In this document: positions 1-64,000 of the stretch, one piece after another
How the letters are laid out: every line of letters starts with the position of its first letter
How positions within the stretch are numbered: position 1 is the first letter of the stretch
NCBI GenBank assembly: GCA_964016885.1
Contig: OZ024740.1
Location: 21,328,001 to 21,392,000 of the forward strand
Direction: 5' to 3'
DNA length: 64,000 bases
DNA from: Eledone cirrhosa
Lineage: Eukaryota
The notes under the pieces: model-generated
The model's input: only the letters and a program-made list of their open reading frames with translations
Told to the model about the DNA's origin: nothing
The model's database searches: none
Translations under genes and position numbers: made by a program

Positions 1-1032
1 ACTTAGCACTACTGGACATTGCTGAGTTTTTGAGTATCAGGTATTTGGAGGCCATGGGTTTAGCATAGTGTGAGTGGAGAATTTGGGCTCTCTCGTCTAT
101 AGTGTTAATCCAGAGTTCTGTGTCTAATACAGGTAGTCTATTGTTAGGGTGTTTGGAAGGGAAGTCGATAGTTACAGTTATACTCTGGTGTATGGAATTA
201 GCTATCTGCTGGATGCTTTCCATCGTGTTACGTTCTAAATCAAACTTGTTAGTGCTCTCTAGTGGGGGTGTTCTTATAACTATATTGATATCGTCTACAT
301 AACGAGAGTACAGGTTGAGGTCTATGGAGCTCTCATTAAGGAGATCTTTAAGTCTCCTTTCCCACCATACCATGAAAAGGTTGGCAACATCACCAGCTAT
401 GCTGACGCCGATGGCTGCTCTCTCATTTTGGGTGTAGATCTTCCCGTTGAACTTAAATATGTGGCCCTTTAGGGTAGTTTTGATACTAGCCCCTATTGCA
501 TGTGCGACCATTTTTCTTACCTGATCATTGTTTTGGGGGGTCGGTATAGCTTTGGTCCACCCAATCCACCTTCCCATGGGAGTCTTTTTTGCCATTGAGG
601 TTATGGTGGGGCTCTACCTCTTATAGGTCTACTAGGGCAGAAACATCTAAGGTCATGGCTGTCTAGGTAGTCAGTGTCGTAGGTAAGTCTAAGTAGGAGG
701 CCCAGTTCGTCTGTGTCGACGTCGCAGAACTCCACCTCACTCTCAATGATCATCTCCACACATCTTTTCACAGCAAAATCAATGTTAATGGATGGGTACA
801 GTGACACCACATCCATGCTGCCTATTATGCAGTTGGATAGGCTCCTGTTTTTATTGCACTCACTGATTCTGCTGAGGAGGTCCTCTGTACTGTCACATAC
901 ATCTGGGGACATCTTGATTATGGGGCGTATAACCATTGAGAGGAAGTAGGAGACCCTATAGTTGCTAGCTATATTAGCTCCGCATACGGGTCTTGTTGGT
1001 GGTCCTGTTGTCGAGTCGTCGACTGTCTTGTG
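1..1032 (-). pseudogene. PLE reverse transcriptase fragment (frameshifted near 600-615)
   Basis: Reads GPPTRPVCGANIASNY...GSMDVVSLYPSI, then GAAIGVSIAGDVANLFM-type and SRYVDD motifs. Matches ORF 61227..62678. Confidence 0.88.
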
Positions 1033-1892
1033 CTAAGTTTAATATTCTGATCGCAGATTTGGTACGAGTGATGAAGAATGTGTCCCGCACGTGCGACCCA
1101 ACAGAAATGGAAAGACACATCCAACACTTCATCAACCGCATGCAGTTCTCTGGCTACAACCAAAGAGACAGAGTCAGAGTATACGAAGGAGCCATGGAAA
1201 AGTATAAGACCCTCATAGAACTGGACATGAAAGGAATTTTCCCATTATACAGGAGCAAATCATGGAATAGCTTAGATAGGGCTAGACATAAGATAGGGAA
1301 AGCCACCTCATGGTACGACAACCAGAGATACCAGAGTGTCATGTTTGTGGACGCCACCCCTGGAGGGAAATTATCTAACCAGTGTAGAAAGGCCCTGAGA
1401 AAGACCCACTTAAAAATAAAGGTGGTAGAAAAGCCAGGAACCACCATAAAACCCCGGATCAGCAAAACCTACCCTTTTAATAAAACCCACTGTACCAATA
1501 GGAAATGTATCATATGTAAGGTGAACCCCCGGATAAACTGTAAAACTAGAAACGTAGTCTATAGCATAAGATGTACAGAGGGTACTTGCAGAAACATGAC
1601 AACAACATACATAGGTGAGACAGCTCGTAGCATAGGTGAAAGGATAGACCAACACTGGGGGAAACTAAAAGGACGAAAAAACGGGTCAGTACTATACGAA
1701 CATGCTAGACAACAACATGACGGTAACATAGACAACATAGAAATTAGAATAATATCTAAACATAGAAATGACCCAGCAGATAGGCAAATCAGAGAGGCCA
1801 GTGAAATAGAAATTAGAAGACCAAGGCTAAACAGAAAGAATGAATGGAATAACAACACCCAAACAAACAACACTGACCTAAGAGAAGTATAA
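1030..1892 (+). CDS. PLE RT thumb plus GIY-YIG endonuclease, 5'-truncated
   Basis: ORF 993..1892 contains CxxxxCxxC, NVVYSIRC...YIGETARSIGERIDQH and RQIREASEI..LN; the first ~12 codons come from the other arm. Confidence 0.88.
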
Positions 1893-2133
1893 ATAAGTAA
1901 ATAGGGTAAAATAGGTGAATAAATAAATACATACACAAGCACAATAACAACAGGCACATAAACACACACTAGTCACCCATCACACAGCAAGCAAAACACT
2001 ATACACACACACAAACGCATGCGCAAAGAAGACAAAATAAAATAAACAAATAAGCAAATAAATAAATAAATATATAGACAGACTGAATAAAAATGGCGTA
2101 GACATACAATACAACAGGAGGAAAATATAACAC

Positions 2134-2171
2134 CACTGACGATGTTGCAGATGTGCAACGAAAGATTTATG
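2134..2171 (+). ncRNA. minimal type I hammerhead ribozyme motif in the PLE 3' end
   Basis: CA-CTGACGA-T-GTTGCA-GATG-TGCAAC-GAAA-GATT-TA-TG; the same motif is on the minus strand at 60917-60954. Confidence 0.7.
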
Positions 2172-2365
2172 ATAAACTATATATATGTGTTAGTGTCTAT
2201 ATTGTATCTGTATTATTTTTGACCGTCGGTCAGTCAATGGCAACATTGAGGACCGAGTAAGTTAGATTACCGATATAAAAGACACAGAAGCGGGAAGCGA
2301 AAACCAACCAAACAGTGAGTGTGTTCTGTTATTAATTCTGGCAATATTACACAAATATTACACAG

Positions 2366-2551
2366 GGCGGTGGATTGGCAGTATCGGTAGAGGGTCGGCC
2401 GCTATGCTTTCCAGCATAGTTACGTCCCTTTACGATCTGAGTTCAAATCCCGCCGAGGTTGACTTTGCCTTTCATCCTTACGGGGTCGATAAAATAAAGT
2501 ACCAGTAATGCACTGGGTAATTGCTGGCCTTGTGCCTAAAGTAGAAACAAT
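2366..2551 (+). mobile_element. tRNA-derived SINE with a Nin/Deu-like central domain, nested in the PLE 3' end
   Basis: A box TGGCAGTATCGG, B box GAGTTCAAATCC, core CTTTCATCCTTACGGGGTCGATAAAATAAAGTACCAG, TSD CAATATTACACAAATAT. Absent from the sister PLE copy at ~60720. Confidence 0.9.
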
Positions 2552-2643
2552 ATTACACAAATATGACCCTCCCCAGGTATAACAATATTTGTTTCGACAC
2601 ACGATTTCATATAAAAAAACCTCGCAAAACTAATTCATCGCCG

Positions 2644-2689
<46 letters not shown>

Positions 2690-2791
2690 GCACGTATGTA
2701 AGGTGTGTATATGTGTTCATTGTGTTTTGGTTGACGTACGTACGTTTGGTGAACATATGTGTATTTACCTGTAGGTATGTGTGTGCGTGCG

Positions 2792-2858
<67 letters not shown>

Positions 2859-3102
2859 TATGACCCCCGACGGCAGAGCTCAAGCCGTTTCGACGGCTAT
2901 TTCTGGACTAAATAAAAAATGTTAGCCTGGTAAATAAATAGCCGAACTTCTCAAGGATATTTCCTTATTTGGGAAGCTAGTAATTGTCGAGAGGACTGGT
3001 CAAAAGTTTGTTGTAAAGACAGATGAATGTATCATGGCATTTGGTGGGAGGTAGGGGTGGTTGAACTTGCCGGTAGAACGAAGAGGGAGTGGGAGAAACC
3101 CA

Positions 3103-3425
3103 TTTCTCACTCTTAGTACGGCTGATATGCAAATTAGGCTGCTCAGCCGTTAATATGCATAAGGAAAGTATATACTTTCAGACGTTCAATCATCTGGCAG
3201 AAAGGTATACAATGCTGACGATAGCTAATAAGCTTGAAACTAGTACATCGTTCCTGTATCAGTGTTGAACAAAAGGGCGACGATGGTTTATTGAACACTG
3301 TACGGCGTAATTCGGGCCGAGCATTATAATAAATGTTCGGTAAACCGATACGTGCATATATATATGTGTGCATGTATGTATATATATACATACTACTGTA
3401 CGTCTGTATACATATATGTATGTAC

Positions 3426-3430
<5 letters not shown>
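3103..3430 (+). mobile_element. solo PLE-type terminal repeat with hammerhead (same family as 49528-50335)
   Basis: Matches 49915-50275; contains the hammerhead at 3212-3248. Confidence 0.75.
3212..3248 (+). ncRNA. minimal hammerhead ribozyme motif
   Basis: ATG-CTGACGA-TAGCT-AATA-AGCTT-GAAA-CTAG-TA-CAT; stem I ATG/CAT, palindromic loop III CTAG. Confidence 0.78.
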
Positions 3431-3497
<67 letters not shown>

Positions 3498-3506
3498 TTA
3501 TACATG

Positions 3507-3662
3507 TATATGAAGGTGCCGTTAATGGTGAAAGCAGCGATTCTTTGCTTAAACTTTAATCTGTTATTTTAATAAATATTTGCTCTACGGTTCTTATATA
3601 TTTGATATATATTTATCCTTATCGAGCCCTCTTTGGATTTTAGTCTTCAAATTTATTATTAT

Positions 3663-3667
<5 letters not shown>
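3507..3667 (+). mobile_element. solo 3' end of the PLE family at 24417-27840
   Basis: GGTGAAAGCAGCGATTCTTTGCTTAAACTTTAATCTG... is the reverse complement of 24417-24565; another piece lies at 33250-33365. Confidence 0.8.
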
Positions 3668-3724
<57 letters not shown>

Positions 3725-3727
<3 letters not shown>

Positions 3728-4203
3728 GTAGGAGGTGAGTTTTATTGTAGCACAATAAAGCAATGCAAATATCGGATAAGTAGCACTCAACAGTTTATTG
3801 GACTGGAGTATATGTAAGAAGAAATTAAAAGATGGTTAAAAAGTTCCATGTATTTTATTATGCGCATTTCAAAAACAAATATCATCCAGGGAGGATATTT
3901 GCGTTCTCATCAGATAAAATAGGGAGACATGATATGAAGCTTAAAAAAGACACTTGTGAGCAAGGTAGTGTCTAATCAACATAGATGTAGTGTCTAAACA
4001 ATAGGTAATAATATAGGTAGTGTCTAAACAACATATATTGTTTAGACACTACCTTGCTCATAAGTGTCTTTTTTAAGCTTCATATCATGTCTCCCTATTT
4101 TATCTGATGAGAACGCAAATATCCTCCCTGGATGATATTTGTTTTTGAAATTCGCATAATAAAATACATGGAACTTTTCTAACCATCCTTTAATTTCTTC
4201 TTA
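3725..4203. mobile_element. non-coding fold-back element with a hammerhead in each arm
   Basis: Arms ~3815-3975 and ~4040-4203 are reverse complements; (TA)n on both sides; extra tail only on the left. Confidence 0.85.
4096..4166 (+). ncRNA. hammerhead ribozyme motif (mirror copy 3851-3921, minus strand)
   Basis: TATTTTAT-CTGATGA-GAACGCAAATATC...GATATTTGTTTTT-GAAA-T(G/T)CGCA-TA-ATAAAATA; 8-bp stem I, palindromic TGCGCA in the left copy. Confidence 0.85.
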
Positions 4204-4244
4204 TATATATATATTATATGTGTGTGTGTATATATATATGTATG

Positions 4245-4320
<76 letters not shown>

Positions 4321-4397
4321 GAAATACGTCCCTTATAGTAGGTAAAGTCAATTTTTTAAAATTTATTTTGAAACTTTTTCATTATTTACTAAACCTT

Positions 4398-4443
<46 letters not shown>

Positions 4444-4446
4444 TAT

Positions 4447-5371
4447 AAAGAATTAGTATATCTAGTAACATATATATACACAGATGCATACTTATGCTAC
4501 CAAATATGTAGGTTTTGTCTTAGTAACTTTGTGGTTCAATGCATGGGCATGCAGAACAATAATATGAGAGACGTAAAATAAGAAAATTATAAAATTAACT
4601 TACTTACTAAAATTTCACTCCAACTAATTAGTTTCTGAAAGGGAATAAACATAGTTTCCGAAGAAACGTACGGAGAAGCCTTTCGTCATCTGGGAAGTCT
4701 ATTCTCAGCTAGGTTTCCAGGCAAGACGTGGACACAGGGAACTTATACAAAAATAATTCAGTGGATGGAAAAAAGCAAAGCGTGGACTAAATTCCAAGCA
4801 ATTGAAAAAATCACTGCCTACTGCGTCGGTGGCAAATTCAAAAGAATCAGTCACGTGACATCGAGGTCAATCAGTGAAGAGTGGTTTGTTAAGAAGACAG
4901 CAGCCGGACCGTTACTATAGTAGCAGTTTTGGCCAATTTTTGCTCGACAAAATAATTTGGAGATAATTAAATGAATTAGTATATCTAGTAACATATATAT
5001 ACACAGATGCATACTTATGCTAGCAAATATATAGGTTTTGTCTTAGTAACTTTGTGGTTCAATGCATGGGGATGCAGAACAATAATATGAGAGACGTAAA
5101 ATAAGAAAATTATAAAATTAACTTACTTACTAAAATTTCAATGGCTTGGAATTTAGTCCACGCTTTGCTTTTTTCCATCCACTGAATTATTTTTGTATAA
5201 GTTCCATGTGTCCACGTATTGCCTAGAAACTTAGCTGAGAATAGACTTCCCTGATGACGAAAGGCTTCTCCGTACGTTTCTTCGGAAACTATGTTTATTC
5301 CCTTTCAGAAACTAATTAGTTGGAGTGAAATTTTAGTAAGTAAGTTAATTTTATAATTTTCTTATTTTACG

Positions 5372-5380
<9 letters not shown>
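4447..5380. mobile_element. element with both a direct and an inverted terminal duplication (PLE pLTR-like)
   Basis: 4450-4616 is directly repeated at 4973-5140; 4563-4800 is inverted at 5143-5380; flanked by (TA)n. Confidence 0.7.
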
Positions 5381-5458
<78 letters not shown>

Positions 5459-5576
5459 TATATACATACATACATACATACATACATACATACATACATA
5501 CATACATACATACATACATACTTCTAAATACTAATAATTAAACATACGGTATATTGCCAAATATACTATATATACA

Positions 5577-5612
<36 letters not shown>

Positions 5613-6071
5613 GTAATAAACACAGTAAATTGTGTGTTTAAAATTACGAGGGTTAAGATACCACGTTGCTTTGACAGATTTAACCTGAAGCAAACGGAAA
5701 ATACACGATAAAGAGTAAAATGTACAGACCGTTTCAATAACTATTTCATCTCCCGGACTGATTAAAGATTTAATCTGTTTTGCCCTGAGAATTGTGTTTT
5801 TAACATCATCAGCGAGAGATAAGATCAAATGTGACAAACACCTAAAACTAAAATCTATATATGAAAGGCAGGTGAGTGCGTGGCTTTCATAAACGCCAAG
5901 CAGCGAGAAACAGCTGTCAACCATTCTCCCAGCCTTTGCCGAAAATATAAGTAAGTGACATCTTCACTACTTTAAAACTGATAGCGAATGATCTTCTAAA
6001 TGTTTTTAATTAAACATACAGTAGATTGCCAAATATACTATACATACATTCATATATATATATATGTGTGT

Positions 6072-6115
<44 letters not shown>

Positions 6116-6260
6116 TTACTATTCTCATTTCTACTTTTTTTCTTTTTCATTTTTTTCTTTGTTTTTTCTCTTCTGGTTTCTCTTTCCTCTTTTCCCTTCT
6201 TTCTCTTCTTCCTTGTCTTCATCTGTCATCTCTTTTCTCTTCCTTTCCCTCCTTTTCCAG

Positions 6261-6360
6261 ACTGTTTCCAGTGCTATTGGTGCTGTTCTCACGGTGGAAC
6301 TGAAGGAAACAATAGGTTGGGATGGAATGTTCTTTCTAACTGGAGGTCTATCAATTATAG
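6261..6360 (+). CDS. internal exon of an MFS transporter (OxlT/SLC16-like), TM11 to TM12 region
   Basis: Long polypyrimidine tract plus CAG acceptor; TVSSAIGAVLTVELKETIGWDGMFFLTGGLSII; GTAAG donor, phase 1. The GWxGMF motif before the last helix is typical of MFS C-termini. Confidence 0.8.
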
Positions 6361-6539
6361 GTAAGGACATTCTTACATAACTCATAACTTCGACTGACAA
6401 CTCAAAATACTCCAATTTATAACATTTTACTGCTATTTCTAGCGAGATGAAAGACAACACAGTGGCTTTCTCGTGTTTCGACTCCAGACGGAGGCATGGT
6501 TCCACCATATGCTGTAGGTTTGCATAGTTTATATATAAT

Positions 6540-8959
6540 TGTTTCTTCTTTTGGCACAAGGCCAGCAATAATCCCAGTGCATTACTGGTACTTTATTTTA
6601 TCGAAACCGTAAGGATGAAAGGCAAAGTTAACCTCGACGGGATTTGAACTCAGACCATAAAGAGGCGTAACTCTATGGTGGTAAGCATGGCGTCCGACCC
6701 TCTACCGATACTGCCAATGCACCAACCTAGCATGGTGTCAGACCCTCTACCGATACTGCCAATCCACCACCCTAGCATGGTGTCAGACCCTCTACCGATA
6801 CTGCCAATCCACCACCCTAACATGGTGTCAGACCCTCTACCAATACTACCAATCCACCACCCTACCATGGTGTCAGACCCTCTACCGATACTGCCAATCC
6901 ACCACCCTAGCATGGTGTCAGACCCTCTACCTATACTGCCAATCTACCACCCTAGCATGGTGTCAGACCCTCTACCTATACTACCAATCCACCACCATAC
7001 CATGGTGTCAGACCCTCTACCAATACTGCCAATCCACCACCCTAGCATGGTGTCAGACCCTCTACCTATACTACCAATCCACCACCCTATCATGGTGTCA
7101 GACCCTCTACCAATACTGCCAATCCACCACCCTAGCATGGTGTCAGACCCTCTACCTATACTGCCAATCCACCACCCTAGCATGGTATCAAACCCTCTAC
7201 CTATACTGCCAATCCACCACCCTAACATGGTGTCAGACCCTCTACCAATACTACCAATCCACCACCCTACCATGGTGTCAGACCCTCTACCGATACTGCC
7301 AATCCACCACCCTAGCATGGTGTCAGACCCTCTACCGATACTGCCAATCCACCACCCTAGCATGGTGTCAGACCCTCTACCTATACTGCCAATCCACCAC
7401 CCTAGCATGGTGTCAGACCCTCTACCTATACTGCCAATCCACCACCCTAACATGGTGTCAGACCCTCTACCTATACTGCCAATCCACCACCCTAGCATAG
7501 CGTCAGACCCTCTACCGATACTGCCAATCCACCACCCTAGCATGGCGTCAGACCCTCTACCGATACTGCCAATCCACCACCTAGCAAGGTGTCAGACCCT
7601 CTACCTATACTGCCAATCCACCACCTAGCATGGTGTCAGACCCTCTACCGATACTGCCAATCCACCACCTAGCAAGGTGTCAGACCCTCTACCGATACTG
7701 CCAATCCACCACCTAGCATGGTGTCAGACCCTCTACCGATACTGCCAATCCACCACCTAGCAAGGTGTCAGACCCTCTACCTATACTGCCAATCCACCAC
7801 CCTAGCATAGCGTCAGACCCTCTACCGATACTGCCAATCCACCACCCTAGCATGGTGTCAGACCCTCTTCCTGTACTGCCAATCCACCACCCTAGCATAG
7901 CGTCAGACCCTCTACCGATACTGCCAATCCACCACCCTAGCATGGTGTCAGACCCTCTACCTATACTGCCAATCCACCACCTAGCATGGTGTCAGACCCT
8001 CTACCGATACTGCCAATCCACCACCTAGCAAGGTGTCAGACCCTCTACCTATACTGCCAATCCACCACCTAGCATGGTGTCAGACCCTCTACCGATACTG
8101 CCAATCCACCACCTAGCAAGGTGTCAGACCCTCTACCGATACTGCCAATCCACCACCTAGCATGGTGTCAGACCCTCTACCGATACTGCCAATCCACCAC
8201 CTAGCAAGGTGTCAGACCCTCTACCGATACTGCCAATCCACCACCTAGCAAGGTGTCAGACCCTCTACCTATACTGCCAATCCACCACCCTAGCATAGCG
8301 TCAGACCCTCTACCGATACTGCCAATCCACCACCCTAGCATGGTGTCAGACCCTCTTCCTGTACTGCCAATCCACCACCCTAGCATAGCGTCAGACCCTC
8401 TACCGATACTGCCAATCCACCACCATACCATGGTGTCAGACCCTCTACCGATACTACCAATCCACCACCCTAGCATGGTGTCAGACCCACTACCTATACT
8501 ACCAATCCACCGCCCTAGCATGGTGTCAGACGCTCTCCCTATATTACCAATCCACCACCCTACCATGGTGTCAGACCCCACCTATACTACCAGTTCACCA
8601 CCCTAACATGGTGTCCGACCCTCTACCTATACTACCAATCCACCACCGTAGCATGGTGTCAGACCCTCTTCCTGTACTACCAATCCACCACCCTAGCATG
8701 GTGTCAGACCCTCTACCGATACTGCCAATCCACCACCCTAGCATGGTGTCAGACCCTCTTCCTGTACTGCCAATCCACCACCCTAGCATGGTGTCAGACC
8801 CTCTTCCTGTACTGCCAATCCACCACCCTAGCATGGTGTCAGACCCTCTTCCTGTACTACCAATCCACCACCCTAGCATGGTGTCAGACCCTCTACCGAT
8901 ACTGCCAATCCACCACCCTAGCATGGTGTCAGACCCTCTTCCTGTACTGCCAATCCACC
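6540..8959 (-). mobile_element. Nin/Deu-type SINE whose 5' head is tandemly amplified
   Basis: SINE body at 6540-6720 (reverse); the whole unit is bounded by the 14-bp TSD AGTTTATATATAAT at 6526-6539 and 8960-8973. Confidence 0.88.
6683..8959. repeat. 45-bp (partly 44-bp) minisatellite, ~50 units
   Basis: Unit CTAGCATGGTGTCAGACCCTCTACCGATACTGCCAATCCACCACC; explains the MVSDPLPILPIHHPS repeat ORFs. Confidence 0.97.
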
Positions 8960-9395
8960 AGTTTATATATAATAGGTGTCTTCTAACGTAGACAAACCTA
9001 GTTTTTGAAACTTTTTGTTCTAACACAAACATAACTATTAAATATTTAATTTTACGCTACATGTTTCACACTCCCCCACACCGAATTGTCTGATATGTGA
9101 ACACCATACGACCCTCTCCATCACTTCGGATATCTTCACAACGTTACTACGTGACAAAGATGTTCAGTTATTTTTTTATTTGAATATGGCAAAGTCGGCC
9201 ATTTATCGCTCGTATACAGGAAACTGACTGGCCAGTCTGTTGATATGCAAATCTGGCTGATCAGTGGATCTGCTAATATGCAGATCTGTCTGATCAGCCA
9301 GTCTGTTAATATGCAAATCGCGCCGATCTGTCACTGTATATTTTAGAAAATATCATATATTTTCACTAGCTCTGACAGTTGGCAGGTGAACAGTG

Positions 9396-9443
9396 AGCTG
9401 TACTGAGGAAGGGTGATACCCGGAAACATTAGTGTCTGCAGTT
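9396..9443 (+). ncRNA. hammerhead ribozyme motif
   Basis: AGCTGTA-CTGAGGA-A-GGGT-GAT-ACCC-G-GAAA-CATTAGTG-TC-TGCAGTT; GUC cleavage triplet and near-palindromic loop III. Confidence 0.8.
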
Positions 9444-10299
9444 ATGTTTACATGCCAAACCAAAAACAAGAATGAGGGGCTCATTCTACTGACATGGCTT
9501 TAAAAACGAGGTTTGTTTGCATAATTGCAAACGAATCGAATATTATTATTAATATTCGAAAAACTCAGATTACATTTATTGTATTCAGCCATGTAGAGCG
9601 AACATTTTAAAAAAATATTATTTATTTATTGATAGCAGGAAATTAGTATACATTTAATTATACAATTTTGTCTAAAATTGTGATTCCATAATATATGTCT
9701 CAGAATTCTGCTTGCTACGGGTAGCATGTAACCCAGTAAAACCTGCTTCGTGGTCGAACGATCGATAGCTTAACTGGCTCCCCCACCAGATCCTTGTGTA
9801 GTGAGGAGGGTAAATGGAACCCCAGCAACACAAAAGAAAAGATCTGATAAAAGGACAGCTGATAAAACTCCTCAGAATGGCTTTCCACCCCAACTATGGG
9901 TTAAATAGCCTCACCAACCCGCTATTGGCCAAGCGGAGTGAGTACGGCTACATCCTTGATATGATCTAAACACTAAACGGTGGAGGTCAACCGGGGAAAG
10001 GCTCGTGCAACAGGAGTGAGAAGGCCCTGAATTGGATTGAAATACACGTCTCTGCCTAGATGACCTTAATGGTAGCACCAACTACGAGCACTTGATTTAG
10101 GTGCTGTAAGCGATGGCTATTCCTATCTTGTCCAGCTTCTCTACAATTCTATGTATCAAACTCCAGTCATTTCTACAGCAAACTCAGCCATTCTGCTTTA
10201 TCAACCTAATTCTCTTTCACACGTTAGGAAATACTTTAACCCCCCCACACACACACACACACACATAGATATATGTATGTATGTGTATATATATATATG

Positions 10300-10334
<35 letters not shown>

Positions 10335-10336
<2 letters not shown>

Positions 10337-10481
10337 TGTGAACGTGGTTGGTGTTAGGAAGGGCATCCAGCCGTAGAAAACCCGCCAGACAGTCCTATAC
10401 GAGCAAGACAACCAATCTTGCCACAAGTGGGAAAATTCCCGTCCAAACCCATGCAAGCGTGGAAGATGGACGTTAAACGAC

Positions 10482-10518
<37 letters not shown>

Positions 10519-10520
10519 TT
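10335..10520 (+). mobile_element. SINE 3' half, Meta-domain-like, with (GAT)n tail
   Basis: GTTAGGAAGGGCATCCAGCCGTAGAAA...GGACGTTAAACGA(TGA)n; the same tail recurs at 34478-34540. Confidence 0.7.
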
Positions 10521-10600
10521 ATATATATATATATATATATAAAGATGAAATCGAAAATGCTACTGGAGTCTTATTTAAAAAAATATATATTTATTTGGTT

Positions 10601-10637
10601 CTTTTACCGGTTTCGCAGTTCTTCTGCTTTTCAAAAG
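10601..10637 (-). ncRNA. hammerhead motif, U3-A8 core variant
   Basis: CTT-TTGAAAA-GCAG-AAGAA-CTGC-GAAA-CCGG-TA-AAAG. Confidence 0.62.
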
Positions 10638-10666
10638 TAGAGTTGAGATGGAAGGTCTTCGGTTTT

Positions 10667-10707
<41 letters not shown>

Positions 10708-10714
10708 AACCCAC

Positions 10715-10789
<75 letters not shown>

Positions 10790-10793
10790 TAAG

Positions 10794-10861
<68 letters not shown>

Positions 10862-10877
10862 TACATACATATATAAG

Positions 10878-10917
<40 letters not shown>

Positions 10918-10919
10918 AG

Positions 10920-11633
10920 CGATTAGTTATTTAATTTGTTGATTATTCAATAAATTTAGTTTATAGAAGATTAGAAGCACTCAACAGGATTTCTTCTGGA
11001 GTATCAATAATATTAATAAATGGACAATTCAAATAGAACTCACAACATTAAGTTCTTGTCTGAATCACTATCTGTAAACCAACTTTTGTATTTTAAGCAA
11101 AAGAATGAGTGAATGAAAGAGTTACGAACCATTAAAACATATCTTTATATAGTTCTTACACGTGTTTCGCCCAGGGGTGCTCCTCGGAGGCAGTACTCAT
11201 ATAGCAAGTCCTTAATTACAAACTCCGAGAGGGTATAATAATATCACATCGCTATGCATTGTGATTTTAGATGTTATGGGTATAAATACGGCGAAAGGGT
11301 TATAATTCGCTAAGGGAGGTAATTACCGGTGCCCGTAGAAAGTTTACTGCATTACTTATGACCAATACCAGAAGTAATGCAGTAAACTTTCTACTGGCAC
11401 CAGTAATTACCTCCCTTAGCGAATTATACCCTTTCGCCGTATTTATACCGATAACATCTAAAATCACAATGCATAGCGATGTGATATTATTATACCCTCT
11501 CAGGGTTTGTAATTAAGGACTTGCTATATAAGTACTGCCTCCGACGAGTCCCCCTAGGCGAAACACGTGTAAGAACTATGTAAAGATATGTTTTAACGGC
11601 TTGTAAATCTTTCATTCACTCATTCTTTTGCTT
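10920..11633. mobile_element. non-coding fold-back element with degenerate hammerheads
   Basis: Arms 11095-11358 and 11372-11633; CCGA(C/G)GA...GGC-GAAA-CACGTG-TA in both arms. Confidence 0.85.
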
Positions 11634-11777
11634 ATTCCAGCTCTGCTTAATCTTTACACTAAATATTAACTTTCTCTAATATTTAACCCTGATAACCCAA
11701 GCATTGAGCACACTACGCATCTGCTTTTGGCATGTAATATTCTATCGCACATCTTTATACTTGCGATACAATTACCC

Positions 11778-11843
<66 letters not shown>

Positions 11844-12019
11844 AAAAAGAGATGAAATCGAAAATGCAACTGAAGTCTTATTTTTAAAAAAAATAAGACC
11901 AGTTGCATTTTCGATTTTATCTCTTTTTCTTTATACTTTCACTCGTGTAGGACACCTCGGTTATTTTTCATTTTGTAAAAAAAAACTCACTTTCTAATAT
12001 ATATATATATATATATTTA

Positions 12020-14628
12020 TAACAGAGAAAACACAGGTAAGCATTAAGAGAAGGATTTTATCCAGGTATTTACGACCGTTTCATTGGTAAGTGCAACCTT
12101 ATATTGCTATACTGCAAATAGCAGCCACTCAATTATAATTGTTGTTCACAGTCCAAATTTTCAAAATAGTGAGTAAGTTACTCTTGAAATAGTTCTTAAT
12201 ATATAGAGAAAAACATTTTTGGGGGAATTGTATTTACTAGTATAGAGAGAGAGGAATTAGAAGGTGAGGGGACAGACGGGATAGTATAGAGAGAGAGGAA
12301 GGGGGAAAGTTAGGAAGTGGAGTGACAAACTGAGATGGAGGGAGGGGTAGAGGTGGAAGGATTCCTTGATCAGTTTTGATATGTAGACTTCATGTCGTGG
12401 AATGTAGTGAGTTAAAGAGAATTAAGTTGATCATAGTGGGAGGGATGGATAGAGAGAGAGAGGGGGGGGGGGATAAAGAGATAAATATATATATAAAAAA
12501 ATAAAGATAAATATAATAATGACAAAAATAAAAGCAAAGAAAGGGAGAGAAAGAAGAAAAGAAAAGATTGCGAAAAAGGGGAGGGAAGGAAGGAAGAAAA
12601 CGAAGAAATAGAAGAGGAATGAAGGAGAAGGGATGGATATAGGTATTGGTTTTTGTGGGTAATTAAAAGATACAATAAGAGGGTATAAAGTCTAAGTATA
12701 TGCAGTTTGTCAGTTGGTAGTAAGAGGTTAAGGGTTCGATTTGCACTTGTAGTGCGAAAACTTCTCTTTGAGTCTATGGTTACAATAAATCGATCTTTCG
12801 ATTTTATTGTTGAGTAACTTATTCTTCGAACTCAAAATGTGGAACAGCTCAAGGTCCCATAATCGACAGCTTCTCATACCACTCCGATATGGGGGCGCGT
12901 TCGATAATTTTTCCACTTCAGGGTATATTGATGGTTACTTTCCCTCAGTTGCCAGGTCTTGTTTGCAAGGGTAGTTACATAACGATGCTGGGAATGATTC
13001 ATTGCGTAACGGTGTGTATACCAACGGGCTTTAAATGTATTCCCAGTCGCTCCGATGTAATACCATTTCTGGTCGTCTGATTCCACTGTGCATTGGTAAA
13101 CCAGGTTAGACTGCATACATTCATTATGTAATGGACAGGTTTCAGGTAGGTGGCAGTTACAATTCTTGTCATGGGCAACTTTGGCATTATTGGTGGGCTG
13201 CGATGCCTGTACAAGTGTGTTACGTTTTGTTTGCCTATTAGTGGGTGGTTGTGTATTAGATATTCTGTTGTGTTCAATGGCGATTGTATTGTTAGTGTTG
13301 TAAATTTGTGTTCTGGTGTTGTTATGTATCTTTTTAGCGTTAAGCATCTTAATGTGTGCCTCTATATTTGGTGCCGTGGAGTAAGATAGTCTAATAGATT
13401 AGTGTTAAGGATTTTGCTGTATCTATGTGAATCTGGAAAGTGCTTATTTATTATTCTAAAGAAGGTAGAGGGTAGGTTAGTACTAATAGAGGTGTTAAAT
13501 ATGGTGTTATACCAAATATATTTTCTACTCCGTGACTTGTTTGATTTCGATGTTATATTTCTATTTACCGTATACTTTGTAGTTCTATGCGTAAGTGCGT
13601 GTGTGGGTGTGTTTCTGAAGTTTGTGTTATGCGTGTTCGTGTGCGCTTTACGGAGGCTTTCATATATATATTCTACTCTATCTAAGTGGCCTGCCTTGTC
13701 TAATGCGGTATTGTAGTATTCTGCATGTTCCTCGAAGATTTGTCGGTTAGACGGGAGGCGGGAGATCCTAAGCGATATGCTGCGTGGAATGGATTTAATT
13801 ATGGATAGTGGGTGGTTTGAGTTACAGTTGATGTATGCTAAGTTTTCATTAATCTTGTGAAAAGGTCTTATAAGTAACACACTTGTACAGGCATCGCAGC
13901 CCACCAATAATGCCAAAGTTGCCCATGACAAGAATTGTAACTGCCACCTACCTGAAACCTGTCCATTACATCATGAATGTATGCAGTCTAACCTGGTTTA
14001 CAAATGCACAGTGGAATCAGACAACCAGAAATGGTATTACATCGGAGCGACTGGGAATGCATTTAAAGCCCGTTAGTATACACACCGTTACGCAATGAAA
14101 CATTCCCAGCATCGTTATGTAACTACCCTTGCAAACAAGACCTGAGGGAAAGTAACCGTCAATACACACTGAAGGAAAAAAAATTATCGAACGCGCCCCC
14201 ATATCGGAGTGGTATGAGAAGCTGTCGATTATGTGACCTTGAGCTGTTCCACATTTTGAGTTCGAAGAATAAGTTACTCAACAATAAAATCGAAAGATCA
14301 ATTTATTGTAACCATAGACTCAAAGAGAAGTGTTCGCACTACGAGTGCAAATGGAACCCTTAACCTCTTACTACCAACTGACAAACTGCATATAATTAGA
14401 GTTTATATCCTCTTATTATATCTAACCCCTTTATTTACCCACAAAAACCAATACCTATATCTTTCCCTCTCCTTCATTCCTCTTCTATTTCTTTTCGTTT
14501 TCTTCCTTTCTTTCCTCCCCTTTTTGGCTATCTTTTCTTTTCTTCTTTCTCACCCCTTCTTTGCTTTTATTTTTGTCATTATTATCTTTATCTTTATTTT
14601 TTATATATATATTTATCTCTTTATATCT

Positions 14629-14697
<69 letters not shown>

Positions 14698-15255
14698 ATC
14701 CCTCCCACTATGATCAATTTAATTCTCTTTAACTCACTATATTCCACGACATGAAGTCTACATATCAAAACTGATCAAGGAATCCTTCCACCTCTACCCC
14801 TCCCTCCAATTCAGTTTGTCACTCTACTTCCTAACTTTTCCCCCTTCCTCTCTCTCTCTCTATACTATTCCGTCTGTCCCCTCACCTTCTAATTCCTCTC
14901 TCTATATACTAGTAAATACAATTCCAAAAAAATGTTTTTCTCTATATATTAAGGACTATTTCAAGGACTATTTTGAAAATTTGGACTGTGAAAAACCCCT
15001 TATAATTGAGTGGCTGTTATTTGTAGTATAGCAATATAAGGTTGCACTTACCAATGAAACGGTCATAAATACCTGGATAAAATCCTGCTCTTAATGCTTA
15101 CCTGTGTTTTCTCTTTTATACTTTATTCTCCAAGATTGAACGGAATTCTTACAAACTTGTGGAGTTACTCCTAACCGTACGTTGAAACCATCAATGAAAC
15201 TGGCTTTCTTAACCACGAACTGGATCACAATAAGCAATTTTCTACTTCCCTAACT
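12020..15255. mobile_element. Penelope-like element fold-back (RT thumb plus GIY-YIG remnant)
   Basis: Minus arm 12020-13872 (SNHP, CNCHLPETCPLHNEC, LVYQC, YYIGATG); plus arm 13876-15115 duplicates the 3' ~1.2 kb; in (TA)n. Confidence 0.92.
14968..15075 (+). ncRNA. hammerhead-like motif, U3-A8 core with long stem II (mirror ~12062-12180)
   Basis: TATT-TTGAAAA-T-TTGG...(~70 nt)...CCAA-T-GAAA-CGGTC(G/A)-TA-AATA. Confidence 0.5.
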
Positions 15256-15353
15256 GTATATATATATATATATATATATATAAATATTGTCAACGGTGAA
15301 GGCATGTTTACTTACTAACAAAGCGAAAAATCGAAAGATGATAGAAATACGAG

Positions 15354-15465
<112 letters not shown>

Positions 15466-15624
15466 TGCATGGGCACCAGTGCTTTGTTTTTTCTTTGTTT
15501 ATATTTTAATATCTTCAAAACAAGTGACAATTGTTTAGCTAAGAGACGAAACATCATTCTGTTGTTGATATTTCAAACAATAATAGAGTGACACACAAAC
15601 AGGATATTGAAACTTTTAATAATT

Positions 15625-16705
15625 GTTTATACTTTTGGCACAAGGCCAGCAATTGTCCCAGTGTATTACTGGTACTTTATTTTATCGACCCCTGTAAGGA
15701 TGAAAAGCGAAGTTTACCTCGGCGGGATTTGAACTCAGACCATAAAGGGACATAACTATGCCAGAAAGCATGGCGTCCGATCCCCTTTTGAAACTTTTAA
15801 TAATGACAACAAAAAATATCATCTTGTATATCTTTAACTCTGTCCCAACAGGATTCAGTGGGGGTCAACAGCTGGTATCGATATTTCAGATCAATACATT
15901 CAGCTCGTTATTAATTGGCAGTATCGGTAGAACGTTGGACAATTTGCTTTACAGCAGAGGGTTACGACCGTTTACGTTCTGAGATCAAATCCTGCCGAGG
16001 TTAATTTTGCCTTTCATTCTTATGGGGTCGATAAATAAAGTACCAGAAATGCACTGGGGTCTATTTAGTTGATTTTACTTTCCCATCCCCAAATGATTGG
16101 CCTTGCACCCTAATCAGAAATAATTATGGCGGTGGATTGGCAGTATCAGTAGAGGGTTGGAAGCCTTGCTTTCTAGCATAGTTACGTCCCTTTATGGTCT
16201 GAGTTCAAATCCCACCGAGGTTAAATTTGCCTTTCATCCTTACGGGGTCGATAAAATAAAGTACCAGTAATATATTGAGTAATTGCTGGCCTTGTGCCGA
16301 AAGTAGAAACAATTATATAACTTGCTGATAAACCGCATCCAGTTAGTTCCTGTGGTGGCTTTGAAATATTCGATTTGCCCAAATTTCACGATGTAGTAAA
16401 TATTATGATCCACAAATACTTTATATACATTTAACAGACACAATGTTTTAACTAAATTGAATATTTATTATTATTGTTGTTATTATAATTAGGGCGATGG
16501 ATTGGCATAATCGGTAGAGCGTCATACATGCTTTGTGGTATGGAGTTATGGCCTTTTACGGTCTGAGATCAAATCCCACCGAGGTTAGCTTGGCCTTTCA
16601 TCTTTACAGGGTCGATAAAATAAAGTACCAGTAATGCATTTGGGTCGATTTAATCCACTTCCCTTCACCCAAATTGCTGGCCTTGTGCCTATAGTAGAAA
16701 TTATA
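15625..16705. mobile_element. cluster of four Nin/Deu-type SINE copies (15632-15785 minus; ~15913-16125, 16128-16313, 16492-16705 plus)
   Basis: Each has A and B boxes and the GGGTCGATAAA(A)TAAAGTACCAG core; the first has TSD TTGAAACTTTTAATAAT. Confidence 0.88.
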
Positions 16706-17106
16706 ATTATTATTATTATTACAAAACAGAAAGCAGATAAATATATTCTTATTAAGATCAGATTCAGGATACAATTTCTATATAATACACTCTATGTTCG
16801 GTTTCTATAAAGTATCAGGGAATTATTTTATTTATCACATTGTAAATTTCTGTTCATGTAACAACTATTTGATGAGGTCGAAACTGTTACATAACAGTTA
16901 CCATCGAAATATATATAACAGCGTATATGTAATCAATGAAATGAGGTACATTATAACCTACTGGCTTCTACTTCATTGTTGTACCAATACTCCAGAATAC
17001 AGAGTACACAGACTTACATGTAAAGTTTGTCAGAATCCTCAATGCTGCGTACATTAACTAACAGTAGATTAACTAACACAAAATACACACCAACTATATA
17101 TATATA

Positions 17107-20100
17107 CTAGCAGCTGAGCCCGGTTGCACCCGGGGCCACTTTTTATTAAGTTAATAATTTGAAAAATATTATTGAAAGTTTAAAGAAGCAGTATCAGGAA
17201 AAAAAATAGAAATATGCACTTGGGGCTGGACGGCGTACAATGAGAAGTGGAGCGACGTGAAAAGCGTTGAGAGACGTTGAGTGGCGACGGAAGAGGAATG
17301 GCGGAAGCTTCAAAGGTGTTGTTGCAGTGCTTCTTTGTAGACAACGTTCCTAGTATTACCCGGATTACCACAAATGTAGAGATTGTGTGGACTGCTGATG
17401 CGTGAGCACCCGACGTATAGTTGACGGTGGGTAAATACCTGCTGTGTCAGATTTAGGCCAACTACTTGCAGCGACTGTTCCTGTGCCTTGTTGATACTCA
17501 TTGCAAAGCAGAGTTTTACGAGAAACTGCCATCTCGTAAAATTAAATGGGACGTCAGAGGGACTAAGGCTTAGGGGGATAATAACTTTGTCCCGCCAGCA
17601 GACGGTCCGCTCAGAGTTTTTGTCGTAAGAATTCGTGTCCCAATTTTTTTGATGATCAGACGCGTCCCGTTACATAGTTCTGGTGGTTCCACGTTTATTA
17701 GCAGCATAAATGGAACACCAACCTTCAGTCTAAGATCATGAGGTGGAAGTCCGGGAGGTTGTTGACTGTTGAGGAATTCAATCGGATAGTTGACGGCGTC
17801 GTCCTCGTTTTTGTTGGTGTCAATTGACTTGAAGGAGACTTCACCTCCTGGAATCTGATCAAGCAGGTGTTGATTCATTGCGTCAACGGTGGCATTATGT
17901 GGTGCTAAAATAGCTTTCCTTTGCAGCCAGTTGTGATCAAGGAATCGTACTTCGAGGTCTGGGGAAAACAGATGACATTAATTCCTCTATGCTTGATACA
18001 AAGTTTCCAAACGGCAGACGGATGTGCTGTTCATCAATTCCAGGTGTAGTTCCATTACCAACTTCCAGTAGCTGCTTTGAGAAATCCTCAGATTCTGCGT
18101 CGCCAAGCACTCTCATGTTAGTAGTCAGGTTTAGTTTCTGGACATACTGCCATAGGTAGGAAGACTTGATGCATGCGTTAACTTCGTCAGCTCTCGTGTC
18201 TCTAGTGATTACAGGAAGAGTTTGCCGAAAATCGCCAGCCATCAGTACTGTCGCTCCACCCATTACGTGTGAATTTCGACGCAAGTCCTTGAGAGTTCGG
18301 TCTAGAGCCTCAAACGCTGCCTTGTGACTCATTGTAGCCTCGTCCCAAATGATTAAACAGCACTCAGAAAGAAGGTATCCTTTAGAGTCTCCGCGATTTA
18401 TTCTGCAGGTAGGATTCTCCTTCTTTGCAAGGTCCATAGGCAATTGGAATGCGGAGTGTGTCGTACGACCGCCATGTAACAGTGTCGCCGCAATACCACT
18501 TGAGGCGACCGCTAAAGAAATCTGCCTGTCTTTCCGCAGCTTCGCAAGCAGTAGGTTATGAGAAAGGTTTTTCCTGTTCCGCCTGGAGCATCCAAGAAGA
18601 ATAGCCGTCCCTCATTTGAAATAACACTGGCAAGAATTCTGTCATACGCCCGTCTCTGCTCAGGCAAAAGTCTGGGTTCATCTTGAGCAACCTTATCTGT
18701 CAATTCCTCGATGTTGTAATTCAACTCAAGCATGAACTCCACATCTAAAGCACCGTCTTTATGTACAGGTTGTGGCAAACCGAATTCTAATACACCGCCA
18801 ACTCCAACAGATCTTAGACGTTTATCCATGTCAATGAGGGCGTCATTGTATACATTGGCGTTGTAATGAAAGTCATCCGCTGGTGCCCTTCCTCGTACTC
18901 TACGCAGGATGTCCTCTGACATGCTGTCCTTATGCGTTTCCCATAGCTTAAGTGGCTCACCGACATTGCAGAACAGTAACATATTGCAAAACAAACGACG
19001 CATTTCTCGTGGCATTTTACATTCAGCAGCTTCTGTCAATGCCATGTTCAGGTGGTCATCGTCCTCGAGTAGCCCGCGCTTCACGCAAGCCTCCCTGTAA
19101 GTGGAACAAATGTAGCCGTCTGAAAGTCTGAGGTCTGCAAATGACTTGGGTCCTTTGATTCGATGGAGCAGCATTCTCAAAACAAAGCATTCCTGTTGTT
19201 TCGGATGAACGTTGTACACATGTCCGATGGCATTACTTTTGAATACACCTGCCCAATTCTCAACTGCCTCCCCCTGTCGCCGCCGATGCCAATTTTTGTT
19301 CGACCAAGTGACGTAGGTTGGTACCTCGACGTAAAAGAGAGTAAGTGCAAACTCACCGACAGAGCAAAGCTTAAAAAATGCTATAAGAGTCGTCTCTGGT
19401 GGCTGTTGTGCAGCAAGTGTGGCATTTTAGAAGAGGGGGAAATAACTAACCCCAGTATTAGAACAGGAGGTTCGCAATGTAAGGGTTTTATTTCTTTTGT
19501 TAGAAAACAGTGACCTTTTTCGGTTTGGCATTTCGTAAAATTTTACTGCAGAATCGATCGATTTCATAAAACGGTACTGTATGATCGTTATAGAAGTATT
19601 TAAATTATAGAGCAACTGTAATTGAAAAATGAAAATGAAACGTACTGTTGAAGGCAACAGTTTATTAACAGCGAAATAACGTTGTCTTTGATATGTTATT
19701 TTAAATAAAACAATGAATATTAAAAAACAACTGAATTAATTAACTCGGCAACCAAACGGCTTAGAGATCCCATTCATTAAGTTTACAATGAATATTTAAA
19801 AAAAACTGAATGAATTAACTCGGCAACCCAAAGGCTTATAGATCCCATTCATTAAGTTTAAATGCATGTATTCTTTAAACTTTTCACTTGACTTTGAAAA
19901 ATACTACTTACTGTTAGTGGTGGTTAACATGTATTAGAATTAAAATAAAAATGATATCGGAAAAAACGTACCTGAGAACACGCCTCTCTTCTTCGCAATT
20001 TAAGGGTTTTATTTCTTTTGATGGAAAACAGTGACCGTTTTCGGTTTGGCATTTCGTAAAATGGTACTGCAGAATCGATTTCATAAAACGGTACTGTATG

Positions 20101-20440
20101 TTAACAGCAAAAGAACATTGTGTTTGATATGTTATGAAAAAATTGTTGAGTTTAAAAATGTGTATGAAATTGTAAATAAGACAATGAATATTGAAAGAGA
20201 CTACGGAAAATAACTCATCCAAGTATTAGAACAGGGAGAAATAACTCACCGAAAGCGATAGTAAATAGACCGTTTTGGGGCCCTAGGGACCACAATTTTC
20301 AAGTTAGAGATTTGAAACCTCGTCTATTTGCTTCCTTGGCACTTTTTACATAGGTGTGTAAATTTTCATGTCCTTCCAACCACGTCTATTACCATTTAAC
20401 CGTGCACAACTGAATTTCAACCACCACCCATTTCACAAAT
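17107..20440 (-). mobile_element. Helitron, internally deleted (Rep domain not seen)
   Basis: The minus-strand 3' end has a CCCGG-TGCAA-CCGGG-type hairpin, then CTAG (17107-17110) and T; Pif1 helicase remnants; the 5' end merges into (TA)n. Confidence 0.9.
17310..19430 (-). pseudogene. Helitron Pif1-family helicase, frameshifted
   Basis: LRMLLH..GPKSFADLR, Walker A FLDAPGGTGKT, IIWDEATM, AGDFRQTLPVI, LCNGTRL, MSINKAQ, VFTHRQLYVGCSR spread over four ORFs. Confidence 0.92.
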
Positions 20441-20446
20441 ATATAT

Positions 20447-20529
<83 letters not shown>

Positions 20530-20532
<3 letters not shown>

Positions 20533-23500
20533 AAAGTTCTATTTAAATTGTTGGGATACAACAAGCAAATATTTTTATAACTTATATAAAGCACTCGACA
20601 AGTATTTGGAGTAAATATACGATATTAATAAATGGAAACTATATTTATAAAACCATATTTATTTCATTATACATATTTCAAGGATACCATTTTAAATTAT
20701 GGTATGCCTTCATCAGACAAAATTCAATATATACCAGTTTTATAAATAAACATTGACGTACCCTTTCAAAATGCGACCGTTACTTTTGGAAGACATCACG
20801 ATAGTGGTTTGTTTATTTTAGTAAGTCGTTGTGTTAAGGAGAAGGAAAAAGACGGAGAGAGAGAGAAACCGAGAGAGATAAAAGTGGAGAAAAGAAAGGG
20901 GGGAGATAAATAAAGAAAAAGAAGAAAGAAAAAAGAAAAAAAGAAAACAGAGAAAAACAACAGAGAGATATCAAACCACCAGACAGAGAGAAAAAATCAA
21001 GAGAGAGAAATATAGAGATAGAGAGAGGGGGAGAGAACGAAAACCTTAAGTCATGTCATATTAAGTTGAGTTAACAATTGAGATGAAATGAATAAATAAA
21101 ATTAGAAATATTAATATTCATGAATGGAATATACATATATAATATGAGAAATTAATCATTGTTTAGTTATGATTAGATATTTAGTTTAAAAATTGAGATC
21201 AATATATTAAAAATTGGAATTTAAACATTACGAAATATATATATTGCTAGAGAAATTACCTATCATATAGCACGTACATATACGCAAAAATGCATAAATA
21301 TATATATATATACACACACACTCAGAAAATACACACTATATCTACTTCCGCATATAATATATACATACAAAGCATAAATTATTATTTTTTTTTTTTTTAT
21401 TACTGCTATATATTCCTTGTGTTATTAAATAAAAAATTTTTAGTATATATATATATAAATATATAGGATTAACTTTCATGCATTTATGGCTGTTAAATTA
21501 TGGCTGTTAAATTATGCATATCTGCAATCAAATTGCATGGGTACACATGTACATATACACACACAATTCTTACATATACATATATAAACATGTGTGTGCA
21601 TCTTCACCCAATTGGTAGACATGCGTCACTCATGCATATATACAGACAGACATATATTCATAAAAATGCATACAACACATGCATATGTATGTTAATACAC
21701 ATACATACTTAGTCGTATAGAGATATGTATACATCAATATATTACATAGTACAATTGAGTATATAAAATACAAAAGGATTATATATTGGAAATATAATTA
21801 TATCAATATAATCTAAAAACAAAGGAATTCTACAAATATCAAAATATTAAAATATTTTAAAATATTATAGAATATTTTAATAATGCGCTTTTTCATCAAA
21901 TATATTCTTATTCGATGAAATTCTTGAAATTCTTTTTTTTGCTAAGTCTGCCCAGGTCAGATTTAGATGGGTATAGAAATAGAATTAAATACATCGATAA
22001 TAATAATAATATAAAAACTAACCAAAATAATAACAACTTTAATTATGGTAACAATTTTAACAACTATAATAGAAAACATTACAATAATTCCGAAAGCCGT
22101 AAAAGAAATAGAACTAGGAATATATTATAGTTCGCTCCTCCTTTCTCACTAAATATTAAAACCCCTATTGCTAAACTATTCTTTAAAGCTCTTGACAAAC
22201 GCTTCCCTAGAACACATAGATACTACACAATTTTTAATAGACATACTATAAAATTAACTTACTCGTCCACCAAAAATTTAGCGCAAAATATTAATAGAAT
22301 TAATAATAGAAATTTAAAACCTAACCAAAATACCAATAATAACCCAAGCAATATTCAATCGAATAATTGTAACTGTAGAAATAAATCCAAATGTCCGTTA
22401 AATAACAACTGCTTAGCTAAAAATGTAGTTTATAATTGTAATGTTAAAACGAATTTAAATTCATTTAATTATGTCGGTTCCACCTCCACAGAGTTTAAAT
22501 CCCGCTTCAATAATCATAAAAATTATTTTACAGATCCAAACAAAAAATCTTCAACTTCGCTATCTAGCCTATTATGGGACCTAAAACGAGATAATGTTGA
22601 ATATTCGCTGATTTGGAATATTATTTCATAAGCTACTCCTTTTAATTCCTCTTCAGAAAATTGCGATCTTTGTATAGAGGAAGTATTCTTTATATTAAAG
22701 ACCAAAAATTCCCTTAATTTAAGAAATAATTTATTCAGTTGCTGCAGACATAGATTGAACTCAACGTTTAAATATAAATATAAATTTAAAATGTAGTATA
22801 ATTAATTAAGTAATTTGGTTAATATATGAAACCTGTCGATAAATCATTAGATTCCTTCACCTTTTTCATTTTCTTTGGTTAAGTACTCAAGTATAAATAA
22901 ATTTTCTTCCTAAATATAAATATAAATATAATAAACAATTCTAGAAAAGTTTATCCTATCAATATCTTGAGTAAAATATACGTAAGATAAATTTATATAC
23001 TAAATATATTAAACATATTTTTTAACTTAAAATATTCTATAATATTTTTAAATATTTTAATATTTTGATATTTGTAGAATTCTTTTGTTTTTTAAGTTAT
23101 ATTGATATAATATTTTATTTACTTTTTATTAGGTTTATTTTTATTCTGATAGCTTCTCATAACTTTCAAAAGTTTATCCTTTCAATATCTTGAATAAAAT
23201 ATACGTAAGATAAATTTCTATACTAAATCTATTAAACATATTATTTTAACTTAAAATATTCTATAATATTTTAAAATATTTTAATATTTTGATATTTGTA
23301 GAATTCCTTTGTTTTTAGATTATATTGATATAATTATATTTCCAATATATAATCCTTTTGTATTTTATATACTCAATTGTACTATGTAATATATTGATGT
23401 ATACATATCTCTATACGACTAAGTATGTATGTATGTGTATTAACATACATATGCATGTGTTGTATGCATCTTTATGAATATATGTCTGTATATATGCATG

Positions 23501-24350
23501 AGTGACGCATGTCTACCAATTGGGTGAAGATGCACACACATGTTTATATATGTATATGTAAGAATTGTGTGTGTACATGTACATGTGTACCCATGCAATT
23601 TGATTGCAGATATGCATAATTTAACAGCCATAAATGCATGAAAGTTAATCCTATATATTTATATATATATATACTAACATTTTTTTTATTTAATAACACA
23701 AGGAATATATAGCAGTAATAAAAGAAAAAAAAAATATCATTTATGCTTTGTATGTATATATTATATGCGGAAGTAGATATAGTGTGTATTTTCTGAGTGT
23801 GTGTGTATATATATATATATATTTATGTATTTTTGCGTATATGTACGTGCTATATGATAGGTAATTTCTCTAGCAATATATATATTTCGTGATGTTTAAA
23901 TTCCAATTTTTAATATATTGATCTCTATTTTTAAACTAAATATCTAATCATAACTAAACAATGATTAATTTCTCATATTATATATGTATATTCCATTCAT
24001 GAATATTAATATTTCTAATTTTATTTATTCATTTAATCTCAATTGTTAACTCAACTTAATATGACATGACTTAAGGTTTTCGTTCTCTCCCTCTCTCTCT
24101 ATCTCTATATTTCTCTCTCCGTCTTTTTCCTTCTCCTTAACACAACGACTTACTAAAATAAACAAACCACTATCGTGATGTCTTCCAAAAGTAACGGTCG
24201 CATTTTGAAAGGGTACGTCAATGTTTATTTATAAAACTGGTATATATTGTATTTTGTCTGATGAATGCATACCATAATTTAAAATGGTATCCTTGAAATA
24301 TGTATAATGAAATAAATATGGTTTTATAAATATAGTTTCCATTTATTAAT

Positions 24351-24355
<5 letters not shown>
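20530..24355. mobile_element. Penelope-like element fold-back (AT-rich family)
   Basis: Arms ~20620-21875 and ~23265-24355; plus-strand GIY-YIG remnant at ~21915-22790 (PPFSLNIKT, CNCRNKSKCPLNNNC, VVYNC, YVGST, CDLC) with stops. Confidence 0.9.
24251..24313 (+). ncRNA. hammerhead ribozyme motif (mirror copy 20661-20723, minus strand)
   Basis: ATTTTGT-CTGATGA-A(T/G)GC-ATACCAT-AATTTAAA-ATGGTAT-CCTT-GAAA-TATGTA-TA-ATGAAAT. Confidence 0.8.
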
Positions 24356-24416
<61 letters not shown>

Positions 24417-24419
<3 letters not shown>

Positions 24420-27400
24420 ATAATAATAAAATTGAAGACTTAAATCCAAAGAGGGCTCGATAAGGAAAATATATATCAAATATATAAGAACCGTAGATCA
24501 AATATTTATTAAAATAACAGATTAAAGTTTAAGCAAAGAATCGCTGCTTTCACCCTTAACGGGATCTTCTGAAACTAACAAAGTCAATCTGTAAACGCAG
24601 AACTGGATATTTCAAAAAACGTTGCAACCGGAGGAAGACAGGAAGACGATACTTTGGTTCGTGGTAACGTTCGCTGGCAAAGAACGGGAAAAAACGAATA
24701 ATACGTCATTAATAGGAGCGGTGAAAAACAATTACGCGCAAAGACAAAACCACGTTTATGGTATAAAAGAGGTCGTAGACTAATGTTCTCTTAGGTGGTG
24801 CATAGAGACGTTCTCTGGCAATGAACGAAAAAACGAAGATAATAAGTCATATGTGGAGCGTGGAGAACAAAAGCACGCAAAGACAAAACCACGTAAATGG
24901 TATAGCAGAAGTCGTAGACTAAGATTCTAACTAGGAGACCAAATGAATCTCCGCTACAGAGTTAAGAACAAAGTAAATAAATACAATACAGAAGTAATAG
25001 AAACAAATAAATACATACACGCAAACAGATACGTACATACACAAGCATACGCAAAACCTTACCATGGGTATACAAAACCACGCACATATAAATATGTGTG
25101 TGTGTGTATGCTTGTGTACAAATAAATAAATAATTATATAAACGTATATAAGTAAATAAATACGTATATAACAAGCGCACACACATACCTACATATAAAT
25201 ACACGAATGTTCGGAGACGTAAGTCAACTAAAACAAGAAGTACACATATACACACACCCACCATACATACGAACCTGCATACTCACTCGGACGCAAAACT
25301 CCCGTATACACATAGCCAAACCCTAAATACCAGAATATGTAAAAATGATACGCCATAACAGTCAAATATACGTACGAGAATGTATACATACCTTCACAAA
25401 ACATATGGGTAATATATACTTACCTCTGCAAATAAGTAAAGGTATAAACAAAACATATACTTAGCTCCCACATCAAGACGTAAAATATCCACGTATAGAT
25501 CGTGCTATCCGTTAGGGTATAACGTGGGGCTGTAATACAGGAAAGTTTTGTGCAATTTATGTTTACAAGCCGAAATTGCCTCAGATTTTTTGTTTAAGAT
25601 GTGGTCTGTGGCGTAGAGTATTTCCAGGGCCTCAGCAGCGCAGAGGTCACATGGTCTTTTATTTCCGTTATACGATCTAGCCCTAGCTAGGATCTCCCAG
25701 TGTAACTTATATTGGGTGTGGTTGTCTTTTAGACTCCAGATATAAGCTGAAAGTGACGTCATATTCCTTCTTAGAGGGTAACGAAAGGAATGGGTATGCA
25801 TGTAAAGACGCTGCTTGAAACTATTGGCGGTTAACCCTATGTAGGCCCTACGGGACGTGGGTGTTACAACCTTACATTTGTAGACAATTGGGCTGATTGC
25901 CCCCGGATAGGGGGCAATCAGCCCGATTCCTACAATTACAGTTAGTACTAACTACAGGGTTGCACGTGTTCCTACGGCTAGGTAGTTTAGCTAAATTTGA
26001 AGCTGTGATGTTATGTGCAAGGTTAGGAGTCGTAGAGTAAGACATTTTAATAGTATTTCTATTAAAAATTTAACTATATTTATGTGTAGGGGGAAAATGC
26101 TTCGTAATAAGGGAAAGAAAGATCTTAGCTAATGGTGTGGCCACCTCCATATTATATGGTGGGTTAAACGAACAAATGCGACGGGATCTATTTCTTCTAG
26201 GTCTATTTTCATACTCTGTATATGCTACCTTATCGACAAATCCACTTCGAGCAATAGCTTCATTGTAATAAGTGGAATGGTCGTTGAAAATGCGCTCGTT
26301 TGTGGAAAGACGGGAAAGCCTCAAAGAAACGTTTCTTACCAGGTTCTTGGTTATGCTGGCAGGATGGTTGGAATGCTTACTTATGTAATTAAGCGTATCA
26401 TTCGGCTTTCTATACGGGTAATACAACCCATTCAATAAATTGAGGGTAATGTCGAGGTAATTAACGACCGAGAGATTGGCCTCAACCTGTATAGAGAGGT
26501 TGAAGCCTTTAAAGAAGGCTGTGAGTTCTTTTCTGAACCTGTCGCAAGCACGAGGTCCGCACTTAGTCATGGTCAAAAGACCATCGTCACGGTACAAACC
26601 ACCGCCCGCGTTGGGGAATTCGTCCTTGATAGAGAAAAGAAGGAAAAGGCCAATAAGATCAGTAACCTCCGCAGAGGCACTGGCGCCCATACTCACGTCG
26701 AATGGGGTACTATTGGATTTTTTAATCCAAATAGAGTCGTCGAAATTAATCACCGACTTACGGGCATTGAGGATGACATCAACTTCAAAATCCTTAACCA
26801 CTGTGAGTGTTTTAGCGAAATTGATAGCTCTAAGGAGAAGTGGTAAAGTGATGGAGGAGTAGTAATTGTTGATGTCGAATTGGATAAAACGGCAATGTTC
26901 CTTGTTACATATGCCGTTGAACCAATAAATCACCGCGAAAGAATTGTTCCACAGTGCGAGAGGGGCCAAACTTCTAATTTCAGGTATAATTCTATCAAGA
27001 ATCGTTTTACTAAGTCTACCTAAATCGGACTTCGTAGGGTTAATAAGCCGAATAGAGGGGTTGTTCGGAAAATTGGATTTGTGATCCTTCAGGGTAAAGT
27101 GGGGAGAGATAGGGTCTAGAGGTTCGGTCCGGTCCAGGATGTTGAGATCAGATGTGATTTTTATGTGTGTGCGCTTGTTATATACGTATTTATTTACTTA
27201 TATACGTTTATATAATTATTTATTTATTTGTACACAAGCATACACACACATATTTATATGTGCGTGGTTTTGTATACCTATGGTAAGGTTTTGCGTATGC
27301 TTGTGTATGTACGTATCTGTTTGCGTGTATGTATTTATTTGTTTCTATTACTTCTGTATTGTATTTATTTACTTTGTTCTTAACTCTGTAGCGGAGATTC

Positions 27401-27835
27401 ATTTGGTCTCCTAGTTAGAATCTTAGTCTACGACTTCTGCTATACCATTTACGTGGTTTTGTCTTTGCGTGCTTTTGTTCTCCACGCTCCACATATGACT
27501 TATTATCTTCGTTTTTTCGTTCATTGCCAGAGAACGTCTCTATGCACCACCTAAGAGAACATTAGTCTACGACCTCTTTTATACCATAAACATGGTTTTG
27601 TCTTTGCGCGTAATTGTTTTTCACCGCTCCTATTAATGACGTATTATTCGTTTTTTCCCGTTCTTTGCCAGCGAACGTTACCACGAACCAAAGTATCGTC
27701 TTCCTGTCTTCCTCCGGTTGCAACGTTTTTTGAAATATCCAGTTCTGCGTTTACAGATTGACTTTGTTAGTTTCAGAAGATCCCGTTAAGGGTGAAAGCA
27801 GCGATTCTTTGCTTAAACTTTAATCTGTTATTTTA

Positions 27836-27840
<5 letters not shown>
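24417..27840. mobile_element. Penelope-like element fold-back (YRDD RT lineage)
   Basis: Minus arm 24417-27150 carries RT and GIY-YIG; plus arm 27163-27840 mirrors ~24505-25187; (TA)n on both sides. Confidence 0.93.
25505..27150 (-). pseudogene. PLE RT plus GIY-YIG, disrupted
   Basis: LKDHKSNF..RLINPTKSDLGRLSK, FDINNYYSSI, DVSMGASASAEV, LYRDDGL, SNHP, CDLCAAEA; contains stops and frameshifts. Confidence 0.9.
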
Positions 27841-27916
<76 letters not shown>

Positions 27917-27921
<5 letters not shown>

Positions 27922-28468
27922 GAAATGGGTGGTGGTTGAAATATATCACGTGAATGTTTAAATTGATATTAGCGCGAGCTGGTTTCGAGCCAAATGTAGG
28001 TTTGTCGAAGAGTGCCCTTTTCCGCTTGATTGAGTTGCATCATGTTGAGTGGTCAAGAGTTCAGGTGTCTATTAAGACAAATATGTGTGTGTGTAGTAAA
28101 GTGGTTTATTGTTGTGATAATGAAAATGAACGGTCAGTAGGAATGAGTATGTACGTGTGTGTGTGTGTGTGGGGGGGGGGTATTTTAACATCTTGAAACA
28201 TATTTTTCAGCTCTTGTTTTACACGGTGAAGTGGCGTGTGTGTGTGTCTGTCTGTATATTAGTGTTCGCGTGTGCATGCGTGTGTGTGTGTGTGTGTGTG
28301 TGTGTGGATGGACCAGTATTTTTGTGGTACTGGTAAAAGTGGCGTACATTATTCGATATTTTCAGTCATGACTGCAACTCAATCAAGCAGAAAAGGACAC
28401 TCTTCGAGAAACCTACATTTGGCGCGAAACCAGCTCGCGCTAATATCAATTTAAACATTCACGTGACT
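27917..28468. mobile_element. non-autonomous element starting with the Helitron's terminal 26 bp, with a ~95-bp internal inverted repeat
   Basis: TTTGTGAAATGGGTGGTGGTTGAAA is the reverse complement of 20415-20440; arms ~27946-28040 and ~28372-28466. Confidence 0.55.
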
Positions 28469-28863
28469 TCTACCGACCAATCAAAATTGTTTTGACTACA
28501 AGAATTTTTGCAACACGAATTGGCGCGAAATTTATAGTTCTTATTCACGTGACATTCAACAACCAGCCAATTCTTAATACCTCCCAAGCCACTTTTTTCA
28601 CATAAAACAGGAAAAATTTCCAAAACTGATCAGATTAGAGCAAAAATCACGAGCACTCTATCTCAAAATTATTTTTGAAAAGCATAAGAAATCCGCAACC
28701 GGTAAAACCTTAAAACTAAAACTGAATACTAACTAATACTTATTACTAATTTATACTTATTCCTAATTAAACTATTTTTCACTGGGAAAATTTGCCAGCA
28801 TTTTCTTTTCCTTTTTACTAATATATCACAACTCGTGTGTCACACCTCTATTTTTTTTTAATT

Positions 28864-28920
<57 letters not shown>

Positions 28921-28926
<6 letters not shown>

Positions 28927-29400
28927 ATACTTGGGGAGGATCATATTGTTGTAATAATATTGCCAGAAATAATAACAGAACACACTCACTGTTTGGTTGG
29001 TTTTCGCTTCTGTATTTTTTATATCTCCATAGTTAATTTATTTGGCAATTAATGTTTATCATTGATTGACAAACGGTTAAAAATACAGATATAAATATAT
29101 ATATATATAGTCTATCAAAGTTCTTCCGTTGCACATCTGCAACATCATCAGTGGTACTATTATGTTTCCTCCTGTTGTATTGTATGTCTACGCAATTTTT
29201 ATTTTATTTATTTATTTATTTATTTTTTGTCTCCGTCCCTGAGCAAGCGTTTGCGTGTGTGTATAATGTTTGGTGTGTGTGTTCGCGTTTGAGTGTATGT
29301 GCTTTTGTTTCTGTATTCTATCTTTGATTACTAGTGTGTGTTCATGGGTCTTTGTTGTTATTGTACCTTTATATATATACAGTGTGTTCTGTTATTATTA
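28921..29400 (-). mobile_element. diverged solo 3' end of PLE family A
   Basis: Similar to 60695-61130, including the degenerate hammerhead GTTGCACATCTGCAACATCATCAG. Confidence 0.75.
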
Positions 29401-29403
29401 TGG

Positions 29404-29447
<44 letters not shown>

Positions 29448-29810
29448 TCGCAACGCGTAAAAGTGCGAAGATTCAGCTTACGTAAATATAATTATTTAGC
29501 CTTGGGTCGGGTTTGATGAAGGGGAACAAAGGTATTTGTTGCACCAGCGTTCAGCCGACGTACATTATTCAATGTGTTCTATCATTTTGTTTGAGGTTCA
29601 TGCACGAATGATGGTAAATGTGTATGTGTGTGCTTGTGTGTGTGTGTGTGAGTGTGTGTGGGTGTGTGAGAGAGAGATAGAGATAGAGAGAGAGTGTGTG
29701 TGTTTGTGCGTGTTTATGTATATGCGCATGCGCCCGTTAACTTGCATGCTAATGGTTAACCAAATCTCCTTAATATATAACCGATGTCTGTAACATTTCT
29801 CTAATTTCAG

Positions 29811-29866
29811 TGATTCTTATAGCATTCACCTTTGATGCTGAGACACCGTCAGGCGAAAAGGTATAG
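29811..29866 (+). CDS. terminal coding exon of the MFS transporter
   Basis: Acceptor ...CTAATTTCAG; the phase-1 join with exon 6261-6360 gives ...GGLSII-VILIAFTFDAETPSGEKV*, completing the last TM helix and a short tail. Confidence 0.7.
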
Positions 29867-30097
29867 CTACGGGTTCTATACTCGGCCCCAACCAATCAAA
29901 TTCAACTGCTGATCAACGTGACGCTAAATCCAAAGAAATACCAAGTTTACCTTCATACGTGTGCAAAACCAAGACTTATTTTCACCACATAAGATTAGAA
30001 TCGAACCTTTGATATGGATCTTTCTAATATTCTTAAAGACGTTATCTTTTTTGGTTTTCATGACAACCAAAGTAAACACCGATTTTATACATTTAAT

Positions 30098-30172
<75 letters not shown>

Positions 30173-30253
30173 TATATATATATATACACACATATATATA
30201 TATACACACATATATATATACACACACACACATATATATATACACACACACAC

Positions 30254-30338
<85 letters not shown>

Positions 30339-30341
30339 TAT

Positions 30342-30374
<33 letters not shown>

Positions 30375-30703
30375 CACATATATATATTAAAATATATATA
30401 TATGTGTGTGTATGTATGTATACAAGTGGTGGGCAAGAAAAAAGAAAAACGGACGAAACACAGGACAATCCCTTCTCATCCGTCGATTTCAGGAGGACCA
30501 TATGTTTTCAGTGCATTATTACAGTAATTCACTGGGGTAATTGCAGGCCTTGTGCCAAAAGTAGAAATAATATCGATGTAATACACATTTACGTAGCAAA
30601 CATATGCATACGAGAAAGTCATACACCCATACACGAGAACAATTTATATATATACACATGTGAGAAACATATTGATACAAAAATACGTACATTAATAGTA
30701 TAA

Positions 30704-30890
30704 GGGCATTGGATTGGCAGTATCGGTAGAGGGTCGGACGCCATGCTTTCCACCATAGTTACGTCCCTTTACGATCTGAGTTCAAATCCCGCCGAGGTTG
30801 ACTTTGCCTTTCATCCTTACGGGGTCGATAAAATAAAGTACCAGTAATGCACTGGATAATTGCTGGCCTTGTGCCTAAAGTAGAAACAAT
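30704..30890 (+). mobile_element. Nin/Deu-type SINE
   Basis: Full copy with TSD ATTAATAGTATAAG. Confidence 0.92.
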
Positions 30891-31116
30891 TAATAGTATA
30901 AGCATATGTGTGTGTGTTTAGGTACTTGCATATATATATTATGTATATTTGCATACCCCCCCCCATATATATATATATATATTTGCGTGTGTGCGTATAT
31001 CTTTATGGGGGTGTGCATGTGTATTGGGGCTTGCGTGTGCATATATTTACATATATACATATATGTATATATATATAGGTATATGCATATATATATATAT
31101 ATATATATGCATATAT

Positions 31117-31167
<51 letters not shown>

Positions 31168-31391
31168 TATATATATTGATTGGAAGGAAATATTTGACCA
31201 TGAGGTACTATGGGTCCTGACTTCACACAGGTGCGTCTTCTGGATTTTTTTGAAGACTCTCGTAAGTGTGACGTCACGAGCAGAATCCGTAGGAAGTTCC
31301 AAATATTGTCTTCCTCAATATACTAACTCTATATCTCACCATGTATTGAGTACTTTGATTAGCTGTCTTAGGACCACAAACACTCCATATA

Positions 31392-31463
31392 CAAGGTGTT
31401 CCCAAAAGTGTATACACACATCGACAGCATTTGAAGTGTGTATACATTTTTGGGGACACCCTG
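31392..31463. mobile_element. 72-bp Tc1/mariner MITE
   Basis: TA-CAAGGTGTTCCCAAAAGTGTATACAC...GTGTATACATTTTTGGGGACACCCTG-TA. Confidence 0.75.
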
Positions 31464-31642
31464 TATATATATATATATATACAATACATTTAAATGTTGG
31501 CTCCACGACTGAACCATCCATTTTGGGCATCTCTTAACCTTGCATTAGGGTCAGAACTAGTATTATGCAGCATATGACTGTTTCATAGAAATACCAAACT
31601 TGTGATTCAACCTGAGAGCCAATATATATATATATATATATA

Positions 31643-31762
31643 TAGGAACCAGTAAGACCCCGACAGCTGAGCTCAAGCCGTTTCGACGGCTAATTCTGGA
31701 CTCGTCCAGAATTAGCCGTCGAAACGGCTTGAGCTCAGCTGTCGGGGTTTTACTGGTTCCTA
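31643..31762. repeat. near-perfect 120-bp hairpin; related copies at 2858-2910 and 34560-34662
   Basis: TAGGAACCAGTAAGACCCCGACAGCTGAGCTCAAGCCGTTTCGAC... mirrored around CTCG. Confidence 0.85.
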
Positions 31763-31844
31763 TTACCCACTCTACTACCTCAAGTATCGAGTACTTTGGT
31801 GCGTTATGGTCCACCTGGTTCCTTACCACATTTCCTTCGTTATA

Positions 31845-31918
<74 letters not shown>

Positions 31919-31919
31919 G

Positions 31920-31974
<55 letters not shown>

Positions 31975-32030
31975 TATAGATATATATATATACACATATA
32001 ATATTTATATTATATATTATATATATATAT

Positions 32031-32115
<85 letters not shown>

Positions 32116-32174
32116 TAGATAGATATAATATGTATATTATATATATATGTAGATTATATATATATATATATATA

Positions 32175-32590
32175 TTATGAAGAGAGAAGAAACATTTAGA
32201 TATAATTAGTAATAAGATGTATCATACCTAAACTTCTCGCCCCCTTAACCACCTCTTCTACCGCTTCGATATAAATACCCCCTCCGATTCCGTGGTATTT
32301 TTGTCGGGGTTCTAAGGGGCTTAGCTCTGTTTCTTGACCGTTGTATCACGTGACTGTCTCCCCCTCCGCCTTTTGGGATTCTTTCTCACATCATATAGAC
32401 GCGTTCTTGAGGCTAGTAAAACGAGGTATCCTCTTGATAAGTCGGCAGACCTCGCAAAGGCTCTATATCTATATGATGTATTGTTTTTGTTTATGCCACG
32501 AAACTACGTAGTCGAGAAATCTAGAAGCAGTTTAGGTATGATACATCTTATTACTAATTATATCTAAATGTTTCTTCTCTCTTCATAATG
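32175..32590. mobile_element. fold-back element with ~60-bp arms and an internal hammerhead
   Basis: ATTATGAAGAGAGAAGAAACATTTAG...CCTAAACT mirrored at 32529-32589. Confidence 0.75.
32431..32517 (+). ncRNA. hammerhead motif, U3-A8 variant
   Basis: CTC-TTGATAA-GTCGGCA...TGCCAC-GAAA-CTACGTAG-TC-GAG; 8-nt palindromic loop III, GUC triplet. Confidence 0.75.
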
Positions 32591-33218
32591 TATTTTTAGC
32601 TCTGATACTGGTTCAGTCTAATCCATTCGGATTGGTTTGTCCAAGTTATTCATAGAGCAACATCGGTTAAGGTTAGCACCATTAACTCAAGGATGGATGT
32701 GGATATATTCATGTATATGTGTGTGTCCGCATGTATCTGTGGGTTCCTCAATATATTATATATATAGATAGATAGATAGATATATATACTATGTATATTA
32801 TATATATATGTATATTATATATGTATATTATATATGTATATATATATATATAATATGTATATAAATGTATATATATAAAATTTATATTATATATATATAT
32901 ATGTGTGTGTGAGTGTGTATACTATAGATATTATATATATGCATATTACACACACGCACGCACACACATACACAAGAACACACACACACACACATACATA
33001 TATATATATAAATCATAGCAAGGAGAGAAAAAACAGATATATACGTCCGATCCACCCGTAGTTAATATGTCCCTTGCCGTGGTGGTATTATATCACCTCC
33101 CACATATATTTATGTATCTTTCACTCCTCAATATGATTTATAAAGAGCTCGGAGTTTGTTACTTGAGCTTATTTGATTGTAGAGTATTATTGAGAGTTTG
33201 TAACTCGACCTTTTCATT

Positions 33219-33254
<36 letters not shown>

Positions 33255-33364
33255 ATAATAATAAATTTGAAGACTAAAATCGAAAGAGGGCTTGATAAGG
33301 ATAAATATATATCAAATATATAAGAACCGTAGAGCAAATATTTATTAAAATAAATCTGTTATTT

Positions 33365-33399
<35 letters not shown>

Positions 33400-33402
<3 letters not shown>

Positions 33403-33960
33403 AAACAAATAGTAGAAAAGTAAAAGATTTTTTCAGTAGAAAATGTTGAAGAGGTTTTTTCAGTGAAATATCAAAACATTAATTTATTTACAATACCGGT
33501 TTCACCATTATAAGCATCGTCAATTGCGGATATGCGGAATATTGTTAAGTTGCATATTTGTACAAATAGTAATAGTAATAATAAGAAAAAGAAAAAGGGG
33601 AAGAAAAATTAATTTTCACATACATGTTAATTCTCTGCTAATAGCTAGGTTTTGACTGGAGAGGGTAGAAGATTCTGAACAACTAACAGAGAAAGAAGGA
33701 CAAACACGGACAGAGGTGCGAACTTTCCTATCTAAATATGTATGTAAAAACTATAATTTTCCTCCCGCTTTTTATTATTCGTATAAATATGCAACATAAC
33801 TACTACATTATGCATATCTGCAGTTGAAAAAAGCATATAATGCTGAAACCGGTACCATTATTATATGCGGAAATACCCACTTTATAAATAAATGTTTTGA
33901 TATTATACTCCAGCATTTTCTACTGAAAAAATCTTTTCCACTCTTCTATTTGTTTTTATA
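33400..33960. mobile_element. old, diverged fold-back with hammerhead-like motifs
   Basis: Arms share CAGTAGAAAATG/CATTTTCTACTG; cores TTGACGA (minus, ~33491-33527) and TTGAAAA (plus, ~33820-33857), both followed by GAAACCGGTA. Confidence 0.65.
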
Positions 33961-33988
33961 TATATCAACACGCTTGTTACTTTTCTAC

Positions 33989-34052
<64 letters not shown>

Positions 34053-34732
34053 TTTCTAATTCACGCAGAAACCTGGGAGAAGGGCACGGTTAATTAAATC
34101 GATACCAGTATATGACTGGTACTTTATTTAATCTAACACGAAATGATGAGAGGCAAAATTGACCTCAACGAGATTTCAACGCAGAATATAATGAGCATCT
34201 TGTCCGTAGCTCTAACAATTTTGACAATCCAGCAGCTAACTTTCCAAATATATATTAAATCCACTTTATGATATATATTGTATATGTTGTTAAATAGTGG
34301 TCTTTTTAGTTATATAACTACTTCATACTATATATATATTTATATACATATAATACACATACACACACAAGCACAAACATATATATAGATATGTACACGC
34401 ATAAATACATATATATATATGTATGTATATATATATATGTATGTATATATATGTGTATATATATATACATATATATGTCCAAACCCATGCTAGCGTGGAA
34501 GATGGACGTTAAACGATGATGATGATGATGATGATGATGTATATATATATATATATATTAAAGAGTCGGGAACCGACGGCTGAGCTCTTGCCGTTTCAAT
34601 ATCTAGTTCCAGACTAGAACTGTTGAAAGGGCAAGAGCTCAGTCGTCGGGTCCCGACTCTTTATAATACCCCAAATACCGAGTACTCTGTTAGTAATAGA
34701 CTAACCAGTTTCAAACTGAATCCATCCTGATT

Positions 34733-34845
<113 letters not shown>

Positions 34846-35068
34846 GTCTATTTAAATATTATTTTTTCTTTAATTTGACTGAATAGATAATTTTCTATTT
34901 GTTGCATTAATTATAACCGGTTTCGATTGGTATGTCAATCTGATCAAATATTAAATATTAAAAAAACTTTCTTCATGTATTGTGTGAGTAGTTTGAATAT
35001 ATATATGTATGTGTGTCTATGTATGTTGGTGTCTGTGTGAGTACTTGTGTATATGTTTGTGTGTCTGC

Positions 35069-35106
<38 letters not shown>

Positions 35107-35114
35107 TTAATATT

Positions 35115-35245
35115 TAATATAGAAATGGCTTCTACAGGAAATAGAACTGTTTCATTCGAAGGAAATCATCAGGCTCTCCTAATGATTTCCTTCGAATGAA
35201 ACATTTCTAGTCCTGACGAAGCCATTTCTATATTAGATATTGTAT
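35115..35245. mobile_element. mini fold-back with hammerhead-like arms
   Basis: TAGAAATGGCTTC...GAAGCCATTTCTA; the minus strand reads CTGATGA-TTTCCTTCGAAT-GAAA-CAGTTC-TA. Confidence 0.65.
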
Positions 35246-35328
35246 ATACTCGGCCATGTATTGAGTATCTTACTTACTGTAGTTACCCGGAATACACATA
35301 TTTATTGAAGCCGGAATACACATATTTA

Positions 35329-35370
<42 letters not shown>

Positions 35371-35399
35371 AAAGAATAGAGGTGTAACACACAAGTTAT

Positions 35400-35793
35400 T
35401 ATATATTGGTAAACGGAATAGAAAATCCTGACAAATTGTTCACAGTTGAAAAATGGTTTAATTAGGAATAAAAGAGTATTAGTGATTGTATGGGTTAGTA
35501 TTCAGTTGTGGTTTTAAGTTTTTAGGTTTTTACCGGTTGCGCATTTCTAAATGCTTTTCAAAAATAATTTTGAGATAGAGTGTCCGTGCTGTTTGCTCTG
35601 ATTAGAGCAAACAGCACGGACACTCTATCTCAAAATTATTTTTGAAAAGCATTTAGAAATGCGCAACCGGTAAAAACCTAAAAACTTAAAACCACAACTG
35701 AATACTAACCCATACAATCACTAATACTCTTTTATTCCTAATTAAACCATTTTTCAACTGTGAACAATTTGTCAGCATTTTCTATTCCGTTTA

Positions 35794-35800
<7 letters not shown>
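35400..35800. mobile_element. near-perfect 400-bp fold-back; solo relative at 28635-28820
   Basis: Centre at ~35601; degenerate TTGAAAA-GCATTT-AG-AAATGC-GCAA-CCGG-TA motif. Confidence 0.85.
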
Positions 35801-35833
<33 letters not shown>

Positions 35834-36117
35834 TATATGGGCAAGATAATTGCGTCTGTAGGCGGTATACCGGGTGAGCACTCGATGCTCTCGCAGAACA
35901 GAGTATATTAATATAGGAATAAAGCAACAAAGAATCAGTATTGCATCATAACATATTTAATTACATATTGCATTTGAAAATCAGAGATGAGCTTTCGATT
36001 CCAGAGTCAGTTTCGATTAATAATAGATCGTTCCTCGAGCTGATCGACAGTGAAACATATGTAATATGTTATAAAATATGTTATGATGCAACACTGACTT
36101 TTGTTCCTTTATTCTTA

Positions 36118-36171
<54 letters not shown>

Positions 36172-36199
36172 ATATATAGAGAGTATTTACGTATCGAGA

Positions 36200-38272
36200 G
36201 AGAGAAAAAAGGAGGGTAGGTGATACTTGTAGTTATTTGCCCAAATAGCGTATGCAGAAGGTGCTCAATACTAGTGCCGGCAGTGTTAAATATTAGAAAT
36301 GTTAATATTTAGTGGGCGAGAGAATTAGCAGAGCGTAAGCACGTGGAAAAGTAAGGAATAGGAGAATAGACCGTTAATACATGTTTATTTAAAACATCAC
36401 CTACGTACGTTTCGCACGGATGGGCTTCTCAAGGGCCCGGAAAGTGTTTTTGGGGGTAAGTTCACGTCAGAGTTCATTCTTCGCAAAAAAAGCGTGTTTT
36501 GATTTTGCAGTAGGTCAAGGGAGGTAACTCTGGCCGCTGTTAGGGCAGTATTTCTCGGACAAATATTTTATCCGTTACAAGATGTGGTTACAACCTTCCC
36601 ATTGTCGATACGCACAGGGTCAGGTAAGTAACGTTTGTTTTGAGACGTTTGTTTTTCTGCACCTGTTTGCCTGTGACATTTGAAGCTGGGTCTGGGATGC
36701 ATGGTTAGTTTCCGGTTGTTTTTTGCAGCACCTGCCCGCCGGGGTGTTAAAGCTTGTTGCAGGGAGACCCGGTATACAGTTTCACTCCTCATCGTTATCC
36801 CATCTGAAGAAGGATATTTTTAAGCGATGTGTACAGCTTATCGTCGTTTCAGCTCTGCTCTTGATGAGCTCGTGGGGTGCCGTTATGATGTGGTAGAGCT
36901 CCATGAGGCAAAGTTCGCACTTCCTCTTGAAGTTGTACGGTGCAGCCCTGCCAACAATATCCCAGTGTGTGGAGAAGCTGATGTTTAAGTCTTTTAATGA
37001 TGTGATGTAGTCCGCGAGAGCAGTGGCGTGTCTTAATTTCTTATTTGTGAAAGAGTAGAGATGTGTTCGAAATATAAATTTGAACGGGCCAGAGGTAGCC
37101 CTTATGTAATGTCTAACGCTATTGTGGCTAGTTACAGTGCACCTATATATAACCCTATCAGTCAAGCAGTATCCCCTAAGGGGGAAGCGTCCCCTGTCGC
37201 GGCAGTTGTAATTTCGGTCGCGGTCCCTTCTAATTCTCACGGTAAGGCTATCACGGTATTGCTATCTACGTTGTTATCTACGCTCCCGCACCTGTCGTTA
37301 GCACCATTATAACCCACTGTGCGCGGGGTGGTACCATAATTATTCCGCACGTCATATCCTGCATGTTCCCCAGTTATGTCGCGGTTATGCTGGTTGCGCC
37401 TGTAGAGGCTGTTGCCAGCACTATTGGATGCTGTTACGGAGTCGTTAAGGCCGATATAGTTATTGTCAGGTGTAAGTGCATCGGTGCTAAGGTGCTGTGT
37501 CTTGGTGCTCTTACTGTTATTAGTTGTTCCTATGATGTCTGCTAGGTTAGGAGTAATAGAGAAGGATATTTTTATATTGTTCCTATTAAGGATTTTTCTA
37601 TACCTATGGTTGGGTGGGAAGTTCTTCTCTAAGGCTTCGAGGGGCGTACGGGTTTGTGTACTTTTCTATTTCTAATCTGGTAACTATATCTTCCCTACTC
37701 TATTTATGTCATTTAGGGTACTAATGGGTGTCTTTTTGCAGTCTTTGTATAGTTCCTTATAAATGAATTGTTTATACTTGTTCGCGTCCATCTTGTACAG
37801 CTTCTTGGTCTTCCTTGTCTCCCTGCAACAAGCTTTAACACCTCGGCGGGCAGGTGCTGCAAAAAACATCCGGAAACTAACCATGCATCCCAGACCCAGC
37901 TTCAAATGACCCAGGCGAATAGGTGCAGAAAAACAAACGTCTCAAAACAAACGTTGCTTACCTGGCCCTGTGCGTATCGACAATGGTAAGGTTGTAATCA
38001 CATCTTGTAACGGATAAAATATTTGTCCGGGAAAGACTGCCCTAACACCGGCCAGAGTTACCTCACTTGACCTACTGCAAAATCAAAACACGCTTTTTTG
38101 TGAAGAATGAACTCTGACGTGAACTTACCCGCCAAAACACTTTCCGGGCCATGTAAGGAACACTTTTAGTTATTTATTCCCTTGAGAAGCCCATCCGGGC
38201 GAAACGTACGTAGGTGGTGTTTTAAATAAACATGTATTAACGGTCTATTCTCCTATTTCTTACTTTTCCACG
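36200..38272. mobile_element. Penelope-like element fold-back with internal deletion
   Basis: Minus arm has GIY-YIG (VIYRC..HYIRATSG, CELCLMEL) and then jumps to an N-terminal RT piece (KTKKLYKM); plus arm ~37817-38272 mirrors 36343-36768. Confidence 0.88.
38176..38218 (+). ncRNA. hammerhead motif, U3-A8 variant (mirror ~36398-36436)
   Basis: CC-TTGAGAA-GCCC-ATCC-GGGC-GAAA-CGTACG-TA-GG. Confidence 0.7.
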
Positions 38273-38314
<42 letters not shown>

Positions 38315-38335
38315 TACATATATATATAGAAATGA

Positions 38336-38409
<74 letters not shown>

Positions 38410-38509
38410 GACAGGAAAAACATTTTTTTCTTCCTAATAATCGTCTTGTTTTCCCTGTTTTCATATATATATATATATCCTAACTCGTGTGATTCCTCTC
38501 TACATTTTT

Positions 38510-38572
<63 letters not shown>

Positions 38573-38573
<1 letters not shown>

Positions 38574-41145
38574 AAATGTGGAGAGGAAGCACACGAGTTA
38601 GGATATATATATATATGAAAACAGGGAGAAAAAGACGATTATTAGGAAGAATAATATATATTTTTTTCCTTTTTTATTTCTCTCTCTCTCTTTTCTGGGT
38701 TAGAAAATGATTAAAACGAAATATTTTACTTTTTGTGAAGTGTTAAGGTATTAGTTGATTTATTTATTAATGAACAATGGCATTTATTTATTTATATATT
38801 TAATAATTGTCTATTACCGGTTTCAGCATTTTAATCATTATCAAACGATAGTGATATGTATTGGTGTAGAATGGTGGTGTTGGACATGTTAAAGAAATGG
38901 TGCAGAAAGAATAATATTATTTACAAACAAGGTTTATGAAGTAAAAAGAAAAAAGAAAAAAAGTGGCGTAATGTAGAGAATAAAAAGTCAATGTGAAAGA
39001 ACAAAATAATGTTATTTACTGGCAGAGTTCTTGAAGTTAAGCAGATCAAAATGTGTTAATATAGCAAGGGAGCTTAGTTGATCCATGATGGAGGCAAATG
39101 GTGGACTGGAGTTTTATATGATTTCCCTTTTTAGAGAGTTAATATGCAGGGGAGGTAATTCATGCTGGATGATATTTAATTTATTTAAGAAAAAGGATTA
39201 GGTAGGGTGTGAGGGAGGTAACTCTTGTAAATATTTGATTGTTCGTTCCAGTTTTAGTTTAGCCCGAAGTTTAGTGCATTAAGTAGAGGTTGGAATTTGT
39301 TAATGAAATATGTTTCCTTATTGGTACCATGGATGAAAGAAGCGTTGTCTATGAATTTGCAAATGGGGAAAATCTTTAAGTTTGGATGTTGGTTGGGTGC
39401 ACCGTTGGCGATATGTTCACTAAATGCAATCTTTCTGTATTCCTGTATTTAGATTAGGTTTTCAGATGCACATGTAAAGTTGTGTTTAACTGTGAAATGT
39501 TGTCCTTGTTTAAAATGGAATATTGAACCTTCTATTAAATTTATGCATATGCCACAGTTGGGCCTTACGCATTTTGTTACTGTAGGGTTCATTGTGAGGG
39601 TTTGTTGGATTTTGGCTTGTGTGAGGATGTTTTTTATGGATTTAGGATGTCTTTTGCTCTTTATGAGGTTGTGTGTTTGGAGGATTTTGTTCATTCTTGG
39701 GTCTCTTTTTAGTAAAGGAATGTTCTGGAGGATGGTGTCGAATGCCTCATTGTTGAGGGGGTTGTGTGTGGAGATGTATGGTAGAGTTTTCTGTTGCAGT
39801 TCATTCCTGGATTTGGGGTGTATGAGTTTCTGGATGTCGAGTTTTAGGGCACGTTGGAATCCATTGTTGATTAGGGATGGTGGGTAGTTTCTGCTGATAA
39901 GTGTGTTTTTTAATTCTTCTAGTCGTGTGTAGCATGTGTATTTATCTGAAACTATTGTGCAGATCCTTCTGGCTAGGTTATAAGGAATTGCCATTTTGGT
40001 GTGTCTAGGGTGGCACTAGTTGAATGGAAGGTATTGTTTGTAGTCTGTGGGTTTGTAGTATATGTCTGTTTCTATTTTGTTGCTTGTTTTCTTGATGGGG
40101 ATGACGAGGAAAGGGAGTTGTTCATGGCTGTAATCCATTGTGAATTGTAAGTTATTGTTGTGTCCATTCAGAAGGATTTTGAAATCAAACAGTCTATCTA
40201 TACTTTCATGCCAGAGGATGAAGCAGTCGTCCAGATATCTCCTCCAGTTCTTTTCTATGTGTTGGTAGAAGTGGTTGCCGTATTTGTCTAGAACTTTGCG
40301 GTAGAGAATGGTTTCCAAATATCCCATGACAAGGTTGGCGTATGAGGGGGCTACTTTCGTGCCCATGGCAGTCCCAGATTTCTGTCTGTAGTATTTGGTA
40401 TTGAATTCGAAGAAATTGTTTTCCAAGATGAATTTCAGTCCCTCCAACCCAAATTCTTTAGGGATGCGCTGTGGAAGTTCACTGGGGAAATTTTCAAGCC
40501 AGAATTGAATCGCCTCTATACCTAGGTTGTATGGGATATTGCAATATAAATTGATGACATCAAAAAGGTTACTAGTAGGGTATCTTCATTATTGGGTGTT
40601 GTTGGGAGGTGGTTGAGCATGTCAAGGTCGTCCCTGCTGGGTGATTAAATATCTAACTCTCTAAAAAGGGAAATCATATAAAACTCCAGTCCACCATTTG
40701 CCTCCATCATGGATCAACTAAGCACCCTTGTTATATTAACACATTTTGATCTGCTTAACTTCAAGAACTCTGCCTGTAAATAACATTATTTTTGCTTTCA
40801 CATTGACTTTTTATGCTCCATATTACGCCCCTTTTTTTCTTTTTTCTTTTCACTTCATAAACCTTGTTTATAAATAACATTATTCTTTCTGCACCATTTC
40901 TTTAACATGTCCAACACCACCATTCTACACCAATACATATCACTATCATTTGATAATGCATAAAAATGCTGAAACCGGTAATAGACAATTATTAAATATA
41001 TAAATAAATAAATAAATGCCATTGTTAATTAATAAATAAATCAACTAATACCTTAACACTTCACACAAAGTAAAACATTTCGTTTTAATCATTTTCTAAC
41101 CCAGAAAAAAGAGAGAGAGAAATAAAAAAGGAAAAAAATATATTC
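38573..41145. mobile_element. Penelope-like element fold-back (YLDD RT lineage)
   Basis: Minus arm to ~40635 has RT (GTAMGTKVAPSYANL, RYLDDCF, YYKPTD) and a C..C..C..FTC..NLI GIY-YIG linker; plus arm ~40655-41145 mirrors 38655-39140. Confidence 0.92.
40945..40984 (+). ncRNA. hammerhead motif, U3-A8 variant (mirror ~38811-38850)
   Basis: AT-TTGATAA-TGCAT-AAAA-ATGCT-GAAA-CCGG-TA-AT. Confidence 0.6.
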
Positions 41146-41319
41146 CTTTTTTATTTATATATATATATAGTTGTGTATCTATATCAATGTTCTGAAGACT
41201 AGGATTTCAATTACCTGTTTAAACATTCTCTATGCTCCGATGATACAAGACATGCGTCTGGAAGAAACAATTGTTCGCAATTAAATGTATTAAACTAAGA
41301 TTTGATTGTTTTATATTTT

Positions 41320-41392
<73 letters not shown>

Positions 41393-41707
41393 AGTGTGTA
41401 TGTGTGTGAGAGAGAAAGAGAGCATGTATACAAACTTACATACACTTGTGTATGTGTGGGTGTAGCCCCAGAATGATGAAGTGTGCAATACGTATATTTC
41501 TAATATATTAATCCCGATTTGTTCTTTCTTAGAGAATTAAAATTTACGAAAAGAAAATATCAGAACTTTTTCTTAACAAACAAAAATAGAAAATCACTTT
41601 TCAAATGTTTGATTCAAAATATTTTACTCCTCACAAAACACATACATACATACATACATACATACATACATACATACATACATACATACATACACACATA
41701 CATACAC

Positions 41708-41792
<85 letters not shown>

Positions 41793-42494
41793 TACATACA
41801 TACATACACACACACACAAACACATACATACACACACGCATACATACATGATGGCTGCCCTCTCGTTATCGAGTATGGCCATTGCACGATATAACATTAT
41901 TAATTATTATTAATTAATGCCATCATGTGCGTGAAGATATTTTTTTTAATGAGGAAAGACTGTGCACTGAGCCAATCCCACTCTCTGAGCGACAGTAGCT
42001 ATAACCGGAAAACAAGAAAAGATCAACATCATCATTAACTACTGAGGCGCAGGTTTTATATCGGAGTTATCCCAGTTTCCTAAGTTGCCTTCTCCCAGAA
42101 GAATGCCCTGACAAAGACTATGGGTCCTTCACTCCCAGTGGTTTAACCGCGCAATCGGGTGTCCAGCCCCACTATTTCTATGTCCCCGCGCATATACATA
42201 CACATGCACACATGCATATACATATATACACATATATATGTATAGACACATTTACACATTTTTGGATGGCCGTTGACTCTTATGAGTTCTTCCGCCCTTT
42301 TGGCAGGTTTTGTTTTTTGTCCTGCAGGGTGTCCAAAATCACCCTCATCACCAAGTAAACTTGGTGGGGTTGCCGGTTTTGTCGCCCACGACCCGATCAT
42401 GCGACAGGTTGTACATACATACATACATACATACATACATACATACATACATACATACATACATACATACATACATACATACATACGTACGTAC

Positions 42495-43330
42495 ATACAT
42501 AATCAAATTGGTAATCAAAATTGATAATCAAAAGCTCACACCCAGGGAAATCGCCCAGCAGTACCACATGGATGAAAAACTGCATGCTTATTATCAAAAA
42601 ATCATGCATGGATATGTTGCCAGGAAGCTCCGGAGTGAGAGTAATATAGATGAACAAAGTAGTCTATCTTGGACCAACAACCGTTATATTGGCATAAAAA
42701 AGTGACCCTTGTCATAAGCAGCTGTCCAAAGATGTCATCACGGTACTATCTACCTATGACGCATGATGTAGTGGCCAAATCACTGTACAATACAATCCGT
42801 AGAAAAGATAGCCCCGACAATAAACATATTAAAAGTTACAGCAATGTGGAAGATATCTATATACATAATATGAAAGAGTACTGGTGGAATTTTCCAGTAA
42901 AAACCCCAATAAAATGCAAGTATAACAGACCAGATATTATGATATGGGACAGGGAAAAGAAGGCATACACAGTAGTGGAAGTTAGCTGCCCAGCAGATTC
43001 CAATATAATATTAAAGATTAGCGAAAAGGAGAATATCTATGCAGAACTAATGAGGAATCTGCAGATACTCCACCCTGACTATACCTTCAGATTTATGCCT
43101 GTGATTATTGGGGCACTGGGGTATGTTAGTAACTGCCACAGTACAAATCTTGAGAAGCTAGACTTCACAGGAACAGAAAGAACACAACTAGTTAGGAAAT
43201 TACAAGTACAGTCCATTAATGGAACAGTAAAATATGTAAAACATTCCAAAACTTCTGCATCTATTAACTGCATGTGCATATGTACAGATGCAAAGCATAT
43301 GCACCTCCACACGTATAACTCAAAACATCC
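42495..43330 (+). mobile_element. 5'-truncated non-LTR retrotransposon with restriction-like endonuclease (R4/Dong-like)
   Basis: VISSCP..Y..HDVVAK zinc-knuckle remnant, NRPDIMIWDR..VVEVSCPAD, EK..Y..L, MPVIIGALG; abuts a (TACA)n tract. Confidence 0.85.
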
Positions 43331-43479
43331 ACATCCACACATACAATAACATCCATACCTACACATGCATGCAGACATATGTAACAAGTTGATGTTGTGT
43401 ACATTCCAATGAAAGAGTCTTGTATCTATGTTAGAAACCGACTCTCTATTATTATAAAAAGCAGCTTTTTCTACAACTT

Positions 43480-43829
43480 CAACTGGGATCATCTTCAACC
43501 TCATCTCTTCCACTTCTAAAACAACTTATTCATTTGTAGGATGCTGATTTCTTTGGGGCATTCTCCCCATAAACTTGGTCAAGAGTGTCAATAATTTGTC
43601 TGCTCTTCCACCCTAGCTTCGCCATGAATTTGATGTTTTGATGGAGGCCATGTTGCTTGAGTGGGTGCTGACTTCCGACTGGCGGCCCCACGTTGCAACA
43701 CGAATTTCAGGGTTTATATTAGAACATTATAACACGTTAGTACGAGAACGTACAGGTTCATTGAGATCTAAATCCTTGCATGTGATTTTTAGCTATGTAC
43801 TTTTTCCATGAATTTTTTGAAGCTCCTTG
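43480..43829 (-). mobile_element. mariner (Hsmar2/irritans-like) 5' fragment
   Basis: TIR TA-CAAGGAGCTTCAAAAAATTCATGGAAAAAG; HTH remnant NIKFMAKLGWKSRQIIDTLDQVYGENAPKKSASYK*ISCFRSGRDEVEDDP at 43484-43637, not shown in this frame in the ORF track. Confidence 0.8.
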
Positions 43830-44430
43830 TATTTTGTTTCGTATCTGATCAATACAGTGTCAACCTCGAGATTTTACGCGTATCTTCCTGAATACAAGAC
43901 ATCTGAGGTGAACGCCGACAGGTAATCATAACCTGTGTACTGGATTTGACAAAATATGCAGGGCAATGATGTAAATTATTATGACACCTGTGACAAACCT
44001 GACAAAATATTTGGTCAAATTGCGATGTATGTGTATGCGTGTGTATTTGTGTGTGTTGTATGTGTGCGTGTATGTGTGTGAGTATTTGTGTCTGTGTTAA
44101 TATGTGTGTGTTTATGTGTGTGTGCGTGTATGTATGTGTGTATGTGTGTGTATGTATTTGTGTGTGTGTGTGTGTGTGTGTAAGATTGGTGTAAATGGGA
44201 ATGTTTCCATCTATTAATATCAGTATGTGAGTGTGTGTGTATGTTTGTGTGTGTGTGTGGGTGTGTGTTTGTGTATGCGTGTTTGTGTATGTGTGTCTGT
44301 GTGTGTGTGTGTTTGAGTGTGTATGTGTATGTGTGTGTGTTTGTGTGTGTCTCTGTGTGTTTGTGTGCGTGTGTGTATGTGTGTATGTGTTTGAGTGTGT
44401 GTATGTATGTGTGTGTTTGTGTGTGTTTGA

Positions 44431-44462
<32 letters not shown>

Positions 44463-44660
44463 GTGTGTGTGTTTGTGTGTGTCTCTGTGTGTGTCTCTGT
44501 GTGTTTGTGTGTGTGTCTGTGTGTGTAACATTAGTGTGGTGTGGAACGGAATGTTTGCGCCTTCTACAGTTAGTAAACAATGAAGGTAAAGAAAACAATT
44601 ATGTCAGTGTGGATGACATGTGTACATATATATACATATATATAGAGAGAGAGAATGAAT

Positions 44661-45402
44661 AATAACAGGTAGACATCATAAAAAGGTAATTTATTCCGTG
44701 TGCTTACAAATGTTTCCACGGTGATTATACAGCCTAGTTATGCTGTGCAAATTTATGACTGTTTGCAAAACTCAATTATCAAATGCTCTTACCACTGTTT
44801 TCCTCAGAGCAGAATGGTTAAAATGTAAAATGTAAATACCCTTAAGGGAAGTTATTGGGGAAGATAGAGTAGAAAAGGAAGAGAGAAAGAAGGGGTGAGG
44901 GAGAGAAAGAGAGAGATATACAGCTCTCTCTCTCTCTCTCTCTCGCCCTCGATCCACCTCCCTCCCTCTCCACATCTATGAACCTGCCCTCTGTGGCAAT
45001 AAATAATTCCAACCTTAACTATCAACGCATCGCTTAAGGTTGTCGCTTTGAGAGTAACCAGTATAATAAAACCCCTACTACAACATTTTGATTAAGATAT
45101 CTGTATTCTACAAACCACTCTCTCCCATTTCTCCAACCCCTGCATATCTCTCTCTTTCTCCCTCTCCCCTTCTTTCTCTCTTCTTTTTCTACTCTATCTT
45201 CCCCAATAACTTCAATTAAGGGTATTTACATTTTACATTTTAACCATTCTGCTCTGAGGAAAACAGTGGTCACAGCATTTGATAATTGAGTTTTGCAAAC
45301 AGTCATAAATTTGCACATAGCATAACTAGGCTGTATAACCACCGTAGAAACATTTGTAAGCACACGGAATAAATTACCTTTTTATGATGTCTACCTGTTA
45401 TT
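44661..45402. mobile_element. non-coding fold-back with long-stem-II hammerheads
   Basis: Arms ~44661-44925 and ~45140-45402; tail to ~45555 on the right only. Confidence 0.88.
45250..45362 (+). ncRNA. hammerhead motif with ~85-nt stem II region (mirror ~44701-44811)
   Basis: TGCT-CTGAGGA-AAACAGTGGT...ACCACCGTA-GAAA-CATTTG-TA-AGCA. Confidence 0.65.
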
Positions 45403-45554
45403 ACACTCCGGATTACAGAAGGATCAGGAACTGAGTTTCTTCAACTATTTTTCCATAACTCGTTGAGTAACCCCTCACCATACGTCAACCCTATCCAGTG
45501 TAGTAATTAACCATTACTGCATTCAGGATAATCCTAAGCATTTCTTGCATAAAC

Positions 45555-45616
<62 letters not shown>

Positions 45617-45643
45617 TATATATGTATATATATATACACACAC

Positions 45644-45674
<31 letters not shown>

Positions 45675-45712
45675 CACACACACATATATATATATGTATA
45701 TATATATATATA

Positions 45713-45780
<68 letters not shown>

Positions 45781-47107
45781 TGTTTCGATCTTACCCGACT
45801 CAATAATCGGCAGCTCGACGGACCCTTTAATATGGTATAAGAAAATGAATACATGCTATATGATAAAGTCAGAAGTTCATAAGTTGTACAATATGAGTTT
45901 GTTTTGATTGGTGAAAAAGATCATAGAGATGTATTGGCCTGTAGTGTATATGGGGGTGGATGTGATGATAAGATGGTGGTGACCGTCGCTGACTGGCATG
46001 GGTTGGTGTGGGGGTGGCGGATTGTCGGTAGACAGGTTGGCGTATATTTTTGGCTGGTTATTGTGTGGGATGTAGTTGTGGTGTTGTTGTTTATGGTAGT
46101 GGCGTTTGTGGTGGTGTGGTGGATGTGTTGGTGGTGTCAAGTCCATGGGGAGGTACATATCTAGACACTCTTAGTCTGACAAATACGTTGTATATATATA
46201 TATATATAAAGGTTCACATATACATAAAGTTATATATGTTACAACCGGTCACTTTGTGGCTCTATGAAGAATTAATAAATTAAATAATCAGAGCAATATA
46301 TCATAAATCATGTCTATAGAATTATTAGATAAATAAAATATATATCATTTCCTCTGCCAATCAGCATAATTAATCATATAAACAAAATCAATTAGACCAA
46401 GCTATAAGGATAAAGGCTCCTATGAAGAAATCTCCGATAGATTATTTATCCAACATTTCGACAGCATGTAGAAACTGACCAAATATACAATCAACCATAC
46501 ATAATTTGGTGTAAATTCAAACTTAAAAGAAATGTGTACATACCGTAACTATAGTCTCTACCATGGTTTCATCCGTATTTTTAGATATCCAATTAATAGG
46601 AAATCCACAGAGTTCGGATTCATCAGGAGACAAACTCAAAAATAGACACTTAGTATTCCAAAGCGATCGCGCCAAAATTAGATTCGAAAACGGCTTAGAA
46701 TCACAATATGACCGTGGTCAAGTTGGAAAGAATGTGATTGGTTGCTTACGGCGGGTAGGCTTGCTGCTAGAAAGCATATATATATATATATATATGCGCA
46801 TATGTACTGACATATATACATACACATCTGTATACACACACATACACGCGCCCACATACATCCACACGTACATATATCTATATACACACACATATATATG
46901 CTCATGCAAGCGTGTGGATATATAGAGAGGGGGAGTATCAGTGGGGATGGCGTAGTACAAAGATAGAGGGAGGGTGAGAGCCAAGGGAGATGGTGTTGTA
47001 CATATAGGCATACACATACATACACATACACATATAGATATACACACATACACGTACACACAGATATACACATACATATATATATATACACAAACACACA
47101 TATATAC

Positions 47108-47227
<120 letters not shown>

Positions 47228-47337
47228 TATTTTCCGTTGTGTTGTAATATAAATATTACACACAGTAGATTATCAGCTCACGTAGAGTTTGCTCGACGGT
47301 TCCAGTTGTAGTTCCAAAAGTAATCCGGAGAAAAATA

Positions 47338-48302
47338 GAAAGATTTGAATGGATACAGTTTAGTTGAAAGGAATTTATTGACACGTGTTTCTATAACAGT
47401 TACGTAACCTAAAACAGCTGCTATCTACAAACTTTTAGTTATGCAGACATTCAATATTTCAATGTTATTATTTACTGTCATTTCATCAGAATAATATTAC
47501 TGAGGACCTATTTAGTTTTTATAGAGAATATTAGGAGGGAGGGGTGAAGTTGTTAGAAGAATAGTTGAAGGAGTGGTTTTTCGATAGCAGTGAGAATTCT
47601 TGGTGGCAGTGAGTAATTAGATTCCCATCTGTTGTTTTGACATTTTTTATAGAATATATTATTGGTTATTTTTCTAAATCTATAGAAGGATTAGAGATAG
47701 TAAAGATATGCGTGGTTGGTTTTGTGTTTGCACTTAATTAACATTCAGACTTAAATTTTTCTTTCAAGTGTAAGTATCCTTTCACACACGCATTCACACA
47801 TGTGTGTGAATGCGTGTGTGAAACACATGTGTGAAACACATATGTGTGAATGCGTGTGTGAAAGGATACTTACACTTGAAAGAAAAATTTAAGTCTGAAT
47901 GTTAATTAAGTGCAAACACAAAACCAACCACGCATATCTTTACTATCTCTAATCCTTCTATAGATTTAGAAAAATAACCAATAATATATTCTATAAAAAA
48001 TGTCAAAACAACAGATGGGAATCTAATTACTCACTGCCACCAAGAATTCTCACTGCTATCGAAAAACCACTCCTTCAACTATTCTTCTAACAACTTCACC
48101 CCTCCCTCCTAATATTCTCTATAAAAACTAAATAGGTCCTCAGTAATATTATTCTGATGAAATGACAGTAAATAATAACATTGAAATATTGAATGTCTGC
48201 ATAACTAAAAGTTTGTAGATAGCAGCTGTTTTAGGTTACGTAACTGTTATAGAAACACGTGTCAATAAATTCCTTTCAACTAAACTGTATCCATTCAAAT
48301 CT

Positions 48303-48305
<3 letters not shown>
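47338..48305. mobile_element. near-perfect ~970-bp fold-back with long-stem-II hammerheads
   Basis: Arms ~47338-47800 and ~47843-48305; the centre has small duplicated palindromes; tail 47225-47338 on the left only. Confidence 0.9.
48149..48268 (+). ncRNA. hammerhead motif with ~90-nt stem II region (mirror 47375-47494)
   Basis: TTATT-CTGATGA-AATGACAGT...ACTGTTATA-GAAA-CACGTG-TC-AATAA. Confidence 0.75.
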
Positions 48306-48345
<40 letters not shown>

Positions 48346-49204
48346 TACACATACGCACACATATATAAAATACTTACACACAGACACACACACTTGCGTT
48401 GGTTCGAGAGGGAAGGTATGTGTTGGCGATGTTAATGAAGTTAATGAGTGTTGAGGGATGGAGTTGTGTCTTGTGGTGGCGGTCGTGGAGTTGTGAGCGA
48501 CAAACATATACAGGATCGAATAATACGATGGGTTAGAGGTTAAAAGGTGACATAGGGGGAACAAGTTTGTGGACGTATAGCGATGTGTGTTGTGATCATG
48601 GTGGTGGTGGTGGTGATGGGGTGATATGTTCAACAATATGATTACATGATCAGATGTTACGGTGGGTTACAGGGTAAAGCATAGGGAGAGGGCAGATGTA
48701 ACACAATCGTTCTGGGAGTGAGGGATGATATGTGTTGATGATGTTAATGATGTTAGTGATTGTTGAAGTATGTGGATGTATCTAGTGGTGGCGGTGGTGG
48801 TGTGTGCGACAGTACATTTACAGGATCGAATTTTGCGTGGGGTTATAGGTTAGGGTAGACAGAGGGAACATGGAGGAGTAAGGTTGCAGGTGTGGAATGG
48901 TAGACATATAACGGTGTGTGCGGTGGTGGTGGTGGGGATGGGGTGATATGATCGGATGTTACTATGGTTTGTAAGGTAAAACCTGACAGAGAGGACAGAT
49001 AGAACACAATGTTGCAAGGATGAGGGGTGTATGGCGATGTGACGTTTGGTGGGGGTGATGTATGCGGCATTATATACAAGATACGGGCTTACAAATAGTT
49101 ACATGCAATACAATAAAATAAATTCACTGAGATGAGGGATGGTGAGACGGGGCACAGGTGGTTATTATTATGCTGGGTCATGGTTAGTGTGCAGTCATGG
49201 TTAG

Positions 49205-49385
49205 CCTGACACAGAACGTGACAAGACTGGCCCTTCGGGTTACCGGTACAACTCCTTTGTTCCAGCTGAGTGGACTGGAATAACGTAAAAAAAAGTGTCT
49301 TGGTCAAGTACACAATGCGCCGCCGCGATTCGAACTCATGACCTTACGATTATGAGCCGAATACCCTAAGCACAAACCGCCTTCA
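49205..49385 (-). mobile_element. CORE-type tRNA SINE
   Basis: Reverse strand has B box GAGTTCGAATCG followed by TTGTGTACTTGACCAAGACACTT. Confidence 0.6.
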
Positions 49386-49470
49386 CAGATGCACAACCGA
49401 CTCGTTAAATCAACGTGTAAGTGACTGACTATTCCAGGGACATTATATATATATATATACATATATATAT

Positions 49471-49527
<57 letters not shown>

Positions 49528-50335
49528 CATGTATACGCACATACATATATGTATACAGACGTACAGTAGTATGTATATACATACATACATGCACACATAC
49601 ATATATGTACGTATGGATTCACCGAACACTTATTATAATGCTCGGTGTGTCTGTAAACAAACAGCCCGAATTAAGCCGTACAGTGTTCGGCAACCATCGT
49701 TGCCCTTTTGTTCAACGCTGACAAAGGAACGATGAAGTAGTTTCCAGCTTATCAGCTGTCATCAGCACCGTACACCTTCCTGTCAGTCGATTGAACGTTT
49801 GAAAGCATATACCCTCCTTATGTATATTAACGACTGAACAGCCTAATTTGCATATCGAGTGAGTTAGTCGGCCGGGCGTACCGAAAACAATAAATGGAAA
49901 AAATGAAATTTCATTTCTCACTCTTAGTACGGTCGACTAACTCACTCGATATGCAAATTAGGCTGCTCAGCCGTTAATATACATAAGGAGGGTATATACT
50001 TTCAAACGTTCAATCGACTGACAGGAAGGTGTACGGTGCTGATGACAGCTGATAAGCTGGAAACTACTTCATCGTTCCTTTGTCAATGTTGAACAAAAGG
50101 GCAACGATGGTTGCCGAACACTGTACGGCTTAATTCGGGCTGTTTGTTTACAGACACACCGAGCATTATAATAAATGTTCGGTAAATCCATACGTACATA
50201 TATGTATGTGTGCATGTATGTATGTATATACATACTACTGTACGTCTGTATACATATATATGTGCGTATACATGCTTATATTTAAGTATCAGCCGTACTA
50301 AGAGTGAGAAATTAAATTTCATTTTTTCCATTTAT
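49528..50335. mobile_element. non-coding fold-back with hammerheads (50035-50073 plus; ~49730-49768 minus)
   Basis: Arms ~49528-49870 and ~49935-50275; GGTG-CTGATGA-CAGCT-GATA-AGCTG-GAAA-CTAC-TT-CATC. Confidence 0.88.
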
Positions 50336-50439
50336 ATATATATAGTCGATCAACTTTCGTCAAATCGGACTGAGGAAACAATGTTTCCGTTGGTCTTTCC
50401 AATTGCTATTACTTTTTATCGGTCGCAACTCCAGGTAGA

Positions 50440-50560
50440 AGGAACAACGTGAAATAAAGTGTCTTGCTCAAGGACACAAAGCATCGCGCGGTTTGGGAAT
50501 TGAACTCACAACCTCACGATTGTGAATCCAAATCTCTAACCACTCAGCCAGGCGCCTCCA
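50440..50560 (-). mobile_element. CORE-type tRNA SINE
   Basis: Reverse strand: GGCGCCTGGCTGAGTGGTTAGAG...GAGTTCAATTCC...TTGTGTCCTTGAGCAAGACACTTTATTTC. Confidence 0.7.
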
Positions 50561-50967
50561 CATGTCCAGGGACATGTCTACCTTTAAAGTATTTTCTAAA
50601 GAGATTCAGCTTTACAGTGTGACAAAGCTGGTCGTTTGAGCTACTAACATAATCCAGCCTACAGACTTTCAAATAAGTTCTGTATAAACAACTTTACTCA
50701 CAAGGAGTCTACCTGTAGTTAATTTAAAGTTACTTGGCCAAGATGCCAGCCAACGTGCTCAAACTCAGAACCTCATGATTGCGAAGCAAACTTTTTAGTC
50801 ATTCTACCATGCTTCCATTAAAGTGATTAAGTAGCAAAAGGAAAACAGTCAATCCAACTAAAATAAGAGGCAAGACATTTTAAAATAAGTTGGATTTAAA
50901 ATATTTGGTGAGAACAATAATGGAAGAGGTGCGATGAAAGAAAGAAGAAGAATGTCGGACTGCACTA

Positions 50968-51297
50968 GAAGGGTTGGCTGAAAGGTTCATAGGCTGACCA
51001 AGATACTCTCATGGAATGACCAAATGAGGTTTATTTTTTTTAACACAGTCCCTGGAAAGAAACAATGTAGTTATCAATAAGAAGAGTTGAAATTAATGCA
51101 TGCAAGATTTCACAGTTCTAGCATCCCTGCTTCATAGTCAGCTTATGACCAAGATACTCTCAGGGAATGTTCAAACGAGGTTTATGTTTCAACATAGTCC
51201 CTGGAGAGAAACAATGTTGTTATCAATAAGAAGAGTTGAAATTATTGCATGCATCAATCCTTCATAGTCAGCCTATGAATTTTTCAGCCGACCCTCG
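50968..51297. mobile_element. mariner-type MITE with an internal tandem duplication
   Basis: TA-GAAGGGTTGGCTGAAAGGTTCATAGGCTGAC...GTCAGCCTATGAATTTTTCAGCCGACCCTCG-TA; ~50995-51105 is repeated at ~51147-51252. Confidence 0.75.
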
Positions 51298-51579
51298 TAT
51301 CTATAGCGGCCATAGCAAAATTAAACCTTGTTTAGAAAAATAAAATGATAACATTGCCAACAAATCTGTTTTTATTTTTGTTTTGTAATAGTTTAAAGAT
51401 ATTTGAGAATGTCTGAAAACCTCACTGGTTTGTGTTGATTCTTACGTCATAATAGATGCTTTTTTCGAAAAATTGGATGGCGTTATCAATTTTGATTCTA
51501 ACAGAGTTCCTTAGATTTCTTTAAGTATTGACTTCAATTGATAACACCTTTTGGTTCGATTCTTTTTTTCACGAAAATC

Positions 51580-52842
51580 ATGAAGCATATATTGGATGCA
51601 TTACTTTGCTGGGAGAAAGGAGATTACACTGGTTTGTTTGACTTAATGCGAATATTGAGTCAAAAACTGGATACAGTTATTGATAATTTACAAATGGATG
51701 TCACCAGAGATGTTTTCTCTAACCAAACCATTTTCATGGAGAACGAATTTGAAAGCGCTGAATTACAAGATCTGTTTATTGCTTTAAAAATTGTAATGTA
51801 TTGCAATCCACCTTCTGAATCCGACGAGGAACTAGCAGTTTTAGCTTCTGCTAATAACAATGGAGATGTTTCAACTAACAGCCAGACGATCTTTCCAGTT
51901 GATATGAAAGGACCGCTTGCAAGTGAGCAAAATGAAGACGGCAATATGGATTATTTCAATAAAGTTTTACTGGGCGACAGCCAAAACATTTGCGGGTTAG
52001 TTTATCACGATAATCAAACACTATTAAATATGCTGGAAAATACAATTACTGCAAACTTGACCCGAAGAAAACATGCCTTTTGGCACACTTTGAAAAATTT
52101 CTACCAAGCTGAACATCATGTACATTGGAGCAACGCTAAACCGGCTCTTCTTCATCCAATAATGGCATCCAAAAACGGAAAGGAAAAATGGCCTGCAATA
52201 AAGAAGTTAGCTGAAAGACTTACCTCCCTTTGCTTCAAAGCTGAAGCCATAATCTTACTGAACAAAGCAAAAAGAAGCGCAAGTAAGTTCAAAGAAATTG
52301 ACCTAAAAATGCTTAAACTATTTGAGAATAGCAGTCACAACAAGGAACAGTTTAGAAAACTCACCGAAATTTGGAAAGCGAAAACAAATGCTGAGGAAGT
52401 GACGTCATTTTTTATTCTCAATTCTAAAAAACTTTATTACGAATCGAATCGATGGTCCTGTTTCGCTTCTCATATGAATAGTTACATTTCTACGAGCAGA
52501 TGCAGTGGGCGTATTAATCTTGAACCGAAACCCACTGGCAAGAAAGAAGATTCAAAATGGCTTGTTAATTTGGCAGAGAACCCCGCCAAAAATTCCGTTA
52601 TTAACGACACACTTGATAAACAGTCAGCATCTTTGAAAAAAATTAATTTTCAGAATTGCAATCTTTCAAAACATTTACACTCGAAACCCATCATGTCTCG
52701 AAGTCAACCGTTAAGTCAGAACCGTACAAAGGAAGACATTTTCCCCCTCTGCTCCGTTTTAAATCGAAGATTTCAACGAAACGAAAAAGATAAAGAGATA
52801 AGAATGCAAACCGGAAGTTGGAGATTCTTCCCTGAAGTATAA
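51580..52842 (+). CDS. uninterrupted 420-aa protein of unknown function
   Basis: First ATG in context AAAATCATGA; non-repetitive; no TE motifs recognised; candidate acceptor TTTTGTAATAG at ~51391 and AATAAA at 52924. Confidence 0.68.
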   Translation: MKHILDALLCWEKGDYTGLFDLMRILSQKLDTVIDNLQMDVTRDVFSNQTIFMENEFESAELQDLFIALKIVMYCNPPSESDEELAVLASANNNGDVSTNSQTIFPVDMKGPLASEQNEDGNMDYFNKVLLGDSQNICGLVYHDNQTLLNMLENTITANLTRRKHAFWHTLKNFYQAEHHVHWSNAKPALLHPIMASKNGKEKWPAIKKLAERLTSLCFKAEAIILLNKAKRSASKFKEIDLKMLKLFENSSHNKEQFRKLTEIWKAKTNAEEVTSFFILNSKKLYYESNRWSCFASHMNSYISTSRCSGRINLEPKPTGKKEDSKWLVNLAENPAKNSVINDTLDKQSASLKKINFQNCNLSKHLHSKPIMSRSQPLSQNRTKEDIFPLCSVLNRRFQRNEKDKEIRMQTGSWRFFPEV

Positions 52843-52988
52843 ATTTATTTTGTTTCTCCGTATCAAAGGTCAAAGGTGGAAGTATTTTTTGTGATTCGTG
52901 CCGTTCTTTGTATGCGTATTTGAAATAAACAAGATAGTGCAGTTAGAAAGAGAATATAAATAATGAGGATGATAATGATAATAATAAT

Positions 52989-53076
<88 letters not shown>

Positions 53077-54107
53077 TCAGAGAAGAATATTGAAAGGTAG
53101 AGCGACAAGGATATGAGCATTGTTTGTATTTTTACTTTTATCAATTAGTTTTAATGTAAGTAAAGAAAGAAAGTCACTTTGCAGGATTGGTAGAGCGTCG
53201 GACAAAATGCTTTGCAGTATTTAGTTACGTCCCTTTACCGTCCTGTTATCAATTCCCGTTGAGGTTAACTTTATCTTTCATTCTTCCGGGGTCGATACAA
53301 TTGACTTCGCTTTCTGTCGAGGACTTTAGACTTTGTAAGAAATCAATATGACTGATGAACAACTAAGACCATTACAGGACATACTTTAAAAAAAGATACA
53401 TATACATAAATATATGGTGACTATCTCGCCACCCTATCAGGGATTTGACCTACAGCGATACTTTCTCTAACAGTATCACAGACAAATAAGCGTCAAATTC
53501 AGACTTCATTGTCTATAGCAGTAGTAGTAGTAGTAGTTGTTGTTGTTATAGTTGATGTAGTTGTTATTGTTGCTATTGTAGTACTGGAGAAATGGTTAAG
53601 GCTAATGGTTTGGTAGAAATAAAACAAGACTATAAAACTAATCTATATTAAGAATGGCACTTGTAATTTACTTATCAAATTAAAAAATAAATAACTAAAC
53701 TGCCTCAGTGTGAATGTGTCTGCCAAACATATACATATACAGCAGGTCCGAACACAAAGGAACCAAATCCCCACTGTCATTGCCTCTTCCGCTCTCCCCA
53801 TCCATGGAGGATGGTGAGGGAGACGCGCCGGAAGAGTGATTCCATCTGACAAAGTACCGGCCGCTCTCTGATAGATGTTTTTTGTTGAACACATGGTAAT
53901 TGAAGTTTCTAACACCTTGAGCAAATCCAGAAAGTCACCAAAGGCAGCGTCCTTCCCGCCTTACACTTCTCCCACTCCCTCCTATACATCGTTCAACGTA
54001 TTAGCTCTAACCCTATATATTTTTCCAAGTAATTTCCAAATTTCACTATACTACCTACTGACTCCTTAAACAACCTAAGCTAGCTCCCATTATCTATCAA
54101 CTTATAT

Positions 54108-54293
54108 CGGTGGTTTGGCAGTATCGGTAGAGCGTCAGACGCCATGCTTTGCAGCATAGGATCTATGGTCTTTTACGTTCTGAGTTCAAATCCCGCTGAG
54201 GTTAACTTTGCCTTTCACCTTACGGGGTCGATAAAATAAAGTACCAGTAATGCACTGGGGTAATTTTTGGCCTTGTTCCAAAAGTAGAAACAA
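54108..54293 (+). mobile_element. Nin/Deu-type SINE (degenerate sister at ~53185-53300)
   Basis: Full copy with TSD ATTATCTATCAACTTA. Confidence 0.9.
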
Positions 54294-54405
54294 TTATCTA
54301 TCAACTTACATAAAAGGATAAAAATATTTAGTAAAGTAAATTCTATTTAACTTAGTCGATGAAACACGTGTATCTGGAAGCATGTTCTGTTGACGTAATA
54401 AATAA

Positions 54406-54463
<58 letters not shown>

Positions 54464-54617
54464 AAGATATATATATATATTATATATTATATATTATAAA
54501 GGACGAGGAATCAGTATTGCATCAAATCACAATTTATTAACATATTACATATGTTTCTCCGTCGATCAGCTCGAGGCAGGATCTGTTAAAGATCGAACCC
54601 GTCTCTGCATTCGAAGG

Positions 54618-54749
<132 letters not shown>

Positions 54750-54783
54750 TCATATTACATAATTCAAGCAAACGTAAGCAGTC

Positions 54784-54841
<58 letters not shown>

Positions 54842-54883
54842 GACTGCTTACACACACACATATATACACATATATATATATAT

Positions 54884-54947
<64 letters not shown>

Positions 54948-55082
54948 GCACTCATATGTGTATATATATATATATATTTATGTGTGTGTGGGTGTGTGTA
55001 AGCAGTCATTTATATATATATATATATATATATACATATGACTGCTTACGTTTGCTTGAAGCATTGTGTAATATGAAACAAT

Positions 55083-55762
55083 GCAGATGGATAAATCTCC
55101 GGGTAACAAAATCATGTGGCAATTGGAAGAACGGAGATAAGGAAGATGAAAAATGTAAGAAGAAATGTAAAATGAAATGAAAGCTAAAGATTAAATGAAA
55201 ACCAAAACCTTGGAATAGATTTATTGGTCTCTATATTTCGGATCTTACATCCACCGGCAGGAGATTCCAAGGGAACTTCGAAGGTTTGTCGGAAAAGAAT
55301 CTACGTGGAATGTACCTGCCACCATCTTTTCCCCCACCTACCTACCACATCAACCAGAGCTACTACCAAAATGCAGAGAGACAACACTGGCGCGTGCCTG
55401 CGAACCCTTCCATACCTCATCCATCCTATGATTTAGAGGCGACTACTAACTTTAACGACCTCTGATTGACCGCGCCGATTTCATGTGCACGCGCCCGATT
55501 GGGAATATTCGTTGGCGTATTTCAATCAGTCTGACACCAATACTAGCAACAAACGGCCATGTAGATTATTTTCCGACAAACCTCCGACGTTCCTTCAGAA
55601 TGGATGTGAAATCCGAAATATGAGGGCCAATAAATATATTCCAATATAACTTCATCTCTGGTTTTCATTTCATCTTAGATTTCTTTTTACGTTTCTCTTC
55701 CTCTTTATCCCCTTTCTCCCTACTGCCACCTGATATTGTTACCCGTAGATGTATCCATCTGC
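55083..55762. mobile_element. old, diverged fold-back
   Basis: GCAGATGGATA..GGGTAACAA mirrored at ~55738-55762; GGTTTGTCGGAAAA mirrored at ~55569-55583. Confidence 0.65.
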
Positions 55763-55789
55763 TTTGTATAAGCTTCTAAAACGATCATT

Positions 55790-55843
<54 letters not shown>

Positions 55844-55844
55844 C

Positions 55845-55990
55845 AAATGGAAACTATATTTATAAAACCATATTTATTTTATTATACATATTTAAAGGGC
55901 CACCAAGGCAAATTATGGTGCGCTTTCATCAGATAAAATACAATACAGATTTGTTTTATAAATAAATATTGACATACCCTGAAAAAAGAC
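55845..55990 (-). mobile_element. solo terminal repeat related to 20620-20770, with a mutated hammerhead (GAAA to TAAA)
   Basis: AAATGGAAACTATATTTATAAAACCATATTTATTT is shared with 20631-20665. Confidence 0.75.
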
Positions 55991-56289
55991 AACCTTAACA
56001 GTTGGAGCTTCCTGGATAGTGGAGATATTACATTTATTGAGGGTGATAGAAAATTATGATTGAGTATGCATATTCAATCATGTAAATTACCTCTACGCAG
56101 ACCATACGATGTATGTCACTTGATATCACTTTTATTCCTTCACTCTCTATCCTGATTCTTTTTAAACTATGTAATTCAAACACATATATCTTACAATATC
56201 TAAACATTATCAATGTTTTGTGCTTTACTGTTTATTTATTACACACTATGTTACGATTTAATTTACATTACTGTACCTTTATTTTCCTT

Positions 56290-56700
56290 TTCATCCCACA
56301 TTCATATATCTTTTTTTATCCCACATTTATATATCTTTTTTATCCCACATTCATATATCTTTTTTATCCCACATTTATATATCTTTTTATCCCACATTCA
56401 TATATCTTTTTTATCCCACATTTATATATCTTTTTTTATCCCACATTCATATATCTTTTTATCCCACATTCATATATCTTTTTTTATCCCACATTCATAT
56501 ATCTTTTTTTTATCCCACATTCATATATCTTTTTTTATCCCACATTTATATATCTATTTTACCCCACATTCATATATCTTTTTTTTATCCCACATTTATA
56601 TATCATTTTATCCCACATTCATATATCTTTTTTTATCCTACATTTATATATCTTTTTTACCCCACATTCATATATTTTATTTTTATCCCACATTTATATA
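56290..56700. repeat. ~25-27-bp minisatellite
   Basis: Unit TCCCACATT(C/T)ATATATCT(T)nA. Confidence 0.92.
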
Positions 56701-56839
56701 TCGTATTTTCCTCCCATATGTATTTTCTCATACTTTATATCACTTATCCTTTGTCCCATAGTTTTTTCCATGACTACTAACGATAGAAATTCTCCTAATT
56801 ACACCTCTACCTCTTATTTTTCTCCCTTGGATTTTTTCC

Positions 56840-57093
56840 ATGTTACCCCCTGACTGCTGGCGGTGGGGGACTCCCCTAGTTGCTCTCGGAGTGTTAACCC
56901 CTGACTGCTGGCGGTGGGGACTCCCCTAGCTGCTCTCGGACATGTTAATCCCTGACTGCTGGCGGTGGGGACTCCCATAGCTGCTCTCGGAGATGTTAAC
57001 CCCTGACTGCTGGCGGTAGGGACTCCCCTAGCTGCTCTCGGACATGTTAACCCCTGACTGCCGGCGGTGGGGACCCCCATAGCTACTCTCGGA
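56840..57093. repeat. ~51-bp GC-rich tandem repeat, 5 copies
   Basis: Unit CATGTTAACCCCTGACTGCTGGCGGTGGGGACTCCCCTAGCTGCTCTCGGA. Confidence 0.92.
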
Positions 57094-57956
57094 GCACCTG
57101 AGTCTCCCCACCCTCGTTGAATGCTCGGGAAAAAGTAAATTCCCCTTTCTTCGGTATACCGTAATACTCGGAACGGTTGATGGACCTTTGGGCCCTGGGT
57201 CTCTTTCATCTCAGCGGATATTAAACTCCAAACCACACACACTCCTTATATGGTAGAGGAATAGACTACCTCACACCCCATAGGAATCTAACATTCAACA
57301 ACGCGGAGAACTCAAGACGGATAGAAACCTTTGCTTAGTTTAGCCTTAAATTATTTCGTTATTACGTCTCAACCTTTTCAATAGAATCATTAACATAACT
57401 GGTACCTGTAATATGGCCGGAGCTCGAACAATACATCCTTTTCCATACTTCATTAAATTCTTCAATTTAAAATTTTTTGAATTTTAAACTTTTAAATATT
57501 TTAATCTCTTATCTTAATTTTAATTTTAACTCCTTATTTCTTAAAATATACCTTAGTTTCCTAAATATTTAACCCTAAACTTCCCTTAGGTTATAAACTC
57601 ACAATTTCTTCTACTGTAATGTACTTATTTCACCCTGTAATTTTCTATTAACTTCAGAATGACCCCTGCAGAATCCCTTCTCTGTAACACGGCACTATCT
57701 ACACCTCACGTTTTTATTGACTGTTGTTAGACGTGGTTAACAGTAGACAATAAACACTGCAGCCCCTGTCCACATTGGAAAATAACACGACAGAGTAACC
57801 ACTCAGAGTGAATCCACCCGAGAACAGGGTACACAATTAGCTCGGAGTGAATCCACCCGAGAACAGGGTACACAATTAGCTCTGAGTCAAAAACTAAAAT
57901 AATTTTTTTTTTCATTCCCGTTTTTACTTTCTCTGTTTCTTTCTATTGTACAATTA

Positions 57957-58015
57957 TACACCTGATGATGTCACCGGATTCATACGTAACCTGACCACTG
58001 AAATGTGCATAGTAT
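57957..58015 (+). ncRNA. hammerhead-like motif
   Basis: TACAC-CTGATGA-TGTCA...TGACCACT-GAAA-TGTGCA-TA-GTAT. Confidence 0.5.
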
Positions 58016-58141
58016 TTGCAATAATAAAATCTAAAGGAATTCAACCTGTCCGGCCTCCTGTCGCTTTACCCTATAGTATAACAATATCTGTTTCAACACG
58101 CGTTTTCAGATAAGAAATCTTGCAAAACAAATTCAAAAACG

Positions 58142-58199
<58 letters not shown>

Positions 58200-58240
58200 G
58201 GAAGTAAGGTTCTATACAAAACAGTGGATATAGAGAAAAA

Positions 58241-58598
58241 GTGAAGTTGGAAATAGCACGGAAAATATATCTTAGGGTCTGCTTTTCTTTTTTTTTCCCC
58301 CCTTTCATTGATTCGTCAAAGTGACATTATTGAAAAAATGAGAGAGACAATTCGTTTAAAAAATATTTTATAATGTATATAAAGTATTACCGGTTTCGAT
58401 GTATTATTAAAATTCATCTTATCAAATGTTGAGTATTACAATTAAAAAGATTTGATCGGAATTGAAAACTAAAAATTAAAGATTTAAAATTAAGTGCTGG
58501 AGTAAATTTTTTTAAAAGAATTGTCCCTCTCATTTTTTCAATAATGTCAATTTGAACAGACCCTAAAATATATTGTTCGTGCTATTTCCAACTTCACC
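58241..58598. mobile_element. diverged fold-back with a U3-A8 hammerhead at 58384-58428 (minus)
   Basis: GTGAAGTTGGAAATAGCACG is mirrored; minus strand AT-TTGATAA-GATG...CATC-GAAA-CCGG-TA-AT. Confidence 0.7.
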
Positions 58599-58608
58599 GT
58601 CTCTCTCA

Positions 58609-58662
<54 letters not shown>

Positions 58663-58800
58663 GGGGTAACAGATTGGTGATCGAATAACGTGAAAACAAG
58701 CGGGTAGCGATCTCTAGACCTACCAGTTCAGAGAAACAATTGTCAGCAATGAGATTAAAAACCTTTATTGTATAGCAAACCGTGACACTCTTCTTTCCTG

Positions 58801-58836
<36 letters not shown>

Positions 58837-59440
58837 TTATAATAAAGAAAGGAGTGCGGGACTGCGTCCAAAGTAATCTTTTTTTTATCCCGTTTGAAAA
58901 TAAGTTGGATTACTTTGAATAAATAATGAATGAAGTTGGATTACTTTGATTAATAATGAATGAATATTACATAATTTATCTACTAAATTTCGTAACTCTT
59001 GATTAAATGTGAATGATTTTATTGCTTATTTTAAGATTCACTTCTTTAAAATTTTCAAATGTCAACACTTCCGGTTAGTGCCCGTTATATTATAACATCG
59101 CTTAAATAAACATTCATATATTTCCGTCATTAATTTTCTCCTAATGCAGTTTATATATAATATCGTCTTTTTTTAATGTACCATGGATTACGTTACTACG
59201 TTACTGATTACATAAGACAGTGTAACATAGACTTTGTTCAATTTCTGTGTATATTGTCAATTATGATTTTATTTGATGTATCATATCTATATGCATATAT
59301 ATTTGCGTATAATATCAATATGTACACCACACATGCTAGCAGAACAATCAGCCGCAGGGTGGTTTTTCTGCTAGTATAGTTAATAAAGGAAACAAAAATA
59401 CAGTTATATTAGGTTCACGCTTGGAGGAAACAGAGGAGTG

Positions 59441-59474
59441 TTCGACGTTTCGGACAGAAGTCCTTCATCAGGAA
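59441..59474 (-). ncRNA. minimal hammerhead, first of a tandem pair
   Basis: TTC-CTGATGA-A-GGAC-TTCT-GTCC-GAAA-CG-TC-GAA. Confidence 0.82.
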
Positions 59475-59498
59475 ATTTCGGCTAAGGAGATAACAGGT

Positions 59499-59533
<35 letters not shown>

Positions 59534-59621
59534 ATGAAAAATTGAACAGGGACAGAACAGAGAGGCAGTACGATAAATGTTTATTAAATTCACGCTCAGG
59601 AGAGTGGGGGGTAGGTGGAGG

Positions 59622-59653
59622 ACGACGTTTCGGGCATAAGCCCTTCTTCAGGT
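59622..59653 (-). ncRNA. minimal hammerhead, second of a tandem pair
   Basis: AC-CTGAAGA-A-GGGC-TTAT-GCCC-GAAA-CG-TC-GT. Confidence 0.8.
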
Positions 59654-59893
59654 GAGAGTTCAAAAGGTGTGTAGGGGAGTGGTGGAGAGACATATAGCGA
59701 AAGGAAACGGTGCGAATGAAAAATTAACAAATAGAGACAAAAATATAATAAATAATAAATAAAAATAAAGCATGATCAAAATACAAGGAATGAGAACATT
59801 TAAAAATAAAGGCATGATCAAAATAAACTGAAATTAAAAGGGGGGTAAACAGGTGGTGGAAGGGTGTGGGGTACATACATACATATATATATA

Positions 59894-59965
<72 letters not shown>

Positions 59966-59966
<1 letters not shown>

Positions 59967-60357
59967 GAGGGCAATCCCAAAAGTAAGGTTTCCTTCCAAT
60001 ATTGCAACTTTTCCGTTAAAGTCCTGTGGATGGTGCTTCGGGAAACCAAAGGAACCAAATGCAGAATGCATCCAGAGTGGTCCGCCGATCTTTACGCATG
60101 TTTTCCTCGGAAGGAGATCTTACTTTTGGGATTGCCCTCTATATAATAACTGCGCGAAATGAGCACTTGGCGGCAGCGTTAAACGGTAGCTCCATTCTCA
60201 AGGGCTGCCAAGCCAAGATTGAGCATCCCAGCGAAGCGCGCGCATGCTTGTTTGGGAGTGAAGGAAGCATCAATCCCAACAGTGTTGCCAACAGCCGTAC
60301 GAACAGTTTCCCTGCGAACCCATCGCTTTGGAGACCTTACTTTTGGGATTACCCTCG
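59966..60357. mobile_element. mariner-type MITE with a third, internal TIR
   Basis: TA-CGAGGGCAATCCCAAAAGTAAGG...CCTTACTTTTGGGATTACCCTCG-TA; extra TIR at ~60113-60140. Confidence 0.82.
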
Positions 60358-60496
<139 letters not shown>

Positions 60497-60524
60497 TTAT
60501 ATATATATATATATATATACATAC

Positions 60525-60610
<86 letters not shown>

Positions 60611-61226
60611 TTATATATATATATATATATATATACATAGCGGCGATGAATTAGTTTTGCGAGGTTTTTTATATGAAATCGTGTGTCGAAACAGATATTG
60701 TTATATTTGGGGAGGGTCATATTTGCGTAATATTGCCAGAATTAATAACAGAACACACTCACTGTTTGGTTGGTTTTCGCTTCTCGCTGTCTTTTATATA
60801 TATATATCTGCGATCTAACTTACTCGGTCCTCAATGTTGCCATTGACTGACCGGCGGTCAAAAATAATACAGATACAATATAGACAAACACATATATATA
60901 TAGTTTACATAATTTACATAAATCTTTCGTTGCACATCTGCAACATCGTCAGTGGTGTTATATTCATTGTTCCTCCTGTTGTGTTGTATGTCTACGCCAT
61001 TTTTTTTTTGTTCAGTCTGTCTATATATTTATTTATTTATTTGCTTGTTTGTTTATCTTATTTTATTTTGTCTTCTTTGCGCATGCGTTTGCGTGTGTGT
61101 ATAGTGTTATGTGTGATGTGTGACTAGTGTGTATAGTGTTGTGTCTGCTGGGTGACTAGTGTGTGTTTATGTGCTTGTGTATGTATTTATTTATCTTATT
61201 TTATTTTATTTAATTTACTTATTTAT

Positions 61227-62678
61227 TTATACTTCTCTTAGGTCAGTGTTGTTTGTTTGGGTGTTGTTGTTGTTCCACTCATTCTTTCTGTTTAGCTTTG
61301 GTCTTCTAATTTCTATTTCACTGGCCTCTCTGATTTGCCTATCTGCTGGGTCGTTCCTATGTTTAGATATTATTCTAATTTCTATGTTGTCTATGTTACC
61401 GTCATGTTGTTGTCTAGCATGTTCGTATAGTACTGACCCGTTTTTTCGTCCTTTTAGTTCCCCCCAGTGTTGGTCTATCCTTTCACCTATGCTACGAGCT
61501 GTCTCACCTATGTATGTTGTTGTCGTGTTTCTGCAAGTACCCTCTGTACATCTTATGCTATAGACTACGTTTCTAGTTTTACAGTTTATCCGGGGGTTCA
61601 CCTTACATATGATACATTTCCTATTGGTACAGTGGGTTTTCTTAAAAGGGTAGGTTTTGCTGATCAGGGATTTTATGGTGGTTCCTGGCTTTTCTACCAC
61701 CTTTATTTTTAAGTGGGTCTTTCTCAGGGCCTTTCTACACTGGTTAGCTAATTTCCCTCCAGGGGTGGCGTCCACAAACATGACACTCTGATATCTCTGG
61801 TTGTCGTACCATGATGTGGCCTTCCCTATCTTATGTCTAGCCCTATCTAAGCTATTCCATGATTTGCTCCTGTATAGTGGGCAAATTCCTTTCATGTCCA
61901 GTTCTATGAGGGTCTTATACTTTTCCATGGCTCCTTCGTATACTCTAACTCTGTCTCTTTGGTTGTAGCCAGAGAACTGCATGCGGTTGATGAAGTGTTG
62001 GATGTGTCCTTCCATTTCTGTTGGGTCGCACATGCTGGACACATTCTTCATCACTCGTACCAAATCTGCGATCAGAATATTAAACTTAGCACTACTGGAC
62101 ATTGCTGAGTTTTTGAGTATCAGGTATTTGGAGGCCATGGGTTTAGCATAGTGTGAGTGGAGAATTTGGGCTCTCTCGTCTATAGTGTTAATCCAGAGTT
62201 CTGTGTCTAATACAGGTAGTCTATTGTTAGGGTGTTTGGAAGGGAAGTCTATAGTTACAGTTATACTCTGGTGTATGGAATTAGCTATCTGCTGGATGCT
62301 TTCCATCGTGCTACGTTCTAAATCAAACTTGTTAGTGCTCTCTAGTGGGGGTGTTCTTATAACTATATTGATATCGTCTACATAACGAGAGTACATGATG
62401 AGGTCTATGGAGCTTTCATTAAGGAGATCTTTAAGTCTCCTTTCCCACCATACCATGAAAAGGTTGGCAACATCACCAGCTATGCTGACGCCGATGGCTG
62501 CTCCCTCATTTTGGGTGTAGATTTTCTCATTGAACTTAAATATGTGGCCCTTTAGGGTAGTTTTGATACTAGCCCCTATTGCATGTGCGACCATTTTTCT
62601 TACCTGATCAGTGTTTTGGGGGGCCCGTATAGCTTTGGTCCACCCAATCCACCTTCCTATGGGAGTCTTTTTAGCCAT
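61227..62678 (-). CDS. PLE RT (YVDD) plus GIY-YIG endonuclease, 5'-truncated
   Basis: GAAIGVSIAGDVANLFM, SRYVDDIN, LPVLDTELW, HYAKPMAS, NVVYSIRC, YIGETARS. Confidence 0.93.
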   Translation of the reverse strand: MAKKTPIGRWIGWTKAIRAPQNTDQVRKMVAHAIGASIKTTLKGHIFKFNEKIYTQNEGAAIGVSIAGDVANLFMVWWERRLKDLLNESSIDLIMYSRYVDDINIVIRTPPLESTNKFDLERSTMESIQQIANSIHQSITVTIDFPSKHPNNRLPVLDTELWINTIDERAQILHSHYAKPMASKYLILKNSAMSSSAKFNILIADLVRVMKNVSSMCDPTEMEGHIQHFINRMQFSGYNQRDRVRVYEGAMEKYKTLIELDMKGICPLYRSKSWNSLDRARHKIGKATSWYDNQRYQSVMFVDATPGGKLANQCRKALRKTHLKIKVVEKPGTTIKSLISKTYPFKKTHCTNRKCIICKVNPRINCKTRNVVYSIRCTEGTCRNTTTTYIGETARSIGERIDQHWGELKGRKNGSVLYEHARQQHDGNIDNIEIRIISKHRNDPADRQIREASEIEIRRPKLNRKNEWNNNNTQTNNTDLREV

Positions 62679-62841
62679 TGAGGTTATGGTGGGGGGTCTA
62701 CCTCTTATAGGTCTACTAGGGCAGAAACATCTAAGGTCATGGCTGTCTAGGTAGTCAGTGTCGTAGGTAAGTCTAAGTAGGAGGCCCAGTTCGTCTGTGT
62801 TTTAGCCGTTCAGCTTGTGTTTTGTTCAATAATATTATTGA

Positions 62842-64000
62842 ACAAAACACAAAACACAAGCTGAACGGCTAAAACACACAATAACAGTTAATATGAAAAG
62901 AACAACATACACAAAAGTCAACGCACTCTACAGACAAAAACGCATCAACGGTAAGGAAATCCGAAATCTCATCACAGCAAACGAGAGAGATGACTTCATG
63001 AGCGTCATCCGACGCGAAACGAAATATGCTCAAAACGAATGCTGTAGGCATTTCAAGAAGAAATTAGAATGGATGAATAAGAAAAAACTACAAGAAAGGA
63101 AAATCGAATATTCTCAAAAATACCCAGATAACATCGACAACATCCGTATGAGTGATGTAAAACTACCGGAAGAATTTACCAATGACTACACAGTAAATAT
63201 CTATGGGAACACTTTAATCAGTGAACAAGAACAACAAATCCTAAAGTTACCACCAAAATTTGCCATCTACAAAAAGATTAACCCTATGGAATGCAAAACG
63301 GAGCTGGAAAAGTGTTTCACAAAAATACGTTGGAATGCAAAGGTAAACAACAACAACAATAATAACGGTAGTAGTAATATAAACAATAACTCTGGGTATA
63401 GAAATAACAGCCATAACCATAACAATGGCAGGAAAGTGAGAAATAGTGATAATGGTAATAATACTAGCGATAGACAGAACAACAACAACCACAATAATAA
63501 TAATAATAGAAACGTTAACCACAGACACAGCAACAGTGACCACAGTAGTAATAACGGTAACAATACGAACAACAACAACAACAATAACCACAGTGGTAAT
63601 AATGGAAATAGTACATGTAGCAACATCAACAAAAACAAGAAACATAATAATAGTAACAACCACAATGGTAGAAATAGCAGTAACAACAACAACAATAACG
63701 GTGAAGTAAACAACAATACATCTAGCAATCATAATAATAATATTAATGCTAATGATAGAAACAACAACAACCACCATGATAACAATAATAGCAACACACA
63801 CAACTATGACGATAGAAATAACGACAACCCCTTAGAGAAACTATTTTTCAACCCAGCTGACAAAACATATAAGATGGGTAATATCTATCCTACGAGGTTA
63901 CCCTTTAATAAAAGAGTTTGCATACCACAGCAAATAGATGACGAGACGGAGGCACAGTTCACCATAGCTAGAAATAAGATTAGACAAGTAGTAGACAGGT
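62842..64000 (+). CDS. PLE polyprotein N-terminal region with an Asn-rich insert; open to the window end and absent from the ORF track
   Basis: Hand-translated frame with no stop (first ATG 62893): YGNTLISEQEQQILKLPPKFAIY..ELEKCFTKIRW, ~160 aa N/S/H-rich, then FNPADKTYKMGNIYPTRLPFNKRVCIP. Confidence 0.8.

What the first reader, a model, noticed from the sequence alone, without database searches (positions are those of the whole stretch)
1..64000. Population of tail-out fold-back Penelope-type elements with hammerhead ribozymes, targeted to (TA)n
Seen: seven coding PLE insertions (1-2645, 12020-15255, 20530-24355, 24417-27840, 36200-38272, 38573-41145, 60639-64000) and many non-coding units (3725, 10920, 32175, 33400, 35115, 35400, 44661, 47338, 49528, 55083, 58241). 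They share one design: two copies of the element 3' end pointing outward, joined at truncated 5' ends, flanked by (TA)n, and usually with a hammerhead core (YTGANRA, stem II, GAAA, palindrome, TH) in each arm. The two edge elements are only partly visible. Established: PLEs can have inverted pLTRs and carry minimal hammerheads. Inference: the inverted form dominates across unrelated RT lineages here, and the short units are either extreme truncations or an independently spreading class of ribozyme-bearing palindromic elements that TE annotation would mislabel as MITEs.
Basis: partly seen in the sequence, partly recalled or inferred. Interest (0 to 1): 0.85.

Follow-up and report, generated by a model that had tools for sequence, protein, structure and literature searches.

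The report
Octopus Penelope insertions built as palindromes
About half of this likely octopus DNA consists of cut-down Penelope-like jumping genes inserted as mirror-image pairs in TA repeats, a known arrangement, and the position of their single extra end piece suggests that each pair is likely made by copying one RNA twice rather than by one copy folding back.

Summary
22 whole units and 2 edge units have two outward-pointing 3' ends and cover 47% of the window. All 7 coding inserts are Penelope-like elements (PLEs): 4 Hydra-clade, 3 Neptune/Nematis-type. Hammerhead motifs far exceed chance (12 against 0.36 in shuffles) but sit in both arms in only 13 of 22 units.

The form, the (TA)n target and paired opposite-strand hammerheads are all in print, and this scan noted the pattern before in other genomes.

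An independently spreading palindrome class is not supported. In the one family tested with reads, depth collapses at the centre, other copies run on upstream or turn at other points, and no joint is common. That junction was not spanned by any listed read, so it is unconfirmed.

The new part is mechanistic. The tail lies on the shorter arm in several units, which single-cDNA fold-back cannot produce. Arms are of equal length too often and share private variants. Best model (inferred): two cDNAs primed from both target strands at two start sites on one RNA, then joined.

The parts
1..2644 (.). Neptune/Nematis-type PLE, family A. Long antisense arm 1-1029 (RT, runs off the window); short sense arm 1030-2644 with thumb, GIY-YIG, hammerhead motif 2136-2169, a SINE inserted at 2364-2547, and the distal (tail) end
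3495..3665 (+). One-armed stub of the 24417 family (3513-3663): tail plus 66 nt, 5' end inside the hammerhead core
3726..4201 (.). Non-coding palindrome, arms 3817-4003 and 4018-4201, 91-nt tail left, hammerhead motif in both arms; terminus related to 20530 (z 7.5)
4441..5377 (.). Three-part unit: tail + arm + 162 nt, a second antisense tail copy (4970-5140), then a tail-less sense arm 5136-5377 joined over 5 shared nt. Classic two direct plus one inverted pLTR layout without ORF
11094..11780 (.). Palindrome, 8-nt loop, 146-nt tail right, U4C hammerhead core in both arms; terminus related to 36179 (z 11). A stub of another family abuts it at 10918-11093
11841..11996 (.). Mini palindrome, 45-nt arms, 65-nt tail right, no hammerhead; centre at a natural T/A quasi-palindrome also present in paralogue 10542
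12017..15256 (.). Hydra-clade PLE. Long tail-less arm left (thumb and EN, minus strand, to about 13873); SHORT arm right 13874-15120 with 136-nt tail; U3-A8 hammerhead motifs with long stem II
20530..24353 (.). Hydra-clade PLE. SHORT arm left (20621-21880) with 91-nt tail; long tail-less arm right carrying thumb and EN on the plus strand
24417..27839 (.). Hydra-clade PLE. Long arm left with 89-nt tail and RT/EN on the minus strand; short arm 27162-27839 (2 substitutions in 678 nt); U4A hammerhead core in both arms
28923..29405 (.). Diverged family A unit: long left arm and a right arm of about 25 nt
31645..31840 (.). Mini palindrome, 57-nt arms, 80-nt tail right; only the 3' half of the hammerhead (whole motif in paralogue 2857-2985)
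32176..32756 (.). Asymmetric unit: 62-nt tail-less left arm, long right arm with hammerhead motif 32434-32513 and 169-nt tail
33252..33366 (.). Smallest unit, 24417 family: tail plus about 12 nt, joined to an inverted tail-less arm of about 18 nt
33404..33993 (.). Asymmetric unit, hammerhead motif 33824-33854 in the long right arm, 39-nt tail right; terminus related to 38571 (z 4.9)
34559..34732 (.). Mini palindrome related to 31645, 69-nt tail right
35100..35332 (.). Palindrome whose centre lies 2-3 nt upstream of the hammerhead core; 84-nt tail right
35367..35796 (.). Near-perfect palindrome, 193-nt arms, 4-nt loop matching the tail-less arm's template, 40-nt tail left, A13C hammerhead variant
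36179..38276 (.). Hydra-clade PLE, long arm left (thumb and EN, minus strand) with 162-nt tail; short arm 37817-38273
38571..41155 (.). Neptune/Nematis-type PLE, long arm left (RT to EN, minus strand, EN core partly deleted) with 85-nt tail; short arm 40649-41143
44645..45557 (.). Non-coding unit, 264-nt arms, 154-nt tail right, long-stem-II hammerhead motifs; terminus related to 12017 (z 9.2)
47225..48305 (.). Young palindrome, 470-nt arms with 1 difference, 113-nt tail left, hammerhead motifs 48154-48263 (+) and 47489-47380 (-). 5'-truncated member of a very high-copy family; both arms stop at the same template base and are bridged by snap-back filler
49524..50332 (.). Three-part unit: tail-less left arm, antisense copy of the tail in the spacer, right arm with 55-nt tail
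55035..55791 (.). Old inverted unit (17% arm divergence), hammerhead decayed, tail side unclear
58197..58627 (.). Asymmetric unit, hammerhead motif 58425-58388 (-) in the long left arm, short tail left
60640..64000 (.). Family A PLE. SHORT antisense arm 60640-62800 with distal end, hammerhead motif 60952-60919 and an open RT-EN frame; hairpin filler of about 38 bp at 62796-62878 joined over 5 shared nt; long sense arm from the Asn-rich N-terminus, running off the window

Best explanation
These units are 5'-truncated insertions of many Penelope-like retroelement families in (TA)n, and each mirror-image pair is likely made at the moment of insertion by two reverse transcriptions of one RNA. Shown: two 3' ends point outward, one ending at an internal site and one at a distal site 35-170 nt further on (the tail); junctions differ between copies. 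Inferred steps: (1) the GIY-YIG endonuclease nicks both strands of (TA)n; (2) one nick primes at the internal site, often helped by a few A/T bases that match the target, the other at the distal site; (3) the downstream enzyme would displace the first cDNA, so the same stretch is copied twice; (4) each cDNA stops on its own, or both stop at the same RNA end or hairpin, which gives the perfect palindromes; (5) the two cDNA 3' ends are joined over microhomology, sometimes after short snap-back synthesis. The short units are the short end of this series. The hammerhead rides along in the 3' region and is predicted not to be needed for insertion.
For: One tail per unit in 21 of 22 and never two flush ends, so the two starts are coordinated. 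Tail on the long arm in 24417, 36179, 38571, 33404, 58197, 32176, 28923, 4441 and probably 44645, but on the SHORT arm in 12017 (by about 600 nt), 20530 (about 1,200 nt), 33252 and both edge units: the long arm holds ORF sequence the tailed arm never had. Arms of equal length within 15 nt in 8 of 21 units against 1.3 by random pairing, reached in 0 of 20,000 trials. Both arms of 47225 share three bases that over 99% of X1 depth lacks. (TA)n loose ends at both 47226 and 47335 in independent contigs. A/T microhomology at the internal start: mean 2.5 against 1.1 nt, P about 0.001, 15 units. Five shared nt at the 62800 and 5136 junctions and fillers at 47800 and 62800. In vitro a Poseidon PLE cuts and extends both strands and starts at two sites that bound the tail, and hammerhead mutants still insert (PMC11167929).
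Against: Shared private bases also fit fold-back, or gene conversion between arms. Nine tail-on-long-arm units and the 8 symmetric ones are each compatible with fold-back, so two routes may coexist. The far ends of the two edge units are outside the window. In vitro initiation was reported as not homologous to the target, unlike the microhomology here, and 4 of 15 units have none. No listed contig spans the 47225 centre. Arm lengths in the equal-length test were set by hand. Only one family was tested with reads.
Confidence: 0.6

Rival explanations
1. Single-template fold-back: one cDNA (or an antisense RNA, as proposed for rotifer Penelope) folds back at its 3' end and copies itself, stopping short of the tail.
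For: 8 of 21 units are near-perfect palindromes, the arms share private variants, and hairpin fillers exist at 62796-62878 and 47800-47843. Self-priming was proposed in PMC3846280.
Against: A copy cannot exceed its template, so the tail must lie on the long arm; it lies on the short arm in 12017, 20530, 33252 and both edge units. The tails of 12017 and 20530 are genuine element sequence, homologous to the tails of 44645 and 3726. The small loops of 35367 and 11841 match the tail-less arm (only 3-4 nt, weak). The internal end recurs at one site in 8 contigs.
Confidence: 0.17
2. Two cDNAs, but from two different RNA molecules bound by one enzyme dimer.
For: Explains the tail on either arm and independent truncation; the protein is predicted to be a dimer. 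The stretch 2857-3426 may join ends of two families.
Against: Does not explain the excess of equal-length arms, or arms 99.5-99.8% alike where family copies in the window differ by 2-6% with private bases shared, unless both RNAs come from one locus or conversion follows.
Confidence: 0.14
3. The short units are an independently spreading class of ribozyme-bearing palindromes, copied whole with a fixed centre.
For: Only about 5 of 14 non-coding units tested have a direct terminal homologue among the window's coding elements. No coding master was seen for the 47225 family. Units 4441 and 49524 could be read as tandem monomers of about 525 and 425 nt.
Against: 47225 family: X1 depth 40,000-195,000 along tail and arm, 370 and 3 at the centre; no joint at 2% or more; 172 and 293 raw reads leave at the truncation point into one common upstream sequence; other turn points at 47711, 47493 and 47717. 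Paralogues in the window (35367 v 28600; 31645 v 34559 v 2857; 11841 v 10542; 24417 v 33252 v 3513) all differ at the junction. Coding elements have 3' regions of 0.3-1.4 kb, long enough to supply every short arm. Non-coding masters remain possible, but not as fixed palindromes.
Confidence: 0.06
4. Assembly or amplification chimeras.
For: The 47225 centre was not spanned by any listed piece in 4 runs; perfect palindromes are a known amplification artefact (recalled).
Against: Inversions stop at element-internal sites and never include flanks; arms differ by 0.2-17% with private indels and a one-arm SINE; independent contig sets hold other palindromic turn points of the same family; the form is published from other assemblies.
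Confidence: 0.03

Closest known systems
Inverted-pLTR insertions with a one-sided tail of endonuclease-bearing PLEs (Arkhipova et al. 2013, PMC3846280; Craig et al. 2021 Fig. 2, PMC8557442)
   Same: Head-to-head arms (3' ends out), 5' truncation, tail at one end, palindromes at the junction, two direct plus one inverted repeat (4441, 49524), Asn-rich ORF insert (62842-63999).
   Different: Tails here are 35-170 nt rather than 30-40; most units lack the upstream direct pLTR; density is extreme (47% of the window); enough units to test the mechanism.
Hydra clade of PLEs, including Hydra-1_Obim of Octopus bimaculoides (PMC8557442 section 11 and supplements)
   Same: CxCX5C linker, no CCHH, CxxC before the conserved E, divergent RT motif 4, hammerhead, (TA)n target; a TTGAGCAC-like tail motif as in Hydra-2_Amil.
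   Different: At least four further families; several hammerhead motifs with stem II inserts of 50-90 nt.
Minimal hammerheads of metazoan PLEs (Cervera and de la Pena 2014, PMC4209133)
   Same: Palindromic helix III, U3-A8 variant, pairs on opposite strands 100-700 bp apart, mostly in truncated copies.
   Different: Long stem II inserts, two families with a true helix III stem, and core changes (U4A, U4C, A13C) shared by both arms.
Poseidon PAc of Anolis in vitro (Frangieh et al. 2024, PMC11167929)
   Same: Both strands cut and extended, AT-rich target, two start sites bounding the tail.
   Different: The parts I read do not link this to inverted arms, and report no target homology at the start sites.
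LINE-1 twin priming (recalled, from no call)
   Same: Two target strands prime on one RNA and give an inverted 5' part joined over microhomology.
   Different: In LINE-1 the two parts do not overlap; here the same 3' region is present twice.
Animal non-LTR retrozymes (bioRxiv 10.64898/2026.07.22.740005) and MITEs
   Same: Short, non-coding, hammerhead-bearing PLE derivatives; inverted ends and TA flanks resemble MITEs.
   Different: Retrozymes are head-to-tail tandems; MITEs have symmetric ends and a fixed interior, like 59966-60357 in this window, which has no tail and no hammerhead hit.

Membership tests
EN+ Penelope-like element | PLE-type RT followed by a C-terminal GIY-YIG endonuclease in one ORF | tested here: met
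   RT and/or thumb plus GIY-YIG motifs in 7 of 7 coding units, most with stops or frameshifts; Pfam RVT_1 only weak, E 0.002 and 0.0004; 190 homologues of the family A protein, best 66% Octopus vulgaris. No tree built.
EN+ Penelope-like element | 5' truncation with direct or inverted pLTR and one-sided tail | tested here: met
   21 of 22 whole units
EN+ Penelope-like element | Hammerhead motif in the terminal repeat, sense strand | tested here: met
   At least one arm in 17 of 22 whole units and both edge units; enrichment over shuffles
Hydra clade (12017, 20530, 24417, 36179) | CxCX5C linker, no CCHH, CxxC before the conserved E | tested here: met
   Read from translations against the definition; decayed in 36179
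Hydra clade (12017, 20530, 24417, 36179) | Divergent RT core like Hydra-1_Obim | tested here: met
   24417 RT matched by eye to Hydra-1_Obim motifs; RT core not retained in the other three
Hydra clade (12017, 20530, 24417, 36179) | N-terminal RWK and DKT motifs | not testable with these tools
   Copies are truncated before these motifs
Neptune or Nematis clade (1, 38571, 60640) | CX2-5CxxC linker plus CCHH in EN | tested here: met
   Family A has both; 38571 has the linker, its EN core is partly deleted
Neptune or Nematis clade (1, 38571, 60640) | Placement in an RT tree | not tested
   No named reference proteins were held as sequences; clade left unresolved
Active hammerhead ribozyme | Core boxes, stem II, helix III or palindrome, NUH site | tested here: inconclusive
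   Canonical boxes in both arms in 8 of 22 units; C3-G8 / U3-A8 swap between homologous termini; whole-motif folding z only -2.3 to +0.4 in 8 of 8 folded
Active hammerhead ribozyme | Self-cleavage | not testable with these tools
   Needs an RNA assay
MITE | Symmetric terminal repeats and a fixed interior shared by copies | tested here: not met
   One-sided tails; centre not shared
Non-LTR retrozyme | Head-to-tail tandem monomers, each with a hammerhead | tested here: inconclusive
   Not met by the palindromes; 4441 and 49524 hold a partial second tail, and 59444-59651 holds two same-strand motifs 180 nt apart

The most novel reading that the evidence does not exclude
Penelope-like elements integrate by a twin-priming route of their own: a dimer nicks both strands of (TA)n and copies one RNA twice from two fixed start sites, so every insertion builds a fresh palindrome with exactly one tail; and some octopus families (4441, 49524) are protein-free hammerhead mini-elements of 400-550 nt that ride on this route.
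Probability: 0.3. Interest if true: 0.72.

Novelty: new member of a known kind. Interest (0 to 1): 0.42.

Why it matters
How PLEs make their tandem and inverted insertions is named as an open question in PMC8557442. This window gives three countable rules that separate the models: one tail per unit, the tail on either arm, and an excess of equal arms with shared variants. They can be tested genome-wide and in the existing in vitro system. For annotation, short hammerhead palindromes in TA repeats should be filed as PLE ends, not MITEs; if the window is typical, PLE content in octopus may be undercounted. Thousands of long inverted repeats would also be a source of double-stranded RNA and of assembly error. 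As a class of element it is not new.

Tried and rejected
No whole genome is held, so the genome-wide inverted-repeat and junction clustering could not be run. Rfam gave only microsatellite-driven miRNA-type matches among the 150 rows listed of 243. The first strict hammerhead descriptor missed long or bulged stem II forms and mis-paired the 47225 motif with a nearer GAAA (corrected); several motifs (3726, 11094, 35100, one arm each of 20530, 36179, 38571) were called by inspection. The first arm alignment ran through spacers and was redone. The first microhomology test (18 units, P 0.0004) could be inflated by boundary sliding and was redone on 15 units; dropped were 11094, 38571, 44645 (flank not TA) and 28923, 33252, 55035, 58197 (boundary uncertain). 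Folding z-scores were not significant for most motifs. No RNA holder was listed. The Atlas search gave only generic RT clusters. Depth ratio of tail to arm was not used as evidence for inverted dominance, since one-armed copies would give the same ratio. Paper searches for a two-cDNA model of PLE inversion: 'Penelope-like + twin priming + inverted' gave 2 unrelated papers (listing only); 'Penelope + retrotransposon + inverted repeat + strand displacement + tail' gave 0. Most subscription papers are not in that library, and the supplements of PMC11167929 were not read.

Full report
SETTING. The window is 35% G+C and full of (TA)n runs. The best protein relative of the 61227-62744 frame is from Octopus vulgaris (66%), with O. 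bimaculoides further down, among 190 hits. A dispersed 180-nt repeat looks like an octopus SINE (name recalled). So the host is probably an octopus. No genome is held.

1. OBSERVATION. Self-comparison finds local inverted arms at every place named. Precise alignment (plus for 28923 and 33252) gives 22 whole units and two edge units, 30,224 of 64,000 nt. All seven coding inserts hold PLE protein sequence. Four (12017, 20530, 24417, 36179) have the CxCX5C linker and lack CCHH, the Hydra definition, and the 24417 RT matches Hydra-1_Obim motif by motif (by eye). Three (1, 60640, 38571) have the CX4CxxC linker of Neptune/Nematis; 1 and 60640 are one family, 95-98% alike, and 62842-63999 is the Asn-rich N-terminus of that kind of ORF. 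Hammerhead motifs are enriched: 12 against 0.36 and 9 against 0.125. They are in both arms in 13 of 22 units, one arm in 4, and absent, halved or decayed in 5. Homologous termini of 12017, 44645 and 47225 swap C3-G8 for U3-A8, which suggests selection on the core, but folding energies are unremarkable and cleavage is untested. About ten one-armed ends also occur.

2. In 21 of 22 units exactly one arm carries an unmatched 35-170 nt tail; none has two flush ends. The tails are element sequence. They align between families (12017 with 44645, z 9.2; 36179 with 11094, z 11.1; 20530 with 3726, z 7.5; 12017 with 47225, z 5.5). Ten of 18 tails examined carry a 7-nt motif with a background rate of 0.0005 per base (motif chosen after seeing the tails), also present near the 3' end of the published Hydra-2_Amil. 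About 5 of 14 non-coding units tested have a direct homologue among the window's coding elements; the rest share only layout, hammerhead or tail motif.

3. ARE THE SHORT UNITS INDEPENDENT? I laid three contig sets and one raw RAD run on 47225-47900. In X1, word depth is 34,000-61,000 over the tail and 38,000-195,000 over the arm, then 370 and 3 at the centre (depth is not a copy number). No joint reached 2%. In X10, 172 and 293 reads leave at the two mirror positions 47800 and 47843 into one common upstream sequence (agreement 0.94 and 0.96), which begins with a natural 16-nt palindrome. Other contigs turn back at 47711 (X1), at 47493 just upstream of the hammerhead core (X4, 2 contigs), and jump from 47717 into the sense strand (X4). 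(TA)n loose ends sit at 47226 and 47335. So this palindrome is a one-off truncation of a longer, very abundant element with two fixed 3' ends. Against a clean result: no listed piece spans this centre, the holders share only 41% of words at best, and only 30 upstream bases were shown, so whether the master encodes a protein is unknown. Paralogues within the window also differ at every junction.

4. MECHANISM. Orientation of ORFs and hammerheads in the spacers tells which arm is longer. The tail is on the long arm in eight units (probably nine, 44645 judged by composition only) and on the short arm in 12017, 20530 and 33252, and in both edge units, whose other ends are unseen; 49524 is ambiguous. 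A folded-back copy cannot hold more than its template, so those units need two separately templated cDNAs. The two are coordinated: one tail each. Three signs point to one RNA: equal arm length in 8 of 21 units against 1.3 expected; arms 99.5-99.8% alike in the young units where family copies differ by 2-6%; and three bases shared by both arms of 47225 that over 99% of X1 depth lacks. The internal start often falls on A/T bases in phase with the target (7 of 15 with 3 nt or more, P about 0.001). Junctions show 5 shared bases (62796-62800, checked against the copy at 716; 5136-5140) and snap-back fillers (62796-62878; 47800-47843). This fits the in vitro behaviour of PAc: both strands cut and extended, two start sites bounding the tail, hammerhead not needed. 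Strand displacement, single-RNA use and the joining pathway are inferred. Fold-back may still make some symmetric units, and conversion between arms could mimic shared variants.

5. WHAT IS KNOWN. Arkhipova 2013 calls head-to-head the most frequent inverted form, with junction palindromes, and proposes self-priming (passages; Discussion). Craig 2021 draws the inverted copy and one-sided tail and defines Hydra with (TA)n targets and an Octopus family (passages; section 11; supplement searches). Cervera and de la Pena 2014 report opposite-strand hammerhead pairs 100-700 bp apart and the U3-A8 core (parts 1-2 of 4). Frangieh 2024: parts 1-2 of 4 and a term search. The 2026 retrozyme preprint: part 1 of 5. 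An O. vulgaris repeat annotation lists 31 recently active Penelope-like families and has no mention of hammerheads or palindromes (passages). A curation guide notes inverted pLTRs and 3' extensions (passages). I found no two-cDNA account of the inverted form in searches; that library lacks most subscription papers. Earlier notes of this scan describe the same stubs in other genomes; none was found for this genome or this sequence.

6. VERDICT. Real, dense and a good example, but a known architecture in new families. The independent-palindrome idea fails where tested. The remaining value is that the population separates models of PLE integration. Interest 0.42; new member of a known kind.

Noticed in passing
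run X5 (organism B) on window 47225-47732: One 519-nt contig matches tail and arm with 1 substitution and 3 gap bases, then runs into (TA)n, while the family is otherwise nearly absent from that run (5 records against 459 in X1). Could be a close relative without the expansion, recent transfer, or contamination.
   Followed up: no
window 59444-59651 (-): Two compact hammerhead motifs with GUC sites on the same strand, 180 nt apart and related (z 7.9), separated by a microsatellite; retrozyme-like or two stubs.
   Followed up: partly
window 46559-46626 (-): Well-formed hammerhead motif (5-bp helix I, 8-nt palindrome) in a one-armed unit at about 46209-46775 with no partner arm.
   Followed up: partly
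window 2857-3426: A tail-less end of the 31645 family runs without (TA)n into a 49524-family arm that starts with 26 nt of antisense tail; possibly a non-overlapping twin-primed insertion or a two-family chimera.
   Followed up: partly
window 3513, 35176, 31703 and X4 loose end at 47493: Several 5' ends or turn points fall at or inside the hammerhead; most others lie 45-320 nt upstream.
   Followed up: partly
window 59966-60357: Symmetric 24-38 nt terminal inverted repeats flush with TA, no tail, no hammerhead hit: a mariner-type MITE (type recalled), a useful contrast.
   Followed up: partly
window 17937-19426 (-): PIF1 helicase fragments (Pfam E 3e-55), probably a Helitron remnant.
   Followed up: no
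window 2364-2547, 6542-6723, 15626-16713, 30522-30892, 34115-34195, 53178-53301, 54102-54297: Dispersed 180-nt SINE-like family; at 6723-9000 it runs into a 45-nt tandem array derived from its own 5' end.
   Followed up: no
window 38392-38508: A sense copy of the 38571 tail alone lies just left of that element, across a (TA)n run.
   Followed up: no
window 27918-28466 with 20414-20438; 35912-36119: Other inverted-repeat units with no hammerhead found; class not determined.
   Followed up: no
window 42663-43349 and 51532-52842 (+): A 228-aa frame resembling the C-terminus of a non-LTR element (recalled) and a 436-aa frame with no Pfam family above cut-off.
   Followed up: no
window 4808-4969, 32238-32525, 55309-55556: Spacers of short units hold CACGTG and CCAAT-like motifs, possibly the internal promoter.
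   Followed up: no
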